DNA from: Opitutales bacterium
Lineage (GTDB): Bacteria; Verrucomicrobiota; Verrucomicrobiia; Opitutales; PNEW01
Reading direction: 5' to 3'
Assembly (NCBI GenBank): GCA_965197745.1
Contig: CBDANS010000007.1
Span: forward strand, 1,664,001 to 1,728,000
DNA: 64,000 bases
Position 1 is the first letter of the stretch; each line of letters starts with the position of its first letter. A model generated the notes under the pieces. It worked only from the letters and a program-made list of their open reading frames with translations. It did not search any database and was not told where the DNA came from. Shown here piece after piece: positions 1 through 64,000 of the stretch. A program made the translations under genes and the position numbers.

Positions 1-85
1 TATCGTTAAGTATGAATTAAAGTTATCTGTTTTCTGAAATGCTATTCCCTATTAAAAAGCTAAGTAGTAAGTTTTTTTCTTTGAG

Positions 86-252
86 ATGATTTTATGAAGC
101 TTCGAAGCTTAATTTGATTTGCCCGTGAAGGTATCTGAGAGCCTCGAGAAAGGGCGTTTGCATCTTAAGGCAGGTAAGTTTCATAACGATGGGTGATCGT
201 ACATTTTAGAGCCAATAAAATGCGTTTCGTTTTAAATCATTGTTGCTGCCAA
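86..252. repeat. Direct repeat copy 1 (~165 bp) flanking the Cache gene
   Basis: gcccgtgaagg..tctgag.gcctcgagaaaggg.gtttgcatcttaaggcagg...gtgatcgtacattttagagccaa recurs at 1526-1694. Confidence 0.85.
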
Positions 253-451
253 TTCTTACGATCACCAAGCCCATGTATTTATCGTACGCTTTCCCGATCA
301 CTGTCTATCTCAGGAGTTGTAGATTGCTTTACCCAAGCTTCCGGGGTACGTCTAAGTTTGAAACTTTTTTGGCCCCATTGACAGATTTTATCAAATCATA
401 CAATATGATTTCCCGTTGTTTCCAAAAGCGAACTACCCCGAATATTTTTAA

Positions 452-1423
452 ATGATGAACCGAAGTGTCTTACCCTTTCTGATTGCGCTAATCTCAATGT
501 GCGCGGTGTCGTCAACGTTCGGCACTGCTGAAGTTCTGTCTTGTGAAGACCACTCTATCAAAGCTCGTGCCGTACGCACACCGGAAGACATTCAGGCGTT
601 CGTGCAATGTGCTTACGAGTTTGTCCAGGAAGTGGGATTTGATGAAGCCCGTCGGGCCTTTCACGAGGACGTTCGTTGGAAAAGCGGTCCAATCTATGTT
701 TTTGTCGACGAAGTGACAGTGGTGAGCGATCAGCCTCGAAGCTTTGTCTTCCCGCCCGACCCTTCGAGAGAAGGGCAGCCTTTGGGCTTTTTCATCGACT
801 CCTTCGGTAACAACATCGACCTGGAAGCCTATCGTATCGCGACCCACTTCGGTGAGGGTTGGCTCTACTACTCCTTCCGCAATCCGGACACCGGCTACGA
901 TGAGCCGAAGGCTTCCTACGTCAAGAGCATAGACTGGAACGGGACTCCCGCTGTAATTGGCGCGGGGATCTACCGGCGCGACATCCCGGGCACGTGCAAC
1001 AGTGAAGAGGTCAACGCCATGTTGCTCGATAACGATCCATCCAACGAGAGACTCAAGGAGTTTGTTCGCTGCGCCGCGATGGAGCTTGAAATGAAAGGCT
1101 ATTTTGCGATCAACACTTTGACCACGGATCCGCGATGGAAACACGAATCAATCTACTTATTTGCCATTGATACTTATGGCTACACGCTGTTTAGCGGAGA
1201 TCCATACAGCCAGGGGTCGGGTGTATCTGAATTGAAAGGAACGGTCGAAGAGCATGATTTAGTGAGCGTTGCAGAGGCTTTCGGAGAAAGCTTCCTGTAT
1301 TACACGAAACGCAATCCGGCGAGTGCAATGGAGGAGCGCAAGGTGACTTTCGTTAAAAGGATCGTATCCTTTGGACTGCCGATTCTGATCGGGGCGGGCT
1401 ATTACCTGGATGAGGGTCCGTAA
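452..1423 (+). CDS. Secreted tandem Cache-domain protein with no output domain
   Basis: Signal peptide; two repeats of FV.CA...D.RW....IY.F...G..LYY...NP......K..(Y/F)VK......IGAG(I/Y)Y. Confidence 0.75.
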   Translation: MMNRSVLPFLIALISMCAVSSTFGTAEVLSCEDHSIKARAVRTPEDIQAFVQCAYEFVQEVGFDEARRAFHEDVRWKSGPIYVFVDEVTVVSDQPRSFVFPPDPSREGQPLGFFIDSFGNNIDLEAYRIATHFGEGWLYYSFRNPDTGYDEPKASYVKSIDWNGTPAVIGAGIYRRDIPGTCNSEEVNAMLLDNDPSNERLKEFVRCAAMELEMKGYFAINTLTTDPRWKHESIYLFAIDTYGYTLFSGDPYSQGSGVSELKGTVEEHDLVSVAEAFGESFLYYTKRNPASAMEERKVTFVKRIVSFGLPILIGAGYYLDEGP

Positions 1424-1525
1424 GAGGCCGGGCAAGCTTGCGCGATAACACCGGGAACTCATAAACTCTCCCTGAGAACAATTGAGAGCCCTGTCATGAT
1501 GTTGACGGGGTGGCTCTTTGCGGGG

Positions 1526-1694
1526 TGGATTTTTTGAAGCATCACCAATGATTTGAATTGCCCGTGAAGGGGTCTGAGCGCCTCGAGAAAGGGTGTTTGC
1601 ATCTTAAGGCAGGGAATGGTTGTTTCTAACGAAGAGTGATCGTACATTTTAGAGCCAAATTAAGCAGGGTCTTTTAAAATTATTTTTGCTGCCA
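1526..1694. repeat. Direct repeat copy 2
   Basis: Aligns with 86-252. Confidence 0.85.
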
Positions 1695-2559
1695 AACTTT
1701 GCCCTTTGCAAAAATATTTTCCGGTGAGTAAATCGATATATGGACTAGGGAGTTGGTCTTCTGATCGCACCCCCCCCGCCCCCTGTAACCTGATTTGCTC
1801 CCAGATTGGTTTATTCCCAAATTAGCGGAAACCTGCGATGTCAGACGGCGAACGTTTTCTTGATAGGGATACTCTGAATTATGGGGCGCAGTGCGTGTCG
1901 CAATAGTATGTCAACCCCGGCTTAATCAGGGTTTTAAACTGGGGCTTACCCCTTAATTAGCGTCGTTCTAAGACCGTTAGGAATTTTATGTTTAAATTTA
2001 ATATGTTGAATATCAATTATTTACAAATCAACTGGACATAATATCGATTGTGCGGTTCACCTTCTAAGACTTCCTTTTAGGGCCGTCCCTTTTTGTCCGC
2101 GCACACTGCCGCCAATAACGGTCTGCTCAGGCAACCCAGCAACGACAAATCACCTTTTTTTATGTGTCCACAGGTTGGCCTTCATTGTGGACAACCTAAA
2201 ACAACCCTTAATCGATGGGCATATCGGTAAGAGAGGATCGTGTCGATTTCCCTTCTCTTTTTTAAGTGTGTCTACAGATAAGATTGAAGTCCTGTTTTTA
2301 CCACTTGCGCGCGCAAACAACAAACAAAAGAAAAGTTATAAATTTATATATTGAAGGCATCATGATGGCGTCAACCTAACGCAAAAAAAACCGCCCCCTC
2401 TGTCCCGCTCTTAGATTCAGGAAGCTCGAGATCTCCCTGTCCATGTCTCGCAATAGAAATCTGTCATGAGAAACTGTAAAATACAGTTGCGAGGTAATGA
2501 TTTGTCCAGGAGCCATCCTTATACTCGATAAATTTGTCTCGTCATACACGACAAGATTC

Positions 2560-2669
2560 TATTAAATGAAGACGAAAGTAAACTGCTTGCTTAATCTAGA
2601 AACGCACTGCTGCCTAAACTCGTTTCAGGGAAAGTAAGGTGAAGGTAGTGGAGCGATGGGAGCTGTGAA
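2560..2669 (+). pseudogene. hsdS: C-terminal remnant of a type I R-M specificity subunit
   Basis: Reads RNALLPKLVSGKVR, matching the RD.LLPKL.SGE.RV end of HsdS. Confidence 0.55.
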
Positions 2670-2672
2670 CCG

Positions 2673-3235
2673 ATGAATACACTTCAAGAGATATTGAATT
2701 CCGTTTTAGCAGATTCCGACCATGACGAGTACTCTGATGATCTGCAAGCAGCATCAACCGATATTATTCTTAGTTATGCCGACCCAATTGCCGACTCTAT
2801 ATTAGCCAGACTAAAGCAGAATTCACAATCTATGTTGAAACAAAAGTGGCGGGACCAACGACAATTTGAGAAGAGGTTGAAGAAGCGTTGGAGGAGGCCG
2901 CTAGATCTCCTTAACCTGTTTATATCAATAGCTATAGAAGCCGGTGACGATTTTAACCGTGAGTTCCGCAACGCCGCCGCTCGGTCAAGTGATACTGTAT
3001 TTGAGGCACTTACCAGGATGCACGCCAGAGCGTGCCAGGTATCATCTGCCATTCTCGTCCTACTGCGCTCCGGTTATGCAGACGACGCACACGCCCGGTG
3101 GCGAACTCTGCATGAGATTTCGGTGATAAGCTCTTTCATTAGTGAGCATGGTCAGGAACTAGCAGAAAGATATCTGCTACACGATACCATACAGCGATAT
3201 AAGATGGCATGTCAGCACCAAAAATATAAAGAGCG
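2673..3235 (+). pseudogene. DUF5677-like protein truncated by IS3-A
   Basis: LLRSGYADDAHARWRTLHE motif; ORF runs into the IS left end at 3236. Confidence 0.6.
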
Positions 3236-4553
3236 TGGTCGTGACCACGAAAACTGGTCCACTTGAAAAGTTAGTCTGGTCCAACTAGAAAGGACACAGA
3301 CAATGAAAGGCAAAAGATACACGACCGAAGAGAAAATACGGATGCTGCGCCAGGCGGACAAAGGGAAAACGATCCTGGAAGCATGCCGCGAGAACAACAT
3401 AAGCGAACAGACCTTCCACCGCTGGAAACGTGAGTTTGGGATGATTGATGTCAACCAGGCCAAGCGGATGAAGGAGCTCTTTGAAGGAGAACGCGCGGTT
3501 AAAACGGATGCTGGCGGACAAGATGCTGGGGATAGAGATCCTGCAGGAGACCCTCGAAAAAAAACTGTAAGCCCTGGGCACAAGCGGCAAGTGGCAGAGA
3601 GACTTGTGACTCGGGGCCAGTGTTCGATGCGAGCGGGGTGCCGGTACTTTCGGCTGCACCGTTCCACCTATGCGTATAGGGCCAAGCATCCGGATGCCTG
3701 GCTAACGAAACTAAAAGCGGCAGTAAGGCGGTTATCACGGCAATACGCGAGGTGGGGCTATCCCAAGATCACGAAGCTGTTGAAGGACGAAGGCTGGCAG
3801 GTGGGTAAACGTCTCGTGCAACGTCTGCGACGTGAACTGGGTCTGGCGATCCCCCCACGCAAGCCAAGACGCCGGCGCAGGGATGTCTGCACCGGGCTAC
3901 CGACAAAGGCCGAACATCCCGACCATGTTTGGACCTGGGATTTTATCCACGATAAGACGGTTCGCGGCGGCAGTCTAAAAATGCTGACCGTGCTCGATGA
4001 GTACACCCGCGAGTGCCGGGTGATCCATGTTGATCGCCATATCAATGCGGAAACGGTGCGCGGTATCATGCAAAAACTGCTCGACCGGCATGGGCCGCCA
4101 AAATATATTCGTAGCGACAACGGTTCCGTTCCGAGGAGCGAAGCGACGACATGCAAAGCCATTCATTGAAAGCCAATTGAGAGCCTGGCTAACTGCGATG
4201 AAAATCAAAACCCTCTATATCGAACCAGCAAGCCCTTGGCAGAACGGATACATTGAATCGTTCCATGCCCGTTTTCGCGAGGAGTGTTTAAACCGTGAAC
4301 AGTTATGGACTTTGACCGAAGCCCGCGTGGTCATCGAAGATTGGCGCTGGCTTTACAATCATGTCCGACCCCACCGCAGCCTCGGCAACATCACTCCACG
4401 GCACTTCACTGAAAACCTCAATACCGAAGGCTCGGGCTCCATTCGGGCTACGCCCTCATTGCGCCCAAGCCTTGACTTCCTCTACCAACTTAACTTCAAC
4501 ATTAACCTCTCCAGACTAACTCTCCCGGTGGACCAGTTTGTGTAACCCGACCA
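3236..4553 (+). mobile_element. IS3-family element, lineage A (inactivated)
   Basis: Ends TGGTCGTGACCAC.. / ..GTAACCCGACCA; OrfA HTH, A8 slippery site, WTWDF, SDNG, NGYIESF; extra T in orfA; 32-nt insert in the SEF codon; no TSD. Confidence 0.95.
4129..4160 (+). repeat. Micro-element, site-2 (DNGS-E-F) type
   Basis: TCC G[ttccgaggagcgaagcgacgacatgcaaagcc]A TTC. Confidence 0.9.
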
Positions 4554-5917
4554 GCCTGCTGACCCCAATCGGTATAGCGACAGACAAAACATCGGCCCCT
4601 TTCTTCGCGGAACGGATTCGTGCTTGTTCTGTGAAGGCATTCCTTGCGTTCGAAAACCGGCGGGGATGGCTTTTCCCTGATATTCATCATGAAGAACAGC
4701 CGTCCATAATTGTGTTCACACTGTCCCAGCATCAATTTACTGACTTCGAATTCTGTGTCCGTATCTCGTCATGGGAACAGTTCAACGACTCCAATCGACG
4801 CTTCCGGGTATCCGCGAACCTCTTGAGTGAGGTTAATCGGAATACTGTAACCGTACCGTTGTTCCGTACCATGCGCGACGCTGAACTGACCACAGCGATT
4901 TACAGCCGCCTGCCGGTGTTGGTCGATCGATCATCGGGCGAGGAAGTTAAGGCATGGCCGGTGAAATACTCGACAATGTTCCATATGACCAACGACTCCG
5001 GCCTGTTCCGCACGCGCGAGGAGCTTGAGGAAAAGGAAGGTGCATATCACGTCGGTAGTAACCGCTTTGCCAGTCCGTCCGGAGACTGGGTGCCGCTCTA
5101 TGAAGGCAAGATGATACAGATTTACAATCACCGCTACGCGAGTGTTCGTGTCAATCCCAAAAACATCAGTGGGCAAGGGGTGTCCGAAAAAACGGGGGCT
5201 GCGACACTTCAAGACCCCACATTCGTACCTGATCCGAGGTATTGGGTCAACACGATGCATATTTCAGAAGACGATCGTGAAAGATGGCGAATCGGTTTCA
5301 ATGACGTCTGTAATACGAACAACGCGCGAAGTGTTATTGCGTGCGTTGTTCCACATGCTGGATTCGGTAATACGCTACCGATCCTTTCTCTTGAGGAGAA
5401 GGCACCTGATTTAGATCTTGTTCTGTTGGTTGCGAACCTCTGTGCACTTGTTTTCGATTATGTCGCCAGACAAAAAATCCAATCACGGCACCTGAACAAG
5501 TACATCCTGGAGCAACTCCCGGTCGTCCAGTCCACCCGCTACAAAGCTGTCCACTTTGGAAAGAAGACCACCGCCGAAATTGTCCAAGAGGCCGTTCTTG
5601 AATTGACCTACACCTCTGATGATATGGTCCAATTCGCTCACGATATGGGCTATGTCGATGAGGCGGGTGCAGTAAAACAGCCATTTTCCTGGAATAAAGA
5701 TCGCCGTCTTCACCTACGCGCCAAGCTAGACGCCGTGTTCTTCCATCTTTACGGTGTCACAGACCGCGATGACATCCGCTATATCTATTCAACCTTCCCG
5801 ATCGTTGAACGCAAAGAGAAGGCAACTTATCGTGGCGTGTACCGTTCCTGCGAACTTTGCCTTGCCTATATGAACGCTCTTGCCCATGGAAAACCGGACG
5901 CGGAGGTAAAGCTTTGA
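4554..5917 (+). pseudogene. C-terminal part of an Eco57I-like/type IIG R-M (DISARM DrmMI-like) methyltransferase, 5' end lost at the IS
   Basis: P.GIATD, PLYEGKMI..YNHR, FDYVARQK, RA.LDA..FHLYG...DDIRYI.STFPIV motifs. Confidence 0.7.
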
Positions 5918-5948
5918 CGTAGGACAGGAATATCCGGCTCTGCACTCT

Positions 5949-7083
5949 CTAATCGGAACTGATGTGTAGTTGGCGTGAGCTCCGAGGATAGGACCGTTGT
6001 CCGTGAGAGTCTTTCCGTAAATAAGAACGGAAAGACAAATGAAACAGAAGAGATGCACCACCGAGGAGATGCTCAACAATCGTGTATGGAGGAAGAGAAT
6101 AGAAATACCGAGTCGCATAACGACGACATCTTCCAATAGTAAGCTCGTGGCATAAGAAAGAAGCGGTAAAGCAAGTGGTAGCACAAGGGGGTTTCTCGCT
6201 GGATCGAGCGTGCTGGTATCTTCGAGCTGCATCGCTGAACTCATCTCTATGAGCACAGGCAGGAATCTTGTTATACTTAGCCCATGGTGAGCGGGTCATA
6301 AGACTTTCAAAGGCACATTTGCATTACGGTTATCGTCGTATTCATGCGCTGTTGAATAAAGAAAAGTGGAAGGCAAGGCGCAAAATCATGCAAAAAGGGT
6401 AAGAGCGTTGAAGGACTTGAGTGTTAAACCCTTTCGTCGCCTTCAGAGACGCCGAGGGCACTTTACTGGGCTTTCTACTAAAGCAGTAAGGCTGAACCAT
6501 GTATGGAGTTGAGATTTAGTTGCGAGCGCAATACATCCGCTCCGATTACGTTTACAAATCGGTATATGATATTACGGACAGTGTCAGATTCAAGAGCAGC
6601 TTGTACGTATGTTTCTTCCCTAGCAGAGTTTCGATTTGATCCAGCAGTGTCAATTAGATCAAGTCGCAGCACGTATCAAACGGTTTGTAGCACAAACAGT
6701 GAGAGAAGTACTCCTCAACAAGCGATAGCGAGAATAACAAATGTCCATGGTGCGTCTTTTTATCTTCCACTGCGTAACGTACCAAGGAGCGCAGTGACGA
6801 CATAGCAAAACACTCATGCTTAAATCAAGAATGGTTCCTAAGCGTTACCGAAGGGCGTGTTGTTATTGAAGCGTGGAAGCAAAACTAAAATGCCCAATAT
6901 CCTCATAGTCGTTTAGGCTTCCTCTCTGCCAATGCTTTTGCCAAACTCTGGCACCAACTCGATCCTACAAGTGCTGGCTCCACGAGCCCTACGGCCTATC
7001 TTCGCCAGCATCTCTTAAACCAATTATAGATAACCCATCGAATGGCTCTCACTCAACTTGGGTGTAATTATGAAGTCCAATCA
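5949..7083 (+). mobile_element. Degenerate IS3 element (lineage C-like) with internal foreign DNA
   Basis: MKQKRCTTEE orfA start, YGYRRI, CLNQEWF..V.E.RVVIE; right end ..aagtccaatca; left end approximate. Confidence 0.7.
6780..6815 (+). repeat. Micro-element, site-4 type (diverged); tail of a site-3 element at ~6708-6738
   Basis: G[taccaaggagcgcagtgacgacatagcaaaacactc]A TGC TTA AAT. Confidence 0.85.
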
Positions 7084-7280
7084 TTGGTACAAAGGATATG
7101 CGGAAAGCTTCAATAATCATTTAAGAACTGAGTGCCTTGAGCACAAGTTACTATACACCCTGACTGAATCCCACGTGGTAATCGAACAATGGCGTCATAC
7201 CTACAATCATGAACATTCCCACCGTCGTTTAGGCTTTAAAAGCCCACTAACGTTTGTCAGTTTCTTTTCCGATCCTGAAA
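7084..7280 (+). mobile_element. IS3 transposase 3' fragment
   Basis: GYAESFNNHLRTECLE...VIEQWRHTYN..H.H.RLGFKSP. Confidence 0.8.
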
Positions 7281-7287
7281 TTAGGTA

Positions 7288-8142
7288 ATGAAAGATGAAT
7301 CAAGAATACTTACTATTGATGTCGCAGACTCAATCTGTGATGCGTCGATTGCATTATCGAACCAGACAACAGATGTTAAAACAGATTCTTGGCATCATAT
7401 TAAAGGTTCGGTTATATATGAAAAAATAGTAATCAGTTATCTGCGTGTTCTGCGATTTATACCCAATAGTAAATACTATAGTCCAATTGGTAAATTCAAA
7501 GTCTGGGACTTTTCATCAACAGCATCGATTACAAGAAGTATTATTGAAGCATACTTCTGTTTGTTTTACATATGCATTGAAAATGTAAGTAATAAAGAAA
7601 AAGAGAAGAGAAAGCTTCTTTGGCTATACCATGAGAAAAATGAGAGACACAAAATGCTTAAGATAGCTTTGCCCAATTCGAAATATGTTGGTAAATTATA
7701 TGATAAAAAAGAACGTCTTAGAAAAAAATTAGTAACCCACACTTGGTTCCTGAAACTTAAACCAGGACGACAAGAAGAACTATTAAAAAAAGATGTAAGC
7801 AAATTGGATGGAAATATAGAGATATGCAAAAAAGCAGGAATCAATCAAAATTATTACCAACCAACCTTTAAGTTTCTATCAAATTTTGCACACACTTCAC
7901 CATTTTCAATTTATCATATAGACTCAAAGTACATTACTGAAAAGAAAGCGAAGTTATTATTCGGCCACATTGCTAACATTGCATCTGGCTTCTCTGTGAT
8001 TGCTCTAGAAGATTACGCTAAGCTCTTTCCAGAGCAATCCCTTGATAACTCAGAGATTAATGAATATATTAATATTTGGAGAGAAATAATGCAGTGGGAG
8101 AAGTCTGAATATTTTGATAAATCTGAGGTTGACTCTAATTGA
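7288..8142 (+). CDS. DUF5677-like hypothetical protein (AT-rich)
   Basis: RSIIEAYF.LFY and LSNFAH.SP motifs. Confidence 0.55.
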   Translation: MKDESRILTIDVADSICDASIALSNQTTDVKTDSWHHIKGSVIYEKIVISYLRVLRFIPNSKYYSPIGKFKVWDFSSTASITRSIIEAYFCLFYICIENVSNKEKEKRKLLWLYHEKNERHKMLKIALPNSKYVGKLYDKKERLRKKLVTHTWFLKLKPGRQEELLKKDVSKLDGNIEICKKAGINQNYYQPTFKFLSNFAHTSPFSIYHIDSKYITEKKAKLLFGHIANIASGFSVIALEDYAKLFPEQSLDNSEINEYINIWREIMQWEKSEYFDKSEVDSN

Positions 8143-8352
8143 TGAGCATGCTTGTCAATGCCTGGCCATAAAGGTATCGTGTTCGCTAAAAGCGAAGACG
8201 TGGTACAAGTCCTAGTCGAAGCTATTGAAGAGTATGGCAGAGCCCAATGCATCCGCTCCGATAATGGTTCGCAGTTCGTAGCACAAAAAGTCACAGAAGC
8301 ATTCCTCAAGAGCCAGATCGACATTATCTCCATCACCCTTGGTAGTCCTCGG
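8139..8352 (+). mobile_element. IS3 (lineage C) internal transposase fragment
   Basis: CIRSDNGSQFVAQKV...IDII.I..GSP; matches 13070-13210. Confidence 0.8.
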
Positions 8353-8368
8353 TGGTTATGCCACTTAA

Positions 8369-9217
8369 TTATGCTACTTTAATAAATGTGAGATTCGGAC
8401 CCATATCGTAGTCACACAGTTCGAGGCACCACCCTTCAGAGCTCTGATTATATGGTTCCCTTGCTTTCATTCTTCTCTGAATAAAGGAAATATTATCCTC
8501 AGGTATTTCGTCACAAAAGTAAACGGAGTTGATGCAATTTTCAATCTCGTAAATGTTGATGGTATGTGAATCTTCCATTGAACCTATTTGTATATTTAGT
8601 TTGTAGTAATCTCTATGTACACCAATAAAACAATATTTTGGAGTTATCGGTAGTAATACACCCTTCAGTTCGTTCTTGTTATGCTTTGACCCGAGCCAGA
8701 TTGATGGACAATCTGATGTAAGTAGTAATCCGTCTTCTGAAAATGGAATAATGGCAAAATCCCAATTTTCTTCTATATAGGCTCTAATTTCGCTGTCACT
8801 CGAATTCGATAGTTCACTGCTGATAAGAGATTCCTTGAAGATTTGAATACGTTTAAGGTAGAATTGAAATTCCTCTTCTATCGTATTGAACTTAAATTTG
8901 AAATTTCTTGCATAGAAATCTACAGCACAGAGGAAAAAATGAAACATAGACTTCTTTGATACTACATTACCCCTCAATAAAGATGTCATACATGATCTAT
9001 ATTTACTCTCTGTTACACCAAAATATTTTTCACATAGTTCAGCTCGCTTCTGAGAGTAGAAATAGTCTTTCTGGCATTGATTCCGCACTGGAACGTATTC
9101 AGCAGAATTTAAACCAACTCTCCAGATTCGGCACTTTTTTAGGTCTACACCTGGCGGTATTGCGAACTGCCTTAGGTATATAATTGGCAGGTAATGTTGT
9201 TTCTTGTATTTCGGCAA
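8369..9217 (-). CDS. DUF4238-domain protein
   Basis: N-terminal KKQHYLP..YLRQF; LLTSD.P; LPITP. Confidence 0.7.
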   Translation of the reverse strand: MPKYKKQHYLPIIYLRQFAIPPGVDLKKCRIWRVGLNSAEYVPVRNQCQKDYFYSQKRAELCEKYFGVTESKYRSCMTSLLRGNVVSKKSMFHFFLCAVDFYARNFKFKFNTIEEEFQFYLKRIQIFKESLISSELSNSSDSEIRAYIEENWDFAIIPFSEDGLLLTSDCPSIWLGSKHNKNELKGVLLPITPKYCFIGVHRDYYKLNIQIGSMEDSHTINIYEIENCINSVYFCDEIPEDNISFIQRRMKAREPYNQSSEGWCLELCDYDMGPNLTFIKVA

Positions 9218-9543
9218 ATGTATTTGATGTTATACTCCTAATGCGGACTCGCATGTATTAGGTGTGAGATTGATCGGACTGGTTGGACCCCGTATTTCGT
9301 ACCAATTTTTAAGTGAGAGAACTACCGGGTGTTAATGGTATTAGGATTGATGTATATGAGAGATCTTGGCGCAGTGAGGGCGTAGCCCGAACGCGGCCAG
9401 GATCTGAAAGGAATCAGACAAACTCTTGTGGGCTTTGAAAGCCTAATCGACTGTGAGGATGTTCATTGTTATAGGTCTGACGCCATTGTTCGATTAGAAC
9501 TTGCGCTTCAGCCACGCTGAGCAACACTTCAGGGTTCAAACAT

Positions 9544-9579
9544 GAGCGCTTCGCTATGTCGTCACTACGTTCCTCGGTA
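9544..9579 (-). repeat. Micro-element, site-4 (RD-E-CLN), 36 nt
   Basis: GAT G[taccgaggaacgtagtgacgacatagcgaagcgctc]A TGT. Confidence 0.9.
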
Positions 9580-9620
9580 CATCGCGTAAGCGGTTGTGAA
9601 ACGACTCGATGAAACCGTTT

Positions 9621-9663
9621 GTTATTCTCGCTTTGGCTCGTTGAGGTGTCGCTTCGCTCGGTA
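9621..9663 (-). repeat. Micro-element, site-3 (PW-Q-NG), 43 nt
   Basis: TGG C[taccgagcgaagcgacacctcaacgagccaaagcgagaataac]A AAC. Confidence 0.9.
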
Positions 9664-9743
9664 GCCAGGGACTGCCTGGTTGGATATAGAGGGTTTTGAT
9701 TTTCATCGCTGTTAGCCAGGCTCTCAATTCCTTTTCAATGAAT

Positions 9744-9775
9744 GGCTTCGCATGTCGTCGCTTCGCTCCTCGGAA
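9744..9775 (-). repeat. Micro-element, site-2 (DNGS-E-F), 32 nt
   Basis: AGT G[ttccgaggagcgaagcgacgacatgcgaagcc]A TTC. Confidence 0.9.
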
Positions 9776-9903
9776 CACTGCCATTATCACTGTGGATATA
9801 GCTGGGAGCTCCCTCCTTTTCAATGGCCTCGCTAAGCACAGAGAGGACATCGGTTGAGGTGAGCTGTCGAGCTACCCGGATGCGTAAACATTTACGCGTA
9901 TAT

Positions 9904-9946
9904 GTCTTCGCTTCGCTTGAGTGTCGTCGCTTTCAGCTCCTCGGTA
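9904..9946 (-). repeat. Micro-element, site-1 (ID-E-YTR), 43 nt
   Basis: GAT G[taccgaggagctgaaagcgacgacactcaagcgaagcgaagac]A TAT. Confidence 0.9.
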
Positions 9947-11296
9947 CATCGATCAAGGTCATCATCTTTAGCATACCGCCATTGTCTGTACGATCATGGA
10001 CAAAGTCCCAGGACCAGACGTGATTGCGACCGGTTGCTTTAGTAGGGAGCCCAGTAGAGATCCCCTGACGGTGTCTACGCTTTTTCGGGGGCTTTACCTG
10101 TAAGCCCGAAGAACGTCGCACTGCCTGTACAAATTTCCTGCTTGCCGCCCAACCTTCCTTCACCAGCAGGGCACGAATGCGCCGGTAACCGTAACGGGGA
10201 TGTTCCCAGGACAAGGTCAAAATCCGCTCGGCCAATTGCTGAGCCTTCTTACTGGCCTGCTTGGGTCGGTAGCTGTACGTTGACCAACTGAGGCTGAGAT
10301 AAGCACAAGCCCTCCGAAACGAGCACAGCCCCTTCTCAGCCGCATCTTTTACTGCTCGCTTCTTCTGCTTTGGGCTCACCATTTTTTTGAGAGCGTTTCC
10401 TCCAACACCCGAAGCTTGAGCATTTGATCAGCGAGCATCTTCTTCAGCTCCGTGTTCTCCTTTTCCAGTTCTTTAAATCGCTTCGCATCAGCCAGCTCCA
10501 AGTTGCCATACTTTTTGCGCCAGCGATAGAAGGTCTGTTCACTTAGGTTGTTGCCGTGGCAGACTTCCTGCACGGTTTTGCCCGTATCGGGCTGCCGGAG
10601 TATTGCTATGATCTGTTCTGTTGTATATCTTTTTCTTTTCATTGAGGTTATCTGTTTATCCCGATAACCTCTCTCTGTTAATGATACCATTTTTTGGGGT
10701 CACTCCACAACCATTTCCCACCTTATTGACGTAGCCCATATGCGGGGCAAAGGGGGCCACGTCATGAGACGTGTAGGTCAACTCAAGAACGGACACTAGG
10801 ACAATCTCCCGAGCTCACTTCGAGCCGAAGCGGACAGCCGCGCAGAGTTTCGGCGACAAAACGTGGAGTTGCTCGACGATGAACCAGTTGAGGTGTTGGC
10901 CTTCTTAAGTCTTCCCACAAGGGATCACTGTGGAGGGAGCACCAGCACCCCTTTTGTGCGGCGCGCCGCCGCGCCGGGCGAGGAGGGGACACGCGAGCCG
11001 CAGCCTCGCTTCGATTTGTCGCAGCGGACGCGGGCAACTCCTTTTGTCCTGCGTCTTATGTGGCGTTTCGGCGAAGTCCCACACCACAACGGCGGGGGCT
11101 CTGCCCTCTGAGGGAAAAGCGTTGTGGTTGTCGAAATCATGTCCACCCCTCCCCGTCTGAAAGGGGACACCCATCTGACGGCATATGCGTGACCCCCGAA
11201 GACGGAAATCGTCGATCATTCCTGCCCCGGACAAGGCAGCCATGGCGTTCAACAGCGGTCCGGTGACTTCCGTTTTCCTACCCGCTGGGGGCACGT

Positions 11297-11821
11297 TTAG
11301 CCTCCTTGATCTTCTTGGTAATTTGCGAGGGAATCTTCGTACGCTTCGCGCCTCGTGTCCCACGGCACATCTGTGAACCCGTCGATGATGTTGAGGGAAA
11401 GTTGGGCTTCCGCCATGTACCCGCGACGTTCATTCTGGTTCGTCAGGATCAACTGAACCAAGCGAACGCGGTCTGGATAGCGAATCCACCCCTCAACCTC
11501 CCGGCGCAGCCAGTCAAGCCAGAGCCTTGGGGTCTCGTCAAGCGGTTCCTTTCGCATGAACGGCAGCGCCAACTGCCGATAGTCATGCCGGAAGCGCCAG
11601 ACTGCAGCCAAAAGGTCGTGAGCATGCTGCAGTGTTCTGTGATCGAAACTATCAATCCTGCCCCATTCTCGGTGATCGGTATCGTCCAGAACAATTCGGG
11701 CAAACTCCGCGTACAGGTTACATCGCGAAACAATGATCCCTTGTGCTTGTGGATACACGTCGTGTTGTTTCCCGGCCACTTCCATGTCCACGTCACCTTC
11801 AAAAAAGGACCCGACAATCAC
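11297..11821 (-). CDS. Hypothetical protein (GC-rich segment)
   Basis: 174-aa ORF with protein-like composition; family not recognised. Confidence 0.45.
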   Translation of the reverse strand: MIVGSFFEGDVDMEVAGKQHDVYPQAQGIIVSRCNLYAEFARIVLDDTDHREWGRIDSFDHRTLQHAHDLLAAVWRFRHDYRQLALPFMRKEPLDETPRLWLDWLRREVEGWIRYPDRVRLVQLILTNQNERRGYMAEAQLSLNIIDGFTDVPWDTRREAYEDSLANYQEDQGG

Positions 11822-11983
11822 TTGGTCTCTCCAGCAAATTTCGGCCGGTGGGTGCTATACCGCAAGCACTGCGACCGCCAATTGCGTTCCGCAATCGCCT
11901 CACCGGCGCGGAAGTGTCGGTCGATTACCATCTCTGCACACCCATATTACACAGTTGTTCGCGCGGCAGCTCTCTGTATAGGC

Positions 11984-12703
11984 TTATCGGAGCCCAACCT
12001 CCACCAACGTCCTCAGTCGTTGCTTCTCCTTGTGAATACGCTGTTCCTTTTCGCTTTCTCGACGGCCTTCGTTAAGTGTATGAACATGGCCAGCGCATTG
12101 CGCACCAATTTCCAGCAATGCAATCAGATCGTTTCTTATCTGTTCATTATTGTGAATAACTGCTCCATATTCGTTTGACCATCCCATCCACACACTTCTT
12201 GCAGCCATATGAACCGAATCATTCCACCAATCCTTCTTTCCTCTCATCCAGCTCACGGTTGTTCTCATGATATTTTGCTTGTTCAGATCATTCCACATTC
12301 TATCTAGGCTTGGAGACTTCCTCTTACTTAACAGGGTCTTCCATGCCCTTGCCGCATCTCCAGAACTTCTAAACAAGAAATTTTCCGCATATTCTTCTTT
12401 CGCGACGAATTCGAGCCAAATCCCTCTAGTGTAACTCTCAAACATCGGCCTCTTAGTCAATCCGAATAACAGTCCATCTTGCCGATTCTTCAAACTGGAT
12501 CCTAGTAATTGTGCACCCAGGCTAGCTATTCTTATCGCTGCGTTGTATTGCAATATGGCTCCCATACCTTTCCAACCAATTGTTTCGACATATACTGATG
12601 GACGCTTCTTCGTACGCTCAACCCCGGCCTCCCAAGCCGAAAGATTACGAGAAACTTCACCTACTAATTCTTCCAGTCCCGGCTTAAGAGATTTTTCTTG
12701 CAT
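11984..12703 (-). CDS. Hypothetical helical protein, possibly DUF5677/HEPN-like
   Basis: RPMFESYTRGIWL and late SVH motif; purine-rich RBS-like sequence upstream. Confidence 0.5.
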   Translation of the reverse strand: MQEKSLKPGLEELVGEVSRNLSAWEAGVERTKKRPSVYVETIGWKGMGAILQYNAAIRIASLGAQLLGSSLKNRQDGLLFGLTKRPMFESYTRGIWLEFVAKEEYAENFLFRSSGDAARAWKTLLSKRKSPSLDRMWNDLNKQNIMRTTVSWMRGKKDWWNDSVHMAARSVWMGWSNEYGAVIHNNEQIRNDLIALLEIGAQCAGHVHTLNEGRRESEKEQRIHKEKQRLRTLVEVGLR

Positions 12704-12726
12704 GCTTGCTCTTCTCCAATCGAGTA

Positions 12727-14087
12727 TGATTAGACCCCATAATTACTACCAAGTTAAGTGAGAGCCATTCCGTGGGTTATCTGTTGTTGGTTTAGCAGAT
12801 GCTGGCGGAGGGAGGCCGGAGGCCGAGTGGAGCCAGCACCTGTTGGATTGAGTTGCTGCCAGAGTTTGGCAAAAGCGTTGGAGAGAGAAAGCCTAAACGA
12901 CTATGAGGGTGATGGGTATTGTATTTTTGCTTCCCCGCATGGATGACAACACGCGCTTCGGTAACGCTTAGAAACCACTCTTGGTTTAAGCATGAGTGCT
13001 TCGCTATGTCGTCACTACGTTCCTCGGTACGTCACGCAGTCGATTGTGAAAGGATTCAACATGGCCGTTCTGCCAAGGACTGCCAGGGTCGATGTAGATA
13101 ATGTCGATCTGGCGCTTGAGGAGTGCTTCTCTGACTTTTTGTGCTACGAACTCCGAACCGTTATCGGAGCGGATGCATTGGGGTCTGCCATACTCTTCAA
13201 TAGCTTCGACTAAGACCTTGCACCACGTCTTCGCTTTTGAGCGAACGAGATACCTTTATGGCCAGGCATTGACGGGTATACTGATCGACACGGTGAGAAT
13301 GCGGAAAGGGCGGCCGTTGACCAGCCGATCGCTCATAAAGTCCATCGACCAGCGTTCCTGGGCAGCTGAAGCCGCGGGCAGTGAGACCCGCCTTTGCGCG
13401 GCACGCTTCTTACGTTTCTTCGTGCGCACTTCCAGCCCTTCGGCCTTGTAGATCCGATAGACGCGTTTCTTTCCTACCGACCAGCCCTCCCGCTTTAATA
13501 ACACCGTGATTCGCCTATACCCGTAGCGCACACGCGCGGCGGCGAGGTCTCGTATGCGCACAATCAGCGCGCGTTCGTCCCTCATCACCGGCTGATAGTT
13601 ATAACTCGACCAATACAACTGCATCAGCCTGTACGCCCGGCGTTTGCTAACTTCATAAGCTTCCACTAACCACTCAGCAATCACCTTCTTGCCCACTGGC
13701 TTTACAACTTTTTTGAGATAACTTCCTGCACCATGTGCTTGTCCAGGCTCAGATCAGCGACCAGCTTCTTCAAACTGGCGTTCTCTTCGTCGAGTTGCTT
13801 CAGCCGTCTTAATTCACTGATTCCCATGCCCGTGTATTTACCCTTCCAACGGTGGTAGGTCTGTTCGCTCACCCCTAACTCCCGGCACCCTTCGGCGATC
13901 CTTCGACCACCTTCTACCTGCCTTAGGGCATAGATGATTTGTTCTTTATTATAGCGTTTGTCAGGCCTTCTCGGCTGCGCCTCGTTTTCCTTTGCTTTTC
14001 ATGGATCGTTCTTTCTCCTATTTTTATTAGCTTTTCTACCCACGCCAGACTAAATCTTTCCTGGTCCAGTTTTACGGGGACAGGTCA
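12727..14087 (-). mobile_element. Chimeric IS3: lineage D 5' part fused to lineage C 3' part
   Basis: Ends TGACCTGTCCCC.. (14087) and ..GGGGTCTAATCA (12727); WSMDF, SDNGSEF, PWQNGHVESF; frameshifts. Confidence 0.85.
12994..13029 (-). repeat. Micro-element, site-4 type, in IS3 lineage C
   Basis: GAC G[taccgaggaacgtagtgacgacatagcgaagcactc]A TGC. Confidence 0.9.
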
Positions 14088-14089
14088 AT

Positions 14090-16663
14090 ATGAGTTCGCA
14101 CCTATTTTTTACCAAAATATTTAGATTAAACTGCTTGAAGTACTTTCTGGTGCTGAGTTTTGTGTTTTCGCTGTTCGCCTACCCGCGTGTCTTGGCTCAG
14201 GATGAGGAGATTGTGGAACTTGAAGAATTGGCAGTGGTCGGTTCGCGCAGTCCGTTCCGCACGGTTGCTGATTCTCCAGTGCCGGTAGATGTGATCGAAG
14301 CCGAGATTTTCATCAACCTGCCCGATACGGATATGGACGATATGCTAAGAGCGATCATTCCCTCTTACAACGTCAACCAGCAACCCATCAGTGATGCCGC
14401 CACACTGATGCGTCCGGCCAATCTTCGAGGGCTGCCCCCGGACGACACCCTGGTCTTAATCAATGGCAAACGGCGTCATCGAGGCAGCGTGATTACTTTT
14501 GGAGGAAGAGGTATTTCGGATGGGGCACAGGGACCTGATCTTTCTGTTATCCCCGCCATTGCTCTTGATCGTGTGGAAGTCTTACACGACGGGGCATCAG
14601 CTCAGTACGGCTCTGACGCCATCGCCGGAGTGATTAATTTCGTGCTCAAGGACAATCCCGATGGAGGGATGCTTAAAGCCCAATGGGGAGAGACCTACGT
14701 GGGCGACGGTGATACTTTCACCATGGCCACGAACATGGGCCTGCCCTTGACCGACACAGGTTTTGCGAACTTCAGTCTCGAATACAAAGAAGCCCAACCG
14801 ACCAGCCGCAGCGTTCAGCGTGCCGACGCCCAGGTGCTGATCGACGCGGGCAACACTGCGGTGCGCACCCCTGCAGCCCAGATCTGGGGAGCTCCGGAGA
14901 TTAAATACGACTTTAAATTCTTTGCCAATATGGGCCTCGACCTGGGCAACAGCGAAGTCTACTCCTTTGCCAACTGGGCAAAACGGGAGATCGAAGGAGG
15001 CTTCTTTTTCCGTAATCCCAACACCCGCGACGGGGTGTTCAGAGGGCCGGTGGTAGAGGGCTCCCCCACCATCTTAGTGGCTGATTTTACAGGTAACAAC
15101 TCTCCTCCCATGGTCAAAGTTATCGACAACGTGCCCGATGCGGCCGCTCTAGACGCAGTCGCTGCCAACCCCAACTACTTTGCCTTTAACGAGCGCTTTC
15201 CCGGTGGGTTTACCCCTCAGTTTGGCGGCACCATCACCGACGTGAGTCTCGCTTTCGGACTCCGCGGGGAGTCGGACAGCAACTGGTTCTATGACTTGAG
15301 CGCTGTTTTCGGCCGAAACAATGTGGAATTTTACATGGAAAACACGATCAATCCACAACTGGCCACCCAAAAAAACAACATCCCCACCCAATACAAACCC
15401 GGCGCCTACACCGAGACCGATCGCGTTGTCAATTTAGACCTCTCCAGGCAATTCGACAATGATATTTTCCATTCCCCTCTCAATGTCGCTTTTGGATTGG
15501 AGTATCGCGGCGAAAATTTCAAGATCGAAAACGGGGATCTTAATTCTTTCTTTATCGACCCCATCCTCGCCGCCCAGGGTTTCGGGATTGGCTCCAACGG
15601 CTTTCCGGGGTTCAAGCCGGAGGATGCGGGGGAGGCTGACAGGGTCAGTTACGCCGCCTACCTCGACTTCGAAGCCGACGTGGTCAAGAATCTTTTAGTC
15701 GGTGCAGCGGTTCGCTATGAGGACTATGAAGACTTCGGCAACGCCTTAAACGGCAAGATAACCGCTCGCAGACAGCTGACCGATAACTTTGCCCTGCGCG
15801 GCTCGTTGAGCACCGGGTTCCGCGCCCCGACGGTAGGTCAATCGAGCGTTCGCAATGTGAACACTTCCTTCACCAATGGAAGGTTGGCAGATCAGGCGAC
15901 CCTGCCGCCCACCAATCCCATTTCGGTGCAAAAGGGTGGCAGGTTGCTGGAGCCGGAAACCTCCACTAATGTTGCCCTCGGCACAGTGTTCAACCTTGGG
16001 GAACTCGACTTGAGCGTCGACTATTACAACATCACGTTGGAAGACCGGATCGCGCTCACCAGTGTCCAGATTTTAACCCAGGAAGATATTGACGCGCTGC
16101 TGGCTCAGGGAGTCGCCGATGCCTCCAGTTTCACCGGAATAAGATTCTTTACCAACGATTTTGATACCACCACCCAGGGAATTGACATCGTGGCCTCTTA
16201 CTCCACAGATCGATTTGGCGGCGACAATACGCTCTTCAGCTTCGCGGCGAACTGGACGGAGACCAAGGTTGACAGGTTCAATCCGGAGATCATCGATCCG
16301 CTGGTGCGGGTAGGACAACTGGAAAAATCCCTGCCGGAAGTCCGCTTCTCCATGACCGCTAACCACTACCAAGGGCCTTGGCGCTTCCTCGGACGCGTCC
16401 AATACTATGACGACTTCCTGGAGTTCCATGGGAATCAGGCTTCCCTGCCCATCAACGCCACTGCCAAGTGGCTTTTTGACGCGGAGGTGGCATACACTTT
16501 CAACGAGAGGGTAACCTTTGTGGCGGGCGCGCAGAACCTTTTTGACAATTATCCGACCGAGAATCCCCATGCGGAGATTCTGGGGGCGAAATATCCTAGG
16601 GTTTCGCCCTATGGATTTAACGGCGGATTCTATTACTTCAAGGCCATTTGGAAATTCCGTTAA
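14090..16663 (+). CDS. TonB-dependent receptor
   Basis: Signal peptide, VVGSR TonB box, plug LRGL..D.TLVLINGKR / YGSDAIAGVINF, aromatic C-terminus. Confidence 0.92.
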   Translation: MSSHLFFTKIFRLNCLKYFLVLSFVFSLFAYPRVLAQDEEIVELEELAVVGSRSPFRTVADSPVPVDVIEAEIFINLPDTDMDDMLRAIIPSYNVNQQPISDAATLMRPANLRGLPPDDTLVLINGKRRHRGSVITFGGRGISDGAQGPDLSVIPAIALDRVEVLHDGASAQYGSDAIAGVINFVLKDNPDGGMLKAQWGETYVGDGDTFTMATNMGLPLTDTGFANFSLEYKEAQPTSRSVQRADAQVLIDAGNTAVRTPAAQIWGAPEIKYDFKFFANMGLDLGNSEVYSFANWAKREIEGGFFFRNPNTRDGVFRGPVVEGSPTILVADFTGNNSPPMVKVIDNVPDAAALDAVAANPNYFAFNERFPGGFTPQFGGTITDVSLAFGLRGESDSNWFYDLSAVFGRNNVEFYMENTINPQLATQKNNIPTQYKPGAYTETDRVVNLDLSRQFDNDIFHSPLNVAFGLEYRGENFKIENGDLNSFFIDPILAAQGFGIGSNGFPGFKPEDAGEADRVSYAAYLDFEADVVKNLLVGAAVRYEDYEDFGNALNGKITARRQLTDNFALRGSLSTGFRAPTVGQSSVRNVNTSFTNGRLADQATLPPTNPISVQKGGRLLEPETSTNVALGTVFNLGELDLSVDYYNITLEDRIALTSVQILTQEDIDALLAQGVADASSFTGIRFFTNDFDTTTQGIDIVASYSTDRFGGDNTLFSFAANWTETKVDRFNPEIIDPLVRVGQLEKSLPEVRFSMTANHYQGPWRFLGRVQYYDDFLEFHGNQASLPINATAKWLFDAEVAYTFNERVTFVAGAQNLFDNYPTENPHAEILGAKYPRVSPYGFNGGFYYFKAIWKFR

Positions 16664-16762
16664 CTTTTCCCCCTATTGTTCCCACTCTCCATCGATATCT
16701 CAACGCCCTAAAAAGGCGCCAGAGGAACGCACGGTTCAAAGATGGTACCTTTTGCAGGGTGT

Positions 16763-18255
16763 GATATGCTCCCATTTACTAGACCAAGCTCAGTGTTAGG
16801 ATTTGCTGGTTGGAGGGGGGCGGTTATCAGTTTGCATATGGCTTGCTGGGCGTATTCGGCCGGAGGTCGCCGGAGGCCGATAGCCCAGCGAGCTGCGTAG
16901 TCTTTGAGTATTATAATCGAGGCGGTATGGTGTAAGCTTTTCCCGTGCCTCAGTCAGGGAAAAGAAGATCTCTGGGTTAAGGAGTTCGTCGCGTAGCTTG
17001 CCATTGAAGAACTCAATGTAAGCGTTCTCTGGTCGGTCTACCTGAGAACTCGGGCCCGCTATCGACGGTGATGGCCTTGGGTAAACCACCGGTGTTTACC
17101 GATGCTCTCTCCAGCACCTCGATGACTTTGCCGGCGTCGATGGACTGATCGGCGTAGAGCACCGGGCAGAGCGGTCATAGCGATCCACTACTGTAAGCAC
17201 CCGGAAACACCGCCCATCCGCCAACTTACCCTCCATGAAGTCCATGCTCCTGTGTTGGCGTGAGGCTCGGGCTTGAGCCAACTGCACCTGTGGCAGGGAA
17301 GCCCACTTCTTACGTTTTTGGATGCGCACTTCCAGCCCCCTCGGCCTTGTAGGTGACGTAGACACGCTTTGTGGCCCACCCGGCCAGCATCTCGCTTTAG
17401 CAAACACTGTCGGACGCCGATAACCGTAACGCATGCGCAATGCTGCCAGATCGCCGATACGCACGGACAGAGCTCGATCGTCCGGTTTTGGCTTGGGCCA
17501 ACACATAAAGCTTGACCCGTTAAGTTGCAGCAGCCTGAACCCGCAACGGTAGCTGATCTCGAAGACCTCAGCGGCCTTACCCACCAGCTGCACCTTGCGT
17601 ACAGGCTTCAGAGCTATATTGAGACGATCTCCTGCAGGATATGTTTGTCCAGGTTCAGGTCGACCACCAGCTTACGTAAGCTGTTGTTCTCGTCTTCCGG
17701 CTTCTTCAACCGGGGTAGCTCGCTTACGCCTATGCCGCATACTGCTTCTTCCAGCGGTAGTAGGTCTGCTCCGAGACTCCTGGCTCGCGACACACATCGG
17801 CGATCCTGCGACCGCTGTCTGCTTGCCGCAAAGCGTAGATGATTTGTTCTTCTTTATAGTCTTTATAGCGTTTACCTTTGCTTTTCATAATGGACCGGGT
17901 TCCATTCTATGAACCCCGATCCAACCCAATGGGATCAACCTGCATACCCGGCGTTTGCTTACCTCATAAGCTTCCATTATCCACTTAGCTATCGACTTTT
18001 TGCGCAAAGGATTAATTTGCTGATTCCTAAACCTGTATATTTACACTTCCAACGGGGGTAAAGGCCTTGTTCGCACAACTCGGACCTTCGGTATCCCTTC
18101 GTCCGCCTTCTGCCTGCTTTATGAAATAGATCATTTGCTCTTTATGATAACGCATGCCTTTTCTACTGATGGGTGGTTTTTATCCTGTCTTTTATCAGGT
18201 TTTCCTCCCATGAAAGACTAAATCTTTGCTCGTCCAGTTTAATGGGGTCAGGTCA
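16763..18255 (-). mobile_element. Degenerate IS3 (lineage D-like) remnants, nested
   Basis: NAYIEFFNGKLRDELLN, YGYRR, SMDF fragments; end TGACCTGACCCC at 18255. Confidence 0.8.
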
Positions 18256-18290
18256 CAGTCCCTCTATTTTATTAAGCTTACTTAACTGAT

Positions 18291-18790
18291 TCATCCCCGA
18301 GGGACTATTCGCCAGAAACGATCTGCTTCCTCAGTAGTTACCAGGTCGAGATAGTAATTACGGATCACGGATTCAGAGTTGCTTGCCTGAGGTGCAGCGT
18401 CTCCTACCGAGCGGAAGGACCCCACCGTCATCGAAATATAGGTATGCCGTAGGGCATTAGGTGGAGTTTGCGCTATTTACGGACATTAGCCTACATGTCG
18501 CGGAATCTCCTTGTTGGTATGGTGAGGTAGCTGCCAGGAGGATACTTCTCCAACCAGAGGCTACGGGTGGGCTGGATTTTAACGGATCGCTTATCCTTTA
18601 CTTTGGAGACATCCGGTTCGATAAGGATAACCCCGCTATCCCTATGGATGTGTTTAGGTTTGAGTTTGCTCATTTTACCGTGTTTCCAGTCAAGTCTGTA
18701 AACAAAGTTTTTCTTAATCTACTTCATAGGGAAATCTGGAGGTGCCATTACAGGTTCTGGTGCGATTAAACTTGTCTCCACCGGGCGCAT
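18291..18790 (-). pseudogene. Tyrosine recombinase/integrase remnant
   Basis: GVILIEPDVSKVKDKRSV.IQP, then NALRHTYISM...SVGDAA.QASNSESVIRNYY...EEADRFWRIVP; frameshifted and deleted. Confidence 0.75.
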
Positions 18791-18833
18791 AAATTTATTG
18801 TTTTGCCTCACAAGGGTCTGTTAATCGAGATTA

Positions 18834-19032
18834 TTAAATTCACTCAAAAATTATTGACCGATTCCTGGCTGAACCTTACCAAAAAAGTATTCCTGCCCAT
18901 TCCTGCCAAACATTTTGAGGCAAGGTCAGGAAATTAGAGGAAAATATAAATTATTATTGTGCCGTTATTTAAGTATAACTAATTGTTAATAAGCAGTTTA
19001 TAAGGCATTATTGAGTCCCGTTCATAGTCGGT
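18834..19032. repeat. ~195 bp att-arm-like repeat, copy 1
   Basis: Near-identical to 25400-25588 and 28834-29034; internal attcctgcc direct repeats. Confidence 0.9.
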
Positions 19033-19366
19033 TTCATCGAGTCGTTTCACAACCGCTTACGCGATGTACCGAGGAACGTAGTGACGACATAGCGAAGCGC
19101 TCATGTTTGAACCCTGAAGTGTTGCTCAGCGTGGCTGAAGCGCAAGTTCTAATCGAACAATGGCGTCAGACCTATAACAATGAACATCCCCACCGTCGAT
19201 CAGGCTTTCAAAGCCCACAAGAGTTTGTCACATTCCTTTCAGATCTTGGCCGCGTTCGGGCTACGCCCTCACTTCGCCAAGATCTCTCATATACATCAAT
19301 CCTAAAACCATTAACACCCGGTAGCTCTCTCACTTAATAATTGGTACGAAAAACGGGGTCCAATCA
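19029..19366 (+). mobile_element. IS3 lineage B 3' half
   Basis: Begins at GFIESF; ends ..ggggtccaatca. Confidence 0.9.
19067..19102 (+). repeat. Micro-element, site-4
   Basis: Identical to 9544-9579 (reverse complement). Confidence 0.9.
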
Positions 19367-19559
19367 GTTTTTTAGAATATAAATTTAAAAAAGCGGTAAG
19401 GATCAGCTGAAGCTCAGCCACTGCTGAGCTATTGCGATTAAGCACCGTGTTTCACCTAACTTATATCCTATGTATACTCTGCGCTCTCTGCGTCTCCGCG
19501 GGAAAACATTTGCTGAACTGAATGTTGTATATTTAGATGTAACCCTATTAATCTAAGGC

Positions 19560-21158
19560 ATGATGGATCAACCGTTTCGACTGATATGGGAGGCTGAATG
19601 GAACGACATCGCGTGCGTGGATTACCCGCTAACGCCGGAGCAATGGCTGGGCGAATGCATACGCCCGCTAGAGGGGACGCAGGTAGACTGCCTGCTCTAC
19701 AACCTGTGCTCGTCGGACGCATACTGCTGTGACCTGGAGAGCGGCGAGATCCTGGGCGATGAGTTCGAGCAATTCCCGGATGCATGGGTTTGGCGCTATC
19801 GAGAGAATACCAAGAAGCTGATCGAGGCGAACGCGAACCCGCCAAAGCTTGCGTGTGAGTACGGGCGCCGCATGGGATTGAAGCTGATACCGGTCGTTCG
19901 CATGAATGATCCACACGACCAGGCTTACAAGTACGAGGTCAGCCGGTTCAAAATGGCCAACCTGCATCTGCTCTTGGGTTACACCGGACCGGATTGGCAG
20001 CCGCCTTGGGGGACTTGGTGGCGAGCGCACCCCAATCCCGAGAGTATGGACGCCACCAATTGGGGACTGTTTGATTTTGCGCACAAAGAGGTCCGCGACC
20101 ACAAAATGGCCATCATCGAGGAGTTCATCACCCGATGGGACAACGACGGCATCGCGCTTGATTTCGAACGCGATCCTCGCTACTTCAAAGAGTTCGGCAA
20201 GGCGGAAAACGCCGTGCTTATCACGGACATAGTGCGGCAAACGCGCGAGCTTCTGGACCGCGTGAGCTGCGAACGTAGTCGACCCATGTACCTGCATGTG
20301 CGTGTCGTGGCGGATATCGACACGTGCTGGCAACGAGGACTGGACGTGCACACGTGGGTGAAAGAGGGATTGGTCGACGTCGTTGTGCCTGGCGCCGGAT
20401 ACATGTTATTCGATATGGACCTTGGTCCGTGGTTGGAACTGGTCGAAGGGCATGACTGCTGGATATTCCCCTGCGTGAACCACTGGAGAAAGACGGAAGT
20501 GACCCGCGCCTGGGCCAAGTTGATGTATCAACGGGGAGCGCATGGGCTGCAACTGTTCAACTTCGGGCACTTGCTCTACGGACACGGTATAGATACGCCA
20601 CCGCAATCCGAACGGACAGGGACGGTCTGGTACGACGATCTGCACCCGGAGTATTACCGTGTGCTGCACGAGATCCACGATCCGGGCGTGATTGCCTTTC
20701 TCAACTGCGATTACGATCTCGATTCACATCCGCGCGCACCAAACCAGGGAGCTCATTCGGGACAGAACCACAGGACCTACCGGGGTATCGACGCGATCGT
20801 GCTCCCTGTGGAGCTGTCGGTTGGGTCACACGTCATCCCGTTCGGGATTGCCGATGATCTGGAAGCGGCGCGGCAACGGGCGCTGTCGCCGAGAGTCACC
20901 TTGCACTTGCAGGTACACAACTTCACGCGGCCCGATGAGTATAAGGTCTCAGTTAACGGAAGCTTATTGCCGGGAGATGCTCGGAGCACTCGGGCGCAGT
21001 TTATCATGGACAATTTTACCCGAATGACTTATCTCCTGCCGCCCGATGTCTTGAGGCTCGGTCAGAATGAATTGAAGATCGAAGTGGAACGCCTCAACCC
21101 GGCAATTTGCGTGACTCCGCGGCTGGATCACGTCGAGATTCTCGTGCAATATGCCTGA
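19560..21158 (+). CDS. Glycoside hydrolase-like (GHL10/family-10-like TIM barrel) protein
   Basis: RMND.H, FDFAH.EVRD, DGIALDFER, W.KEGLVD motifs; GC higher than neighbours. Confidence 0.65.
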   Translation: MMDQPFRLIWEAEWNDIACVDYPLTPEQWLGECIRPLEGTQVDCLLYNLCSSDAYCCDLESGEILGDEFEQFPDAWVWRYRENTKKLIEANANPPKLACEYGRRMGLKLIPVVRMNDPHDQAYKYEVSRFKMANLHLLLGYTGPDWQPPWGTWWRAHPNPESMDATNWGLFDFAHKEVRDHKMAIIEEFITRWDNDGIALDFERDPRYFKEFGKAENAVLITDIVRQTRELLDRVSCERSRPMYLHVRVVADIDTCWQRGLDVHTWVKEGLVDVVVPGAGYMLFDMDLGPWLELVEGHDCWIFPCVNHWRKTEVTRAWAKLMYQRGAHGLQLFNFGHLLYGHGIDTPPQSERTGTVWYDDLHPEYYRVLHEIHDPGVIAFLNCDYDLDSHPRAPNQGAHSGQNHRTYRGIDAIVLPVELSVGSHVIPFGIADDLEAARQRALSPRVTLHLQVHNFTRPDEYKVSVNGSLLPGDARSTRAQFIMDNFTRMTYLLPPDVLRLGQNELKIEVERLNPAICVTPRLDHVEILVQYA

Positions 21159-21262
21159 GCGCACCCGTTTAGTGTGCTACATGCACAATTCAGAACAGAT
21201 CAGAATATTACTTCCGCGCTCTGGGTGTCAATCAGGCCGTCTCAATTGCGGATTGATTCCAT

Positions 21263-21419
21263 TTGTCATCGCGAAGGAAGCGTAGCTGACTGTGGCTACC
21301 GAGCGTGAAACGCGACATCTTCTATTCCAGGGGGCTGTCAATACGTGACCGACATCCTCCTGGAGTGGAAGATGTCGCTGAGCTCGGTAGCTTCGTCGCA
21401 TTGCTCCTCGCAATGACAA
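21263..21419. repeat. GTCAT(T/C)GCGAG-type REP-like palindrome with a micro-element in each arm (21297-21316 +, 21374-21389 -)
   Basis: ttgtcatcgcga... ...cctcgcaatgacaa long imperfect inverted repeat. Confidence 0.8.
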
Positions 21420-21465
21420 GAGGATAATTACGAAGATAAGGATTATATTCGATAACCGTTAGACA

Positions 21466-21550
21466 CAATCCGTAATCCGTACCGAGAGCTAAGCGCGACA
21501 TCCCTCATTCCGCATTCCGTACCGAGGGCGAAGACCGACATCCATAATCG
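21466..21550 (+). repeat. Heptamer tandem repeat (aatccgt/attccgc) with two 20-nt micro-elements (21480-21499, 21520-21539)
   Basis: aatccg[taccgagagctaagcgcgac]atcc; attccg[taccgagggcgaagaccgac]atcc. Confidence 0.8.
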
Positions 21551-21552
21551 TC

Positions 21553-22259
21553 TCACTCGATCGTTACCTCATCGACAGCAATGGTGATCTCATCACCCTC
21601 TTCATTAACGAAGGTTGCATTGATATTTTGAGTCGGTTGAGGAGTGTTGTCAGATTTAAAATTGTTCTGCGTAATCAAGGTATCAAATTCTCGCGTCGTC
21701 GATCCGCTCTCCGCGACTACGATCGAAGCTCCATTTGTCTGTGCCAGGTCTCCTCCAGTGATCCGCAACCCGGGGTTGCTGGCCGGCACCGTGAAGGAAC
21801 CTTCTCCAAACAGCAAATGTGGTACTGCATCGTCACTGGCATCGATGTCACCTACGGTTAAGCGTACTGCTATCGGTACTCCGCGTGCATCGACGCCTAC
21901 TTTGCCGGTGTCTCCACTGAAGACAGTATTCGACAACTGAATCCCTCCCATCCCCGTGGAGTTGATCACTTCCACCAAGGTGACGTCGGCTTGCGCGTCA
22001 TAAACCTGTCCCTCGGGGAAGAGCGCCTGGTTCACCGCGTTGATCGATCCCACCGTAAAGATACTGAAGAAGGTACTGGAGTCAGCTCCATCGATGACTA
22101 CGCTCGGCTTACCGGTCACGTACTCGACGGCCTGGTTGTAGCGTAGGGGTGGAGCCGGAGGCAGGAAGGTGGCCGGGTCCAAGATTACAGTAAAGGTCCC
22201 TGCGCCCGAGAACTCTACCTGCACAATGTCCTCATTTTCGTCCATGAAGGAGACCCGTG
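21553..22259 (-). pseudogene. Orphaned conserved C-terminal domain, 5' end cut by IS3-B2
   Basis: TRVSFMDENEDIVQVEFSGAG...FSIFTVGSINAVNQALFP, paralogous to the C-termini of 29635 and 34376. Confidence 0.85.
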
Positions 22260-23687
22260 TGATCGGACCCCGTTATTCGTACCAATTATTAAGTGAGAGA
22301 GTTACCGGGTGTTAATGGTTTTAGGATTGATGTATATGAGAGATCCTGGCGCAGTGAGGGCGTAGCCCGAACGCGGCCAGGATCGGAAAGGAATCTGACA
22401 AACTCTTGTGGGCTTTTAAAGCCTAAACGACTGTGGGGATGTTCATTGTTATAGGTCTGACGCCATTGTTCGATTAGAACTTGCGCTTCAGCCACGCTGA
22501 GCAACACATCAGGGTTCAAACATGAGCGCTTCGCTATGTCGTCACTACGTTCCTCGGTACATCGCGTAAGCGGTTGTGAAACGACTCGATGAAACCGTTT
22601 GTTATTCTCGCTTTGGCTCGTTGAGGTGTCGCTTCGCTCGGTAGCCAGGGACTACCCGGATCGATATATATCGCCTTGATGTTTTTTTCACGCAACCACC
22701 GCTGTACTTGATGAGCGATAAATGGCTTCGCATGTCGTCGCTTTGCTCCTCGGAACACTGCCATTATCACTGCGGATATAGCTGGGAGCTCCCTCCTTTT
22801 CAATGGCCTCGCTAAGCACAGAGAGGACATCCGATGAGGTGAGTTGACGAGCTACCCGGATATCCAGACATTCACGCGTATATGGCTTCGCTTCGCTTGA
22901 GTGTCGTCGCTTTCAGCTCCTCGGTACATCGATCAGAGTCATCATCTTTAATGGACCGCCATTGTCTGTGCGATCATGGACAAAGTCCCAGGACCAAAGG
23001 TGATTGCGACCGGTTGCTTTAGGAGGCGACCCTGTAGAGACTCCTTGACGGTGTCTGCGCTTTTTTGGTGGCTTTACCTGTAAGCCCGAAGAACGTCGCA
23101 CTGCCTGTACAAATTTCCTGCTCGCCGCCCAGCCTTCCTTCACCAGCAAGGCACGGATGCGCCGGTAACCGTAGCGGGGATGTTCCCAGGACAGGGTTAC
23201 AATCCGCTCGGCCAACCGCTGAGCTTTCTTACTGGTCTGCCTGGGCCGGTAGCTGTACGTTGACCAACTGAGGCTGAGATAAGCACAAGCCCTCTAAAAC
23301 GAGCACAGCCCTCTCTCAGCCGCATCTTTTACTGCTCGCTTCTTCTGCTTGGGGCTCACCATTTTTTTGAGAGCGTTTCCTCCAACACCCGAAGCTTGAG
23401 CATTTGATCAGCGAGCATCTTCTTCAGCTCCGTATTCTCCTTTTCCAGCTCTTTAAATCGCTTCGCATCAGCCAGCTCCAAGGTGCCATACTTTTTGCCC
23501 CAGCGATAGAAGGTCTGTTCACTTAGGTTGTTGCCGCGGCAGACTTCCTGCACGGTTTTGCCCGTATCGGGCTGCCGGAGTATTGCTATGATCTGTTCTG
23601 TTGTATATCCTTTTCTTTTCATTGAGGTTATCGGGTTATCCCCATAACCTCTCTCTGTTAATGATACCATTTTTGGGGGTCACTCCA
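22260..23687 (-). mobile_element. IS3 lineage B copy 2 (1428 bp); micro-inserts at 22524-22559, 22601-22643, 22724-22755, 22884-22926
   Basis: Colinear with 9280-10707 at offset 12980; extra TAG in orfB; no TSD. Confidence 0.95.
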
Positions 23688-23689
23688 TT

Positions 23690-24229
23690 TTGCCTCGGGA
23701 GTTCATCGAAACGTTTATCGAGGCCTCCTCAAAGTATGCGGAAGTCACCGACGAATTAAACAACTTCATCGATCGGCTCAACCAGGTAAAATCAGCTGAG
23801 ACCGATAACCTGACTGAGGTCGAGATTGATTCCATGTTTTATTTTGACCCGAAATTTGTGGACGAGGTGGACGAGGCAGGACTCGAACTGAAAAAGCTAT
23901 ATCTAAAAGAATTTGCAGTAGATATGCACTACCAATCGACCAATGTTTTCTGGATTGGAGAAGGGACTGAAAAAGAACTTTATCCTGAAGGAGATGATAC
24001 AAAACCTGTCTTTGGGGGAAACGCGATCTATTACAGAAGTAAGGACAATTTACCTTCATGGATTCCAGACGATAAAGTAAATCTTGAGTTGCCTCCCCCA
24101 TCGAATTTTAATCCCCGTTTGCATACCGACCCGGATACAGAACCCTTTATCTGGGTTCCTGCTGGAACATGGGGATTCTTTTGTATTGATCGACAATGGA
24201 AGATAGCGATCATCCGTTCTGGAACATAA
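23690..24229 (+). pseudogene. Hypothetical protein fragment, 5' end cut by IS
   Basis: Acidic ORF starting directly at the IS end. Confidence 0.45.
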
Positions 24230-24673
24230 TTCGATCGACTGGGATGAAACAGTTTAGCCGAGTAAACGAGCGAAGACAGCCATTGGCAAAGGAAGAGAAG
24301 TCAAAGGATGATGGGATTAATCATGCCTAATCCTCGTGCTTCAGTATTGAGTCGGCATTCCCCAACCTTACAAAGTACATCCGTCATTTTGAATGGTTGA
24401 CACTGTCGCAATTTCCAGTCACCTCGACACTTGAATAGTGATCGGACCCCATTATTCGCACCAGTTTAAGTAAGGGAGCAAGGGAAATCAAAGATGGCCT
24501 AAGCACATTGTCGACCTGTTACCGGATTCGTTCGAGGAGTCGGAGTAATGACTGAGCTGAACTAAGTGAAGCACCAACCCATAACCCTCAAAGTCATTAC
24601 GATTTACGAACTGCCTTTCGACTGCGCCAGCCAGAGACAACGAATAACTCCATGGTGATGTACCCACGAGCCG

Positions 24674-25138
24674 TTACCGGGCGGGGGCATCCACAGCCAA
24701 ATCGGTGGTGATGAGGGCGAAAATGCCCTCTATATCGCGCGCCGGGACAGAGCGGGTGATCATCCAAATCTCACCGCCACCCGCATCAAAGTAAGGGGCT
24801 GTCCAGACGCCCGTATTCGCTGCCAATGGCGCTGTAACCCAGACCTGAGTCTCAATGTTGTAGGTGGGTGTGGCGAGGTCGTGGGTGGCGTAGCCGTCGG
24901 CGGTGCGATAGACATAGGGGCAAGTGGTGACCACACCAGCATGATCGAGCAGCGCAGCGGCACTGCCGTGGAACGCGGGGTTGGCCTCCAAGTAGGCCCG
25001 TAAGCGCTCCGTATACGCGGCTGGATTGGCTGGTCGTTCCACCTCCAACTCTGCCACCAAGGTGTCGAGGGCGGCAACCACCGCAGTCTTCAAGCCCTCC
25101 TGAGTGGGCGCGCTAGGACTACAGCCTTGGGCAGTCAA
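24674..25138 (-). CDS. Cache (PDC-like) domain protein, probably 5'-truncated
   Basis: PYVYR...W.APYFDAGGGEIWMITRSVP...ITTDL. Confidence 0.65.
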   Translation of the reverse strand: MTAQGCSPSAPTQEGLKTAVVAALDTLVAELEVERPANPAAYTERLRAYLEANPAFHGSAAALLDHAGVVTTCPYVYRTADGYATHDLATPTYNIETQVWVTAPLAANTGVWTAPYFDAGGGEIWMITRSVPARDIEGIFALITTDLAVDAPAR

Positions 25139-25386
25139 GAAGGTAAGCAGCAGCAGAGACAGGGCCGCTGCTCGAACATGAGGTGATGGGTTTGGAACCT
25201 AGGGGCGATGTATTGCCATGGAGCGTAAACGAGACGGGTTGGTTTAGGGACTGATATACACAACTGTACTTGTTGCCTTGTTGCAACTTGATCTAACAGA
25301 CACTGTTTTATCAAATCGCAACTCTTCCAGAGAATAACATTGATTGTTTTCTTCTCAACTTCCAATCAAATAATAAGTTATCGTCG

Positions 25387-26119
25387 TGGAGTGCCCCAAA
25401 AATCCACTCGAAAATTCTTGGCCGATTCCTGGTCGAATATCATCAAAAAATATGATTCCTGCCAAACATTTAGAGGCAAGGTCAGGAAGTTAGAGGAAAA
25501 TATAAATTATTATTGAATCGTTATTTACGTGTAACTAATTGTTATTAAGCAGCTTAAAAATCATTATTGAGTCCCGTTCATAGTCGGTACATCGAGTCGT
25601 TCCACAACCTCTCACCCGATGTACCTAGGAACGTAGTGACGACATAGCGAAGCGCTCATGTTTGAACCGTGAAGTGTGCTCAGTGTGGCTGAAGTGTACA
25701 AAACGGTATTTGATATTAGGGACAGTGTCAGATTCAAGAGCCGCTTGTACGAATATTTTCTTCTCAACTTCTGACGATAACTTTTTGGTTGATCGGAAGT
25801 TGAGAAGAAAACAATCAATGTTATTCTCTGGAAGAGTTGCGATTTGATCAAGCAGTGTCTGATAGATCTAGTCGTAACAAGTACAGCCTGAAGCTCAAGG
25901 GGTAATCGAACCATGCCGTCATACCTACAACCATGAACATTCCCACAGTCGTTTAGTCTTTAAAAGCTCGCAAGAGTTTGTCAGTTTCCTCTCCGACCTT
26001 GGCCACGTTCGGGCTGCGCCCTCACTTCGCCAGGATCTCTCATATACATCACTCCTTAAACCATTAACACCCCGTAACTCTCTCTCTTAATAATTGATTC
26101 GAATAACGGGGTCCAATCA
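25387..26119 (+). mobile_element. Non-autonomous IS3-B derivative: IRL stub, att-like repeat, IS 3' half with a ~190 bp insert
   Basis: tggagtgccccaaaaat at 25387; ggggtccaatca at 26119; site-4 micro-element at 25622-25657. Confidence 0.75.
25400..25588. repeat. att-arm-like repeat, copy 2
   Basis: Aligns with 18834-19032. Confidence 0.9.
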
Positions 26120-26130
26120 GGTTAATTAGG

Positions 26131-28206
26131 TCAAAAACTTAAACGTATACCGGTAGTAATATTCCACCCCGGCAGCGGAGCAACATCTTTCAAAACTGAG
26201 GAGTGTACGCGGCCTTCTGCATCTGTTAAATTTTTGCCGATGACGAAGACTTCCCATTCGACACTTCTGAATTGCAAGCGGTAGGCAAAGTCGGCATTGA
26301 GGAAAGTGTAACTGTCGGTGAGAAATTCTCCGGGTGCCACACGGTCCTGCTCTCCGTGGTGGCTAACGGCAATACCTGCTGTCCAGGTTGGCGTTTCCTG
26401 CTCCAGTCGCGTGCCGAAACGCCAGGGCGGTATACGCGGAAGCGGAGTATCAATAGACTCATTCGTCGCGCGCACAAAATCAGAGGTCATGATGAGGTGA
26501 AGGCGTTTGCTTTCGGTATCGATAAAATGGAGCGTCGCTTCCGCTTCCAGACCGTAAAACGTGGCTTCGCTTTCCGTGTATTCGAATATCCCGAAACCTT
26601 CTGCCTCTAGCTCTCCGAAGCGGGTTTCTGCTTCCTCAAGTTCGAGTTCGTTTAGATAGATGAAGTTGTCGAAAGCGTTGTAATAAAAATTGACTGATCC
26701 AGTTATAAATCCCGTCATTTTCCTTAGAGAGAGATCAAGACCGAATGCTTCCTCAAGGTTCAACGTCATATTCCCTATCTCAAAAGACTGTGTCGCGACG
26801 TGGGGTCCAAAAGCCAGCAATTCCGTGGCGCTCGGGGCGCGTTGGGAGAAGGTGATTGAGGACGCCGCTGCCCATTCGTCGGCGGGATTATAAACCAGTC
26901 CAGTTGAAACGTTAAGCGTGGATTCATCGCCCTTACGAAAAACAGTCTCGCCAGGGTCGATTTCCTGATTCTCATAGCGAAAACCGAACTCCCAAGATCC
27001 CCAGTCAAACTCCGCACGCTCAACAATGAATAGTGCCCAATTCAAAGTCTCATTTGAGGGGATGAAAGCCTCATCACCGATGGCAGCGAAGTCATCATGC
27101 TTGAAGTTAAATCCTAGAACACCATTAAATCCCACCATGGGCTGGTGCACTGCGAGAATACGCGCTTCGACTCCATCTCGATCAAACTGGGTGCCGACTG
27201 CGTCGCCTTCCAGCTCGGTATGCATGTAATCCACTACCCCGAGACGAAATTCAGTGCTTTCCAAAAAAAGGACCGGTTCACGGATTTCTGCTCTCAGGTC
27301 AAAACGATATTGCTCGAGGTCGATGGAAACCAATTCCTCTTCACCCTCTTCTTCATGTCCATGGCTTCGGGGCACACCATACAGGCTGTTATAGGTGGAG
27401 ACCGAGGCGCCGAAGGTTCCTTTGTCCCAAAACCAGGCAAAACCCGCAGTTCCGCTCTCAGTTTCAACTGCGCTGTTTTCCAGCACACCAGAAACTTCAT
27501 CTTCTACTTCCCTTTCAGCTTCTTCCAACGCGCGAAACCGGGCCGACTCGGCAAAACCGGGTATCTCCACATCTTCAGACTCTCGGATAGCGCCGCCGAC
27601 ATGCCAGGCGAAATTACCTGCCGCTCCTTCAATCGAGACAACGCCACTGACCTCATCCGCCGCCGTGCCAAAGCGAAATTCTCCATTCCCACTTAAGGGT
27701 GCTTCGGGCTTCTCGCGGGGAATATCCTTACCTATCACATTGACGATTCCCCCGATGGCTGAATTGCCGTAAAGCAAAGTAGCTGCCCCGCGCACGATTT
27801 CCACCCGTTCGGTCAACAGGGGTTCAATACCCACAGCGTGGTCGGGACTGGTGTTGGAGACGTCGAAACTGTCGATATCACTGGTCAATACGCGCACGCG
27901 TTCGCCATCGAAACCGCGGATAATGGGTCGACTCGCACCCGGCCCAAAGTAACTCGAATTGATCCCTGGCTGGTTGCTTAATGTCTCTCCCAGGGTGGAC
28001 TGAGCACTACGCTTTAGGTTACTTTTATCAAGGACGGTTGCCGGAAGGGCTATATCTTTTAAATCATCTACGAGTGGACCTGCTGAAACGATATACTGTT
28101 TGAGTTCAACGACACTTTCATCGCTGTCTTCAGCTTGAACGTAAAGCTGAGAAATTACTAAGGCAGGTATTAAACCTGTGAGTATAACTCTTTTTAGCAC
28201 GTTCAT
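26131..28206 (-). CDS. TonB-dependent receptor, ZnuD-like metal uptake
   Basis: GPGASRPIIRG, S.DHAV, RG.ATLLYG, HGHEEEGEEE loop, GPH.AT, terminal F. Confidence 0.85.
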   Translation of the reverse strand: MNVLKRVILTGLIPALVISQLYVQAEDSDESVVELKQYIVSAGPLVDDLKDIALPATVLDKSNLKRSAQSTLGETLSNQPGINSSYFGPGASRPIIRGFDGERVRVLTSDIDSFDVSNTSPDHAVGIEPLLTERVEIVRGAATLLYGNSAIGGIVNVIGKDIPREKPEAPLSGNGEFRFGTAADEVSGVVSIEGAAGNFAWHVGGAIRESEDVEIPGFAESARFRALEEAEREVEDEVSGVLENSAVETESGTAGFAWFWDKGTFGASVSTYNSLYGVPRSHGHEEEGEEELVSIDLEQYRFDLRAEIREPVLFLESTEFRLGVVDYMHTELEGDAVGTQFDRDGVEARILAVHQPMVGFNGVLGFNFKHDDFAAIGDEAFIPSNETLNWALFIVERAEFDWGSWEFGFRYENQEIDPGETVFRKGDESTLNVSTGLVYNPADEWAAASSITFSQRAPSATELLAFGPHVATQSFEIGNMTLNLEEAFGLDLSLRKMTGFITGSVNFYYNAFDNFIYLNELELEEAETRFGELEAEGFGIFEYTESEATFYGLEAEATLHFIDTESKRLHLIMTSDFVRATNESIDTPLPRIPPWRFGTRLEQETPTWTAGIAVSHHGEQDRVAPGEFLTDSYTFLNADFAYRLQFRSVEWEVFVIGKNLTDAEGRVHSSVLKDVAPLPGWNITTGIRLSF

Positions 28207-28274
28207 AGGAAAAAATTAACCCTCTAAATCGTTCTTGAGAATCGAAGCAAGCTATGTATGTAAAGTCAACCTGA

Positions 28275-28295
28275 TAATGCAAGTTACTTGCATTA
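28275..28295. promoter_or_regulatory. Perfect 10-1-10 palindrome, Fur/Zur-family operator candidate
   Basis: TAATGCAAGT-T-ACTTGCATTA, ~70 bp upstream of the ZnuD-like start. Confidence 0.65.
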
Positions 28296-28399
28296 GTGTA
28301 TTTATCGTTAAACAACAATCTCACCATTGTCGATCAATACACTCGAGCTTGCCCACTGCTTCTGGCCGATACGTCCATCGGTGGGCACAAAACCGCCGC

Positions 28400-28832
28400 A
28401 GGAATCGGTCTTCCCCAAGCCATTACCGTCGATAATGGGCCCAAGTTTGTCGGCAAAGTACTGAATCAGTGAGCTTATGGCCACGGCATCGAGATGGATT
28501 TTATTCGCCCAGGCAAACCCGTAGAGAATGGTTATATTGAGAGCTTCAATGGACGCTTACGCGATGAACTTCTTAACACGGCGCTATTTTATACGCTGGC
28601 TGAAGCGAAAGAAAAACTTGAAGCTTGGCGACTTGATTATAATACTCAAGGATCACACAGCTCTCTGAGCTATCGGCCTCCAGCGCGAATACGCATAGAG
28701 AGCCGTGTATAATCAAATCAAAACTCTTACCACTCTGCCGGAATTAACACTGGCTCTGATACAGTAACCGGAAGCAGATCATATCCCGATAACCTCTCTC
28801 TTTAAATGATTCGATTTTTGGGGGTTACCCCC
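28400..28832 (+). mobile_element. IS3 3' fragment plus lineage-B left-end stub
   Basis: ITVDNGP.F...[26 protein letters not shown]; 28782-28832 matches the B left end. Confidence 0.8.
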
Positions 28833-28833
28833 G

Positions 28834-29034
28834 TTAAATCCACTCGAAAATTCTTGGCCGATTCCTGGTCGAATATCATCAAAAAATATGATTCCTGCCC
28901 ATTCCTGCCAAACATTTAGAGGCAAGGTCAGGAAATTAGAGGAAAATATAAATTATTATTGTATCGTTATTTAAGTGTAACTAATTGTTAATAAGTAGCT
29001 TATAAGGTATTATTGAGTCCCGTTCATAGTCGGT
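28834..29034. repeat. att-arm-like repeat, copy 3
   Basis: Aligns with 18834-19032. Confidence 0.9.
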
Positions 29035-29339
29035 TACATCGAATCATTGCATGCCCGTTTTCGCGAGGAGTGTCTAAATCGTGAACAGCTGTGGACTTTG
29101 ACCGAAGCCCGCGTGGTGATCGAAGATTGGCGCTGGCTTTACAATCATGTTCGACCCCACCGCAGCCTCGGCAATATTACTCCACAACGTTTCGCTGAAA
29201 ACCTCTAGACCGAAGGCTCGGGCTCCATTCGGGCTACGCCCTCATTGCGCCCAAGTCTTGACTTCCTCTACCAACTTAACTTCAACATTAACCTCTCCAG
29301 ACTAACTCTCACAGTGGACCAGTTTGTGTAACCCGACCA
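29031..29339 (+). mobile_element. IS3 lineage A 3' half
   Basis: Starts at GYIES; near-identical to 4245-4553. Confidence 0.9.
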
Positions 29340-29634
29340 GCTGGAAGCCGATTATTTTGGATTCTATCATGCTTCACGAGCTGGATATAACGTCAATATA
29401 GCTGTAGAACTTTTCCGCAGCAATGCAGGAAAGACTTCAATTGGTGATTTTAGAGGAAGCGTGACTCATCCAAATAATGTTAGAAGGTTTTTGAAGCTTA
29501 ACGAAGCTATAGACGAGATGAAAAGAAAACAGGCCAATGGACAGGACCTTATTCCTAATTAATAAGAAATAACTGAAAAAGGAAATAAGAAACATGAACT
29601 TACTAAAGCTTTCTACAAAGCGCCCAGAAGGTCT

Positions 29635-32112
29635 GTGCAACCTTTTTTAGAGATGCTCAAAAATCGAAAGCTCATATTCCTTGCGGTGACTGCTTTAATG
29701 TTAAGCAGTTTCCAGTGTCTTTACGCACATAATGCATCTTTTCCTTTACCCAGTGATAAGATCAATGAATTCCCTTTTAATATGGTAGGAATGGTTTCTT
29801 CGGGAGATATCGGAGAAGATTATATATGGACCGGTTCTGGTACAGCAATATCAGAAAAGGTCGTTCTTTCTGCTGCTCATGTATTTTTTGACGAAAAACG
29901 TTCACGTTGGTGGCCAGGACCTTTTGAATGGAACTTGCGCCATTCTCCAACCAATCAAAATTTTGATATGAAAGCACGATCTTACAAGCATCTTGACGAT
30001 TATGCAGAAGCCACACGCCGTTTCTTACCTGATGACGGAACCAATTCATTGGAACAGTTTCAACGCGATGCTATTACTCTTATATTTTACGAGGATGTGG
30101 CTCATGGTGGATGGGCGGGATGGTGGAAATATAGCCTTACAGGCAGGTCTGATAGGATGATCGTTGGCTACCCTAATTTAGGTTATAGCGACTCGGATCC
30201 TAGAAATGATAGAATGCATTCAACAAGTTTGTCTGGCAGTCTTGTTGAATTTACCTATGTAGACCATACTGACAGATTGAAACCCACTGCCAGTCGACTT
30301 TTTATATCTTACGATTTATCTACAGGACCAGGAAACAGCGGAGGTCCGGTTTTTGGTTTACTTGACTATAATGATGGTTCTACAGATTGGAGCGTAGTGG
30401 GTATTGATGTGGGTGGCACTACAGGTGAGAATACTTTGGCTGTTGGAATTGACCGAGCTGTTTACGATTTAATTCAAACATCAATATCTGAGTCAGGTGA
30501 ACCTACTCTATCAGACGACCATGGAGATACCCGTAATACAGCAACTAAGATAGAACTCAATCACTCTGTTTCAGGCAACTTAGAGACAGCAGGAGATATT
30601 GATTATTTTAGGTTTTCTCTACGAGAGGAAGGAACAACAACTATTTCCACTACAGGCAGTACCGATACTCTTGGAACACTGAGAAATAATTCAGGAAATT
30701 ATATTATATCAAATGATGACAGCGGCCCAGGAGAAAATTTCTCAATCGCAAGGAAACTTAATCCAGGAACATACTATATCGTTGTCAATGGTTCATCTAA
30801 TAAAGAGACAGGTAAATATTCTCTGCATGTTAATTTTACTAAGACAATTAAATTACCTGACCTAGTAGTTGATTCTGTTAGAGTAAGTAAAAATACAATA
30901 AAAGCAGGTGAGTCGGTTTACTTTACACTTAAAAGAAGTAACAAGGGAGAAAATAATTCCGGTACATTTGATCACGGTATCTATTTATCTAAAGACAGAA
31001 CTATAACTACCGGAGACAGGCAGCTAGCAAACCTCTCAAGAACAAGCATGAGTGCAGTGGTTTCGAGAACATTTTCTCAGGAAGTAACTATACCCCAAAA
31101 TGTAGCTTCGGGCACCTATTATATAGGATATATTCTTGATATTGGGGATATAATCAGAGAGACAAATGAAAGTAATAATACAGGATATACTCAAATTGAA
31201 GTAATAAACCCTGCTTCAGACTTGATCCTTGAAGGTTCAGGTTTTGTAGCTGGAGAAAACATCCAACATCCCAATGGTAATACTTTTGATCAGGTATTAC
31301 TTTCTGGAAGAAGTATTAAGCTTAAAGCCAGGCCGAGTCAAATCACCCGGGTTTCTTTCATGGATGAAGACGAAGATATTGTTCAGGTAGAGTTTTCAGG
31401 TGCAGGCACCTTTACTGTAACCCTTGATTCAGTCACCTTTAAGCCTCCGGCCTATCCATCTCGCTATAATCAGTTGACCAGATATGTTACGGGCAAGCCA
31501 AGCATAGTTATTGAAGGGGCCGACTCCAGCACCTTCTTTAGTATATTCACGGTGGGAAGGATTAATGCAGTAAATCAGGCTCTCTTTCCAAGGAATCAAA
31601 CTTATGATGCAATAGCTGACGTAAAACTGATGGAAGTGATTAATTCTTCAGGAATAGGGGGAATGCAATTATCAAACGCGGTGTTCAGTGGAAGCACTGG
31701 TAAAGTTGGTGTGGATGCTAGAGACGTTCCCATAGCGGTGCGCTTAACGATTGGAGATATAGATGCAAGTGGTAATGCAACACCATACTTATTATTTGGC
31801 AAAGGCTCGTTTACTGTTCCAGCCAGCAACTCTGGGTTACGAATTACAGGAGGGGATCTTTATCAAAGTAACCATGCTAAGATAGTTGCAATCTCTGAAG
31901 CTGAAAATCCAATCTTCCAGGGCAATGTTAGGTCTGATGGGACAGAGATACGAGCCAGGACAATGCAGGGGTCCTTTGATTTTATAGATCGGGTAGTGCA
32001 AAGTTTTGTGCCTCAAAGTTTGAATGGGAAGACTTATACTTTTACTCCTTTAGGGTATTTTGAATTGGTCGTGACCACGAGAAATCGCAATAATCATCGA
32101 TTAATTGATTGA
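29635..32112 (+). CDS. Secreted trypsin-like serine protease with PPC, CARDB-like and conserved C-terminal domains
   Basis: LSAAHV and GNSGGP; DDHGDT...GDIDYF...NDDSG PPC; PDLVV...ETNESNN CARDB; probable start 29653. Confidence 0.8.
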   Translation: MQPFLEMLKNRKLIFLAVTALMLSSFQCLYAHNASFPLPSDKINEFPFNMVGMVSSGDIGEDYIWTGSGTAISEKVVLSAAHVFFDEKRSRWWPGPFEWNLRHSPTNQNFDMKARSYKHLDDYAEATRRFLPDDGTNSLEQFQRDAITLIFYEDVAHGGWAGWWKYSLTGRSDRMIVGYPNLGYSDSDPRNDRMHSTSLSGSLVEFTYVDHTDRLKPTASRLFISYDLSTGPGNSGGPVFGLLDYNDGSTDWSVVGIDVGGTTGENTLAVGIDRAVYDLIQTSISESGEPTLSDDHGDTRNTATKIELNHSVSGNLETAGDIDYFRFSLREEGTTTISTTGSTDTLGTLRNNSGNYIISNDDSGPGENFSIARKLNPGTYYIVVNGSSNKETGKYSLHVNFTKTIKLPDLVVDSVRVSKNTIKAGESVYFTLKRSNKGENNSGTFDHGIYLSKDRTITTGDRQLANLSRTSMSAVVSRTFSQEVTIPQNVASGTYYIGYILDIGDIIRETNESNNTGYTQIEVINPASDLILEGSGFVAGENIQHPNGNTFDQVLLSGRSIKLKARPSQITRVSFMDEDEDIVQVEFSGAGTFTVTLDSVTFKPPAYPSRYNQLTRYVTGKPSIVIEGADSSTFFSIFTVGRINAVNQALFPRNQTYDAIADVKLMEVINSSGIGGMQLSNAVFSGSTGKVGVDARDVPIAVRLTIGDIDASGNATPYLLFGKGSFTVPASNSGLRITGGDLYQSNHAKIVAISEAENPIFQGNVRSDGTEIRARTMQGSFDFIDRVVQSFVPQSLNGKTYTFTPLGYFELVVTTRNRNNHRLID

Positions 32113-32456
32113 TCGCTCTAAAATATTTTTAGGCCTTCGGTATGGGCGATCTATCATAATATCGCTAGCTAGAGGGAGAAGGAAACCCCCTCTAAATCAG
32201 ACAAAAAAGATCATCCGAGGCTGGGTTATCAATCAATTAAGCGATCGCATATCACTAATGAATAATACAAGGAGTCAGGAGGTTTCCTTTGCTTAAGGAT
32301 AGCGGGATGTAGTTTAATAGATCGCTCATGCAAAGGTACAGAAAAATAGATGTCCAATATTATTAAATGCAAATAGTGATGAATAAAAGTAGATCAGGAA
32401 TAGATCAGTATGTTTATTGGACTGTCCCTCTATTATCATAACTTACTGATTGTCAA

Positions 32457-32504
32457 TGGTGGGCTCTGCAGGATTCGAACCTTAGACCAAAGGATTATTA
32501 GTCC
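32457..32504 (-). other. 3' fragment of a tRNA (Ile-CAT-like), att remnant
   Basis: Minus strand ggactaataatcctttggtctaaggttcgaatcctgcagagcccacca; no 5' half. Confidence 0.7.
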
Positions 32505-33367
32505 ATAGCAAGTCAGCATCATCTTAGCCCTCCAATCCTGGGGAACACATCATTGCTGCAGAACATTAACCTTTTCGTTCGACTTAACTACTTGCTTCGT
32601 TACAGTTTGAACTATAGCTTAAGTAGTCCCCAATCAACCGAGTCATGACAATTCGTATCTCATCTTTGGTATCTGGAAACTCATTTGTTCCTTGTGGATA
32701 AGTTTCATCAAGGAGGAAGACTACCCCTGTGGTTGTGTTAAAACCCACGGTACAGAAGAGTATTGGCTCCACAGTCCTTCAGGGACTTGTAAAGATCAGA
32801 CCCGATGAAGCCGCTCAGTCCTCGATTCGCCCATGACAAGACCTCTTGGGTGAAGTCTGATGATTTTAGCCCAACCCGGCGATTGGGGATCCGAAACGAT
32901 GGAACTGATTGGTTTGCCTCGTGAATTTCGCAAGCCATGTTTTGAGATCCGTGCGGCAGTCAGTTAATGACGGTGCAATGAGTGATTCGACGATAGGATT
33001 AAAATAGGGGCAGCAATCGTTGTCACAATCAATGAGCTAAATTTATGGGTTTCTGGATTTAGAGTCAGAATTGTGTTTGTAAAATCTTAGATTCGATCAT
33101 CTATGAATTGAACTGGTAGTTGCATCTTCTTAATTTTAAGAGCAAACTTATGAGTGTAAGAGATAGGTGTAGTTAAAAATAAACAATAAGATATGGTGAT
33201 ACCCACTCCCCCAATGCTCCCCCATTTACGCTATTGCACGCTATATGCGACTATTTAATTTCTCGAGGATTATGAGAAATACTGATTCATAAGTACTTAA
33301 TAATTAATATATAGCGTTAACTAATAGGTAGTTATATATTGGAGAGTTGAATTACATAACAAAGGCT

Positions 33368-34150
33368 TCAGAATCCTTTATACTCAAAGAAAAAGGGCTG
33401 ATAGGCTCTGGCGGTCACCGGTTTGCCTTTTTTTATAGGAGGTTGGAACTTCCAATCTTTGATCGCCGCCAGCGCCGCGATCGCAAAATAATCATTCGAT
33501 GACGATTTAATACCGGGGGCTTTGACATTGCCCTGGGGGTCAATGAAAAACTCAACCAGGACCTGGCCGCTGGCCTGTAGATCAAACATTTCTTTGGGAA
33601 ATAGAGGGGCTACTGTAAAGCTGACTTCAGGTACGTAGTCTAATTCATCCACATTGCTCACAAGATACAATTTATTATTTATGGTATCATTTTTAAACAT
33701 TGCTTCGTCGATAATTGAGGCATGGACAATACCCCCTCTTCCATCACTTAAATCATAGGAAGCTTTTACAAACACTCTATTGGATTGAGCTTTACCAAGT
33801 TCGATTCTTGGAGAAAATTCCCATTTTTTTACGGCCCGGATAGTCGATCGGGCAAAGGCATGGTGTGAAGCTGCAAATTCAACGAAATCCCGTTTACGCC
33901 CTTTATCGTCGACGATAAAGACTATGATGGCAAAACCATTAGTCACCCCGGTTTTTGATACAACCGAGGGGAAATACGGTTTAACGGCTTTGAGCACTTG
34001 TAAATCGCGGTCATGATCTTCACTGTTTCCGTTTTGAGCCAAAGCACTCGGGTGGTGGATCAAAACCAAGCTACTAACAATGAGGGGGAAAAGAAGAAGC
34101 CTATAAGAGTATAATTTCAAAAGTGATATGAGGTTGGAATGAGGAATCAA
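33368..34150 (-). CDS. TonB C-terminal domain protein (two TonB_C-like repeats)
   Basis: P.FP......G.V.VEF.ID..G.V...AI..WKF.P..K.G.PV. Confidence 0.75.
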   Translation of the reverse strand: MIPHSNLISLLKLYSYRLLLFPLIVSSLVLIHHPSALAQNGNSEDHDRDLQVLKAVKPYFPSVVSKTGVTNGFAIIVFIVDDKGRKRDFVEFAASHHAFARSTIRAVKKWEFSPRIELGKAQSNRVFVKASYDLSDGRGGIVHASIIDEAMFKNDTINNKLYLVSNVDELDYVPEVSFTVAPLFPKEMFDLQASGQVLVEFFIDPQGNVKAPGIKSSSNDYFAIAALAAIKDWKFQPPIKKGKPVTARAYQPFFFEYKGF

Positions 34151-34375
34151 TAAGAATTCCCGTCTGTTAATTAGAGGGCTTAATTAATATATGCATAATT
34201 GCGGGCATTTCAAAGGATAATGACTGAAAATAGATAAATATCCGGGTTTTGACATAGAATATAATTATTGTTCCTCTTTCGCTTTTGTGATGCATCTCTT
34301 ACCATGATTATATTCATTTACGTATTCGGAACAAATTCTTAATTTAAGAGACGAAATACAATAACCGTTCAAGTA

Positions 34376-36142
34376 ATGCGATTACCCCATGCCATTTTAT
34401 CATTAATTGCTGTATTGACTCTTACGGAGTCGATAGCGCAAACCTCAGTACCCACTTTGATCCAAGCTATTTCGGATATTGAAGTGACCGCAAGTAATGA
34501 GCCCATAGTTATCAATTTAAAGGAGGTATTTGCGGTCCCGGGTGTGGATGAACAAGTTGTTCAATTTGATACCTCGCTCGGTGTATTTAACATAGAATTA
34601 TTCGCTTCGGCAGTACCTATTACCGTTAATAACTTCCTCAATTATGTAAATGAAGGAACATACACGAACACGATTATCCATTTTACCGAACCTATATTCC
34701 TGGGGCTCATTCAAGGAGGAAGATATACGCTTCTTCCCATCCCTTTTGATCCCATACCGACAGGCCCGTCAATTATGGGGGAGCCAGGAATTCTCCATAA
34801 CAGAGGAACTATCTCAACGACCGTTATTAGTGAAGACCCCAATACGGCTACAGCTGGCTGGCATATCAATGTTCTGGATAATGGAAATTTATATCCCAAT
34901 AACACGGTGTTTGGAGAAGTGATTGGTACTGGGATTGATGTCATAAATTCCATTGCGACGCTCAGTGTCACTTTTATTAATAGTTTTACCCTACCAAGAT
35001 TGCCGGTTATCAATTATTTCGGCGGGGATTTATCAACTGATAATATTGTTTTCGTATTTACTATAACTCCACTGCCGGTATTTCCTGAAGAATCAGGGGG
35101 GATATCGGTTTTGAATTTTGAAGCAGAAAACAGTAACCCTGCCCTGGTGACAGCCTCGTTTAACGGTTCGCAGTTGACCCTGTATTTAGCCCCAGAACAA
35201 TCGGGGACAGCTGATATTACGGTGCGCGCAATAGATTCGAATGACAATATTAGTGAGGATACTTTTCGTCTCAGTGCAAGCGCTGGTGGGACTACTCCTG
35301 TGGAATTGGTCGTCCAGGGATCTGGCAATGTAGTAGGAGAGAATATCCAGCACCCCAGTGGAAATATCTTTGATCAGGTTCTGATGACCGGTGAGAGTAT
35401 CAAGTTGCGCGCAAAAAATAACCAAATTACGCGGGTCTCGCTTTTGGATGAAAATGAAGATATTCTACAAGTTGAATTTTCTGGGAGTGGAATTCTTACC
35501 GTTGAATTAGATCCAGATACATTTGTGCCTGCAGCACCACCGGCTAAATATAACCAACCCTCGGTAAGTTATGTAAGAGGACGGCCCACGGTTCGTGTTG
35601 AAGGTGCTGACGCAAATACTTTTTTAAGTATTTTTACGGTGGGAAGTATTAATGCCGTTAATCAAGCCTTATTCCCTGAAGGGGTTGTCTATGACGCCGA
35701 AGCAGATGTTAAATTGGTTGAAGTCCTTAATTCTTCGGCGATAGGGGGTATGCAGTTTTCCAATGTGGTGTTTTCCGGCAGTAGCGGAAAGGTTGGCATT
35801 GATGCCCGTGGAGTAACCGTAGCGACTCGCGTGACGGTGGGCGATATTGAAGCCAGTGGTGTCGCAACACCCCATTTATTATTCGCTCCTGGTTCTTTTA
35901 CCGTAAATGCACCCAATTCCGGAATGCGCATTACAGGAGGAGATCTCTTTCAGAGTAACGGTTTACAAGCGGTTTTAGTAGCTGAAGAAGACTCAACCGA
36001 TGCCGGTTTTACGAAATTGATCACCCAGAATAACTTCAAGTCGGACGAAACCCCTCAACCGACCCAAAGTATCACTGTGGATTTTGCGAACGAAGATGGG
36101 ATTATTATCCCAATTCCTATCGAAGAACTTACCATAGAGTAG
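34376..36142 (+). CDS. Secreted cyclophilin-like protein with conserved C-terminal domain
   Basis: TSLG...IELF....PITVNNFLNYV, IQGG, N.RGTI, TVFGEVI. Confidence 0.8.
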   Translation: MRLPHAILSLIAVLTLTESIAQTSVPTLIQAISDIEVTASNEPIVINLKEVFAVPGVDEQVVQFDTSLGVFNIELFASAVPITVNNFLNYVNEGTYTNTIIHFTEPIFLGLIQGGRYTLLPIPFDPIPTGPSIMGEPGILHNRGTISTTVISEDPNTATAGWHINVLDNGNLYPNNTVFGEVIGTGIDVINSIATLSVTFINSFTLPRLPVINYFGGDLSTDNIVFVFTITPLPVFPEESGGISVLNFEAENSNPALVTASFNGSQLTLYLAPEQSGTADITVRAIDSNDNISEDTFRLSASAGGTTPVELVVQGSGNVVGENIQHPSGNIFDQVLMTGESIKLRAKNNQITRVSLLDENEDILQVEFSGSGILTVELDPDTFVPAAPPAKYNQPSVSYVRGRPTVRVEGADANTFLSIFTVGSINAVNQALFPEGVVYDAEADVKLVEVLNSSAIGGMQFSNVVFSGSSGKVGIDARGVTVATRVTVGDIEASGVATPHLLFAPGSFTVNAPNSGMRITGGDLFQSNGLQAVLVAEEDSTDAGFTKLITQNNFKSDETPQPTQSITVDFANEDGIIIPIPIEELTIE

Positions 36143-36203
36143 GCGGAAAATACTGTATATTAGTTGATGAGGTAGATTATTGCCGTGAAATCGATATTTA
36201 AAT

Positions 36204-36848
36204 TCAGGGCATAGATATGTGCTGTGTTATGCTTTGCATGGCAGGATGCCCGGATATTTTAGAGAGCGCCTTTTGCAGTAAAGTCTTGCCGGGTTCCATG
36301 CGCGGCCAGGGCGATGCGCCCGAAGGGTGGGGAAGGGGGATAAAGTCGTATTCATGACTATTATAGGCTAATTTATAACTGTGACCAATGATTTCATTTA
36401 AAGCGGTGTAATTCATGAATTGAGCAATTGCCAGTTTACCGACTGGAATAACCAATTTTGGCCTGAGGATATCAAATTCAGTTTTAAGCCAATGAGCACA
36501 ATTTATAACTTCCTCATTGTCAGGGACACGATCACCTCCTTTAAGTTTTTTACCGGGATAACAACGGCAAACGGCGGCCATATAAATGGAATTGCGAAAT
36601 TGGTTCTCATTTAAACCGCTGGATTTTTCGAACCATTGAAAAAGCGTTTTGCCTGCAGTCCAGGCAAAGGGTTTTTTTAAGATAGGCTCCTTTACCCCGG
36701 GCGCTTGTCCCACAAGAATAATTTCACTGTTTACGGGATTGCCGGTTACGACGGGTTTATACATCTTGGGACACTTATCGCAGGCACTCAATTTCCTGAT
36801 ATGATTTTTCAGAATTGTTTTCTGTCGTTTATCGGATGATTGAACCAT
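36204..36848 (-). CDS. Uracil-DNA glycosylase superfamily protein
   Basis: C..C, LVGQAPG, PF...AGKTL, PLPHPSG. Confidence 0.85.
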   Translation of the reverse strand: MVQSSDKRQKTILKNHIRKLSACDKCPKMYKPVVTGNPVNSEIILVGQAPGVKEPILKKPFAWTAGKTLFQWFEKSSGLNENQFRNSIYMAAVCRCYPGKKLKGGDRVPDNEEVINCAHWLKTEFDILRPKLVIPVGKLAIAQFMNYTALNEIIGHSYKLAYNSHEYDFIPLPHPSGASPWPRMEPGKTLLQKALSKISGHPAMQSITQHISMP

Positions 36849-36897
36849 TTCCTATGGAATATTTACCATATACTGGGGCAGTGGTTTTATCTTTATG

Positions 36898-38304
36898 CTA
36901 TGGCAAAGGCCAATTGAGCGAGTCCGTTCGGGCTGTTTTCAGATAATTCTCCAAAAGGGACACGATTTCAGGATTATGAACGGCTAGATTACGTTTTTCG
37001 GAGAGGTCGTCAGATAAATCATAAAGTTCCAATGACATGGCAGGATCCAGGCGGACCGCTTTCCAATTTTTCCACCGCACGGCCTGTTGAAAACCTCGCT
37101 CCTGGAATACTTTATCCACTTTCCAGTGATTTTCCCAATAAATAAATCGGTCAGCGGTGTTCTGGGGTTTCCCAAGGAGCATCGGTAAAACGCTTATACC
37201 ATCGACTTCTGCCGGTGGGGAAATTCCAGCAAGTTCTGTTGCGGTGGGGAGGAAATCCGCAAAGTGCCACACGGCATCGCTTGTCTCCCCTTTTTTTACA
37301 CGACCCGGCCAGCTAACTATCATTGGCACTCGAATTCCACCCTCTAATAAATCCCCCTTGTAACCCCTCAAGGGCCCATTATTATCGAAGCGTTCACTAC
37401 CCACTTTAAGCGCCCCGTTATCAGAACTAAAGAAGATGATAGTATCACCATCTATATTCAGCTCATCAAGCAAGTCGAGAATACTGCCCACACTATTATC
37501 GATGTGTGCAATCATTGCTGCGAACACTTTCTCTTTTGTGTCCCAGGATTTATTTGAATAGGGGTGGTTGCCCTGGACAGAGAATTTATCGTGAGGTCCG
37601 TGAGGTAAAGTCCAGGGCAGATAGAGGAAAAATGGGCCGTCTTTATGCTCCCGAATAAAACTCAAGGCAAATTCAGTAAATACATTCTGTGAATAAGTAT
37701 TCTTATTCAAGCCCCTGTTCCCCTCCAAGTGTAAAATGGCATTATTGCGCCAAAGAAATTCGGGGAAGAATTCGAGGGCATGATCCTGATTGAGATAGCC
37801 TAACCATTCGTCGAATCCCTGTTTCGTGGGAAGTCCCGTCGTTTGAGGCTCACCCAAACCCCACTTTCCCGCGATTCCCGTAGTGTACCCGGCCTTTTTA
37901 AGAACTTCTGCTATGGTAATGTTTTCCAATTCAAGAGCGACACGACCTTCCGGGCCAATACCGCCTATTTTAGCGTGATTACCGCGAAGACGGGTGTGCC
38001 CGACATGTTGCCCCGTCATTAATACATTGCGTGAAGGAGCACAGATGGGTGATCCCGCATAACATTGAGTGAAACGGGTTCCGTTTCTGGCAAGGTGATC
38101 TAAATGGGGTGTTTTTATGAGCTTTTGGCCGTAAGAACCTAGATTTCCATAACCCAAATCATCAGCCAATATAAAGATAATATTCGGTTGTATTCCTCCT
38201 GCCGTTGAGGAACTGGCAGCCAATTGCATGGCACAAATGAAGGGAGTGATGGATGCAGCTACTCCACAGACTAACTGCTTTAGAAATTTACGGCGGCTAT
38301 GCAT
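36898..38304 (-). CDS. Arylsulfatase, Tat-exported
   Basis: SRRKFLK, PNIIFILADDLG, CAPSR, GKWGLG. Confidence 0.92.
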   Translation of the reverse strand: MHSRRKFLKQLVCGVAASITPFICAMQLAASSSTAGGIQPNIIFILADDLGYGNLGSYGQKLIKTPHLDHLARNGTRFTQCYAGSPICAPSRNVLMTGQHVGHTRLRGNHAKIGGIGPEGRVALELENITIAEVLKKAGYTTGIAGKWGLGEPQTTGLPTKQGFDEWLGYLNQDHALEFFPEFLWRNNAILHLEGNRGLNKNTYSQNVFTEFALSFIREHKDGPFFLYLPWTLPHGPHDKFSVQGNHPYSNKSWDTKEKVFAAMIAHIDNSVGSILDLLDELNIDGDTIIFFSSDNGALKVGSERFDNNGPLRGYKGDLLEGGIRVPMIVSWPGRVKKGETSDAVWHFADFLPTATELAGISPPAEVDGISVLPMLLGKPQNTADRFIYWENHWKVDKVFQERGFQQAVRWKNWKAVRLDPAMSLELYDLSDDLSEKRNLAVHNPEIVSLLENYLKTARTDSLNWPLP

Positions 38305-38543
38305 AAAATTAAAGTATAGGATAATAACTGAGACATTGCCAATTCGATATTAATTCACGAGACAGGTTAAATTAAGCATTATAAAAAAAACTAGACGAAG
38401 AAAGATCGAGGGCCTATCTTAAAATGCCTTAAAATCAAGCTTAAGCTCTTAGGTTGTGACAGATTAATAATAAACAAAAGATTGCATTTTCGTTATCTAT
38501 GCAATTAATTATCAAACGTCGATTCCGATAGCATTCTGCCCCA

Positions 38544-39704
38544 TTGGAATCAGACCCTTTAATACGAATGAAATTTAATTTACCTTTTGAGAGGATTAAC
38601 TGGATTACTAGCGCTTTCCTCATAGTCACTTTCCTAACAACGGTAACGGCAGTGCCTGTCTACCTTTGGCATTATGACATAGACTTGTTTCAAGCAGCAT
38701 TGTTTCTATTCTATTTTATGGCAACCGGTCTCAGTATTACCTTGGGCTATCATCGACTTTTTACCCATTTATCATTCAAGGCAACTTGGCCGGTTAAATT
38801 TTTTACACTGGTATTTGGAGCGGCTGCATTTGAGCAATCTGCTCTCGAATGGGTTTCTGATCACCGCACGCATCATAAACAAGTAGATCATGAGAATGAT
38901 CCATACGATATTACAAAAGGGTTCTTTCACGCCCATATCGGCTGGCTTCTATTTAAATTTCATCCGGAAAATCCATTAGATAACGTCAACGATTTGAGAA
39001 AAGATCCGCTCGTTATTTGGCAGTATCGGTGGTGGGTCCCGGTGGGTGTTTTTACAGGATATATTATGCCTGCGATAATAGGCTATCTTTATGGTGGTTC
39101 CCAGGCTGCGCTCGGAGCTTTCCTTCTCTCTGGTGTAGCGAGACAAGTCTTTGTCCAGCATATGACTTTTTTGATCAATTCATTCTGTCACACTTTCGGA
39201 AAGCAAACTTACTCAAGTAAATGCAGCGCGCGAGATAGCAGTTTTATCGCGTTTTTTACTTTTGGTGAGGGCTATCATAATTTTCATCACGAATTTCAGC
39301 ACGATTACCGCAATGGGGTAAAACTCTGGCACTTTGATCCTACCAAGTGGACGATTTGGATTTTACACAAACTCGGTCTGGTGACTAACCTTCGCATGGT
39401 TTCCAAAGAAAAAATCCTGATGGCTGAACTTGCAGAGATCAGGCACCTCGTTGATAAAAGACTCCAATCCTCGACCGTTCAGATCCCTCATGGCACACGT
39501 CAGTTTTTGCAGCACTCCGCAGATTACCTTCAGGAAATATCCGGAAATTTGAGTTCAAGATACAAGGAGTTACAAACAGTCATTGAGCAGAAAATTGAAC
39601 TCTCTAAAGAAACCTTAGCTCTATGGCGGCGTGAAATTAATGAAGCCAAGGCTTACTTAAAATTCCTTCATCAGACGGAATTTGGTTTCCAGGGCGCAGC
39701 CTGA
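38544..39704 (+). CDS. Delta-9 type fatty acid desaturase
   Basis: HRLFTH, HRTHH and HNFHH histidine boxes. Confidence 0.92.
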   Translation: MESDPLIRMKFNLPFERINWITSAFLIVTFLTTVTAVPVYLWHYDIDLFQAALFLFYFMATGLSITLGYHRLFTHLSFKATWPVKFFTLVFGAAAFEQSALEWVSDHRTHHKQVDHENDPYDITKGFFHAHIGWLLFKFHPENPLDNVNDLRKDPLVIWQYRWWVPVGVFTGYIMPAIIGYLYGGSQAALGAFLLSGVARQVFVQHMTFLINSFCHTFGKQTYSSKCSARDSSFIAFFTFGEGYHNFHHEFQHDYRNGVKLWHFDPTKWTIWILHKLGLVTNLRMVSKEKILMAELAEIRHLVDKRLQSSTVQIPHGTRQFLQHSADYLQEISGNLSSRYKELQTVIEQKIELSKETLALWRREINEAKAYLKFLHQTEFGFQGAA

Positions 39705-39732
39705 GTCAGTATATTCAGGGGACTGCTCAATC

Positions 39733-40425
39733 TTAAATAAAAGTGCCGTCCTGCATGTGCAGGACTTCGTCACACCGCTTTGCGAGATCGTTATTGTGGG
39801 TGACGAGAAGGACGGTGTTTCCTTTCTCCCGAGTTATCTTGTAAAGGATATCAAATACAATATTTGAATTTCTTACATCCAAATTACCTGTAGGTTCGTC
39901 AGCAAGAATGAGGGATGGTGAATTGGCAAGGGCACGGGCAATAGCCACCCGTTGCTGTTCGCCACCGGAGAGCTGATTAGCGGGCCGATCTGCTTTATCA
40001 CCCAATTCAACATCATTTAGCAACGACTGTGCCTGCTCGCGTATTTCGGGAAGTGAAAATTTCCGTTGTTTCAGCATGGGAAGAGTAATATTCTCAGCCA
40101 CGTTAAATTCGGGAAGAAGAAAATGAAACTGAAAGACGAATCCTATATGGTCGTTTCGCGCTTTAGTGCGCTCACTATCCGAGGCTAAAGTCATCGATTG
40201 TTGTCTAAGAATTATTTCCCCGGCATCGGGTCGATCAAGGAGACCGGCAAGAAAGAGGAAAGTACTTTTGCCACAACCGGAAGGCCCGACAATGGCACAG
40301 ATTTTTGCGGGGAGAAGGGTGAGATTAATACCGTGAAGAATAGAGGCATGCGTTCCTCCTACGCGAAGGCTGTGTTCAATTCCCTTGCATTGTAAAACGG
40401 GGCTATCCGGGTTTTTGTTAATCAC
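39733..40425 (-). CDS. ABC transporter ATP-binding protein (LolD/MacB-like)
   Basis: [25 protein letters not shown]. Confidence 0.92.
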
Positions 40426-41675
40426 TGTCCGGTTCCTCTAATAATTACAGCGGGTTCTAAACGAGCGGCTTTACGAGCGGGTAAGATGCTGGCGATAAAG
40501 ACCACGACGAAAGCGGTGATCGCGGCAGCGAGATAATGCCATAAACTCCAGTTCACGATAAAATGATCAGTCGTAAATATCCCTCTTATGCGTATGGGGA
40601 GTACGGAAACGGCATATGTCATTCCCGCGCCTAAGAGAAGTCCAAAACCGGCACCCAGGATATATATGATCATTCCCTGAGTTATAAAAACTCGTCCAAT
40701 ATCAAATCGCGTGTAACCGATAGATCTTAGAATAGCAATTTCGCGACTCTTTTCCATGACAATGATCGCTAAAGTATTAAACATACCCAGTCCTGAAATG
40801 ATGATGATCGTAGACACCGTAATCGCTGAAGAGAGGCGAAGTGCGCGAAAGACATCGAGCCAGACATGTTCCCGGTCCTGCCAACTTTCAACGCTGTGTC
40901 CTAATACCGAGCTCATGTGTGTCGCATTTTCCCGGGCTCGATTTTTATTAAATAGATTCACCTGTAGAAAAGATACACCAAATGGCTTTTTTAATACCGT
41001 TCGTGCTTGTTCGAGATGGGTAAAAACCCAGTTTTTATCTATCTCTGATACACCTGTTTCGTAGATGGCACTGACACGAACCTGATGGTTTTCCCCCTTT
41101 GACCAAATCATTAAATTATCACCAACGTTTAACTGCATGCGTTGTGCTAAAGTCTGACCCACGAGAATTCCGCTTGGCCTGCGACTGAATTCATTAAGAT
41201 CTCCATAGACGATTGTATCTTCCAGATCTGATACAGAAATATGGTTTTCCAAATCGATACCATGCAAACTAACTCTCTCCGTGATAAAATTATTACTCAG
41301 ACTGATTTCACCGCGAATCACTTCCGAGACCGCCGAAACATTGCGGAATTCATTCACCGCATTAATCAGCTGTCTGGGATTATCTATTCCTTTGACGAAT
41401 TTTCTCCCTTCGGTGTGGGCAAAGGAGAATTGTGAATTACCCCCATTTATCCGTGCCAATTCTATACTGCGTAAGGTGCTTTGCGTTTTGTCTTGAATAC
41501 GGAGAGCCCCTTTAGTCCCCAATATAGTATCAATAAAAAAGATTTCAAACCCACTGGTCAGCGCCTGGGTAAGAATAATAAAAGCTACCCCAAAGGCGAT
41601 ACCCGTGAGGCTCATAATCATAGCCCGTTTCTTGGATCGCAAAAAACGAAAAGCGATGCTGATTTCTGGCGGCAT
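40422..41675 (-). CDS. ABC permease, LolC/E-FtsX type
   Basis: TM pattern; REIAILRSIG; PARKAARL.P. Confidence 0.88.
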   Translation of the reverse strand: MPPEISIAFRFLRSKKRAMIMSLTGIAFGVAFIILTQALTSGFEIFFIDTILGTKGALRIQDKTQSTLRSIELARINGGNSQFSFAHTEGRKFVKGIDNPRQLINAVNEFRNVSAVSEVIRGEISLSNNFITERVSLHGIDLENHISVSDLEDTIVYGDLNEFSRRPSGILVGQTLAQRMQLNVGDNLMIWSKGENHQVRVSAIYETGVSEIDKNWVFTHLEQARTVLKKPFGVSFLQVNLFNKNRARENATHMSSVLGHSVESWQDREHVWLDVFRALRLSSAITVSTIIIISGLGMFNTLAIIVMEKSREIAILRSIGYTRFDIGRVFITQGMIIYILGAGFGLLLGAGMTYAVSVLPIRIRGIFTTDHFIVNWSLWHYLAAAITAFVVVFIASILPARKAARLEPAVIIRGTGQ

Positions 41676-41689
41676 TTAAATGGCCGTAA

Positions 41690-42796
41690 TTATTGAATTT
41701 TGATCTTATTGCCGGGTTGAAACCTGTCCAGGTCCTCTACAATTACCCGTTCGCCCTCCTTTAAGCCATCAAGCACTTCAACATTGTGCAGACCTTGATA
41801 ACCTTTTACGACAAGGCGTATTTCCACTCTTCCTTTATTCACGGCATACACGCGGTCACCAAGTAGAGCTCGACTGGGTATAATCAGAGCATTTTCTCTT
41901 TCAGCAACGATGATGCTTACTTCACCGGTAAGTCCCGGGGTTAATCTCTGTTCATCTATATTCACATCAAGGTAGACGCTGAAGCGCTGGGTTTCCGGAT
42001 CGTTAGTGGGCAGCAGTTGAATGACTGAGGCGTTAAAAAGATCATCGCCGTAGCCGAGGAATCTTACAACGGCGTGATGACCGACATTGACTTTAGCAAA
42101 ATCCTCTTCGCTTATTTTTGCGACAATCCGTCGTTCATTTGAAATTATTTCAGCTACCCCCATTCGGTCACTTATAAGATCGCCCTCAAAAACTATGACT
42201 TCCACTACAGTGCCATCAACGGGGCTTTTGATCGTCATTCTCTCGAGGGCGAGCTGGGTTTGTTGAAGCTCATTATTTAATCTTTTAAGCCGCGCTTCAT
42301 CATCGATTCTTTCATGTTCCATTTTCTCCCGCAATTCCGCCAATCGCCGTCGCGAGGCTTTCAAAGTATCGGGTGAGGCGCTACCTGTTTCTTCAAGTGC
42401 CTCCAGGTCTTTTATGTGGTCTTCAACTTCCAGTGCATTATACTTTAAGGTTGAACCCAGTTTCAATTTTTCGGTAACTGCTTGGAGATCAATTTGAATG
42501 CTTTCAATTTGCAGTTCCAGATCGGTGGTATCCAGTTTGATTATGACCTGACCAGCGCCGACAACATCTCCAATATTTATGAGGCTGGAAATGACACGAC
42601 CACTGCCTTCAGAGCGAACAGTTAATCGATAGGTCTCTTCAACTTTCAAGTTTCCGGAAACGGCATCTATAGCCTGACCCCGGGTAACTTCCTGTGTGTA
42701 AGCGGTGGGTTTACATGACCAGAGCAGCGCCATAAGAAAAAAAAATAGAACAAGCGGCGCCAACACCCATTTTAAATTAGCATCTGGTTTTATCAT
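41690..42796 (-). CDS. Efflux periplasmic adaptor (membrane fusion protein)
   Basis: Lipoyl halves around a coiled coil, IKSPVDGTV, GL.EGERV. Confidence 0.88.
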   Translation of the reverse strand: MIKPDANLKWVLAPLVLFFFLMALLWSCKPTAYTQEVTRGQAIDAVSGNLKVEETYRLTVRSEGSGRVISSLINIGDVVGAGQVIIKLDTTDLELQIESIQIDLQAVTEKLKLGSTLKYNALEVEDHIKDLEALEETGSASPDTLKASRRRLAELREKMEHERIDDEARLKRLNNELQQTQLALERMTIKSPVDGTVVEVIVFEGDLISDRMGVAEIISNERRIVAKISEEDFAKVNVGHHAVVRFLGYGDDLFNASVIQLLPTNDPETQRFSVYLDVNIDEQRLTPGLTGEVSIIVAERENALIIPSRALLGDRVYAVNKGRVEIRLVVKGYQGLHNVEVLDGLKEGERVIVEDLDRFQPGNKIKIQ

Positions 42797-44181
42797 TCAG
42801 CGGGAAGAGTGAAATAGAGAAGTGCCGGATCTTGTCCGATTAGTGAAAGAAGCTCAGAAAAATCGAGAATGAAATTACTTCGAGCCATAAATAATTCTTT
42901 TTGTTTGTTGAAATAATTTAAACGACTTTCAAGGAATTCCAATTCAGAAAGCCTGTTTTGCTCATTCAATTGTTTATCACGATCCCAAAATTTTTGGGTA
43001 AAAGGAAATCTTGCTTCATTCAGCTGAAGTGATTGATAAGCCAGATCAAGGTCGGAAGCCATTTCACGCGCATCGCGATTCAGTTCATTATTGATGCCTT
43101 CCTGCCGCTGTTCAAGTAGACGAATACGTGCCATGCTGGCAATCTTTCTGCCCTTCGTCGCAAATCCATCAAAGATATTCCATGTAAGTCGGACCCCACC
43201 AAAATAAATTAAGGTGTCCACATCGTTAAATGTCGCAGTGTTATCCTGTATTTGGTGCGCGGAGAGAAGGATGTCCAAAAGCGGGCGATTGTTGGATTCA
43301 ATAAACTTCAGGTTTTCTTTTTCTCTCTGAATTCTTTTAGCGTTTAAACTGTGTATTGGATTTTCTTTATAGCCTCCTTCGAAGAAACTGCTGAGAAATT
43401 GTTGAAAGGTATCTGTTTCAAGACTGGGTCGTGGCACTTCGGCGGGAAGGTTGTCTAACTTTAATTGTTCATAGCCACTAATATAAATCAAACGGCGAAG
43501 AAGACGTTGTCCCTTTTTTTTATTTTTTAAAATATTAAGGAGTGTTTCCTGTAATTGAATATGCTGTAATGTATAGTCGTCTTCTGAAAGCAATCCCTGT
43601 CGTTGTTTATCTTCTAATGAAGCAAGACTCTTGCGCGTAATTTCCTCCTCTAATTGCGTATTGCGAAGGGAGACATTTTCGATAATAAGTGAGAGGTAGA
43701 GGACGCGAATCTCCTGGGCCAGATTCTGATAAAAACGCTGGTATTCTTCTTTAGCGAGATTGATATCAATTTGACCTATTCGATCACGTGCATCCACTCC
43801 CCCCCAATGATATATGGGGTGATCTAATGATAAATTAAAAAAATTACGAAATTCATCAGAATCCTTTCCTCGCTCTCGCTCTCGTCTTTCATACCCGGCA
43901 TTTAAACCAAAATTTATATTGGGTAATTTGTCAGATGAAAAAAGATAGCCCATTCCCTCAGCTTCAGAAATATTTTGTATTTCCCTAAGTAATGAAGGCG
44001 CTTTCTTATTGGCGACCTTGTATATTTCTATTAATTGTGGGAAAAGGGCGTCGGGGGTGCAGTGGGGATAGGGGACATCCGCGCGGAGAAAGGGAATCCA
44101 AACAAATAATCCAAGGAGAGCAGTGACAAGAAACTGCTTTATAAACGAAAGGGATTTTTTATCTATGACCGAATAACACAT
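42793..44181 (-). CDS. TolC family outer membrane protein
   Basis: Operon context; G.RLTWNIFDG; helical repeats. Confidence 0.8.
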   Translation of the reverse strand: MCYSVIDKKSLSFIKQFLVTALLGLFVWIPFLRADVPYPHCTPDALFPQLIEIYKVANKKAPSLLREIQNISEAEGMGYLFSSDKLPNINFGLNAGYERRERERGKDSDEFRNFFNLSLDHPIYHWGGVDARDRIGQIDINLAKEEYQRFYQNLAQEIRVLYLSLIIENVSLRNTQLEEEITRKSLASLEDKQRQGLLSEDDYTLQHIQLQETLLNILKNKKKGQRLLRRLIYISGYEQLKLDNLPAEVPRPSLETDTFQQFLSSFFEGGYKENPIHSLNAKRIQREKENLKFIESNNRPLLDILLSAHQIQDNTATFNDVDTLIYFGGVRLTWNIFDGFATKGRKIASMARIRLLEQRQEGINNELNRDAREMASDLDLAYQSLQLNEARFPFTQKFWDRDKQLNEQNRLSELEFLESRLNYFNKQKELFMARSNFILDFSELLSLIGQDPALLYFTLPAE

Positions 44182-44470
44182 AAACGGAGATTAAGATTTC
44201 TTAGTCATCGAGATGGTATGACACTATAAAAAAGTGCCATTGTTTCACCTATCGCTTAAAAATCAAGATGATTTAAAACGAAGGACGAAGCCTTTAAGGT
44301 GTGTATAAATCCGATTGTAAAAGATTAAATTTAAAATATCGCTATGGTTTCAGCGGGGAAGAAGCCTGAGTTAACTCAATCAGCGTTGCTAAATTTTGTA
44401 TTAAACGCTTAAATCTATTTAAAGATTTAAAACAGTTCATCAAGTTCACAATTTAAGGACGACTAATGTA

Positions 44471-45604
44471 ATGCCGGGCAAAGAATCTCTAAAACAAAAG
44501 ATAATCATGATTACTCATGAATTTTATCCCAAACTGAGAGGGATATCAGTCTATCTGCAGGAGATTGCTAAATGTGCCTCAGAGCGAGGAAATACGATAG
44601 AAGTTTGGGCGCCCGCTAACGATGAGATCCTGGCTGCGGATTTACCTTATACCGTAAAACTGATGCCCTTGAAAGGAACCCAGAGTTGGGTGTCCCGCAT
44701 AAAACTTGCCTTGGAATTAATCAAATGTCGCGAGCAGGTAGGCAATGCCATCCTCTATTTGGCTGAGCCGGGACCTATTCGGACGATGCTGTATTTACAG
44801 CTATTCTCAGTGATTAAACCTCAAGCGCTTTGGATTACCCTTTATGGATCGGAGATAAAAAAATTTACGATTTTTCCGCATAGAAAAATTCTTTTTAAAA
44901 AATTATTAAAGTTTGCCGATAGGATCAGCGTAATTTCGCAATACAATTATCGTATATTGCGTCAGCTGTTTCCTGAACTGGATGAGAAAATTGTAGTCGC
45001 TGGCTGCGCCCTTAAGTCTGACTTCACAAAGGAAGTCAGTCCCAAGCAGAAAAATAATAAAGATAAAATAATTGTTCTGACCGTGGGAGGGATTCATCCG
45101 CGTAAAGGTCAATTAAATCTTCTCCATGCATTAAACCGATTGGAGTTGGACCTGAAAAAAAAGATTGAATACAGGTTGGTCGGCCCCCTTGTGAAGCCAT
45201 CCTATTTTAAAAAGATTGAATCTTATGCGAATAAAAACAGATTGAATTTTAAATACCTGGGAGAAGTTGAGAATAAGGATTTGAGCGCCATTTATGCGGA
45301 AGCAGATATTTATGCGATGACGAGCATTGATTACCGGAGCAGCGTAGAAGGGTTTGGGCTTACTTATCTCGAAGCTTCAGCGCATCGGCTTCCTATTATA
45401 GCTCACCGCGTCGGTGGGGTAGAGGATGCCGTCAAAAACAATGTGACTGGCATCCTCATAGAACCGGGCGACTATGAACATCTTGCCAATGTATTGCAAA
45501 CGCTGGTTGCCGACTCATCTCTTCGTGATAGACTGGGGGGTGAAGGAGAACGTTGGGCCCGTAATCATACATGGGAAAAGTGTGTTGAAAAAATTTTCGG
45601 ATAA
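44471..45604 (+). CDS. Glycosyltransferase family 4
   Basis: HPRKGQ, EGFGLTYLEA. Confidence 0.9.
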   Translation: MPGKESLKQKIIMITHEFYPKLRGISVYLQEIAKCASERGNTIEVWAPANDEILAADLPYTVKLMPLKGTQSWVSRIKLALELIKCREQVGNAILYLAEPGPIRTMLYLQLFSVIKPQALWITLYGSEIKKFTIFPHRKILFKKLLKFADRISVISQYNYRILRQLFPELDEKIVVAGCALKSDFTKEVSPKQKNNKDKIIVLTVGGIHPRKGQLNLLHALNRLELDLKKKIEYRLVGPLVKPSYFKKIESYANKNRLNFKYLGEVENKDLSAIYAEADIYAMTSIDYRSSVEGFGLTYLEASAHRLPIIAHRVGGVEDAVKNNVTGILIEPGDYEHLANVLQTLVADSSLRDRLGGEGERWARNHTWEKCVEKIFG

Positions 45605-45618
45605 ACCTGACAAGAGCA

Positions 45619-46809
45619 GTGGTGAATTTAATTGATCTGACACATACTTCTCATTGCCGAGTTAATACCGGCATCCAAAGGGTTTGCCGCAAGCTACACC
45701 AGGAATTCGAGCAGGATGAAACCGGTATAACCGTTACCTTTGATCCTTACCGAAATGCATGGAGAGAACTGACTGATGGTGAACGGAGCAATCTCAATCT
45801 CGCCGATACAGATATACCGGATGGTAAAAGAGGTACATTCTGGCCAATAAATAAACGCATCATGGGCTATCTGGGACGCGCATTTAATATTCAGAGCAGT
45901 GATTTAATAGGAAAAAAATCTACCTTCCAGGGGCTCGTCGTCCCAGAAATATTTGGACCACAATTGCCGCACGCTTACTCGGCGCTCTCGCCTAAAATCA
46001 GGGGGCCTAAAGTAGCAATATTTTATGATGCTGTTACCTTAAGTCTGCCTGAATACGCTCCTAAAAATGCCATTTTAAAATTTCCCGCTTATTTGAAATC
46101 ATTGCTATGGTTTGATGGTATTGCGGCGATCTCTGAAGCGTCATCCAGCGAATTAATTAAATACTGGGAAAAAAATGGCTATAATACGCATCCACCAGTA
46201 GTCTCCATACCTTTAGGCACGGATATTCACCAGGCAATTAAGGAAAATGATAATGACAATAAGAGAGACAATGTTCCTATAATATTAACCGTGGCGACAA
46301 TAGAGGGAAGGAAAAATCATCTATCCTTATTACAAGCAGCGGAAACACTTTGGGAAAAAGGGCATTCATTTCATTTGAGACTCGTCGGGAAGTTGCAAAA
46401 AGAGACAGGTCAGGCAGCCCTTGACTATCTCCAACAACTACAACGATCGGGGCGCGCTATAGAGTGGTTGGGGCCTCTTAGTGAAAGCAATCTCCGCAAA
46501 GCTTATAGAGAATGTAGATTTACAATATATCCATCTCTATATGAAGGGTTTGGGATCCCAATCCTGGAAAGTTTAAGTTTCGGAAAACCCTGTATTTGCA
46601 CCGACCGTGGGGCGCTGCCGGAAAGCGCCCGTGGGGGAGGGTGCCTGGTGGTTAAGGAAACGCAGGCAAAGGATTTAGCAAAAGCAATGGGTAAGCTACT
46701 TGGGGATAATGATCTCTATGAAAAACTTGCTGAAGAGGCGCGTTCCCGTCGTTTCAAAAGCTGGCATACATATTGTCGTGAGCTTCAAGAATGGATGAAT
46801 AGCATTTAA
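45619..46809 (+). CDS. Glycosyltransferase family 4
   Basis: TGIQRV, RKNH, PSLYEGFGIPILES. Confidence 0.9.
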   Translation: MVNLIDLTHTSHCRVNTGIQRVCRKLHQEFEQDETGITVTFDPYRNAWRELTDGERSNLNLADTDIPDGKRGTFWPINKRIMGYLGRAFNIQSSDLIGKKSTFQGLVVPEIFGPQLPHAYSALSPKIRGPKVAIFYDAVTLSLPEYAPKNAILKFPAYLKSLLWFDGIAAISEASSSELIKYWEKNGYNTHPPVVSIPLGTDIHQAIKENDNDNKRDNVPIILTVATIEGRKNHLSLLQAAETLWEKGHSFHLRLVGKLQKETGQAALDYLQQLQRSGRAIEWLGPLSESNLRKAYRECRFTIYPSLYEGFGIPILESLSFGKPCICTDRGALPESARGGGCLVVKETQAKDLAKAMGKLLGDNDLYEKLAEEARSRRFKSWHTYCRELQEWMNSI

Positions 46810-46957
46810 GTTAGCAGGGACGGTTCCCCTAAAGCGTTCTTTCAGATCGTCGCAGCAATGGACGTTATAACTTGATCATACTACTGTTATTGTCTATTTT
46901 CTTACCTTTTTATCCTATGATTTTTGTCTCATGAACTTCCCCTGCAAAACCTGAAAA

Positions 46958-49465
46958 ATGCTCTATAGGAGCCCTAAAAGAATTTACAATAATTCAGCCC
47001 TGGAGTTTTGGTTTAAAAGGCTATCTTCAGATTGGGAACAATATTTTTTGCCTGAAGAATTAGCTAAGGGTCGCGAGATTTATAGAAAGGGTGAAATCCG
47101 AGAAATCGAAGTTAACAATGGCGATGCTATTATTCACTACAAACACCAGCAAAAAGAATATTACGCGCTGATTGATTGGGATGAAAGTAAACCTGATATT
47201 CGCTTTTCTGATGAAGATCGTCGTTTTGGAAATTGCCTGGCCGCAGCCGGGTTTTATGAAATCGAAGAACTGGTAGCTGAAGAAATTCCTCCTGTTCCTG
47301 AACAAAAACGGACGAGAGAGGAAGAGCATGAGGTTTTATCGGACGGTATAATTTTTGAGGCAGATAAAAGTCAGGAAATTGCGTGTCCTGTAATTTTAAA
47401 ATTAGATTCTACAATTGCCGGTCTAACCCTGGAAGCATTCTGGAAAAACGGTGACGATACATTAAGCACGCCTATTCGCTTGAATGGTAAACGAGGGGTT
47501 GCTGAATTTAATTCAGCCGATCGTGAAACTTTGATCCGGCTGACGACAAACCTGCACAAAGCTGGTTTTGTAAAGAGGAAAAAAGAGAGAAAGTATCTCC
47601 TCAGCGATCATTCACGAATCTGTTCCTTTTTTAGCGAAGAACTGCCAAACTGGAATAATTTCTTTGAGATAGAAATTAACCACCGTGTTAAAGCGCTTAC
47701 GAGGGGCTTGCAGGTAGTTCATGTTGAAGCTGATGCGGGAATAAACGAAAGCGAATTGAATTTTCAATGGAAGATGCAGGTGGGGGACCGTGCCCTCACG
47801 GCAGAAGAGAGTCGTCTGCTTCTCAAAAGGTGTAGACACAGCGTAATCATTCCCGAGTTGGGAATGGTAAAAATCCCCGATGACAAAGCTGATATTCTCG
47901 CAGAATGGCAGGCATTTCTCGATGAAGACAATTCCGGTAAATTGCCTAAATATATGCTGTTCTCGCTGTTTGATGAGGATAAAATGCGAATAAATCTGTC
48001 TTCAGAATTAAAGCAGTGGCGTGAATTACTGCTCAAACCTCCTCAGAAAAACGGCGTTTTGCCTGATTTTCTCAGGCCCTACCAAAAACGTGGTGTCGTA
48101 TGGTTATCGCATTTATTTGAACGGGACTGTCACGGCCTCCTCGCGGATGAAATGGGATTGGGCAAAACGCTTCAGACTGCTGCCCTTTTTCACAATCGGC
48201 CAATTAGTGGTATGCGGCACATTATTGTCTGCCCCGCCAGTGTCGTCCCCGTATGGAAAAATGAATGCAATAATTTTTTCCCTCAATTAAAGATTGAAAT
48301 ACTTAAAAGTGATCACAATTTTATAACCTGCCCTGAACCTGTAATATGGGTTACCAGTTACACGCAATTGCGCCGTCAAAAGTCGCTTCTGGATCAAGTT
48401 GAATTTGGATATGCGGTATTAGACGAAGGGCAACTGATAAAAAATCCGGATGCCAAGGTAACAATAGCATGCTTAAACATAAATGCCCGGCATCGCATTG
48501 TTCTGACGGGGACGCCTATAGAAAATCGTCATCTCGATTTGTGGACTTTGTTTCGATTTCTCATGCCGGGCTTGCTGGGTGGCCGACGTAAATTTGAGAA
48601 GTCTGTTCAAGATAACGAGTTTAAATTGAGCAACAAATTGAATCGACAAATTGCCCCTTTTATTCTCCGCAGAACAAAAAAGGATGTAATCAGTGATTTG
48701 CCACCGAAAGTAGAAATGGGTTTGATCTGTCCATTGACCGATGTTCAACAGCAACAATACGGGAGGATCACTGAACAGGGGATACGCTCATTAGGAGAAA
48801 ATTTGCAGCGCGTGGTAAGCGAACGTACTATTACGCTTTTCACTCTTCTCACCCGATTGCGGCAAGTTTGTTGTGATCCTGATTTATTGCCATGGCATTC
48901 TTCTGACCTGAGCCATAGTGGTAAAATTAACTTACTCTTGGAGAAAATGGGTGAAATCGTTTCCAATGGTCATAAGGTTGTGATCTTCAGTCAATTTGTA
49001 TCGCTACTCAAACGAGTTCGACTGGGTTTAGAAAAACAATTTGAAGGGATATCTCTCTATGAATTGACGGGAAAAACGATTGATCGAGAAAAGCCGATCA
49101 AAGCGTTTCAGGATTGTAAAAATGCATCAGTTATACTTGTGAGTCTGCGTGCCGGCGGAACAGGAATAACCCTGCACGCTGCAGATTATGTGTTCCTTCT
49201 CGATCCCTGGTGGAATCCTGCAGTAGAAGAGCAGGCCATTGACCGCGTTCACCGTATTGGTCAGGACAAAACCGTATTCGTTTACAGGATGATTACGGAA
49301 GGCACGATAGAAGAGCGTATCGAGCGTCTGAAATCAAGAAAGCGGGAACTTTTTAATCATCTCGTAGGTGGATTATCTGATGTGTCTGAGTTTAAAAACT
49401 ATTTTCATTCACTAAGTGAACTCATCGCCTTAAATACACACACCCTTGATAGGAAAATAGATTAA
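46958..49465 (+). CDS. SNF2-family helicase
   Basis: LADEMGLGKT, DEGQ, LTGTPIEN, DPWWNPAVEEQAIDR.HRIGQ. Confidence 0.92.
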   Translation: MLYRSPKRIYNNSALEFWFKRLSSDWEQYFLPEELAKGREIYRKGEIREIEVNNGDAIIHYKHQQKEYYALIDWDESKPDIRFSDEDRRFGNCLAAAGFYEIEELVAEEIPPVPEQKRTREEEHEVLSDGIIFEADKSQEIACPVILKLDSTIAGLTLEAFWKNGDDTLSTPIRLNGKRGVAEFNSADRETLIRLTTNLHKAGFVKRKKERKYLLSDHSRICSFFSEELPNWNNFFEIEINHRVKALTRGLQVVHVEADAGINESELNFQWKMQVGDRALTAEESRLLLKRCRHSVIIPELGMVKIPDDKADILAEWQAFLDEDNSGKLPKYMLFSLFDEDKMRINLSSELKQWRELLLKPPQKNGVLPDFLRPYQKRGVVWLSHLFERDCHGLLADEMGLGKTLQTAALFHNRPISGMRHIIVCPASVVPVWKNECNNFFPQLKIEILKSDHNFITCPEPVIWVTSYTQLRRQKSLLDQVEFGYAVLDEGQLIKNPDAKVTIACLNINARHRIVLTGTPIENRHLDLWTLFRFLMPGLLGGRRKFEKSVQDNEFKLSNKLNRQIAPFILRRTKKDVISDLPPKVEMGLICPLTDVQQQQYGRITEQGIRSLGENLQRVVSERTITLFTLLTRLRQVCCDPDLLPWHSSDLSHSGKINLLLEKMGEIVSNGHKVVIFSQFVSLLKRVRLGLEKQFEGISLYELTGKTIDREKPIKAFQDCKNASVILVSLRAGGTGITLHAADYVFLLDPWWNPAVEEQAIDRVHRIGQDKTVFVYRMITEGTIEERIERLKSRKRELFNHLVGGLSDVSEFKNYFHSLSELIALNTHTLDRKID

Positions 49466-49482
49466 CATAGATTCAGGAAAAT

Positions 49483-50343
49483 ATGGGGTCATCCGGAATT
49501 AGATCTGTTACCGTAAAAAGAGTATCCGATTCAGGTTCATTAATTGAATCGGATGCGCTTGCCGTAGAGGAGCCATTGGAAATCCGTTTGGGTTATGTGC
49601 GCGATGGGCACCGCCTTCAACGGAGTTTATCCATAACCATGCGTACTCCCGGTCAAGATACTGAATTAGCCGTTGGATTCCTCCTGACCGAAGGGATAAT
49701 TTCAGATAAGAAGCAGATTGAAACGGTAAGGTGTGCTCACCGAGAAGGGGAGGAAATGGATTCGGATAATAAAATCCTTATCGACCTTAAAAGTGATGTG
49801 TCATTCGATATGAAACGATTAGAAAGACACTTTTATACTACATCGAGTTGTGGGGTTTGCGGAAAATCTTCGCTTGAAGCACTGAATATACGTGAGAATC
49901 CGGAATTACCGAAAAGGCAACCAGTATTCAGCACTGAGATTATACATTGCCTGCCAGCAATGCTACGTAAAGACCAATCGGTATTCAGTTCAACTGGGGG
50001 AATACATGCAGCGGGTCTTTTCAATTCTCAAGGTTCACTGGTGTCATTAAAGGAAGATGTAGGCAGACATAATGCGGTGGACAAGCTTATTGGAGAAGCG
50101 CTACTCAAAGAGCGTTTGCCCCTGCACGATTCTCTTATGATGGTCAGTGGTCGAACCAGTTTTGAAATTCTGCAAAAAGCACTATCAGCTGGAATCCCCA
50201 TTGTTGCCGCGGTGGGTGCGCCTTCCAGCCTCGCTGTTGAGCTTGCGAACACCTTTAAGATGACCCTTTTGGGTTTTGTCAGCAATGATCGATTCAATAT
50301 TTATAGTGAATCACAACGCATCCTTGATGACGGAAAGGTTTAA
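49483..50343 (+). CDS. fdhD: Formate dehydrogenase accessory sulfurtransferase
   Basis: MRTPG, SSCGVCG, TGGIHAA, EDVGRHNAVDK. Confidence 0.93.
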   Translation: MGSSGIRSVTVKRVSDSGSLIESDALAVEEPLEIRLGYVRDGHRLQRSLSITMRTPGQDTELAVGFLLTEGIISDKKQIETVRCAHREGEEMDSDNKILIDLKSDVSFDMKRLERHFYTTSSCGVCGKSSLEALNIRENPELPKRQPVFSTEIIHCLPAMLRKDQSVFSSTGGIHAAGLFNSQGSLVSLKEDVGRHNAVDKLIGEALLKERLPLHDSLMMVSGRTSFEILQKALSAGIPIVAAVGAPSSLAVELANTFKMTLLGFVSNDRFNIYSESQRILDDGKV

Positions 50344-50441
50344 ATAGCAGCATTCTTCTTCGTAATAATAGAGATTTTTTCAAGACTCGGAGGATGGCGT
50401 TTAGAACTAATTCAGTGAAATTACATTTATAATCCAGTTAT

Positions 50442-51338
50442 ATGAGCGATGAACGCGTATTTTATTTTAATCGTTATTCAGAACGTATTGAAGAAGAGAA
50501 AATTTATGGCGATCGCTATTTACGGTGGGTAACGGGGAACCTCTCGGGAAGATTTATTTATCAAACATTGGTGAAACGAACCTGGTTTTCACGATGGTAT
50601 GGATGGCGAATGAAACGTCGCAGCAGTAAAAAAAAGATCCTGCCTTTTATTGAAAAATATAATATAGATGTTAACGAATTTGAACATTCCCCTGAAGCGT
50701 TTGCTACCTTCAACGAGTTTTTCTATCGCTCTCTTAAGCGGGAAAAACGGCCCATTATAGCCGATAATAATACCGTCGTTTTTCCCGCTGACGGGAGGCA
50801 TTTGGGGTTTCAGGACATTTCGAAACTTCAGGGAATCTTTGTAAAAGGGCAAATGCTCAATTTTGGAGAACTTTTAGGGAATCATTCATTGGCCGATCGT
50901 TTTTACAATGGAACGATGATCATCTCACGTCTCTGTCCCATTGATTATCATCGCTTTCATTTTCCCGTAAGCGGAATACCCGGGACGGCGCGGTATATTA
51001 ATGGATTTCTTGCTTCCGTAAATCCAATAGCCCTCAGACGAAATATTCATGCATTATCTGAAAACAAACGAGTGCTTACCTGCCTGGATAGTGAAGATTT
51101 CGGTCAGGTCCTGATCCTGGAAGTGGGCGCTACCTGTGTCGGGTCAATCATCAATACTTATAAACCTGACTTTCCGATAATGAAAGGTGAAGAGAAAGGG
51201 TACTTTTCCTTTGGCGGATCAGCAGTGATTACCCTTTTTCAAAAAAACCGAATTCAATTGGATGACGATCTCCTTCTTCACAGTGAAGAAGGATGTGAGT
51301 TATATGCCCATATGGGCGATCACGCGGGATCAAATTGA
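50442..51338 (+). CDS. psd: Phosphatidylserine decarboxylase
   Basis: FNEFF.R, RLCP.DYHRFH, FGGS cleavage motif. Confidence 0.9.
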   Translation: MSDERVFYFNRYSERIEEEKIYGDRYLRWVTGNLSGRFIYQTLVKRTWFSRWYGWRMKRRSSKKKILPFIEKYNIDVNEFEHSPEAFATFNEFFYRSLKREKRPIIADNNTVVFPADGRHLGFQDISKLQGIFVKGQMLNFGELLGNHSLADRFYNGTMIISRLCPIDYHRFHFPVSGIPGTARYINGFLASVNPIALRRNIHALSENKRVLTCLDSEDFGQVLILEVGATCVGSIINTYKPDFPIMKGEEKGYFSFGGSAVITLFQKNRIQLDDDLLLHSEEGCELYAHMGDHAGSN

Positions 51339-51339
51339 A

Positions 51340-52791
51340 TCAGCGCCATCCCCGCTGACTGTTAAGACCGCGGCCGGCTTTTATTTCTTTACTCGATGCA
51401 GGATCAAATTTCCGGTCAGGTTCTCCTTTCAATTTCTTTCCTTCAATCCAATTCAAATCATTTCCATAGAGATTTTCGATAAGCCAAAGGGTCATACGTT
51501 CGCGGGTTTCAGCATATGCGGGTTCATCCGCAAGATCATGCATTTCTCGAGGATCATTTTTAAGGTCAAAAAGCTGAATACGATTTCCGACAGGATACCA
51601 TATCAATTTAAACTCATTCGCACGGATCATACGTACCGCTCGTTCATCTTCATTATGCTCACAACAGAGATATTCACGCTTAAAGTCGGTGATCATTGAT
51701 TTACCCTCTACGGTCTCCGGAATGGGAATGTTGCACAGGTCGAGAAGCGTAGGCATAACATCACGCAGCGCGACCAATCGCTCATCTTGCTGATTAATTT
51801 TCAGTCGAGGATCATCAACTGCTGGCGATAGGATCATCGGAATTTTTGCAGAAGTCTCGTACATCTGTGTCTTTGCCCACAGATTGTGATTTCCCAACAT
51901 ATCACCATGATCACTAATGAACATAATAATGGTATTATCAAGCAGCCCTTCCTCTCTTAAAGTACCAATTAGCAGTCGTATTTGATGGTCGATATAGGTA
52001 CATTGTGCGTAGAATCCCGCGCGCGCCTCGGAAATTTCAGCGTCTGATAATGAGAGCCATCGGCTGTCATGACATTTAAGCGCAAATGGAAGTTTATCAA
52101 AATCCCGGGCCCAGTCTCCGATATAGGGTTTATCAACACCTAAATGTCTATAGATCTGTAAATACTCAGCGGGCGGAACAATGGGCGGATGAGGAGCCTG
52201 ATAGGAACAATACCAGAAAGCGGGACGCGTTGGATCACGACGCTGGATAGTATAACACATTTCCCTCGTAGTCCAATTAGTCGAGTGGTAGCGTTCCGGT
52301 AAGTGCCAGGGACGAACGCAGTACTCATTGCTTCCCATCCCATGCGTAAATTCCTGTCCGGAATAGCCTTCCTCGCGAAGAAATCTTTCATAATCATCCA
52401 CCACGCCCCCAAACTGATGGCGACCTTCCTCATTGAGAATTACCTCTTCAAATCCGATTCTGTCGCGTTGGGGGTAGACATGAAGTTTGCCTACAGCATA
52501 GGCCTGATAACCAGCATTGCGAAATGCTGAGGGCATCGTTGTAAATTTAGGATCCATCTCGAGGTGTTCATTAAAAGAGCGATCCCCGTGAGTTTTCGCC
52601 ATCGTCCCGGTCATTAATGCGCGCCTTGCGGGGATGCAGGTAGGGGTCGTGGTATAAGCCTCGGTAAAAAGCACCCCGTTTTCCGCGAGTCGGTTAAGCG
52701 TTGGTGTCAAAATATGCTGATGACCTCTTGTCCCGAGCAGATGACCGGGCCAGTGATCGACACAAATAAGTAATACATTAGGTTGGGCCAT
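51340..52791 (-). CDS. Sulfatase (choline-sulfatase-like)
   Basis: CIPAR, GKLH, SDHGDMLG. Confidence 0.88.
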   Translation of the reverse strand: MAQPNVLLICVDHWPGHLLGTRGHQHILTPTLNRLAENGVLFTEAYTTTPTCIPARRALMTGTMAKTHGDRSFNEHLEMDPKFTTMPSAFRNAGYQAYAVGKLHVYPQRDRIGFEEVILNEEGRHQFGGVVDDYERFLREEGYSGQEFTHGMGSNEYCVRPWHLPERYHSTNWTTREMCYTIQRRDPTRPAFWYCSYQAPHPPIVPPAEYLQIYRHLGVDKPYIGDWARDFDKLPFALKCHDSRWLSLSDAEISEARAGFYAQCTYIDHQIRLLIGTLREEGLLDNTIIMFISDHGDMLGNHNLWAKTQMYETSAKIPMILSPAVDDPRLKINQQDERLVALRDVMPTLLDLCNIPIPETVEGKSMITDFKREYLCCEHNEDERAVRMIRANEFKLIWYPVGNRIQLFDLKNDPREMHDLADEPAYAETRERMTLWLIENLYGNDLNWIEGKKLKGEPDRKFDPASSKEIKAGRGLNSQRGWR

Positions 52792-52803
52792 GTTCTTTAT
52801 ATG

Positions 52804-54357
52804 TTAATTGTTCTCAGCGACCTTTTCGGTTTTATATAAAACGGTTCCATTCTCATCGTAGAAAGTAATGCGTGCAAGGGACTGTTTCTTCCCTTTAGAT
52901 TTTACCTTTAATATCAAAAAACCTCCAGAGGGTTCTTGAGTGTTGTAAGGTTGTTTAATTTTACCTTCGGGGTCGGAGGAATTCGGGTCGCCAGGAAGAG
53001 GACCAATTTCGGTGTTAGCATCGACCAATGTACCGCACGAGAATTCTTCAAACCCTGACGGATGAATAGAGTGATATTGCCAGTGCCGATCTCCACAGAT
53101 CAGGTAAAAGTTTTTATGGCGAAAGCCATTCTCTGAAAGCCATCGAATAAAAGCTTCTCCCTCATATCGAAATCCACCGGGATTAGCATGGTTATCGCGT
53201 TTCCCTCCTTCTTCGGGACCGACCATGGGCGTGGCAGAGATAAGGAATTTAAATACCGTGTCACTTTGGAGCAGTGTTTCTTTAAGCCAATCCTTTTGTT
53301 TTAATCCCCAGATGCTTTTATTCGGGCCATCGGGCCTGTCATTAGGATCACGATAATCCCTGCCTTCGACAATCCAGATCTGAAGCAAATCATTAACCCT
53401 GTAGGTTCTATAAGTTACGGGATTACTATCTTCAGGATCGACTACCGGGAGCTGTTCTTGAAACATTCTAATTCCCAGCTTCGCGGAGGGTTGTGATCCT
53501 GAACCGGAGACGTGCTCATATATGTTTGTTTTAGGGTAATAATCCAAGTCATAAATACGCTCTACAAGGTAGGGATTTATGGGGTCGGAATCGTTGAAAC
53601 GAAAATCGTGATCATCTTTCAACCAGTAAGTTGCCACCTGCTGAAAGAGATCAATAAATCGCGGCTGTGAAAACTGTTCCTGGTACTTTCTCCTTATCTG
53701 CTGTTGTGTTTCGGCGCGCCCATCATAGGGTGAATCATAATAAACATTATCGCCGGTCCCGACAAAATAATCTGGTTTGAGGTTTAATATCGATACGAGA
53801 GCTGGATATCCCAGTAATCTGTCTTCACCGCTGCCCGGGGGAACTTTTCTTAGGGGATCGTTTTCCAACCCCGTGTGGTGAAATCTCGAATAGTTCATTC
53901 CGGTTACGACCGCAAAACTTACTTCTTCACTGATACTGCCACCATGCGTTTGAAAGGTGGAAGTGTTCCCTTTGTTCACTGATTTTATTTCAGGACCGTA
54001 TAATACACGGTAATAATAACGCGTCCCTGCTTTCAGGTCAGTCACTTTTGTCTTAATGATATAATCGTAACCAGGGACTGCTTTTAACCACGGAGTTTGA
54101 TATGAATCTTTAAAGTCTGAATGGATCGATATTTCAAAACAAGCCCAGCCAGAAATGCCCGGAATCCCCGACCACGTTTTATCGAAGAGAGGATTCGAGG
54201 AAGTTAATCGTGTCTGCAGAATGACACTATGATCAGAAACTTCACCGGCCATTTGTCCCTGCGCTAATGAGTAAGCTTCCAGGGAGTTTTCTCCATAACC
54301 GAAAGGATATAAAACCGTTCCGGAAAAAAATAAAATGAAATATAATTTCAATTTCAT
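52804..54357 (-). CDS. phoD: PhoD-family alkaline phosphatase
   Basis: GDNVYYD, DDHD, GDRH. Confidence 0.8.
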   Translation of the reverse strand: MKLKLYFILFFSGTVLYPFGYGENSLEAYSLAQGQMAGEVSDHSVILQTRLTSSNPLFDKTWSGIPGISGWACFEISIHSDFKDSYQTPWLKAVPGYDYIIKTKVTDLKAGTRYYYRVLYGPEIKSVNKGNTSTFQTHGGSISEEVSFAVVTGMNYSRFHHTGLENDPLRKVPPGSGEDRLLGYPALVSILNLKPDYFVGTGDNVYYDSPYDGRAETQQQIRRKYQEQFSQPRFIDLFQQVATYWLKDDHDFRFNDSDPINPYLVERIYDLDYYPKTNIYEHVSGSGSQPSAKLGIRMFQEQLPVVDPEDSNPVTYRTYRVNDLLQIWIVEGRDYRDPNDRPDGPNKSIWGLKQKDWLKETLLQSDTVFKFLISATPMVGPEEGGKRDNHANPGGFRYEGEAFIRWLSENGFRHKNFYLICGDRHWQYHSIHPSGFEEFSCGTLVDANTEIGPLPGDPNSSDPEGKIKQPYNTQEPSGGFLILKVKSKGKKQSLARITFYDENGTVLYKTEKVAENN

Positions 54358-54438
54358 ATTAAGAGATCACTTAAAACAGGTTCTTCGTCTACGTATAGTA
54401 TAGTCAAGTTATTATTGAAGACACCCGGCACGCTCTTC

Positions 54439-54972
54439 TTAGAGGGAATGATCGAGATTAAAATCCGACGGATCGTAGTTCCTGAGGCGCAGTGCGTTTT
54501 TAAGCATCTCCAAGTCCAATACGGCGCCGCTATTAATGCCATTATTCTGAAACCACCCCTGAGACATCTCCAATGCGAATTGCACATTGTCCTCTCGTGA
54601 AACGACAGGTGTTTCATCGTATGGATAGAGGGGATAAAATTCCTGAAGGATGCCATCAGGACTAAAATAACCTATATCCAGGGGGAGAGGGGTATTCCGC
54701 ATCCAAAAACGCATTTGCTGCGGCCGGGCATAAATAAAAATCATACCTTTATTTTCACCTAGTTTTTTTCGGAACATAAGACCGCGTTGTTGTTCGACCG
54801 GTTCAACAGCCAATTGTACTTCGATTGCTTTTCCTTGCAGCATTAAATCGAAGTAACTATCCGCTCTCCAAGAATCAGAATCTTCTTTTAGACTCACAGG
54901 GCTGCAGGCCTGCAGGGTGAAAAATAAAATGAAAATGAAAAATCGAGGAGAACCGATACGTGGTTTTACCAT
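54439..54972 (-). CDS. DUF192 family lipoprotein
   Basis: GLMFR, GMIF, FWMRNT.LPLDI. Confidence 0.88.
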   Translation of the reverse strand: MVKPRIGSPRFFIFILFFTLQACSPVSLKEDSDSWRADSYFDLMLQGKAIEVQLAVEPVEQQRGLMFRKKLGENKGMIFIYARPQQMRFWMRNTPLPLDIGYFSPDGILQEFYPLYPYDETPVVSREDNVQFALEMSQGWFQNNGINSGAVLDLEMLKNALRLRNYDPSDFNLDHSL

Positions 54973-55036
54973 ACAGTTATTTAACTAGACTTATTTCAAG
55001 CATTCTCAATGCTTATTGCTAAATTCCGTGAATTAA

Positions 55037-56173
55037 ATGCAAGGAACCAAACACTCGCCATTGATCTACGCGGATTCTGAGTCCAATGCGGATCAACTGT
55101 ATTTCGGCAAAGTCTTTGTCCCGGATCCTTTTCTTTCTTTTGGGCTCGGCAATAAAAAATACGCTTTGGCAAATGCTCTTGAGTTCATGCGAATCAAAAA
55201 GGAATCGGATTTTGATGTAGTGCTTCCCCTAGAGGAGTGGCAGAGTAAAGCCAAGAAAACTTTCAGAAGTAAGAAGGCAGGTCTATGTGAAATATTACGG
55301 CTCATCGTCGCTGAATATAAGGTGCATTCATTTATCGTCGCCCCTGACTTTCCCGCGGGTTTGGCACTGCAATTAAAAAAAGCAAAAATAAAATTAAAAA
55401 TTGCTGAAGGCTCACTATTTTCAGAACGAATTGTGAAGAGTGATGCTGAAGCTAAAGCAATCAAAGCGGGCAATGCTGCGAGCGCAGCGGGTATCAAAGC
55501 GGCGGAAGCAGTTTTACGCCGTGCAGCTATCAAAGGGGGTAAGTTATACTATCGTGGGCTCAAGCTTACATCCGAGCTGCTACGTGAAGAAATTGACATT
55601 GCCTGTTTAAGGAGAGGCGCGGTGGCAAGTCATACCATAGCCGCAAGTGGCGACCAGGCATGTGACCCGCATTGCGCCGGGTACGGACCCATACGCGCAA
55701 ATGAGTTGATTATCGTGGATGTGTTTCCACGCGTGACCCGAACCGGTTATTTTGGAGATATGACCCGGACCTTTATTAAAGGACGGGCCAATGATAAGCA
55801 GAGAAGGTTGGTTAAGACTGTGAGGAAAGCGCACCGTGGCGTCCTCGATTCGATAAAAGCGGGAGTCGAGGCCCCTAAAGTACATCACCAGGTGGAAAAA
55901 TTCTTTGTCGAGAATGACTACCATACGCGAAAGGTAGGTGATGTAACTGAGGGATATTTTCATGGAACGGGACATGGTGTAGGTTTAGAAATCCACGAGG
56001 AACCTCGTTTGTCATCCCGAGGCCCTAAATTAAAATCAGGGATGGTTGTAACCGTAGAACCAGGGTTATATTATCCAGGGCTGGGGGGATGTCGAATTGA
56101 AGATATGGTGCGTGTAAAAAAAGGCGGAGTGGAAATGCTTTCAAAATGTCATTACCGATGGGAAATTTCATGA
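55037..56173 (+). CDS. Xaa-Pro peptidase (M24)
   Basis: DMTRT, HGTGHGVGLEIHE, TVEPGLY, RIED. Confidence 0.9.
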   Translation: MQGTKHSPLIYADSESNADQLYFGKVFVPDPFLSFGLGNKKYALANALEFMRIKKESDFDVVLPLEEWQSKAKKTFRSKKAGLCEILRLIVAEYKVHSFIVAPDFPAGLALQLKKAKIKLKIAEGSLFSERIVKSDAEAKAIKAGNAASAAGIKAAEAVLRRAAIKGGKLYYRGLKLTSELLREEIDIACLRRGAVASHTIAASGDQACDPHCAGYGPIRANELIIVDVFPRVTRTGYFGDMTRTFIKGRANDKQRRLVKTVRKAHRGVLDSIKAGVEAPKVHHQVEKFFVENDYHTRKVGDVTEGYFHGTGHGVGLEIHEEPRLSSRGPKLKSGMVVTVEPGLYYPGLGGCRIEDMVRVKKGGVEMLSKCHYRWEIS

Positions 56174-57144
56174 AGACTCTTTTAGAAAAAATCAGCGGGT
56201 TAAAAATTCTTATCATTGGCGATTTAATCCTCGACCACTATATCTGGGGCGATGCTTCTCGCATATCGCCGGAAGCACCAGTACCGGTTATCGAAGTAGA
56301 TCGCGATAGTTATGGAGCGGGGGGTGCAGCGAATGTAGCTCTTAATGTGAGCGCACTAGGAGCGAATACTGAGATTTGTGGGATCCTGGGAAATGATGAT
56401 TCCGGACAGCACCTGAAAAATATTCTAGCCGAATGCAATGTGCCGATTGACGATGTGTTTATTTTACCGAATAAACAAACGGTTCTCAAAACTCGCATTA
56501 TTGTTAGACAGCAACAACTCTGCCGATTGGACCGTGAATCGGAACCTGAAAATTACAAAATTGATATCGATAAATACAAGGATCTCATAATAGAAAAAGT
56601 AAAAAATGTGGATGCCGTTATTTTTTCTGATTACGCGAAAGGAGTTATTGATGGAGCAATTATCAATTTGGTGCAGGAAACTGCAAAGATTAACGAAGCC
56701 CTAGTCACTTATGATCCCAAACCAAAAAGAAAGGTCGATTTTAGCGAAGTGGATATTTTAAAACCTAACCGATTTGAAGCGTTAGAATTGGCGGGAATGA
56801 AAGCAGATCACCATGGGGAATATCCAGCAGTTGAAATCTGTGAGTCCATTTGGCAACAATATCATCCCAGATATCTGATAATTTCACTTGGGGCGGATGG
56901 AATACTCTTAAGCGAAAAAGGGAAAGTAATTTCTCAGATTCCGACGTACGCTCGCGAAGTTTTCGATGTTTCCGGCGCTGGAGACTCAGTGATTGCCTCG
57001 ATAACGACGGCGATGGCCGCGGGTTCAACGATAGAGGAAGCGGTACATTTTGCTAACGCTGCTGCCGGAGTCGTCGTTGGTAAGGTGGGCGCAGCGGTCG
57101 CTCATCCGGAGGAAATTCTTGAATACGCGGCCAGCCATGAGTAA
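56170..57144 (+). CDS. rfaE1: D-glycero-D-manno-heptose-7-phosphate kinase (HldE kinase domain)
   Basis: RISPEAPVPV, SDYAKG, DVSGAGD. Confidence 0.9.
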   Translation: MKTLLEKISGLKILIIGDLILDHYIWGDASRISPEAPVPVIEVDRDSYGAGGAANVALNVSALGANTEICGILGNDDSGQHLKNILAECNVPIDDVFILPNKQTVLKTRIIVRQQQLCRLDRESEPENYKIDIDKYKDLIIEKVKNVDAVIFSDYAKGVIDGAIINLVQETAKINEALVTYDPKPKRKVDFSEVDILKPNRFEALELAGMKADHHGEYPAVEICESIWQQYHPRYLIISLGADGILLSEKGKVISQIPTYAREVFDVSGAGDSVIASITTAMAAGSTIEEAVHFANAAAGVVVGKVGAAVAHPEEILEYAASHE

Positions 57145-57664
57145 GGCGCTTTTTCTCGATCGCGACGGGACACTCATAATTAATAAAGACTATCTTTCAG
57201 ATCCGAAAGAGGTTGAGTTGATACCCGGAGCGAGGAGGGCGTTGCGTCTGGCTCTCAGCCTTAATTATCACCTCTTCCTTTTGACAAATCAAAGTGGAGT
57301 AGGTCGCGGATGGTTTTCGATGGCTGATGTAGAAGCCTGTAATCAGCGAATGCTCGATCTCCTTGATCTGCCCGAGCCCGGCTTTACCGCTATCTGCATT
57401 GCACCCGAAAGACCTGATGAACCTTCAAAATATCGCAAACCTTCACCTTGTTTTATTTTAGAGATGATCGAAAAGCATGAACTGGAACCAAAGCAATGCG
57501 CGATGGTGGGGGATCACATTACGGACATTGAATCAGGGCAAAATGCTGGTATTAACGTGGCTGCGTTAAAATCAGGCAAGAACGAATCGGTAGGAGGATT
57601 ATTAAAATCTGAAGCTGTTCCCCTATATGAACACCTCAATGAATTTGTTGCCACATTAAGATAG
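57137..57664 (+). CDS. gmhB: Heptose 1,7-bisphosphate phosphatase
   Basis: FLDRDGT, TNQSG, RKP.P, MVGD. Confidence 0.88.
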   Translation: MSKALFLDRDGTLIINKDYLSDPKEVELIPGARRALRLALSLNYHLFLLTNQSGVGRGWFSMADVEACNQRMLDLLDLPEPGFTAICIAPERPDEPSKYRKPSPCFILEMIEKHELEPKQCAMVGDHITDIESGQNAGINVAALKSGKNESVGGLLKSEAVPLYEHLNEFVATLR

Positions 57665-57683
57665 AGTAATCGCTTATCCCCAC

Positions 57684-59447
57684 TTACATGCGTTTGAGAG
57701 TATCAAGGCCGAGAAGATGAAGTCCTGTTTCGAGCACGCGCAAGGTGCGCGCACATAAGAGGAGACGGCGGGCCCGAACATCAGGATTATCAACAATTAC
57801 TTTATCAGCTTTATAAAATGTGCTGAAAGTCACCGCCAATTCATAAAGATAGGCACACAAGAAATGGGGGCGAAGATCGCTGATGGTCTGATTGACAACG
57901 GCGACAAATCCCACCAGTTTTCGGGCAAGAGAAATTTCGGTATCGGTGGTAAAGAGGCTTGCGCCATCCTCTGCGGTGCCGGGTTGTAATTCAACTTTAC
58001 GAAAAATACTGTATATGCGAGCGACGGCATAAAGGAGGTAGGGAGCGGTGTTCCCATCGAAGCTCAAAAGCTTATCCCACGAAAATAGATAATCGCTCGT
58101 GCGATTTTGCATAAGATCGGCATAGCGAACGGCACCTAGACCAACAACCCGCGCAACATTTTTTCGTTCTTCTTCAGATAAATCGGGGTTCTTTTCACTG
58201 ACAATTTTGTATGCGCGCTCAATGGCTTCATAGAGGAAGTCCTTGAGTTTGATTTGTTCACCACTTCGCGTTCTTATAGCTTTGCCATTTTCGCCCAGGA
58301 TGGTTCCAAAACTTACGTGCCGGAATTTCGGTACCGCTATTCCTTTGTAGTGCAACCATTTTTCTGCAGTAAGAAATAATTGCTCAAAATGATCACTCTG
58401 GCGGGCATCAACAACATAATCAATTTCATCACTATGAAATTGATTGATGCGATAACAGACCGTTGCTAAATCCGTGGTTGAATAGAGACTTGCGCCGTCA
58501 GATTTTCGAATAATAAAGGGCTGTTTGTTAAATCGAGGGTGTTCTTTGTGAAAAACGACAAGAGCGCCCTCGCTTAGCTCGGCTATACCCGATTCACTTA
58601 GCTCCTCGTAAACATTCGCTATTTTGTCGCGATAAAAACTTTCTCCTAAAACTTCATCAAAGCGAATATTTAAAAGATCATAAATTTCCTGGAGTGCCTG
58701 GAGACTGACATTCCTGATTTCTTCCCAAAGGGCCATATTCTCACGATCGCCGTTTTGTAATTTTACCAATTCCTCTCGTGATTCATCGCGCGCTTTAGAA
58801 TCATTTTCCAATAACGCAGTTCCCTCCCTGTAGAGTCGCTCAAAATCTTCCAGGGGATCATCGTGGGAAGATTTCAATTGATAGCCACTACGTTTAATAG
58901 CCATTATAATTACTCCGTAATGGGTGCCCCAATCGCCAATGTGGTTGTCACGTATGACTTCTGCTCCACAGAAGTTCATAAGACGACTAATCACCTCACC
59001 GATAACAATGGATCGAATATGGCCGACATGCATCTGCTTGACGGCATTAGGAGAACTGAAATCTACGGCGATGCGTTTTCCCCGGTAAATTTCACCTGCA
59101 GCGCCCTTGAGATCCTTTTCATCACGAAATTTAAGCAGCCATTTCAGAAGGAATTCAGCACTTAGACGAAAATTGATAAAACCTGGGCCGGCTATTGAGT
59201 GCTGGATCAGTGATAAATCCAGTTCTCCTGACTGATCAACGGCTTCCATAAGCTTCTGAGCAGCATGACGGGGATTTATACTCGCTTTTTTTGCCCAGGG
59301 AAGAACACCATTGACCTGAAAATCACCATGGCGAGCTTCTGCCGGTCGAATATCAGGATTAAACGATTCATCAAAGAGAGAATCTGTGGTAGCTGCAGAT
59401 TTTATCACACGATCGAGTTCTAGGGGTATATTAAACCAGATATCCAT
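57684..59447 (-). CDS. argS: Arginine-tRNA ligase
   Basis: SSPN..K.MHVGH.RS, NHIGDWG, GNTAPYL.YA. Confidence 0.96.
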   Translation of the reverse strand: MDIWFNIPLELDRVIKSAATTDSLFDESFNPDIRPAEARHGDFQVNGVLPWAKKASINPRHAAQKLMEAVDQSGELDLSLIQHSIAGPGFINFRLSAEFLLKWLLKFRDEKDLKGAAGEIYRGKRIAVDFSSPNAVKQMHVGHIRSIVIGEVISRLMNFCGAEVIRDNHIGDWGTHYGVIIMAIKRSGYQLKSSHDDPLEDFERLYREGTALLENDSKARDESREELVKLQNGDRENMALWEEIRNVSLQALQEIYDLLNIRFDEVLGESFYRDKIANVYEELSESGIAELSEGALVVFHKEHPRFNKQPFIIRKSDGASLYSTTDLATVCYRINQFHSDEIDYVVDARQSDHFEQLFLTAEKWLHYKGIAVPKFRHVSFGTILGENGKAIRTRSGEQIKLKDFLYEAIERAYKIVSEKNPDLSEEERKNVARVVGLGAVRYADLMQNRTSDYLFSWDKLLSFDGNTAPYLLYAVARIYSIFRKVELQPGTAEDGASLFTTDTEISLARKLVGFVAVVNQTISDLRPHFLCAYLYELAVTFSTFYKADKVIVDNPDVRARRLLLCARTLRVLETGLHLLGLDTLKRM

Positions 59448-59699
59448 GGAATTATTGTTCTTTACTCATTCTTTCTGGAGAACTTTTCAATCGCAGAGTG
59501 TAAAAAAAGCGTGCCTGCACAACGAAAATAATAAGGCCACTTGACTCCTATAGTATTATAATAGGTTCAATCAGCGCGAATCCGGAAGTTAATCAGGCAT
59601 TCACAAGGAGAATATGCTCGACAAATCTTTTCTTAATAGCCTAATAGTTAGTATCTTGCGTTATTACGCTCCCACGCGAAAGCGACATTATTTTGTATC

Positions 59700-61034
59700 A
59701 TGAGAAAGAAATATGTAAACACGCGAAAGTTTATTAAACCGTCATTTGTTTTTTTAATAGAGAAAAAAAGAGATGGGGGTGAATTTTCCCAGGAAGAGAT
59801 CCGCTATATTATCGATTCTCTCGTGGATGGAAAGTTGCCCCAGTATCAACTCTCAGCGATGGCGATGGCGATCTATTTTCAAGGGATGTCAGCGCAAGAG
59901 ACGGCTACGCTCGCTGAAGAGATGATGCTTTCCGGCGAAGTGATTGATTTATCGAAAATCACGAAACCAAAGATCGATAAATATTCTACGGGAGGCGTTG
60001 GGGATATAACCTCTCTCGTTCTTGCACCTTTAGCTGCTGCTTCAGGAGTTGCCATGCCCATGATGAATGGTGTCGATGAGGAATTTGTCATCAGCAATCT
60101 GGAAAAATTATCATCGATACCCGGTTTTAAAGACGAATTGGATCTGAAAGACTTTGTCCAGCAGATCAAAAAAACCGGGTGTGCTATGGTTAAACAGCAT
60201 AAGGAAATTGCCCCCGTTGATGAGGTTATCTACACCATGCGCAAAAATACAGGGACGATTCCCAGCCTCCCTCTTATTACCGGCAGCGTCCTTAGCCGTA
60301 AACTGGCACAAGGAGCGGAGGGCTTGGTGGTAGACGTTAAATGGGGTAATGGGTCCTTTATCAAAGATGTTGAACAGGCGCGTCAACTGGCGCGATCGAT
60401 CACGCGGGTGGGACGCTCGATGAAACGACGCTGCGTGGCTTTAGTCACTGACATGAACCAACCACTCGGTGACACCGTAGGCACCGCTTTAGAAATCAAG
60501 GATGCTATCGCCATGTTGAAAGGTGAGGGGACCGACGAATTAAAGGAGATCGTTTTAAAATTAGGAATGGAGATAGTCCGGCTGGCTGGTGTAGCCGGTT
60601 CGACACTTTCGGCGAAACAAACGGTGCAGAGACAATTACAGAGTGGTAAAGCGCTTGATAAATTTAAAGAAATGATCGGATCCCAGGGAGGAGACACCTC
60701 ATATATTGACGACCCGGATAAATTTCCCAAAGCAAAGTATATCCGCAAACTACCAGCACCCAAGCGAGGCTATGTTCATACCATAAATGCGGGAATGATA
60801 GCCCGAGGTGTTCAACACCTGGCCATGGGTAAAAATGGATCCTGGAACACTTCGGCTGGCGTCTCTGATATTAGAAAGGTGGGAACGCAGATGAAGCAGG
60901 GAGAGCCCCTTATGATGATTCATTACAATGATGAATCGCGTCTCGATAGTGCGCTTGAATACCTCAGGGGGGCCTACCGATTAGCTCCGAAGCGTCCTAA
61001 CCCACCTCCGCTCATCGTTGAACGTGTAGCCTGA
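59700..61034 (+). CDS. Pyrimidine-nucleoside/thymidine phosphorylase-like protein with divergent active site
   Basis: KKRDG, DK.STGGVGD, DVK.G.G.F, TDMNQPLG. Confidence 0.8.
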   Translation: MRKKYVNTRKFIKPSFVFLIEKKRDGGEFSQEEIRYIIDSLVDGKLPQYQLSAMAMAIYFQGMSAQETATLAEEMMLSGEVIDLSKITKPKIDKYSTGGVGDITSLVLAPLAAASGVAMPMMNGVDEEFVISNLEKLSSIPGFKDELDLKDFVQQIKKTGCAMVKQHKEIAPVDEVIYTMRKNTGTIPSLPLITGSVLSRKLAQGAEGLVVDVKWGNGSFIKDVEQARQLARSITRVGRSMKRRCVALVTDMNQPLGDTVGTALEIKDAIAMLKGEGTDELKEIVLKLGMEIVRLAGVAGSTLSAKQTVQRQLQSGKALDKFKEMIGSQGGDTSYIDDPDKFPKAKYIRKLPAPKRGYVHTINAGMIARGVQHLAMGKNGSWNTSAGVSDIRKVGTQMKQGEPLMMIHYNDESRLDSALEYLRGAYRLAPKRPNPPPLIVERVA

Positions 61035-61062
61035 AGCCAGATAAGAGCTAACAGATCAGTTT

Positions 61063-61737
61063 CTACTCTTGAGGGTATACCGATAAAAGCTCTTCAATAG
61101 TCCAAAGATCGGTACGAGATTCGAATTCAGCCCGAACTTCCGCGATCACTTCTTCGGTGACTGGATCAGCATTATTGCCCCAATCCTGTCGAATATAACT
61201 GAGCACTGCCGCTACATCCCGGTCCCCAAGCAGGCTTCCGAGAGGCGGCATAACGCTGTTGTAATCGGTCCCTTTAACCGTGATAGGCCCCATAAGTCCG
61301 GTGATAACAATATTCGCGGGTAATTTTACATTACCGTTCACCCAATGTGAATCAACAAGGGGAGGAAAGACACCGGGCACTCCCATTCCCGATGCCTGGT
61401 GACAAGCTATACAATCACGGTTAAATATTTTTTTCCCGTGGGCAATGTAATCAAAAGGAGCTTCCGGGCCGGCAGCCACAATTTTTTCCACAGGCTTTAA
61501 ATGTTCATTATAAATCAGGGGGTCAAATCCTCCAGAATACTGAGCGATGTAAATCCCACCCCAAAAAACCAAAGTTCCAAATATAAAAAGCATAAACATC
61601 GGTAATGGCGAAAATCCTTCAGAAGGTTCCGTTTTTTCTCTCATGAGCTGGGCATGCACGTCTTGCAGTGCATCGTCAGGGTATTCTTCTATTCTACCTG
61701 ATGAATTTCTTTTGGCGTTATTGTCGGATTGTTGCAT
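61063..61737 (-). CDS. Membrane-anchored cytochrome c (cbb3 operon)
   Basis: CIACH, FPPL, MP. Confidence 0.88.
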   Translation of the reverse strand: MQQSDNNAKRNSSGRIEEYPDDALQDVHAQLMREKTEPSEGFSPLPMFMLFIFGTLVFWGGIYIAQYSGGFDPLIYNEHLKPVEKIVAAGPEAPFDYIAHGKKIFNRDCIACHQASGMGVPGVFPPLVDSHWVNGNVKLPANIVITGLMGPITVKGTDYNSVMPPLGSLLGDRDVAAVLSYIRQDWGNNADPVTEEVIAEVRAEFESRTDLWTIEELLSVYPQE

Positions 61738-61752
61738 TTTAACCTTCTTAAA

Positions 61753-62400
61753 TTATTCCCTTTTAGCCTCGGGTAAATCATAGTCCAGCTTAAGACTCAA
61801 TAGATAGGCCACGAGCGCTTCAGCTCTGCGGCTCGGTACGATTTCAAAGCCTTCCTCTACCTTGAAGTCCGGGGGGAGCTTTAGAGCATTAGCTGACATT
61901 TCCGAACCTTTAATTGTTCTCTTTTCATAAAGGAAGGGATAGGGGGGCATAATTGAACCCTGAGATGTGATCGTGGGATCATAAAGGTGTAAATGATGCC
62001 AACTGGAATTAGCGAGTCGTTGGCCAACATTCATCAGATCTGGCCCTGTTCTCATGGTCCCGAGTAATACTCTTTCCTGATAAATATAATCGCGTGCGAC
62101 TGATTGACGACTGCCCCAGGCGCGTTCGTAATCACTCCCAAATCCCTTGCGTCGTACTTGCTGGGTATGACAGTAAATGCATCCTAAATCGATATAGACT
62201 TTTTTCCCCTGCATCATGAGCCCCGTCGGTTTTTGGGGGTAAAGGGGATCCCCTTCAACCGGTTTTCCGGTCTTTGGGTCTAACTGCTCGGTAGTGGGTT
62301 CAAGACTGCCATACTGAATCTGATTAACCAGAACGATACCAACCCAGGCAAAAGCTATTGTAAAAAAAATTCCGCAGAATGCTATGGGTAAGTTTCGCAT
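61753..62400 (-). CDS. ccoO: cbb3-type cytochrome c oxidase subunit II
   Basis: [21 protein letters not shown]. Confidence 0.92.
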
Positions 62401-63908
62401 CAGATATCCGCTTTCTCTTCTGTTACTGAAGTAAATAGGGTGGGGGTGCCTTTTCTATCCGTTACCCCTTTACGCTTGATTACCATCCAGAATACATTAA
62501 CCGCAAAAGCCAGATGGGCTATGGCAATAAGCACTCCAGAAGCGGTTCTCACTTTAAGCCACGGCAAGGTCCTGTTCATGACCTCGATAAAGGGTATATC
62601 AGAATTATTTAAATTTAGACCCTGCATCCAACCCCCGACATGTAAGACTACCAGCATAATCGTAATTCCCAAAGCGGCGCCCCAAAAATGCACTTTAATA
62701 AGGAGTTGAGAGGGCCACTCACGGTATAACAATCTTGGCATTATGAAATATATGCTGCCAAACATTACCATCGTAAAAAATGCATAGACGCCATGATGAG
62801 CATGACCAACGGTTAAATGGGTAAAATGGGCAGTCTCGCTAACTGATCGCAACGACATGGTTGAACCGATAAAACTAACCAGGGTATAAGACATAGCACC
62901 AAATACGACAAACCGAAGCGTGGGGCTTTCAATTACTTTGGAAAAATGCCCAATAACCGTCATATGATGATTTACAGCGGTAACAATAACGGGAATTACC
63001 ATCATTACACTGGCGACGATACCCGATGAAATTACCCAGGCAGGGACAGGACCTCCAATTAAGTGATGCACCCCCGCCCAGTTATAAAATAAAGCCAGTG
63101 TCCAGAAACCAAGTATCGACAAATAGTAGCTGTGTATGGGCCTGCCAATTACTTTGGGGATAAAATAGTAGGCGGCGGCAAGTGCCATCGGCGTGAACCA
63201 AAGTCCCAGGACATTGTGAGCAAACCACCAGTTGGTAAGTGATTGCACCGTTCCACGGGTTGGCTCAAACATAATCATGACGAGAGCTATGGTATAAATC
63301 CAGGGGAACCAGAAAAGTGCTCCCAATATATACCATTGTGACACATAGACGTGTTCAGTTTGGCGGTAATGAAAACAGATGATTCCCCATACCCCTATTA
63401 GAGCATAGGCGATCGCGATCAGAGGGGTGACGTAATTGGGCATTTCGAGCCACTCCACAGATGTCATGTCGCCCATAAAAATACCGGCTATTCCAATTGT
63501 TATCGCGATATTCCAAAAAATTCCGGCGGCCAGCAGCATTTCAAGATGTCGGATTTCTGTACGACACAGACGCGCCATGATCCAGAGTCCCACCGCAAAA
63601 ATAGCATTGTTGGACCACCCGTATACTACCGCATTTAAATGTGCTGACCGCACGCGGCCAAAGGTGAACCACTCCCAACTCCCTAAAAATTCTGGATGAT
63701 GGAACTTGATCGAGGTGATAAGCCCAAACAACGTGGCTGCGAGAAGCCAGAGTATGGCGGAAACTATAAAGAATAACCCCGGCCACTTCATTGAGCGATC
63801 GATCTCGCTTAGTTTTACCCTTGTATCAGATTGCAAATCTGATGGGGGTTGAAGCGATTCGTTAATTGAAGCGTCGGCACTCATGCTGTGTTCCTGGCTA
63901 TTTGGCAA
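62400..63908 (-). CDS. ccoN: cbb3-type cytochrome c oxidase subunit I
   Basis: FGRVR.AH.N, WWFAHN, G.HHL, GHAH; start may be 63884. Confidence 0.93.
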
Positions 63909-64000
63909 TCGCCTGCCCTTCCCGGTTAAATTTAGATTTATTTTCAGGAAAACAGTCAGTCTGTGCGCTTAGTGGTTCCTCCTCATCAAATATGCTGTAT

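Follow-up and report, generated by a model that had tools for sequence, protein, structure and literature searches.

The window analysed here, a 64,000-nucleotide stretch of an Opitutales genome, contains a family of short repeats that begin with T(A/T)CCGAG, enclose a small hairpin and close with GAC. These repeats raise the question of whether so small a unit is itself mobile and, if so, what it enters and what moves it. A sequence-only reading had listed at least 17 copies; the motif was verified at 17/17 of those coordinates, and one more copy, at 6106 (+), had been overlooked. Among the 17, the copies at 4129, 6780, 19067, 21297, 21480, 21520 and 25622 are on the + strand. The remaining coordinates mark the lower end of copies on the - strand: 9544, 9621, 9744, 9904 and 12994 correspond to starts at 9579, 9663, 9775, 9946 and 13029, and 21374, 22524, 22601, 22724 and 22884 to starts at 21389, 22559, 22643, 22755 and 22926. 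The copies at 6780 (TACCAAG) and 25622 (TACCTAG) each have one mismatch, as reported. The 18 copies and their hosts are as follows (slashes in motifs mark the insertion point).

3303..4545 (+): host, isB transposase (second IS3 lineage), interrupted by insert B; paralogue comparison
4129..4161 (+): insert B, TTCCGAG-GAGCGAAGCGAC-GACA-TGCAAAGCC-A, at the SDNGS/EF codon of isB
6106..6135 (+): canonical copy TACCGAG-TCGCATAACGAC-GACATCTTCCA, new; DNA fold with a 4-bp stem, -3.4 kcal/mol
6780..6816 (+): decayed D-type insert (TACCAAG...) in IS fragment; motif match
9285..10708 (-): host, IS3-family isA copy 1, state ABCD; IS copy alignment
9543..9579 (-): insert D, isA copy 1, RDE/C codon; empty allele known
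9621..9663 (-): insert C, isA copy 1, PWQ/NG codon; empty allele known
9743..9775 (-): insert B, isA copy 1, SDNGS/EF codon; empty allele known
9903..9946 (-): insert A, isA copy 1, IDE/Y codon; net +42 nt, in-frame TGA
12993..13029 (-): D-type insert in IS fragment; motif match
19067..19103 (+): D-type insert in IS fragment; motif match
21264..21420 (unstranded): host, palindromic MITE GTCATCGCGA...CCTCGCAATGAC; MITE family comparison
21297..21324 (+): canonical copy, hairpin CGTGAAACGC, left arm of the MITE; motif and DNA fold
21366..21389 (-): canonical copy, hairpin CTCAGC, right arm of the MITE; motif match
21480..21507 (+): copy in a TTCCGNA-type heptamer run; motif match
21520..21547 (+): copy in the same heptamer run; motif match
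22265..23687 (-): host, isA copy 2, state ABCD; IS copy alignment
22523..22559 (-): insert D, isA copy 2; empty allele known
22601..22643 (-): insert C, isA copy 2; empty allele known
22723..22755 (-): insert B, isA copy 2; empty allele known
22883..22926 (-): insert A, isA copy 2; empty allele known
25622..25658 (+): D-type insert (TACCTAG...) in IS fragment; motif match

Since sites A (x2), B (x3), C (x2) and D (x6) recur in IS copies and IS fragments, the number of loci that were hit independently is approximately 10; most copies in the window came from multiplication of the host IS or MITE. No convincing copy was found in the window beyond 25658. A match at 27220 (-) was rejected, as it has neither hairpin nor tail.

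The full unit is T(A/T)CCGAG-hairpin-GACA-TCTTCCA, with copies in the window 24-44 bases in length. It had been thought to close with GAC-A: GACA is present, but the right end extends further, with a consensus 3' of GACA of T84 C82 T65 T69 C62 C80 A81 (% of 82 distinct contexts). The base at -1 in the same contexts is C (53%) or G (34%), in agreement with the claim that each copy follows one of these bases. At the four IS3 sites, the place of the 7-nt TCTTCCA tail is taken by a second small hairpin, which is longer and has CA at its end, the "second hairpin tail" noted earlier. Copies interpreted as nested (GAG-GAG...GAC-GAC) would, from their sequence, be more readily explained by a single hairpin containing tandem G-A mismatches. 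The data support a discrete non-coding unit that has been inserted many times, and this module ranks among the smallest mobile DNA pieces seen.

The hairpin varies in both sequence and length (stems of 2, 4 or 5-7 bp) with pairing retained. Pairs 2-4 co-vary in the 4-bp stem class (n=21; GC/AT/CG, GC/AT/TA and CG/TA) and in the 6-bp class (n=5; TA/CG and CG/TA), consistent with the proposal that the stem changes while pairing stays, and stems of at least 3 bp occur at 53 sites versus 0 in a backwards-read control. GCGAAGC-type mini-hairpins are described as unusually stable. An argument from such stability was not borne out: in nearest-neighbour DNA folding of 10 window copies, stability was not unusual (z -1.7 to +1.8).

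Approximately 220 copies are present in the genome, 132 within IS3 copies and 90 canonical. The canonical pattern including the 7-nt tail has 90 genome matches versus 0 in the backwards-read control, and TACCGAG-N4-20-GACATC has 91 versus 1 for the reversed pattern; the bare heptamer T[AT]CCGAG is not enriched in the genome (1077 occurrences versus 610-1602 for composition-matched heptamers). Targets comprise a point in the MITE, Glu/Gln codons of IS3 transposases, heptamer runs and a few other intergenic repeats. Only 15/79 distinct copies fall in open frames of 150 aa or more, versus 82% of random windows. This avoidance of intact genes, with insertions in transposase genes and other repeats, is in line with the suggestion that the module prefers other selfish DNA.

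Within the order Opitutales, the module reaches at least 10 copies in about 19 of the 401 genomes (range 10-147). A scan of the genome and its relatives with the motif pattern, as had been proposed, recovered the family, with 133 copies in G001, 147 in G002, 143 in G040 and 44 in G015 (0-1 in controls), and 66 in G087. Identical copies occur in bursts, of TTGAAAAC in G015 and of CGAACGC and CGAATGC in G040. Patchy, bursting and depleted from intact frames, the module behaves as selfish DNA. The chance that errors of assembly or sequencing produced the inserts is practically negligible, and this reading is contradicted by their presence in contigs of independent runs and in several assemblies for which the methods differed. 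The module also occurs in SPAdes-type MAG contigs labelled Opitutales; a contig of DNA run X1 spans 21132-21729, including four copies, with 1 mismatch and no gap; and contigs of RNA library X16 (records 15 and 16) cross filled sites C, B and A gap-free.

Filled and empty alleles, the comparison called for earlier, were both found at four isA sites, at one isB site and in MITE arms (40/118 filled), the empty alleles being paralogous IS and MITE copies within repeats. The states of 32 aligned isA copies are AB-- (22), ABCD (5), -BC- (3) and --CD (2). Site A is empty in 5/32 (gatg/AA/tatacg) and site B in 2/32 (gtg/AG/ttcatt); the empty site C allele is tggc/AA/aacgg, and that of site D, gatg/AG/tgtttg, is found in most copies. 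In isB, 4 genomic copies are empty at site B (TTCCG/AG/TTTATT) and the others filled. Junctions are exact: after G or C, a target A-R (A-A or A-G) is replaced without duplication, and the predicted loss of one target base with no TSD holds at five IS junctions.

The isA copies could be taken to suggest that the inserts act as intervening sequences, taken out or passed over during expression (as tiny introns, by protein-assisted cut-and-join of RNA, or by ribosome bypass), leaving the transposases functional. None of the 32 copies is insert-free, yet AB-- reached 22 copies; with insert columns dropped, orfA and orfB of the consensus are open; the frames are under purifying selection (dN/dS 0.13-0.47 between subgroups); conservation of the inserts is far higher than that of the IS flanks (73/73 positions versus 89.2%); and at each of the four sites the insert is sense-oriented and follows the first position of a codon. 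The high insert conservation together with the purifying selection also counts against the explanation favoured below: it is not expected of inserts that are purely "junk", and would call for recent spread, a function, or conversion among the copies. Removal in expression is nevertheless very improbable. The RNA-library contigs retain the inserts, giving no sign of splicing, and the one joint seen in RNA alone, which links 22722 to 22756 through "CT", is the DNA empty allele AG of 2/32 genomic copies, not a precise removal. Net insert lengths are +42, +31, +41 and +35 with stops, take-off and landing codons do not match, and the majority of copies lie in non-coding repeats. Rfam gave no match, and intact second-lineage transposase genes, such as a 403-aa isB paralogue with HTH_Tnp_1, rve and rve_3 domains, could supply function in trans.

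The palindromic MITE is the favourite target in the genome. Of the 118 parsed arms, 40 contain an insert and 78 do not, with both states represented in each of four arm subfamilies; the insertion point is 4 nt beyond the arm's GACG word. One subfamily has twelve different hairpins at the same site, and hairpin variant CGCAGC is found in all four (6, 5, 1 and 1 copies), which together indicate repeated, independent insertion; the sharing of insert B at one codon by isA and isB points the same way. These observations weigh against an immobile module, in which a few old insertions were multiplied by host IS/MITE transposition and gene conversion between repeats. That account fits the 132 copies that hitch-hike in IS copies; the states AB--, ABCD, -BC- and --CD, which fit no single tree and suggest exchange among IS copies; and isB, where the filled allele has TTC, as in the isA lineage, and the empty allele TTT, resembling a short conversion tract. 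We consider it unlikely, however: the 303 pattern matches fall in 198 distinct flank contexts, similarity around insert A is lost within ~10 nt, identity next to site B between the two IS3 lineages is only ~14 nt, and bursts in other genomes lie in quite different contexts.

The MITE family derives from a cassette of ~460 nt but lacks its gene, which encodes a small GIY-YIG protein of ~97 aa; among solved structures, the nearest relative of this protein is a UPF0213 protein (1zg2, E 1.7e-5). Close orthologues with 63-81% identity occur in the same cassette in G001, G002 and G015; in G000 and G001 the cassette arm contains an insert, and in G002 it is empty. A host-kept or hyperparasitic anti-transposon system, in which the module homes to IS3 catalytic-motif codons and to the cassette's cut site and so disables mobile DNA, would account for several features. 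All four isA sites are in conserved integrase-core motifs (IDE/Y, SDNGS/EF, PWQ/NG and RDE/C), insert B is at the same SDNGS/EF codon in isA and isB transposases that are 43-44% identical, and 32/32 isA copies are broken. The MITE site is 4 nt from GACG, and N. meningitidis SsnA cuts 3 nt from CGTC (PMC11893778, in excerpt). Such a system is nonetheless quite improbable: the only word common to the target sites is S/AR, many copies lie in heptamer runs or spacers without a transposase, and no host benefit or enzyme is tied to the module.

The explanation that we favour, and consider probable, is a very small non-autonomous mobile module, with fixed end words and a variable hairpin, that has been inserted repeatedly. 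It enters after G or C and swaps the next two bases (A-A or A-G), with a net loss of one base. It has landed independently many times at one MITE point, and also at four IS3 Glu/Gln codons, and is then carried passively as the host IS or MITE multiplies. As for the mechanism, a trans-acting protein would recognize the module, folded as single-stranded DNA, by the CGAG...GAC words bracketing the hairpin; copying or pasting at a nick would follow, with slight loss of sequence where the ends join.

Mobilization in trans, proposed earlier for a non-autonomous element, is supported, as it is the sole option for a unit of this size. The accompanying search for a co-occurring enzyme had a mixed outcome: a GIY-YIG gene is linked to the favourite target but was not found in two rich carriers, and Y1 is not carrier-specific. 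GIY-YIG nucleases cut but do not join DNA. An Ssn-type GIY-YIG nuclease acting with host repair is a tentative candidate, the Ssn-like gene of the analysed genome being located in the cassette/MITE that is the favourite target. In G040 and G087, no orthologue of the cassette protein and no cassette-type MITE arms were found; nor was a clear small GIY-YIG gene found in either, with only 303- and 497-aa open frames in G040, and a 499-aa frame and a weak 108-aa match (E 2.8e-6) in G087. A Y1/HUH transposase is a rather doubtful candidate: Y1/HUH genes are present in 5/5 top carriers, yet also in 17/36 non-carrier relatives, and the only Y1 gene of the analysed genome is broken into two frames, of 199 and 175 aa, and has no adjoining module copy. 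The chance that the mover is something else falls slightly short of even.

The nearest known counterparts of the module are the SDRs of cyanobacteria and the tagged REP/SRM hairpin repeats. In Nostoc and relatives, SDR4-6 reportedly are units of ~20-30 nt that behave as mobile insertions, and are said to lie at precise points in other repeats, nested in MITEs and heptamer runs; no enzyme is known for them. By this description, the module resembles SDRs in its shortness, precise landing points and MITE/heptamer-run nesting, and differs in its taxon (Verrucomicrobiota, order Opitutales), its words, its repeated presence in transposase reading frames and the two-base replacement at the joint. SDR5 inserts precisely between nt 3 and 4 of HIP1 (Elhai et al. 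2008, Genome Res 18:1484, as quoted in part by a citing paper).

CGTC/TGTC-tagged palindromic repeats, in the excerpts of Di Nocera et al. 2013 (PMC3733652), have heterogeneous stems, loops and tails and no known dedicated transposase; their stems are 8-9 bp and start with A-T pairs, and a CCA tail is opposite the tag. The module shares a short hairpin, a one-sided fixed GTC-type word and a short unpaired tail, and its GAC(A/G) reads TGTC/CGTC, the tag, on the other strand. In contrast to those excerpted repeats, the module has stems of 2-7 bp, carries T(A/T)CCGAG as an additional 7-nt word on the far side, and has its CCA-ending tail on the tag side. NTS/SRM repeats are oriented hairpins with a GTC word before the palindrome, and Ssn, GIY-YIG single-strand nucleases, are encoded by ~100-aa single-domain genes flanked by inverted repeats, with cutting but not insertion shown in the excerpted text (Chenal et al. 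2025, PMC11893778). Here too a GIY-YIG gene lies between inverted repeats, within the module's favourite MITE. Unlike NTS/SRM as excerpted there, two rich carriers are without the gene and the SRM pattern does not match the module; in the genome, it gave chance-level matches (16 versus 19 in the control). REP/REPIN hairpins are thought to move single-stranded via a trans-acting HUH enzyme, the RAYT Y1 (excerpts of Bertels & Rainey 2011, PMC3116915, and of PMC3733652). Compared with the REP/REPINs of the excerpted PMC3116915, the module has no GTAG word, and the genome's only Y1 gene is split and not flanked by it. Rather than being confined to positions downstream of genes, module copies also occur within other mobile elements; like REP/REPIN, they form inverted doublets, for example in the two arms of the window MITE.

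All 17 copies of the hairpin module that the sequence-only reading had listed in the window were recovered by a both-strand T(A/T)CCGAG scan and a relaxed scan, which also yielded one extra copy at 6106. The motif is present at every listed coordinate, but ten of these are the low ends of minus-strand copies and not starts. All 18 copies lie within 4129-25658, in keeping with the earlier remark that none were noticed in the core genes after 33 kb; the sole later candidate in the window, a look-alike at 27220 (minus strand), has neither hairpin nor tail.

In the genome under study (G000; 4.45 Mb in 7 contigs, the window being C7:1664001-1728000), the bare heptamer T(A/T)CCGAG is not enriched (1077 occurrences, compared with 610-1602 for composition-matched heptamers). 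The composite TACCGAG-N4-20-GACATC is found 91 times vs once for the backwards pattern and, when the 7-nt tail is included, 90 times vs none. The looser T(A/T)CCGAG-N4-26-GACA has 303 genome matches, representing 149 distinct sequences and 198 distinct flank contexts. Across 82 distinct contexts the preceding base is C (53%) or G (34%), which agrees with the claim that each copy follows a G or C. The closing GAC-A that had been described is present, but the conserved right end is longer: TCTTCCA follows, at 62-84% per position in the same 82 contexts. Based on this consensus of preceding base and post-GACA tail, the canonical unit is T(A/T)CCGAG-hairpin-GACATCTTCCA, 24-35 nt in length.

The enclosed hairpins form three classes. 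In the first, a triloop is closed by G-C and one further pair (GC-GCA/GAA/GTA-GC); in the second, four pairs close the triloop (GGGC-GAA-GCCC and variants); the third has five to seven pairs with a loop of 4-8 nt. The inner pairs covary in both the 4-bp class (GC/AT/CG, GC/AT/TA and CG/TA; n=21) and the 6-bp class (TA/CG and CG/TA; n=5), and stems of at least 3 bp occur at 53 sites vs none in the genome read backwards. Given these changes on both sides of the stem, pairing is conserved while the sequence varies, as the sequence-only reading had held. The d(GCGAAGC) mini-hairpin is specially stable, and this property had been invoked for the module; nearest-neighbour DNA folding gives nothing unusual for ten window copies (z from -1.68 to +1.80) and predicts no fold for the 2-bp class. 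The copies described as nested (GAG-GAG...GAC-GAC) are better reread as single rods: IS-borne GAG-GAGCGAAGC-GAC-GAC would form a single rod made of Watson-Crick pairs and tandem G-A mismatches in alternation, rather than one element within another. Several other identities were considered and rejected. The idea of a large "master" element sharing the module's ends was dropped: the 35 right ends that have no left word are decayed copies and not long elements. Readings as a K-turn, hammerhead-like or bulge-helix-bulge structure are contradicted by flanks that do not pair consistently and by different core words, and IS3-type TG...CA ends or a Tc1-type TA duplication by the lack of both duplication and terminal inverted repeats. 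Rfam gave no match at gathering thresholds for the whole window, a single chance miRNA match far below threshold for 21000-21800, and no match for three loci of the relative G040.

The principal hosts of the module in the window are two lineages of IS3-family elements (isA and isB) and a palindromic repeat (MITE):

9285-10708, minus strand: isA copy, 1.42 kb
22265-23687, minus strand: isA copy, 1.42 kb
3303-4545: isB copy
21264-21420: MITE, one module copy per arm

The module also sits in TTCCGNA-type heptamer runs (21440-21550) and in a small number of other intergenic repeats. Open frames of 150 aa or longer fully enclose only 15 of 79 distinct module copies, compared with 82% of random 24-nt windows.

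isA has 37 full-span chains in the genome, and its insert sites were read from an alignment of 32 copies. Four inserts (A-D), IS-borne forms with a longer second-hairpin tail, were delimited in this way.

Insert sites in isA (empty allele, with the replaced bases in capitals; net change in length; protein motif, with the insertion point hyphenated)
Site A: gatg-AA-tatacg; +42 nt; IDE-Y
Site B: gtg-AG-ttcatt; +31 nt; SDNGS-EF
Site C: tggc-AA-aacgg; +41 nt; PWQ-NG
Site D: gatg-AG-tgtttg; +35 nt; RDE-C

Each insert starts with T(A/T)CCGAG, ends with ...CA and replaces two target bases (AA or AG), duplicating nothing, so that the claimed absence of a target site duplication is upheld. All four are in sense orientation and interrupt a GAA, GAG or CAA codon after its first base, within motifs of the integrase core. 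The 32 copies are in the states AB-- (22), ABCD (5), -BC- (3) and --CD (2), and none is insert-free. When the insert columns are removed from the isA consensus, both the orfA and orfB frames are open. Among isA subgroups, dN/dS is 0.13-0.47 at a dS of 0.17-0.55. The inserts are far better conserved than the surrounding IS: between subgroups 1 and 5, the flanks are identical at 1125 of 1261 positions (89.2%), while insert A (42/42) and insert B (31/31) are invariant. This conservation, and the purifying selection on broken frames, can be explained only in part: the inserts may have spread recently, IS copies may have exchanged sequence, or selection may have acted before insertion, and any one of these could account for it.

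The isB transposase is 43-44% identical to that of isA over 144 aa, and isB carries a nearly identical insert B in the same codon. Four genomic isB copies are empty (TTCCG-AG-TTTATT) and the remainder are filled; the filled allele has an isA-like TTC codon beside the insert, which hints at short conversion tracts. One of the empty isB copies has an intact coding sequence for a 403-aa protein, whose domains are HTH_Tnp_1, HTH_21, rve and rve_3, and a working transposase is thus predicted to be available in trans for isB. No working isA transposase was found in the G000 assembly, which is 92% complete.

The MITE, with ends GTCATTGCGAGG...CCTCGCAATGAC, receives many of the canonical copies at one point within it. 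Empty arms read ...GACG(C/A)(G/A)GC-AA-TCCAGG and filled arms ...GC(TACCGAG-hairpin-GACATCTTCCAT)TCCAGG. Filled and empty alleles, the comparison proposed in the sequence-only reading, therefore fix the junction at isA sites A-D, isB site B and the MITE arm. The 118 parsed arms comprise 78 empty and 40 filled ones, with both states in each of four subfamilies. A single site in one subfamily holds 12 different hairpins, and the commonest variant, CGCAGC, is found in all four; these two patterns are hard to explain unless a pool of variants was inserted repeatedly and independently at one preferred site. The CGAG...GAC bracket around the hairpin recurs in the MITE arm itself as GCGAGG-hairpin-GACG, and the long-class hairpin TCCCGCAACTGCGGGA occurs there too, suggesting that module and arm may share a common recognition and that their hairpins may be exchangeable. 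Two odd arms were also seen. One (contig C6, minus-strand index 950794) reads GAAGC-ATTCCAGG, the sequence expected after exact excision of a module. In the other (C7 509523-509600), AATCCAG replaces TACCGAG before a normal hairpin, GACA and tail; this arm may be a recombinant or repair product.

Sequencing runs bear on both assembly and splicing. Part of 20900-23700 is held by 20 runs, four of them RNA libraries with small shares. A 598-nt contig from the DNA run X1 spans 21132-21729 with four module copies and one mismatch; X1 may derive from the source sample. Joints that skip an insert exist for D (37 nt, with CT between), C (43 nt, with T between) and B (33 nt, with CT between). Those skipping D and C are also in the X1 DNA and therefore represent empty IS alleles. 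The joint skipping B is in the RNA library X16 only; it equals the empty DNA allele AG of 2 of 32 genomic copies and is not a clean removal of the insert. X16 contigs also read without gaps through filled sites C and B (record 15, 22571-22828) and filled site A (record 16, 22799-23523). Together, the read-through and the identity of the B-skipping joint leave no sign of splicing in the RNA-library contigs, which could miss a minor spliced form and may include DNA carry-over. Coverage of the stretch in the RNA runs X17 and X18 is too low to be informative.

Fuzzy matches to the inserts in G000 number 32 (A), 73 (B), 11 (C) and 16 (D). With 132 such IS-borne copies vs 90 canonical ones, most copies, including 13 of the 18 in the window, were multiplied by their host IS.

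Among 41 relatives, the module is abundant in G000 (91 copies), G001 (133), G002 (147), G040 (143) and G015 (44); the others have 0-5 copies and the controls 0-4. Across the order, a match is present in 231 of 401 genomes, for the most part no more often than by chance, and about 19, from at least eight families, have at least ten copies (among them G087 with 66, G271 with 37, G207 with 33, G059 with 24 and G319 with 18). Among the public-record matches listed, true copies in the same contexts appear only under Opitutales or Puniceicoccaceae titles; most of the other listed matches fall in coding sequence by chance, one of them in a conserved gene of Poribacteria. Bursts of particular variants are seen, of TTGAAAAC alone in G015, within a conserved context of approximately 60 nt, and of CGAACGC and CGAATGC in G040. 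By eye, both module orientations are mixed along the G040 chromosome. In G040 (e.g. contig C1, 587411-587479 and 2052715-2053147; L152-L156), head-to-tail arrays have periods of 24-25 nt and approximately 135 nt, and inverted module pairs, each with ...ATATCTCAC before and ACCCAAT... after, bracket ordinary genes or segments of approximately 240 nt. Synteny of 17800-22250 with G001, G002, G040 and G087 gave repeat-to-repeat matches only and yielded no orthologous empty site.

The sequence-only reading had proposed a search for a co-occurring mobilizing enzyme, and two candidates emerged. G000 has eight GIY-YIG matches, mostly small frames. The two intact genes are identical (102-aa open frame) and lie inside the MITE that the module targets; other MITE-borne copies have a stop codon (L129) or are decayed (L134).

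GIY-YIG cassettes in G000
C7:1541878-1542349 (L131 1375-1846): GIY-YIG cassette, approximately 460 nt, gene of approximately 97 aa (1542004-1542282)
C7:1545599-1545904, minus strand: twin GIY-YIG cassette

The layout is 5'-GTCATTGCGAGG-arm-(module)-gene-arm-CCTCGCAATGAC; since the genes lie inside MITE ends, the MITE family is the gene-less form of the cassette. Orthologues 63-81% identical are found in the same cassette in G001, G002 and G015 and in none of 36 non-carrier relatives, so that four of the five top carriers among the 41 relatives possess it. The MITE arms flank the gene in all four genomes, and the module is an optional insert in the left arm, which is filled in G000 (long hairpin) and G001 (CGCAGC) and empty in G002. 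The association does not extend to G040 and G087 (143 and 66 copies), where the cassette protein has no match and MITE arms of this kind are absent; small GIY-YIG frames are likewise missing from G040, while G087 shows one weak 108-aa match. G271, G207 and G059 have just 34-43% identity matches. NCBIfam has no family for the small protein; among solved structures, a UPF0213 protein (1zg2) comes closest to it. Around the GIY-YIG gene of G015, a BIME-like array (L139; C1:6584-9868) contains more than 20 tandem half-MITE units, GTCATCGCGAGG...GGCGATCCAT, and no hairpin modules.

As described by Chenal et al. 2025 (PMC11893778), Ssn proteins are single-domain GIY-YIG enzymes of approximately 100 aa. 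Their substrate is single-stranded DNA, cleaved 3 nt upstream of a hairpin repeat tagged with CGTC, and ssn genes are flanked by such repeats. The module insertion point is 4 nt past the GACG of the arm or, on the other strand, 4 nt before CGTC, one base off from the Neisseria cut site. A GIY-YIG nuclease alone cannot join DNA, and the Ssn link is a lead for the G000 lineage, not an explanation of the whole family. Should it hold, this nuclease family would gain a role in spreading repeats besides cutting them.

The second candidate is a Y1 (HUH) transposase. PF01797 matches are present in all five top carriers (G000 1, G001 6, G002 4, G015 17, G040 46), yet Y1 genes also occur in 17 of 36 non-carrier relatives. 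The sole Y1_Tnp gene of G000 (C6:161500-165500) is split into 199-aa and 175-aa frames, a type of approximately 335 aa being common in the order, and no module lies within 2 kb of it; a 410-aa transposase-like ORF adjoins it. In G040, a module lies within about 75 nt, on one side, of two of three inspected multi-copy Y1 genes.

We found no description of the module family in the literature searches made, and MITE and module words retrieved unrelated primer sequences only. Cyanobacterial SDRs are very short, have conserved ends, insert at exact points of other repeats, become nested and cause no duplication. The module resembles them in behaviour only (exact insertion into repeats, heptamer and MITE nesting, no enzyme), and in this respect they appear to be its closest analogue. 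In architecture the module seems closest to tagged hairpin repeats, namely CGTC/TGTC REPs (PMC3733652) and NTS/SRM (PMC11893778). The family falls outside the sequence definitions of both GTAG REPs and SRMs. REP/RAYT systems have a GT(A/G)G word at the hairpin foot, whereas the module has T(A/T)CCGAG and GACA. The degenerate SRM pattern, as published in PMC11893778, gives 16 matches in G000 vs 19 in the backwards control, and none at the MITE ends or in the module; co-occurrence with an Ssn homologue, which characterizes SRMs, breaks down in G040 and G087. Miniature IS200/IS605 elements insert 3' of a fixed tetra- or pentanucleotide with no loss or gain, whereas the upstream flank of the module varies except for S (G or C) at -1 and two target bases are replaced.

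On the best reading of these data, the module is structure-dependent DNA of a non-autonomous kind, copied or pasted into nicks. The nick would follow S, a little sequence would be lost where the ends are joined, and the module would then be carried by its multiplying hosts. A bolder version, which we consider improbable, would make the module the smallest site-specific "homing" DNA known. On this view a hairpin of 24-44 nt, copied at single-strand nicks, has two targets: Glu/Gln codons within catalytic motifs of IS3 transposases and, in the GIY-YIG (Ssn-like) cassette, the cut site next to its tag. It would act as a parasite of parasites or as an anti-transposon weapon kept by the host, with hairpin "cargo" freely exchangeable between CGAG...GAC brackets. 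Independently of this version, the data show that a single agent accounts for a large part of the "decay" seen in the IS3 transposase genes of these bacteria. How units with no room for any coding sequence, and not long enough to hold ordinary transposase ends, are copied to exact sites has been a question ever since such repeats became known from cyanobacteria. The module family offers unusually clean material for it: dozens of filled/empty pairs in one genome, a defined junction rule (after S, A-R replaced, R being A or G), hairpin variants by which independent events can be told apart as if by natural barcodes, recent bursts in complete genomes, and two concrete candidate enzymes.

The first 33,000 nt of the window are a patchwork of IS copies and fragments, MITEs, and TonB-receptor and DUF genes, with a G+C content of 40%-55%; 33000-64000 has an even G+C content of 41-47% and is module-free. 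A 230-aa ORF (21553-22245, minus strand) matches no Pfam or NCBIfam family and has 85 near-full-length paralogues in G000 (approximately 82-88% amino acid identity), often clustered 2.5-3 kb apart, as well as more than 80 DNA matches in G001 and G002 at approximately 80% identity. MITEs and hairpin modules often lie within approximately 150 nt of these paralogues. A 532-aa ORF with no Pfam family (19560-21158, plus strand) lies in DNA that G002, a member of another genus, shares at 98% identity across 2.2 kb, suggesting recent transfer or a mobile unit.

Follow-up and report, generated by a model that had tools for sequence, protein, structure and literature searches.

In a 64,000-nt stretch of the genome of an Opitutales bacterium (contig CBDANS010000007.1, positions 1,664,001 to 1,728,000; hereafter, the window), the transposase gene of one IS3-family element is split by small inserts at four conserved motifs. 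How did the inserts come to lie in these motifs, and what do they do to the gene? The original prediction offered two answers, namely that the inserts are the product of a programmed, homing-like inactivation of the DDE core of the transposase or that they are removable micro-introns or bypass elements regulating transposase expression. We traced the inserts through the window, the rest of the genome and related genomes, and weighed both answers together with further alternatives.

Four small inserts in an IS3 transposase gene

The host element lies on the minus strand at about 9280-10707, with approximate ends that were placed by means of the TGGAGTGACCCC... inverted repeat. It shows the features expected of the IS3 family, namely an orfA-orfB pair with an A-rich slippery run, orfB motifs of the DDE type, and TG...CA ends. 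In the ORF listing, orfA (10376-10690, minus strand) encodes 104 aa and overlaps with orfB at AAAAAAATGGTGA. The motifs DNGSEF and PWQNG..ES were read in the orfB translation. The gene starts at 10382, and its first segment (9947-10382, minus strand) runs for 145 codons to ...LID and stops at the first insert; this segment shares 99-100% identity with 15 further copies. The element belongs to a group of copies that we call lineage A, of which it is a mosaic member.

All four inserts, which we term micro-elements (MEs), were found on the minus strand where the original prediction had placed them, splitting Glu or Gln codons with the predicted stops and frameshifts. S1 (9904-9946, minus strand; 43 nt, net gain 42) follows ATC GAT G in the motif ID-E-YTR and brings in an in-frame TGA, and S2 (9744-9775, minus strand; 32 nt, net gain 31) follows GGC AGT G in DNGS-E-F and shifts the frame. 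S3 (9621-9663, minus strand; 43 nt, net gain 42) follows CCC TGG C in PW-Q-NG and stays in frame with no stop, while S4 (9544-9579, minus strand; 36 nt, net gain 35) follows CGC GAT G in RD-E-CLN and introduces both a TAG and a frameshift. In an alignment of ten lineage-A copies, some of which are empty at each site, GAA/GAG or CAA is replaced by G[ME]A or C[ME]A. This places the insert directly after the first base of the codon, with one codon base either missing or represented by the insert's last C. The same alignment bore out the earlier remark that filled sites end in A, since an A stands directly 3' of every filled site. The empty sites quoted in the original prediction were also verified, with GAG at 3999, CAG at 4240, GAG at 4282, GAG at about 13148 and GAA-C at 28566.

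Further copies of the inserts are present in the window. A second lineage-A element with all four MEs (22524-22926, minus strand) carries S4 at 22524-22559, S3 at 22601-22643, S2 at 22724-22755 and S1 at 22884-22926. An element of lineage B' has an S2 ME of the GCAAAGCC variant (4129-4160, plus strand), and its sites 1, 3 and 4 are empty and read GAG, CAG and GAG, respectively. Two more S4 MEs were found, one in a divergent IS3 lineage whose first orfB segment is 36% identical at the protein level (12994-13029, minus strand) and one in a 3' fragment of an IS3 element (19067-19102, plus strand).

The inserts as a family of hairpin elements

The four inserts have three boxes in common, CCGAGGAGC, GCGACGACA and GCGAAGC. 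In the 4.45-Mb genome, a strict three-box pattern gave 101 matches, compared with 0 for a reversed control, and the likeness among the four inserts is therefore not due to chance. Eight S3-type copies exist beyond these 101 matches. The general plan of an ME is T(A/T)CCGAG, a small hairpin and GAC(A/G), often followed by a GCGAAGC mini-hairpin and a CCA tail, with an overall length of 23-45 nt.

The collected set contains 33 distinct long variants. A hand count over these variants revealed that base 4 of GGAGC and base 2 of GCGAC covary, being G-C in 24, A-T in 7, A.C in 1 and G.T in 1. The two bases form the pair that closes a loop of 3-5 nt, of the GC-GNA-GC kind. A second, invariant GCGAAGC is located 3' of the covarying hairpin in the long MEs, and GNA-type mini-hairpins are unusually stable. 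With ViennaRNA, the IS3-type MEs did not fold significantly (z -1.5 to +1.5), and the case for a hairpin thus rests on the covariation and on the GNA-type mini-hairpins.

A short sub-family consists of TACCGAG, a variable hairpin and GACATCTTCC, with a length of 23-35 nt. It has 83 candidates in the genome, a number that includes some chance matches; Ssn-type hairpin repeats, heptamer arrays and duplicated tRNA T-loops together house about 80 such short relatives. For 21 of 49 distinct middles, at most 5% of the shuffled versions attain the stem of the original, and these stems are highly diverse. Two short MEs lie in the window: one of 29 nt beside an IS3 fragment (6106-6134, plus strand) and one of 23 nt (TACCGAG-hairpin-GACATCTTCC; 21367-21389, minus strand) in the end of an Ssn-type repeat, the TGTCATTGCGAGG of which is found at 21406-21418.

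In 81 distinct contexts, position -1 was G in 44 and C in 28, position +1 was A in 76 (this position being partly fixed by the search pattern), position +2 was T in 48 and A in 24, position +3 was T in 46, and positions +4 and +5 were each C in 39. These counts give S^A(A/T)TYC as the insertion site, with one A usually lost or read as C. The missing base falls at the 3' junction, and no target duplication, of TA or otherwise, was visible at ME sites. We also considered whether MEs are MITEs made from the terminal repeats of the host IS, an idea that was rejected because the ends of the MEs do not resemble those of the IS (TGGAGTGACCCC).

Hosts outside IS3 and taxonomic distribution

MEs are also found outside IS3 elements, at a DNGP-E-F site of an IS481-like element, at an ET-E-F site of the IS5 type and in hairpin loops. 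Among the matches listed, the commonest non-IS3 context was a duplicated piece of a tRNA gene adjoining the intact gene, in which the ME sits either at GGTTCG^AATCC of the T-loop or at GGTCG^AATG of the D-loop. Three T-loop cases are present in this genome, beside tRNA-Asn and tRNA-Gln, and other Opitutales have MEs in T- and D-loop copies adjoining tRNA-Ser. These tRNA-linked units are kept across genera and have an arm complementary to the T-arm, from which it follows that the ME would bulge from a hairpin. Of the 83 short candidates, 39 lie inside the ends of a TTGTCATTGCGAGG-hairpin-GACGCGGC-AATCCAGG repeat that has about 100 ends in all, always at GC^AATCC, and others are located in tandem heptamers (CAATCGx, AACCCTG) and in one further repeat. 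Between genera, intergenic DNA proved too diverged for the site of a short ME to be located in relatives. The possibility that an ME represents the att arm of an integrase was rejected, given that CATCGAATCG forms the junction of an island lying within an IS3 copy and no ME is present there.

The taxonomic distribution is broad but uneven. A scan of one genome per species detected at least 37 loci with the three-box element. Among the matches listed, these came from Pelagicoccus, Cerasicoccus, Lentimonas and Ruficoccus, from Puniceicoccaceae, Opitutaceae and other Verrucomicrobiota MAGs, and also from a single Lentisphaerae MAG and a pair of Woeseiaceae MAGs; two matches from GC-rich MAGs of Actinomycetes and Thermoanaerobaculia appear to be chance hits. 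Within the order, strict matches occurred in 12 of the 301 sampled genomes, and only family f1 was heavily loaded, with 101, 65 and 16 copies.

Filled and empty sites among the IS3 lineages

About 97 IS3 orfB loci were found in the genome. The first orfB segment is complete in 76 of them, and 64 of these 76 carry at least one ME: S2 only in 32, S1 and S2 in 26, all four in 3 and other combinations in 3. The remaining 12 were scored as ME-free, although two of them have a decayed S4. Over the 96 loci that were kept in register, the filled sites numbered 33 for S1, 69 for S2, 8 for S3 and 8 for S4, and empty sites with GAA-T or CAA-A numbered 11 for S1, 2 for S2 and 26 for S3. It had been claimed that empty sites have GAG/CAG or GAA-C codons; this holds only for the examples in the window, since many empty GAA-T and CAA-A sites exist genome-wide. 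The same counts led us to reject the idea of a resistant codon, under which intact copies would escape through GAG or CAG. They also bear on the suggestion that the DDE core is targeted in a programmed manner. Members of the same family sit at one short motif, S^AAT, in tRNA loops, IS5, IS481, heptamers and Ssn-type repeats, and these hosts outside IS3, together with the many empty GAA-T and CAA-A sites within IS3, give programmed targeting no support.

Each of the four sites has its own ME variant, and a single origin per site is thus the simplest starting point. The observation that one variant is common to very divergent IS lineages was confirmed. A 30-nt core of S2 is exact at 52 places, lineages A and B among them, and the synonymous sites of these two lineages are saturated (pS ~0.8); S4 is likewise present in the lineage with 36% identity. 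Read by eye, S1 departs from its main variant at about 5-7 of 43 positions in the lineages of 37-53% identity. The unchanged variants despite saturation, the open frames and the dN/dS values of 0.1-0.3 downstream of shared inserts overall argue against old neutral vertical inheritance.

Could the MEs nevertheless have been present in the common IS3 ancestor and kept by selection, for example for truncated inhibitor proteins? The conservation of the inserts across very divergent lineages would agree with this scenario, as would the 288-aa N-terminal product encoded by S2-bearing B copies. However, ME-free copies that are nearly identical to filled ones are nested in lineages A and B', the four sites are filled or empty independently of one another, and lineage C carries no ME at all (state 0000 in 3 of 3 rows). 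We therefore regard retention from an IS3 ancestor as most improbable.

The distribution of the sites within lineages points to frequent recombination. Of the 16 conceivable S1-S4 combinations, lineage A shows at least 8, and in the B' copies the ME and a distant indel are combined in all four ways, which is the four-gamete pattern. The window copy is itself a mosaic: a lineage-B-like patch of 62 nt in the lineage-A element, with 1 mismatch to B in a by-eye comparison, begins at the S2 ME (9680-9743, minus strand) and looks like a gene-conversion tract. In lineage B', 4 copies retain an intact 403-aa ORF and are the same as 9 filled copies over about 1 kb, except for the ME and GAG TTT versus G[ME]A TTC. 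As recombination is seen directly in the mosaic copies, short-tract conversion through the shared insert and the conserved motif is enough to account for the spread of the inserts.

A tree had been proposed as the means of distinguishing repeated targeting of the sites from single origins followed by ordinary recombination. A tree built from the first orfB segment required a minimum of 3 state changes for S1, 6 for S2, 4 for S3 and 4 for S4. Such changes would fit homing-like spread, but the mosaic copies show that recombination between copies is frequent. Under homing-like silencing, a nuclease would cut the empty IS3 motif and repair would copy a cut-resistant ME allele from another copy. 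Such a process would produce these changes and would place the same variant at the same site across saturated lineages, as for S2, identical in A and B, and S1. It would also fit the B' copies, in which the filled and empty forms are alike apart from the insert and the codon after it, a pattern suggestive of co-conversion over no more than about 56 nt, and small GIY-YIG nuclease genes do occur in the genome. On the other hand, apparently susceptible empty sites persist (GAA-T at 11 S1 sites and CAA-A at 26 S3 sites), and ordinary recombination among about 100 IS copies gives the same pattern. In addition, no nuclease gene is linked to IS3, and the published Ssn enzymes cut only ssDNA near their own hairpin and not double-stranded coding motifs (PMC11893778). 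Taking these observations together, we consider homing unlikely.

Are the inserts removed from the transposase gene?

Short inserts of 27-55 nt with stops in an otherwise intact coding sequence are known from small introns and from translational bypass elements such as those of T4 gene 60 and the mitochondrial 'byps'. By analogy, the MEs could be spliced from the mRNA, bypassed by the ribosome or excised from the DNA, and the inserts would then regulate the transposase. Several features of lineage A would suit this explanation. In the assembly, A1 is represented by 15 identical copies and A2 by 10, each of them carrying S1 and S2, and no intact lineage-A helper was found in this assembly, which is 92% complete. 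If each ME is read through as one base, orfB is open for 272 codons in the window copy. Between the ME-bearing A1 and A2 copies, dN/dS is 0.13-0.19 downstream of S1 and S2, and the MEs are far better conserved than the flanking synonymous sites.

The details of the inserts argue otherwise. First, exact excision of an ME leaves G+A at every site, which is one base short of a codon. Second, reading the codons directly revealed no matched pair for take-off and landing, as a bypass would require. Third, the MEs show neither a ribozyme family nor a significant fold, and a search of window positions 9300-10800 against Rfam returned no match with E up to 1. Fourth, the A1 copies carry an additional in-frame TAG at codon 22 of orfB. 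Fifth, the same elements are located in non-coding repeats and tRNA fragments, where splicing would be meaningless. Finally, a contig from an RNA library (X15, record 13) spans S1 with the insert retained, and no joint skipping exactly S1 or S2 was found in 4 runs. The RNA data consisted of assembled Logan contigs, and regions that X16 did not cover were left out of account. Contigs of X15/X16 did show S4-empty and S2/S3-empty forms, but the joined forms at S2, S3 and S4 in RNA-library contigs are empty alleles known from DNA, and they are thus uninformative on splicing. Removal of the GU..AG type was rejected too: it would bring S1, S2 and S4 back into frame but leave S3 out of frame, and nothing else spoke for it. 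The claim of removable micro-introns or bypass elements found no support, given the lack of an Rfam match, a fold and a codon pair and the retention of S1 in the RNA-library contig, and removal of either kind appears very unlikely.

Open frames and dN/dS values of 0.1-0.3 in ME-bearing copies would also fit working genes. It could be supposed that the ME-bearing transposases are still functional and that removal or bypass of the MEs in RNA, or their transient excision from ssDNA by an Ssn-type nuclease, switches IS3 activity. If true, this would explain why there are 25 near-identical two-ME lineage-A copies without an intact gene, as well as the open frames with dN/dS of 0.1-0.2. Although these helperless lineage-A copies are the main point in its favour, we give such a switch little credence.

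Probable inactivation of IS3 transposases by the MEs

The explanation that we favour is that the inserts are tiny non-coding hairpin elements that hit S^A(A/T)TYC, disable the transposase and spread with defective IS copies and by recombination, which we consider probable. It draws directly on what was observed of the anatomy and hairpin covariation of the elements, their target consensus, their host range, the ME-free open copies and the mosaic copies. The inactivating role is read from the stops and frameshifts, from the codon left short after exact removal, from the open ME-free copies, from the retained S1 in the RNA-library contig and from the lack of an Rfam match. Thus, the part of the original prediction that concerned inactivation or hyperparasitism is supported by the stops, the frameshifts and the open ME-free copies in B' and in the relative G002, where a lineage-A copy with none of the four MEs has 307 open codons; its programmed character is not.

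The course of events may have been as follows. MEs would insert in one orientation at S^A(A/T)TYC, usually with one A lost or read as C, and the conserved codons of IS3 would simply happen to spell this motif (GAT GAA TAT, AGT GAA TTC, TGG CAA AAC and GAT GAA TGT for the four sites). Each IS3 site would have been hit rarely, probably once per variant, and the ME would break orfB and so disable the transposase. The broken copies would then amplify as non-autonomous IS copies, presumably mobilised in trans by intact relatives. For lineage A, mobilisation in trans is assumed to have depended on a helper that has since been lost or was not assembled, because there are 25 A1 and A2 copies and yet no intact lineage-A helper in the assembly. 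The inserts would cross IS lineages at the homologous site by recombination over short tracts, starting from the insert and motif that the copies have in common. The MEs themselves may move as single-stranded hairpin DNA with the help of a trans-acting enzyme, for which an Ssn-type GIY-YIG nuclease and a RAYT-like Y1 protein are candidates.

The presence of at least one ME in 64 of the 76 full-length IS3 loci suggests a natural route for the bulk disabling of insertion sequences. If the explanation is correct, MEs would rank with the smallest mobile elements for which an insertion motif can be defined. This motif is common to the T-loops of tRNA genes, a classic integrase target, which suggests that one structural cue may serve several kinds of mobile DNA.

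Relationship to known miniature elements

REPs are composed of a tag, a stem-loop and a CCA tail; they are intragenic most often in Opitutus terrae, TGTC variants of the tag are allowed, and the CGTC type lacked a known enzyme (Di Nocera et al. 2013, PMC3733652). REPs (the GTAG and CGTC superfamilies and the Rickettsia RPEs) and MEs are alike in having a length of 20-40 nt, a high copy number, a short conserved tag, a covarying stem-loop and a tail that is often CCA, and in being able to lie within genes, an Opitutales species providing the richest known case of intragenic REPs (PMC3733652). The MEs measure 23-45 nt and are present in many copies (101 strict matches and 83 short candidates), compared with the 20-40 bp expected of REPs. 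Compensating changes in the stem are evident from the G-C or A-T pair in 31 of the 33 long variants and from the stems in 21 of the 49 short middles. On the forward strand, MEs start with (G/C)TAC or (G/C)TTC, the first base coming from the target, and on the reverse strand the hairpin is immediately preceded on its 5' side by TGTC or CGTC. The tail is NCCA in most long variants and ACA or TCA in S1, S3 and S4; its final A may belong to the target.

There are also clear differences. The ME tag on the forward strand is GTAC or GTTC, not GTAG, and the ME stems are very short and contain G.A pairs. MEs have a defined insertion motif, S^AAT, and the RAYT-like gene in this genome is without flanking MEs. 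This ORF (C6:163146-163742) scored 66.6 bits, below the curated cut-off of 80, and no ME motif was found in its 3.3-kb locus, which consequently does not have the structure of a REPtron. Intragenic REPs are described as tolerated in frame, whereas MEs break genes by stops and frameshifts (PMC3733652).

The habit of the MEs of residing in heptamer arrays and in the ends of MITE-like repeats resembles that of the SDRs of Nostoc. According to Elhai et al. (2008), SDRs are reportedly 21-27 nt long, have a common hairpin with compensatory changes and were proposed as the smallest mobile elements; they are also said to be embedded in tandem heptamers and mini-transposons and can reportedly be nested. 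However, SDRs belong to another phylum and their sequences are not known to be related to those of MEs, whereas MEs have an S^AAT target and have been amplified inside IS3 transposase genes. We found no published description of REP-like elements that target transposase genes in a search whose journal coverage was incomplete. Within that coverage, the amplification of MEs inside IS3 transposase genes was not found in print and appears to be an unreported variant of REP- or SRM-like miniature elements.

Ssn-type repeats and candidate enzymes

Ssn nucleases cut ssDNA, and their biological role outside Neisseria is described by the authors as open (Chenal et al. 2025, PMC11893778). The present genome resembles the Ssn/SRM system in having GIY-YIG ORFs with inverted hairpin repeats TGTCATTGCGAGG...GCAATCCAGG on both sides, which applies to four genes, and repeats with the NTS flanks published as CGTCATT...AATCYRG, which here read TGTCATT...AATCCAG (PMC11893778). 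The MEs differ from SRMs in that they are without the outer ATT...AAT stem, and for SRMs the paper reports no mobility, insertion motif or gene insertion (PMC11893778). The two kinds of sequence nevertheless meet in this genome, where about half of the SRM-like ends host a short ME at GC^AATCC. If MEs do move in the manner proposed above, they would tie REP-type hairpin repeats to Ssn single-strand nucleases.

Seven small-ORF matches to GIY-YIG were found in the genome, two of them with internal stops. Four GIY-YIG ORFs of 78-97 aa (about 80-100) match PF01541 and have no other Pfam domain except for one overlapping T5orf172, and the nearest solved chain to the small protein is 1zg2_A, of UPF0213 (E 1.5e-5). 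Inverted TGTCATTGCGAGG...AATCCAGG ends flank a GIY-YIG gene at C7:483.5k, C7:1541.9k, C7:1545.5k and C6:787.8k; one ORF of 97 aa is located at C7:1545599-1545889. Four TGTCATTGCGAGG-bounded elements enclose an ORF of the 97-aa type, which contains a TAA in one and two stops in another; other small GIY-YIG ORFs lie inside or beside tRNA genes. This agreement with the single-domain GIY-YIG protein of about 94 aa that characterizes the Ssn family concerns the host repeats and not the MEs themselves. The inner module of the repeat ends flanking the 97-aa GIY-YIG genes consists of the ME-like boxes CGAGGAGC-NNN-GCGACG and is nearly the module formed by boxes 1 and 2 of the ME.

In other genomes, no GIY-YIG gene was present within the 400-nt flanks of the 37 listed ME loci, and one genome with 5 MEs (G035) has only a UvrC-type GIY-YIG. 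A long ME adjoins a GIY-YIG gene at one locus only, that of tRNA-Asn in G002. At this locus, G003 has no such unit and G001 has one short unit, while G002 carries two tandem 400-nt units beside tRNA-Asn, each with a 93-aa GIY-YIG ORF and a pseudo-tRNA that contains a T-loop ME.

Integrase islands and IS3 copies

Outside the window, at position 1066385 of contig C7 in the genome that holds it (G000), we observed an IS3 copy interrupted by an integrase-bearing island exactly at CATCGAATCG (codons I-E-S). This target is T-loop-like and lies ~20 nt downstream of site 3, one of the four positions in orfB that micro-elements (MEs, hairpin repeats of 23-45 nt) occupy. In the B' lineage of IS3, a tyrosine-integrase gene was found within ~0.4-4 kb of all four intact copies, namely that at C4:135311-138137 of G000 and those at three other loci. 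Because such a gene adjoins each of the four, the intact B' copies may have multiplied as passengers of islands and not through their own transposition.

In lineage A, codon 22 of orfB is an in-frame TAG common to several sub-lineages (for example, at G000 C7:2049800). The window copy, a lineage-A element at ~9280-10707 on the minus strand, carries CGG instead at the homologous codon, near 10315. The first orfB segment of this copy is identical apart from this two-base difference, and the CGG looks like another small conversion patch.

Micro-elements and GIY-YIG genes at tRNA loci

In the relative G002, the tRNA-Asn gene at C1:398.5-400.4k (L052 / L054) is followed by two units of ~400 nt in tandem, each of which contains a 93-aa ORF of the GIY-YIG nuclease type and a pseudo-tRNA-Asn whose anticodon stem has a palindrome and whose T-loop carries an ME. 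Two further relatives carry one short unit (G001) and none (G003) at this locus. An Rfam search of the ME-bearing unit 3' of tRNA-Asn on contig C6 of G000 returned a weak match to RtT RNA (L011, 1518-1611; 23.7 bits and E 0.3, where the gathering score is 45), which is probably not meaningful. RtT is another repeat with copies of tRNA 3' ends.

Units of ~110 nt were also found after tRNA-Ser at four loci (L015, from a Puniceicoccaceae MAG, L020, L047 and L024), in tandem in L015. In each unit, a copied tRNA 3' end is accompanied by a T-arm in inverted orientation, which reads GGATTCGAACC or similar, and the T-loop carries an ME. This architecture is kept across genera.

At the tRNA-Met locus of G000 (L058, C7:1845700-1847100), the 5' part of the gene is duplicated, and a 78-aa GIY-YIG ORF separates this duplicate from the intact gene; a decayed second GIY-YIG ORF adjoins the first. 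The duplicate ends in the anticodon loop, with TCCCGCAACTGCGGGA as the capping hairpin. This locus looks like a small nuclease element that has the tRNA gene as its target and itself restores that gene.

Micro-elements in heptamer arrays

Short MEs were also observed inside tandem heptamer arrays (CAATCGx, AACCCTG) of G000, at C6:562586, C6:1235011, C7:620614, C5:499995 and other positions. The small dispersed repeats of Nostoc likewise sit within tandem heptamers.
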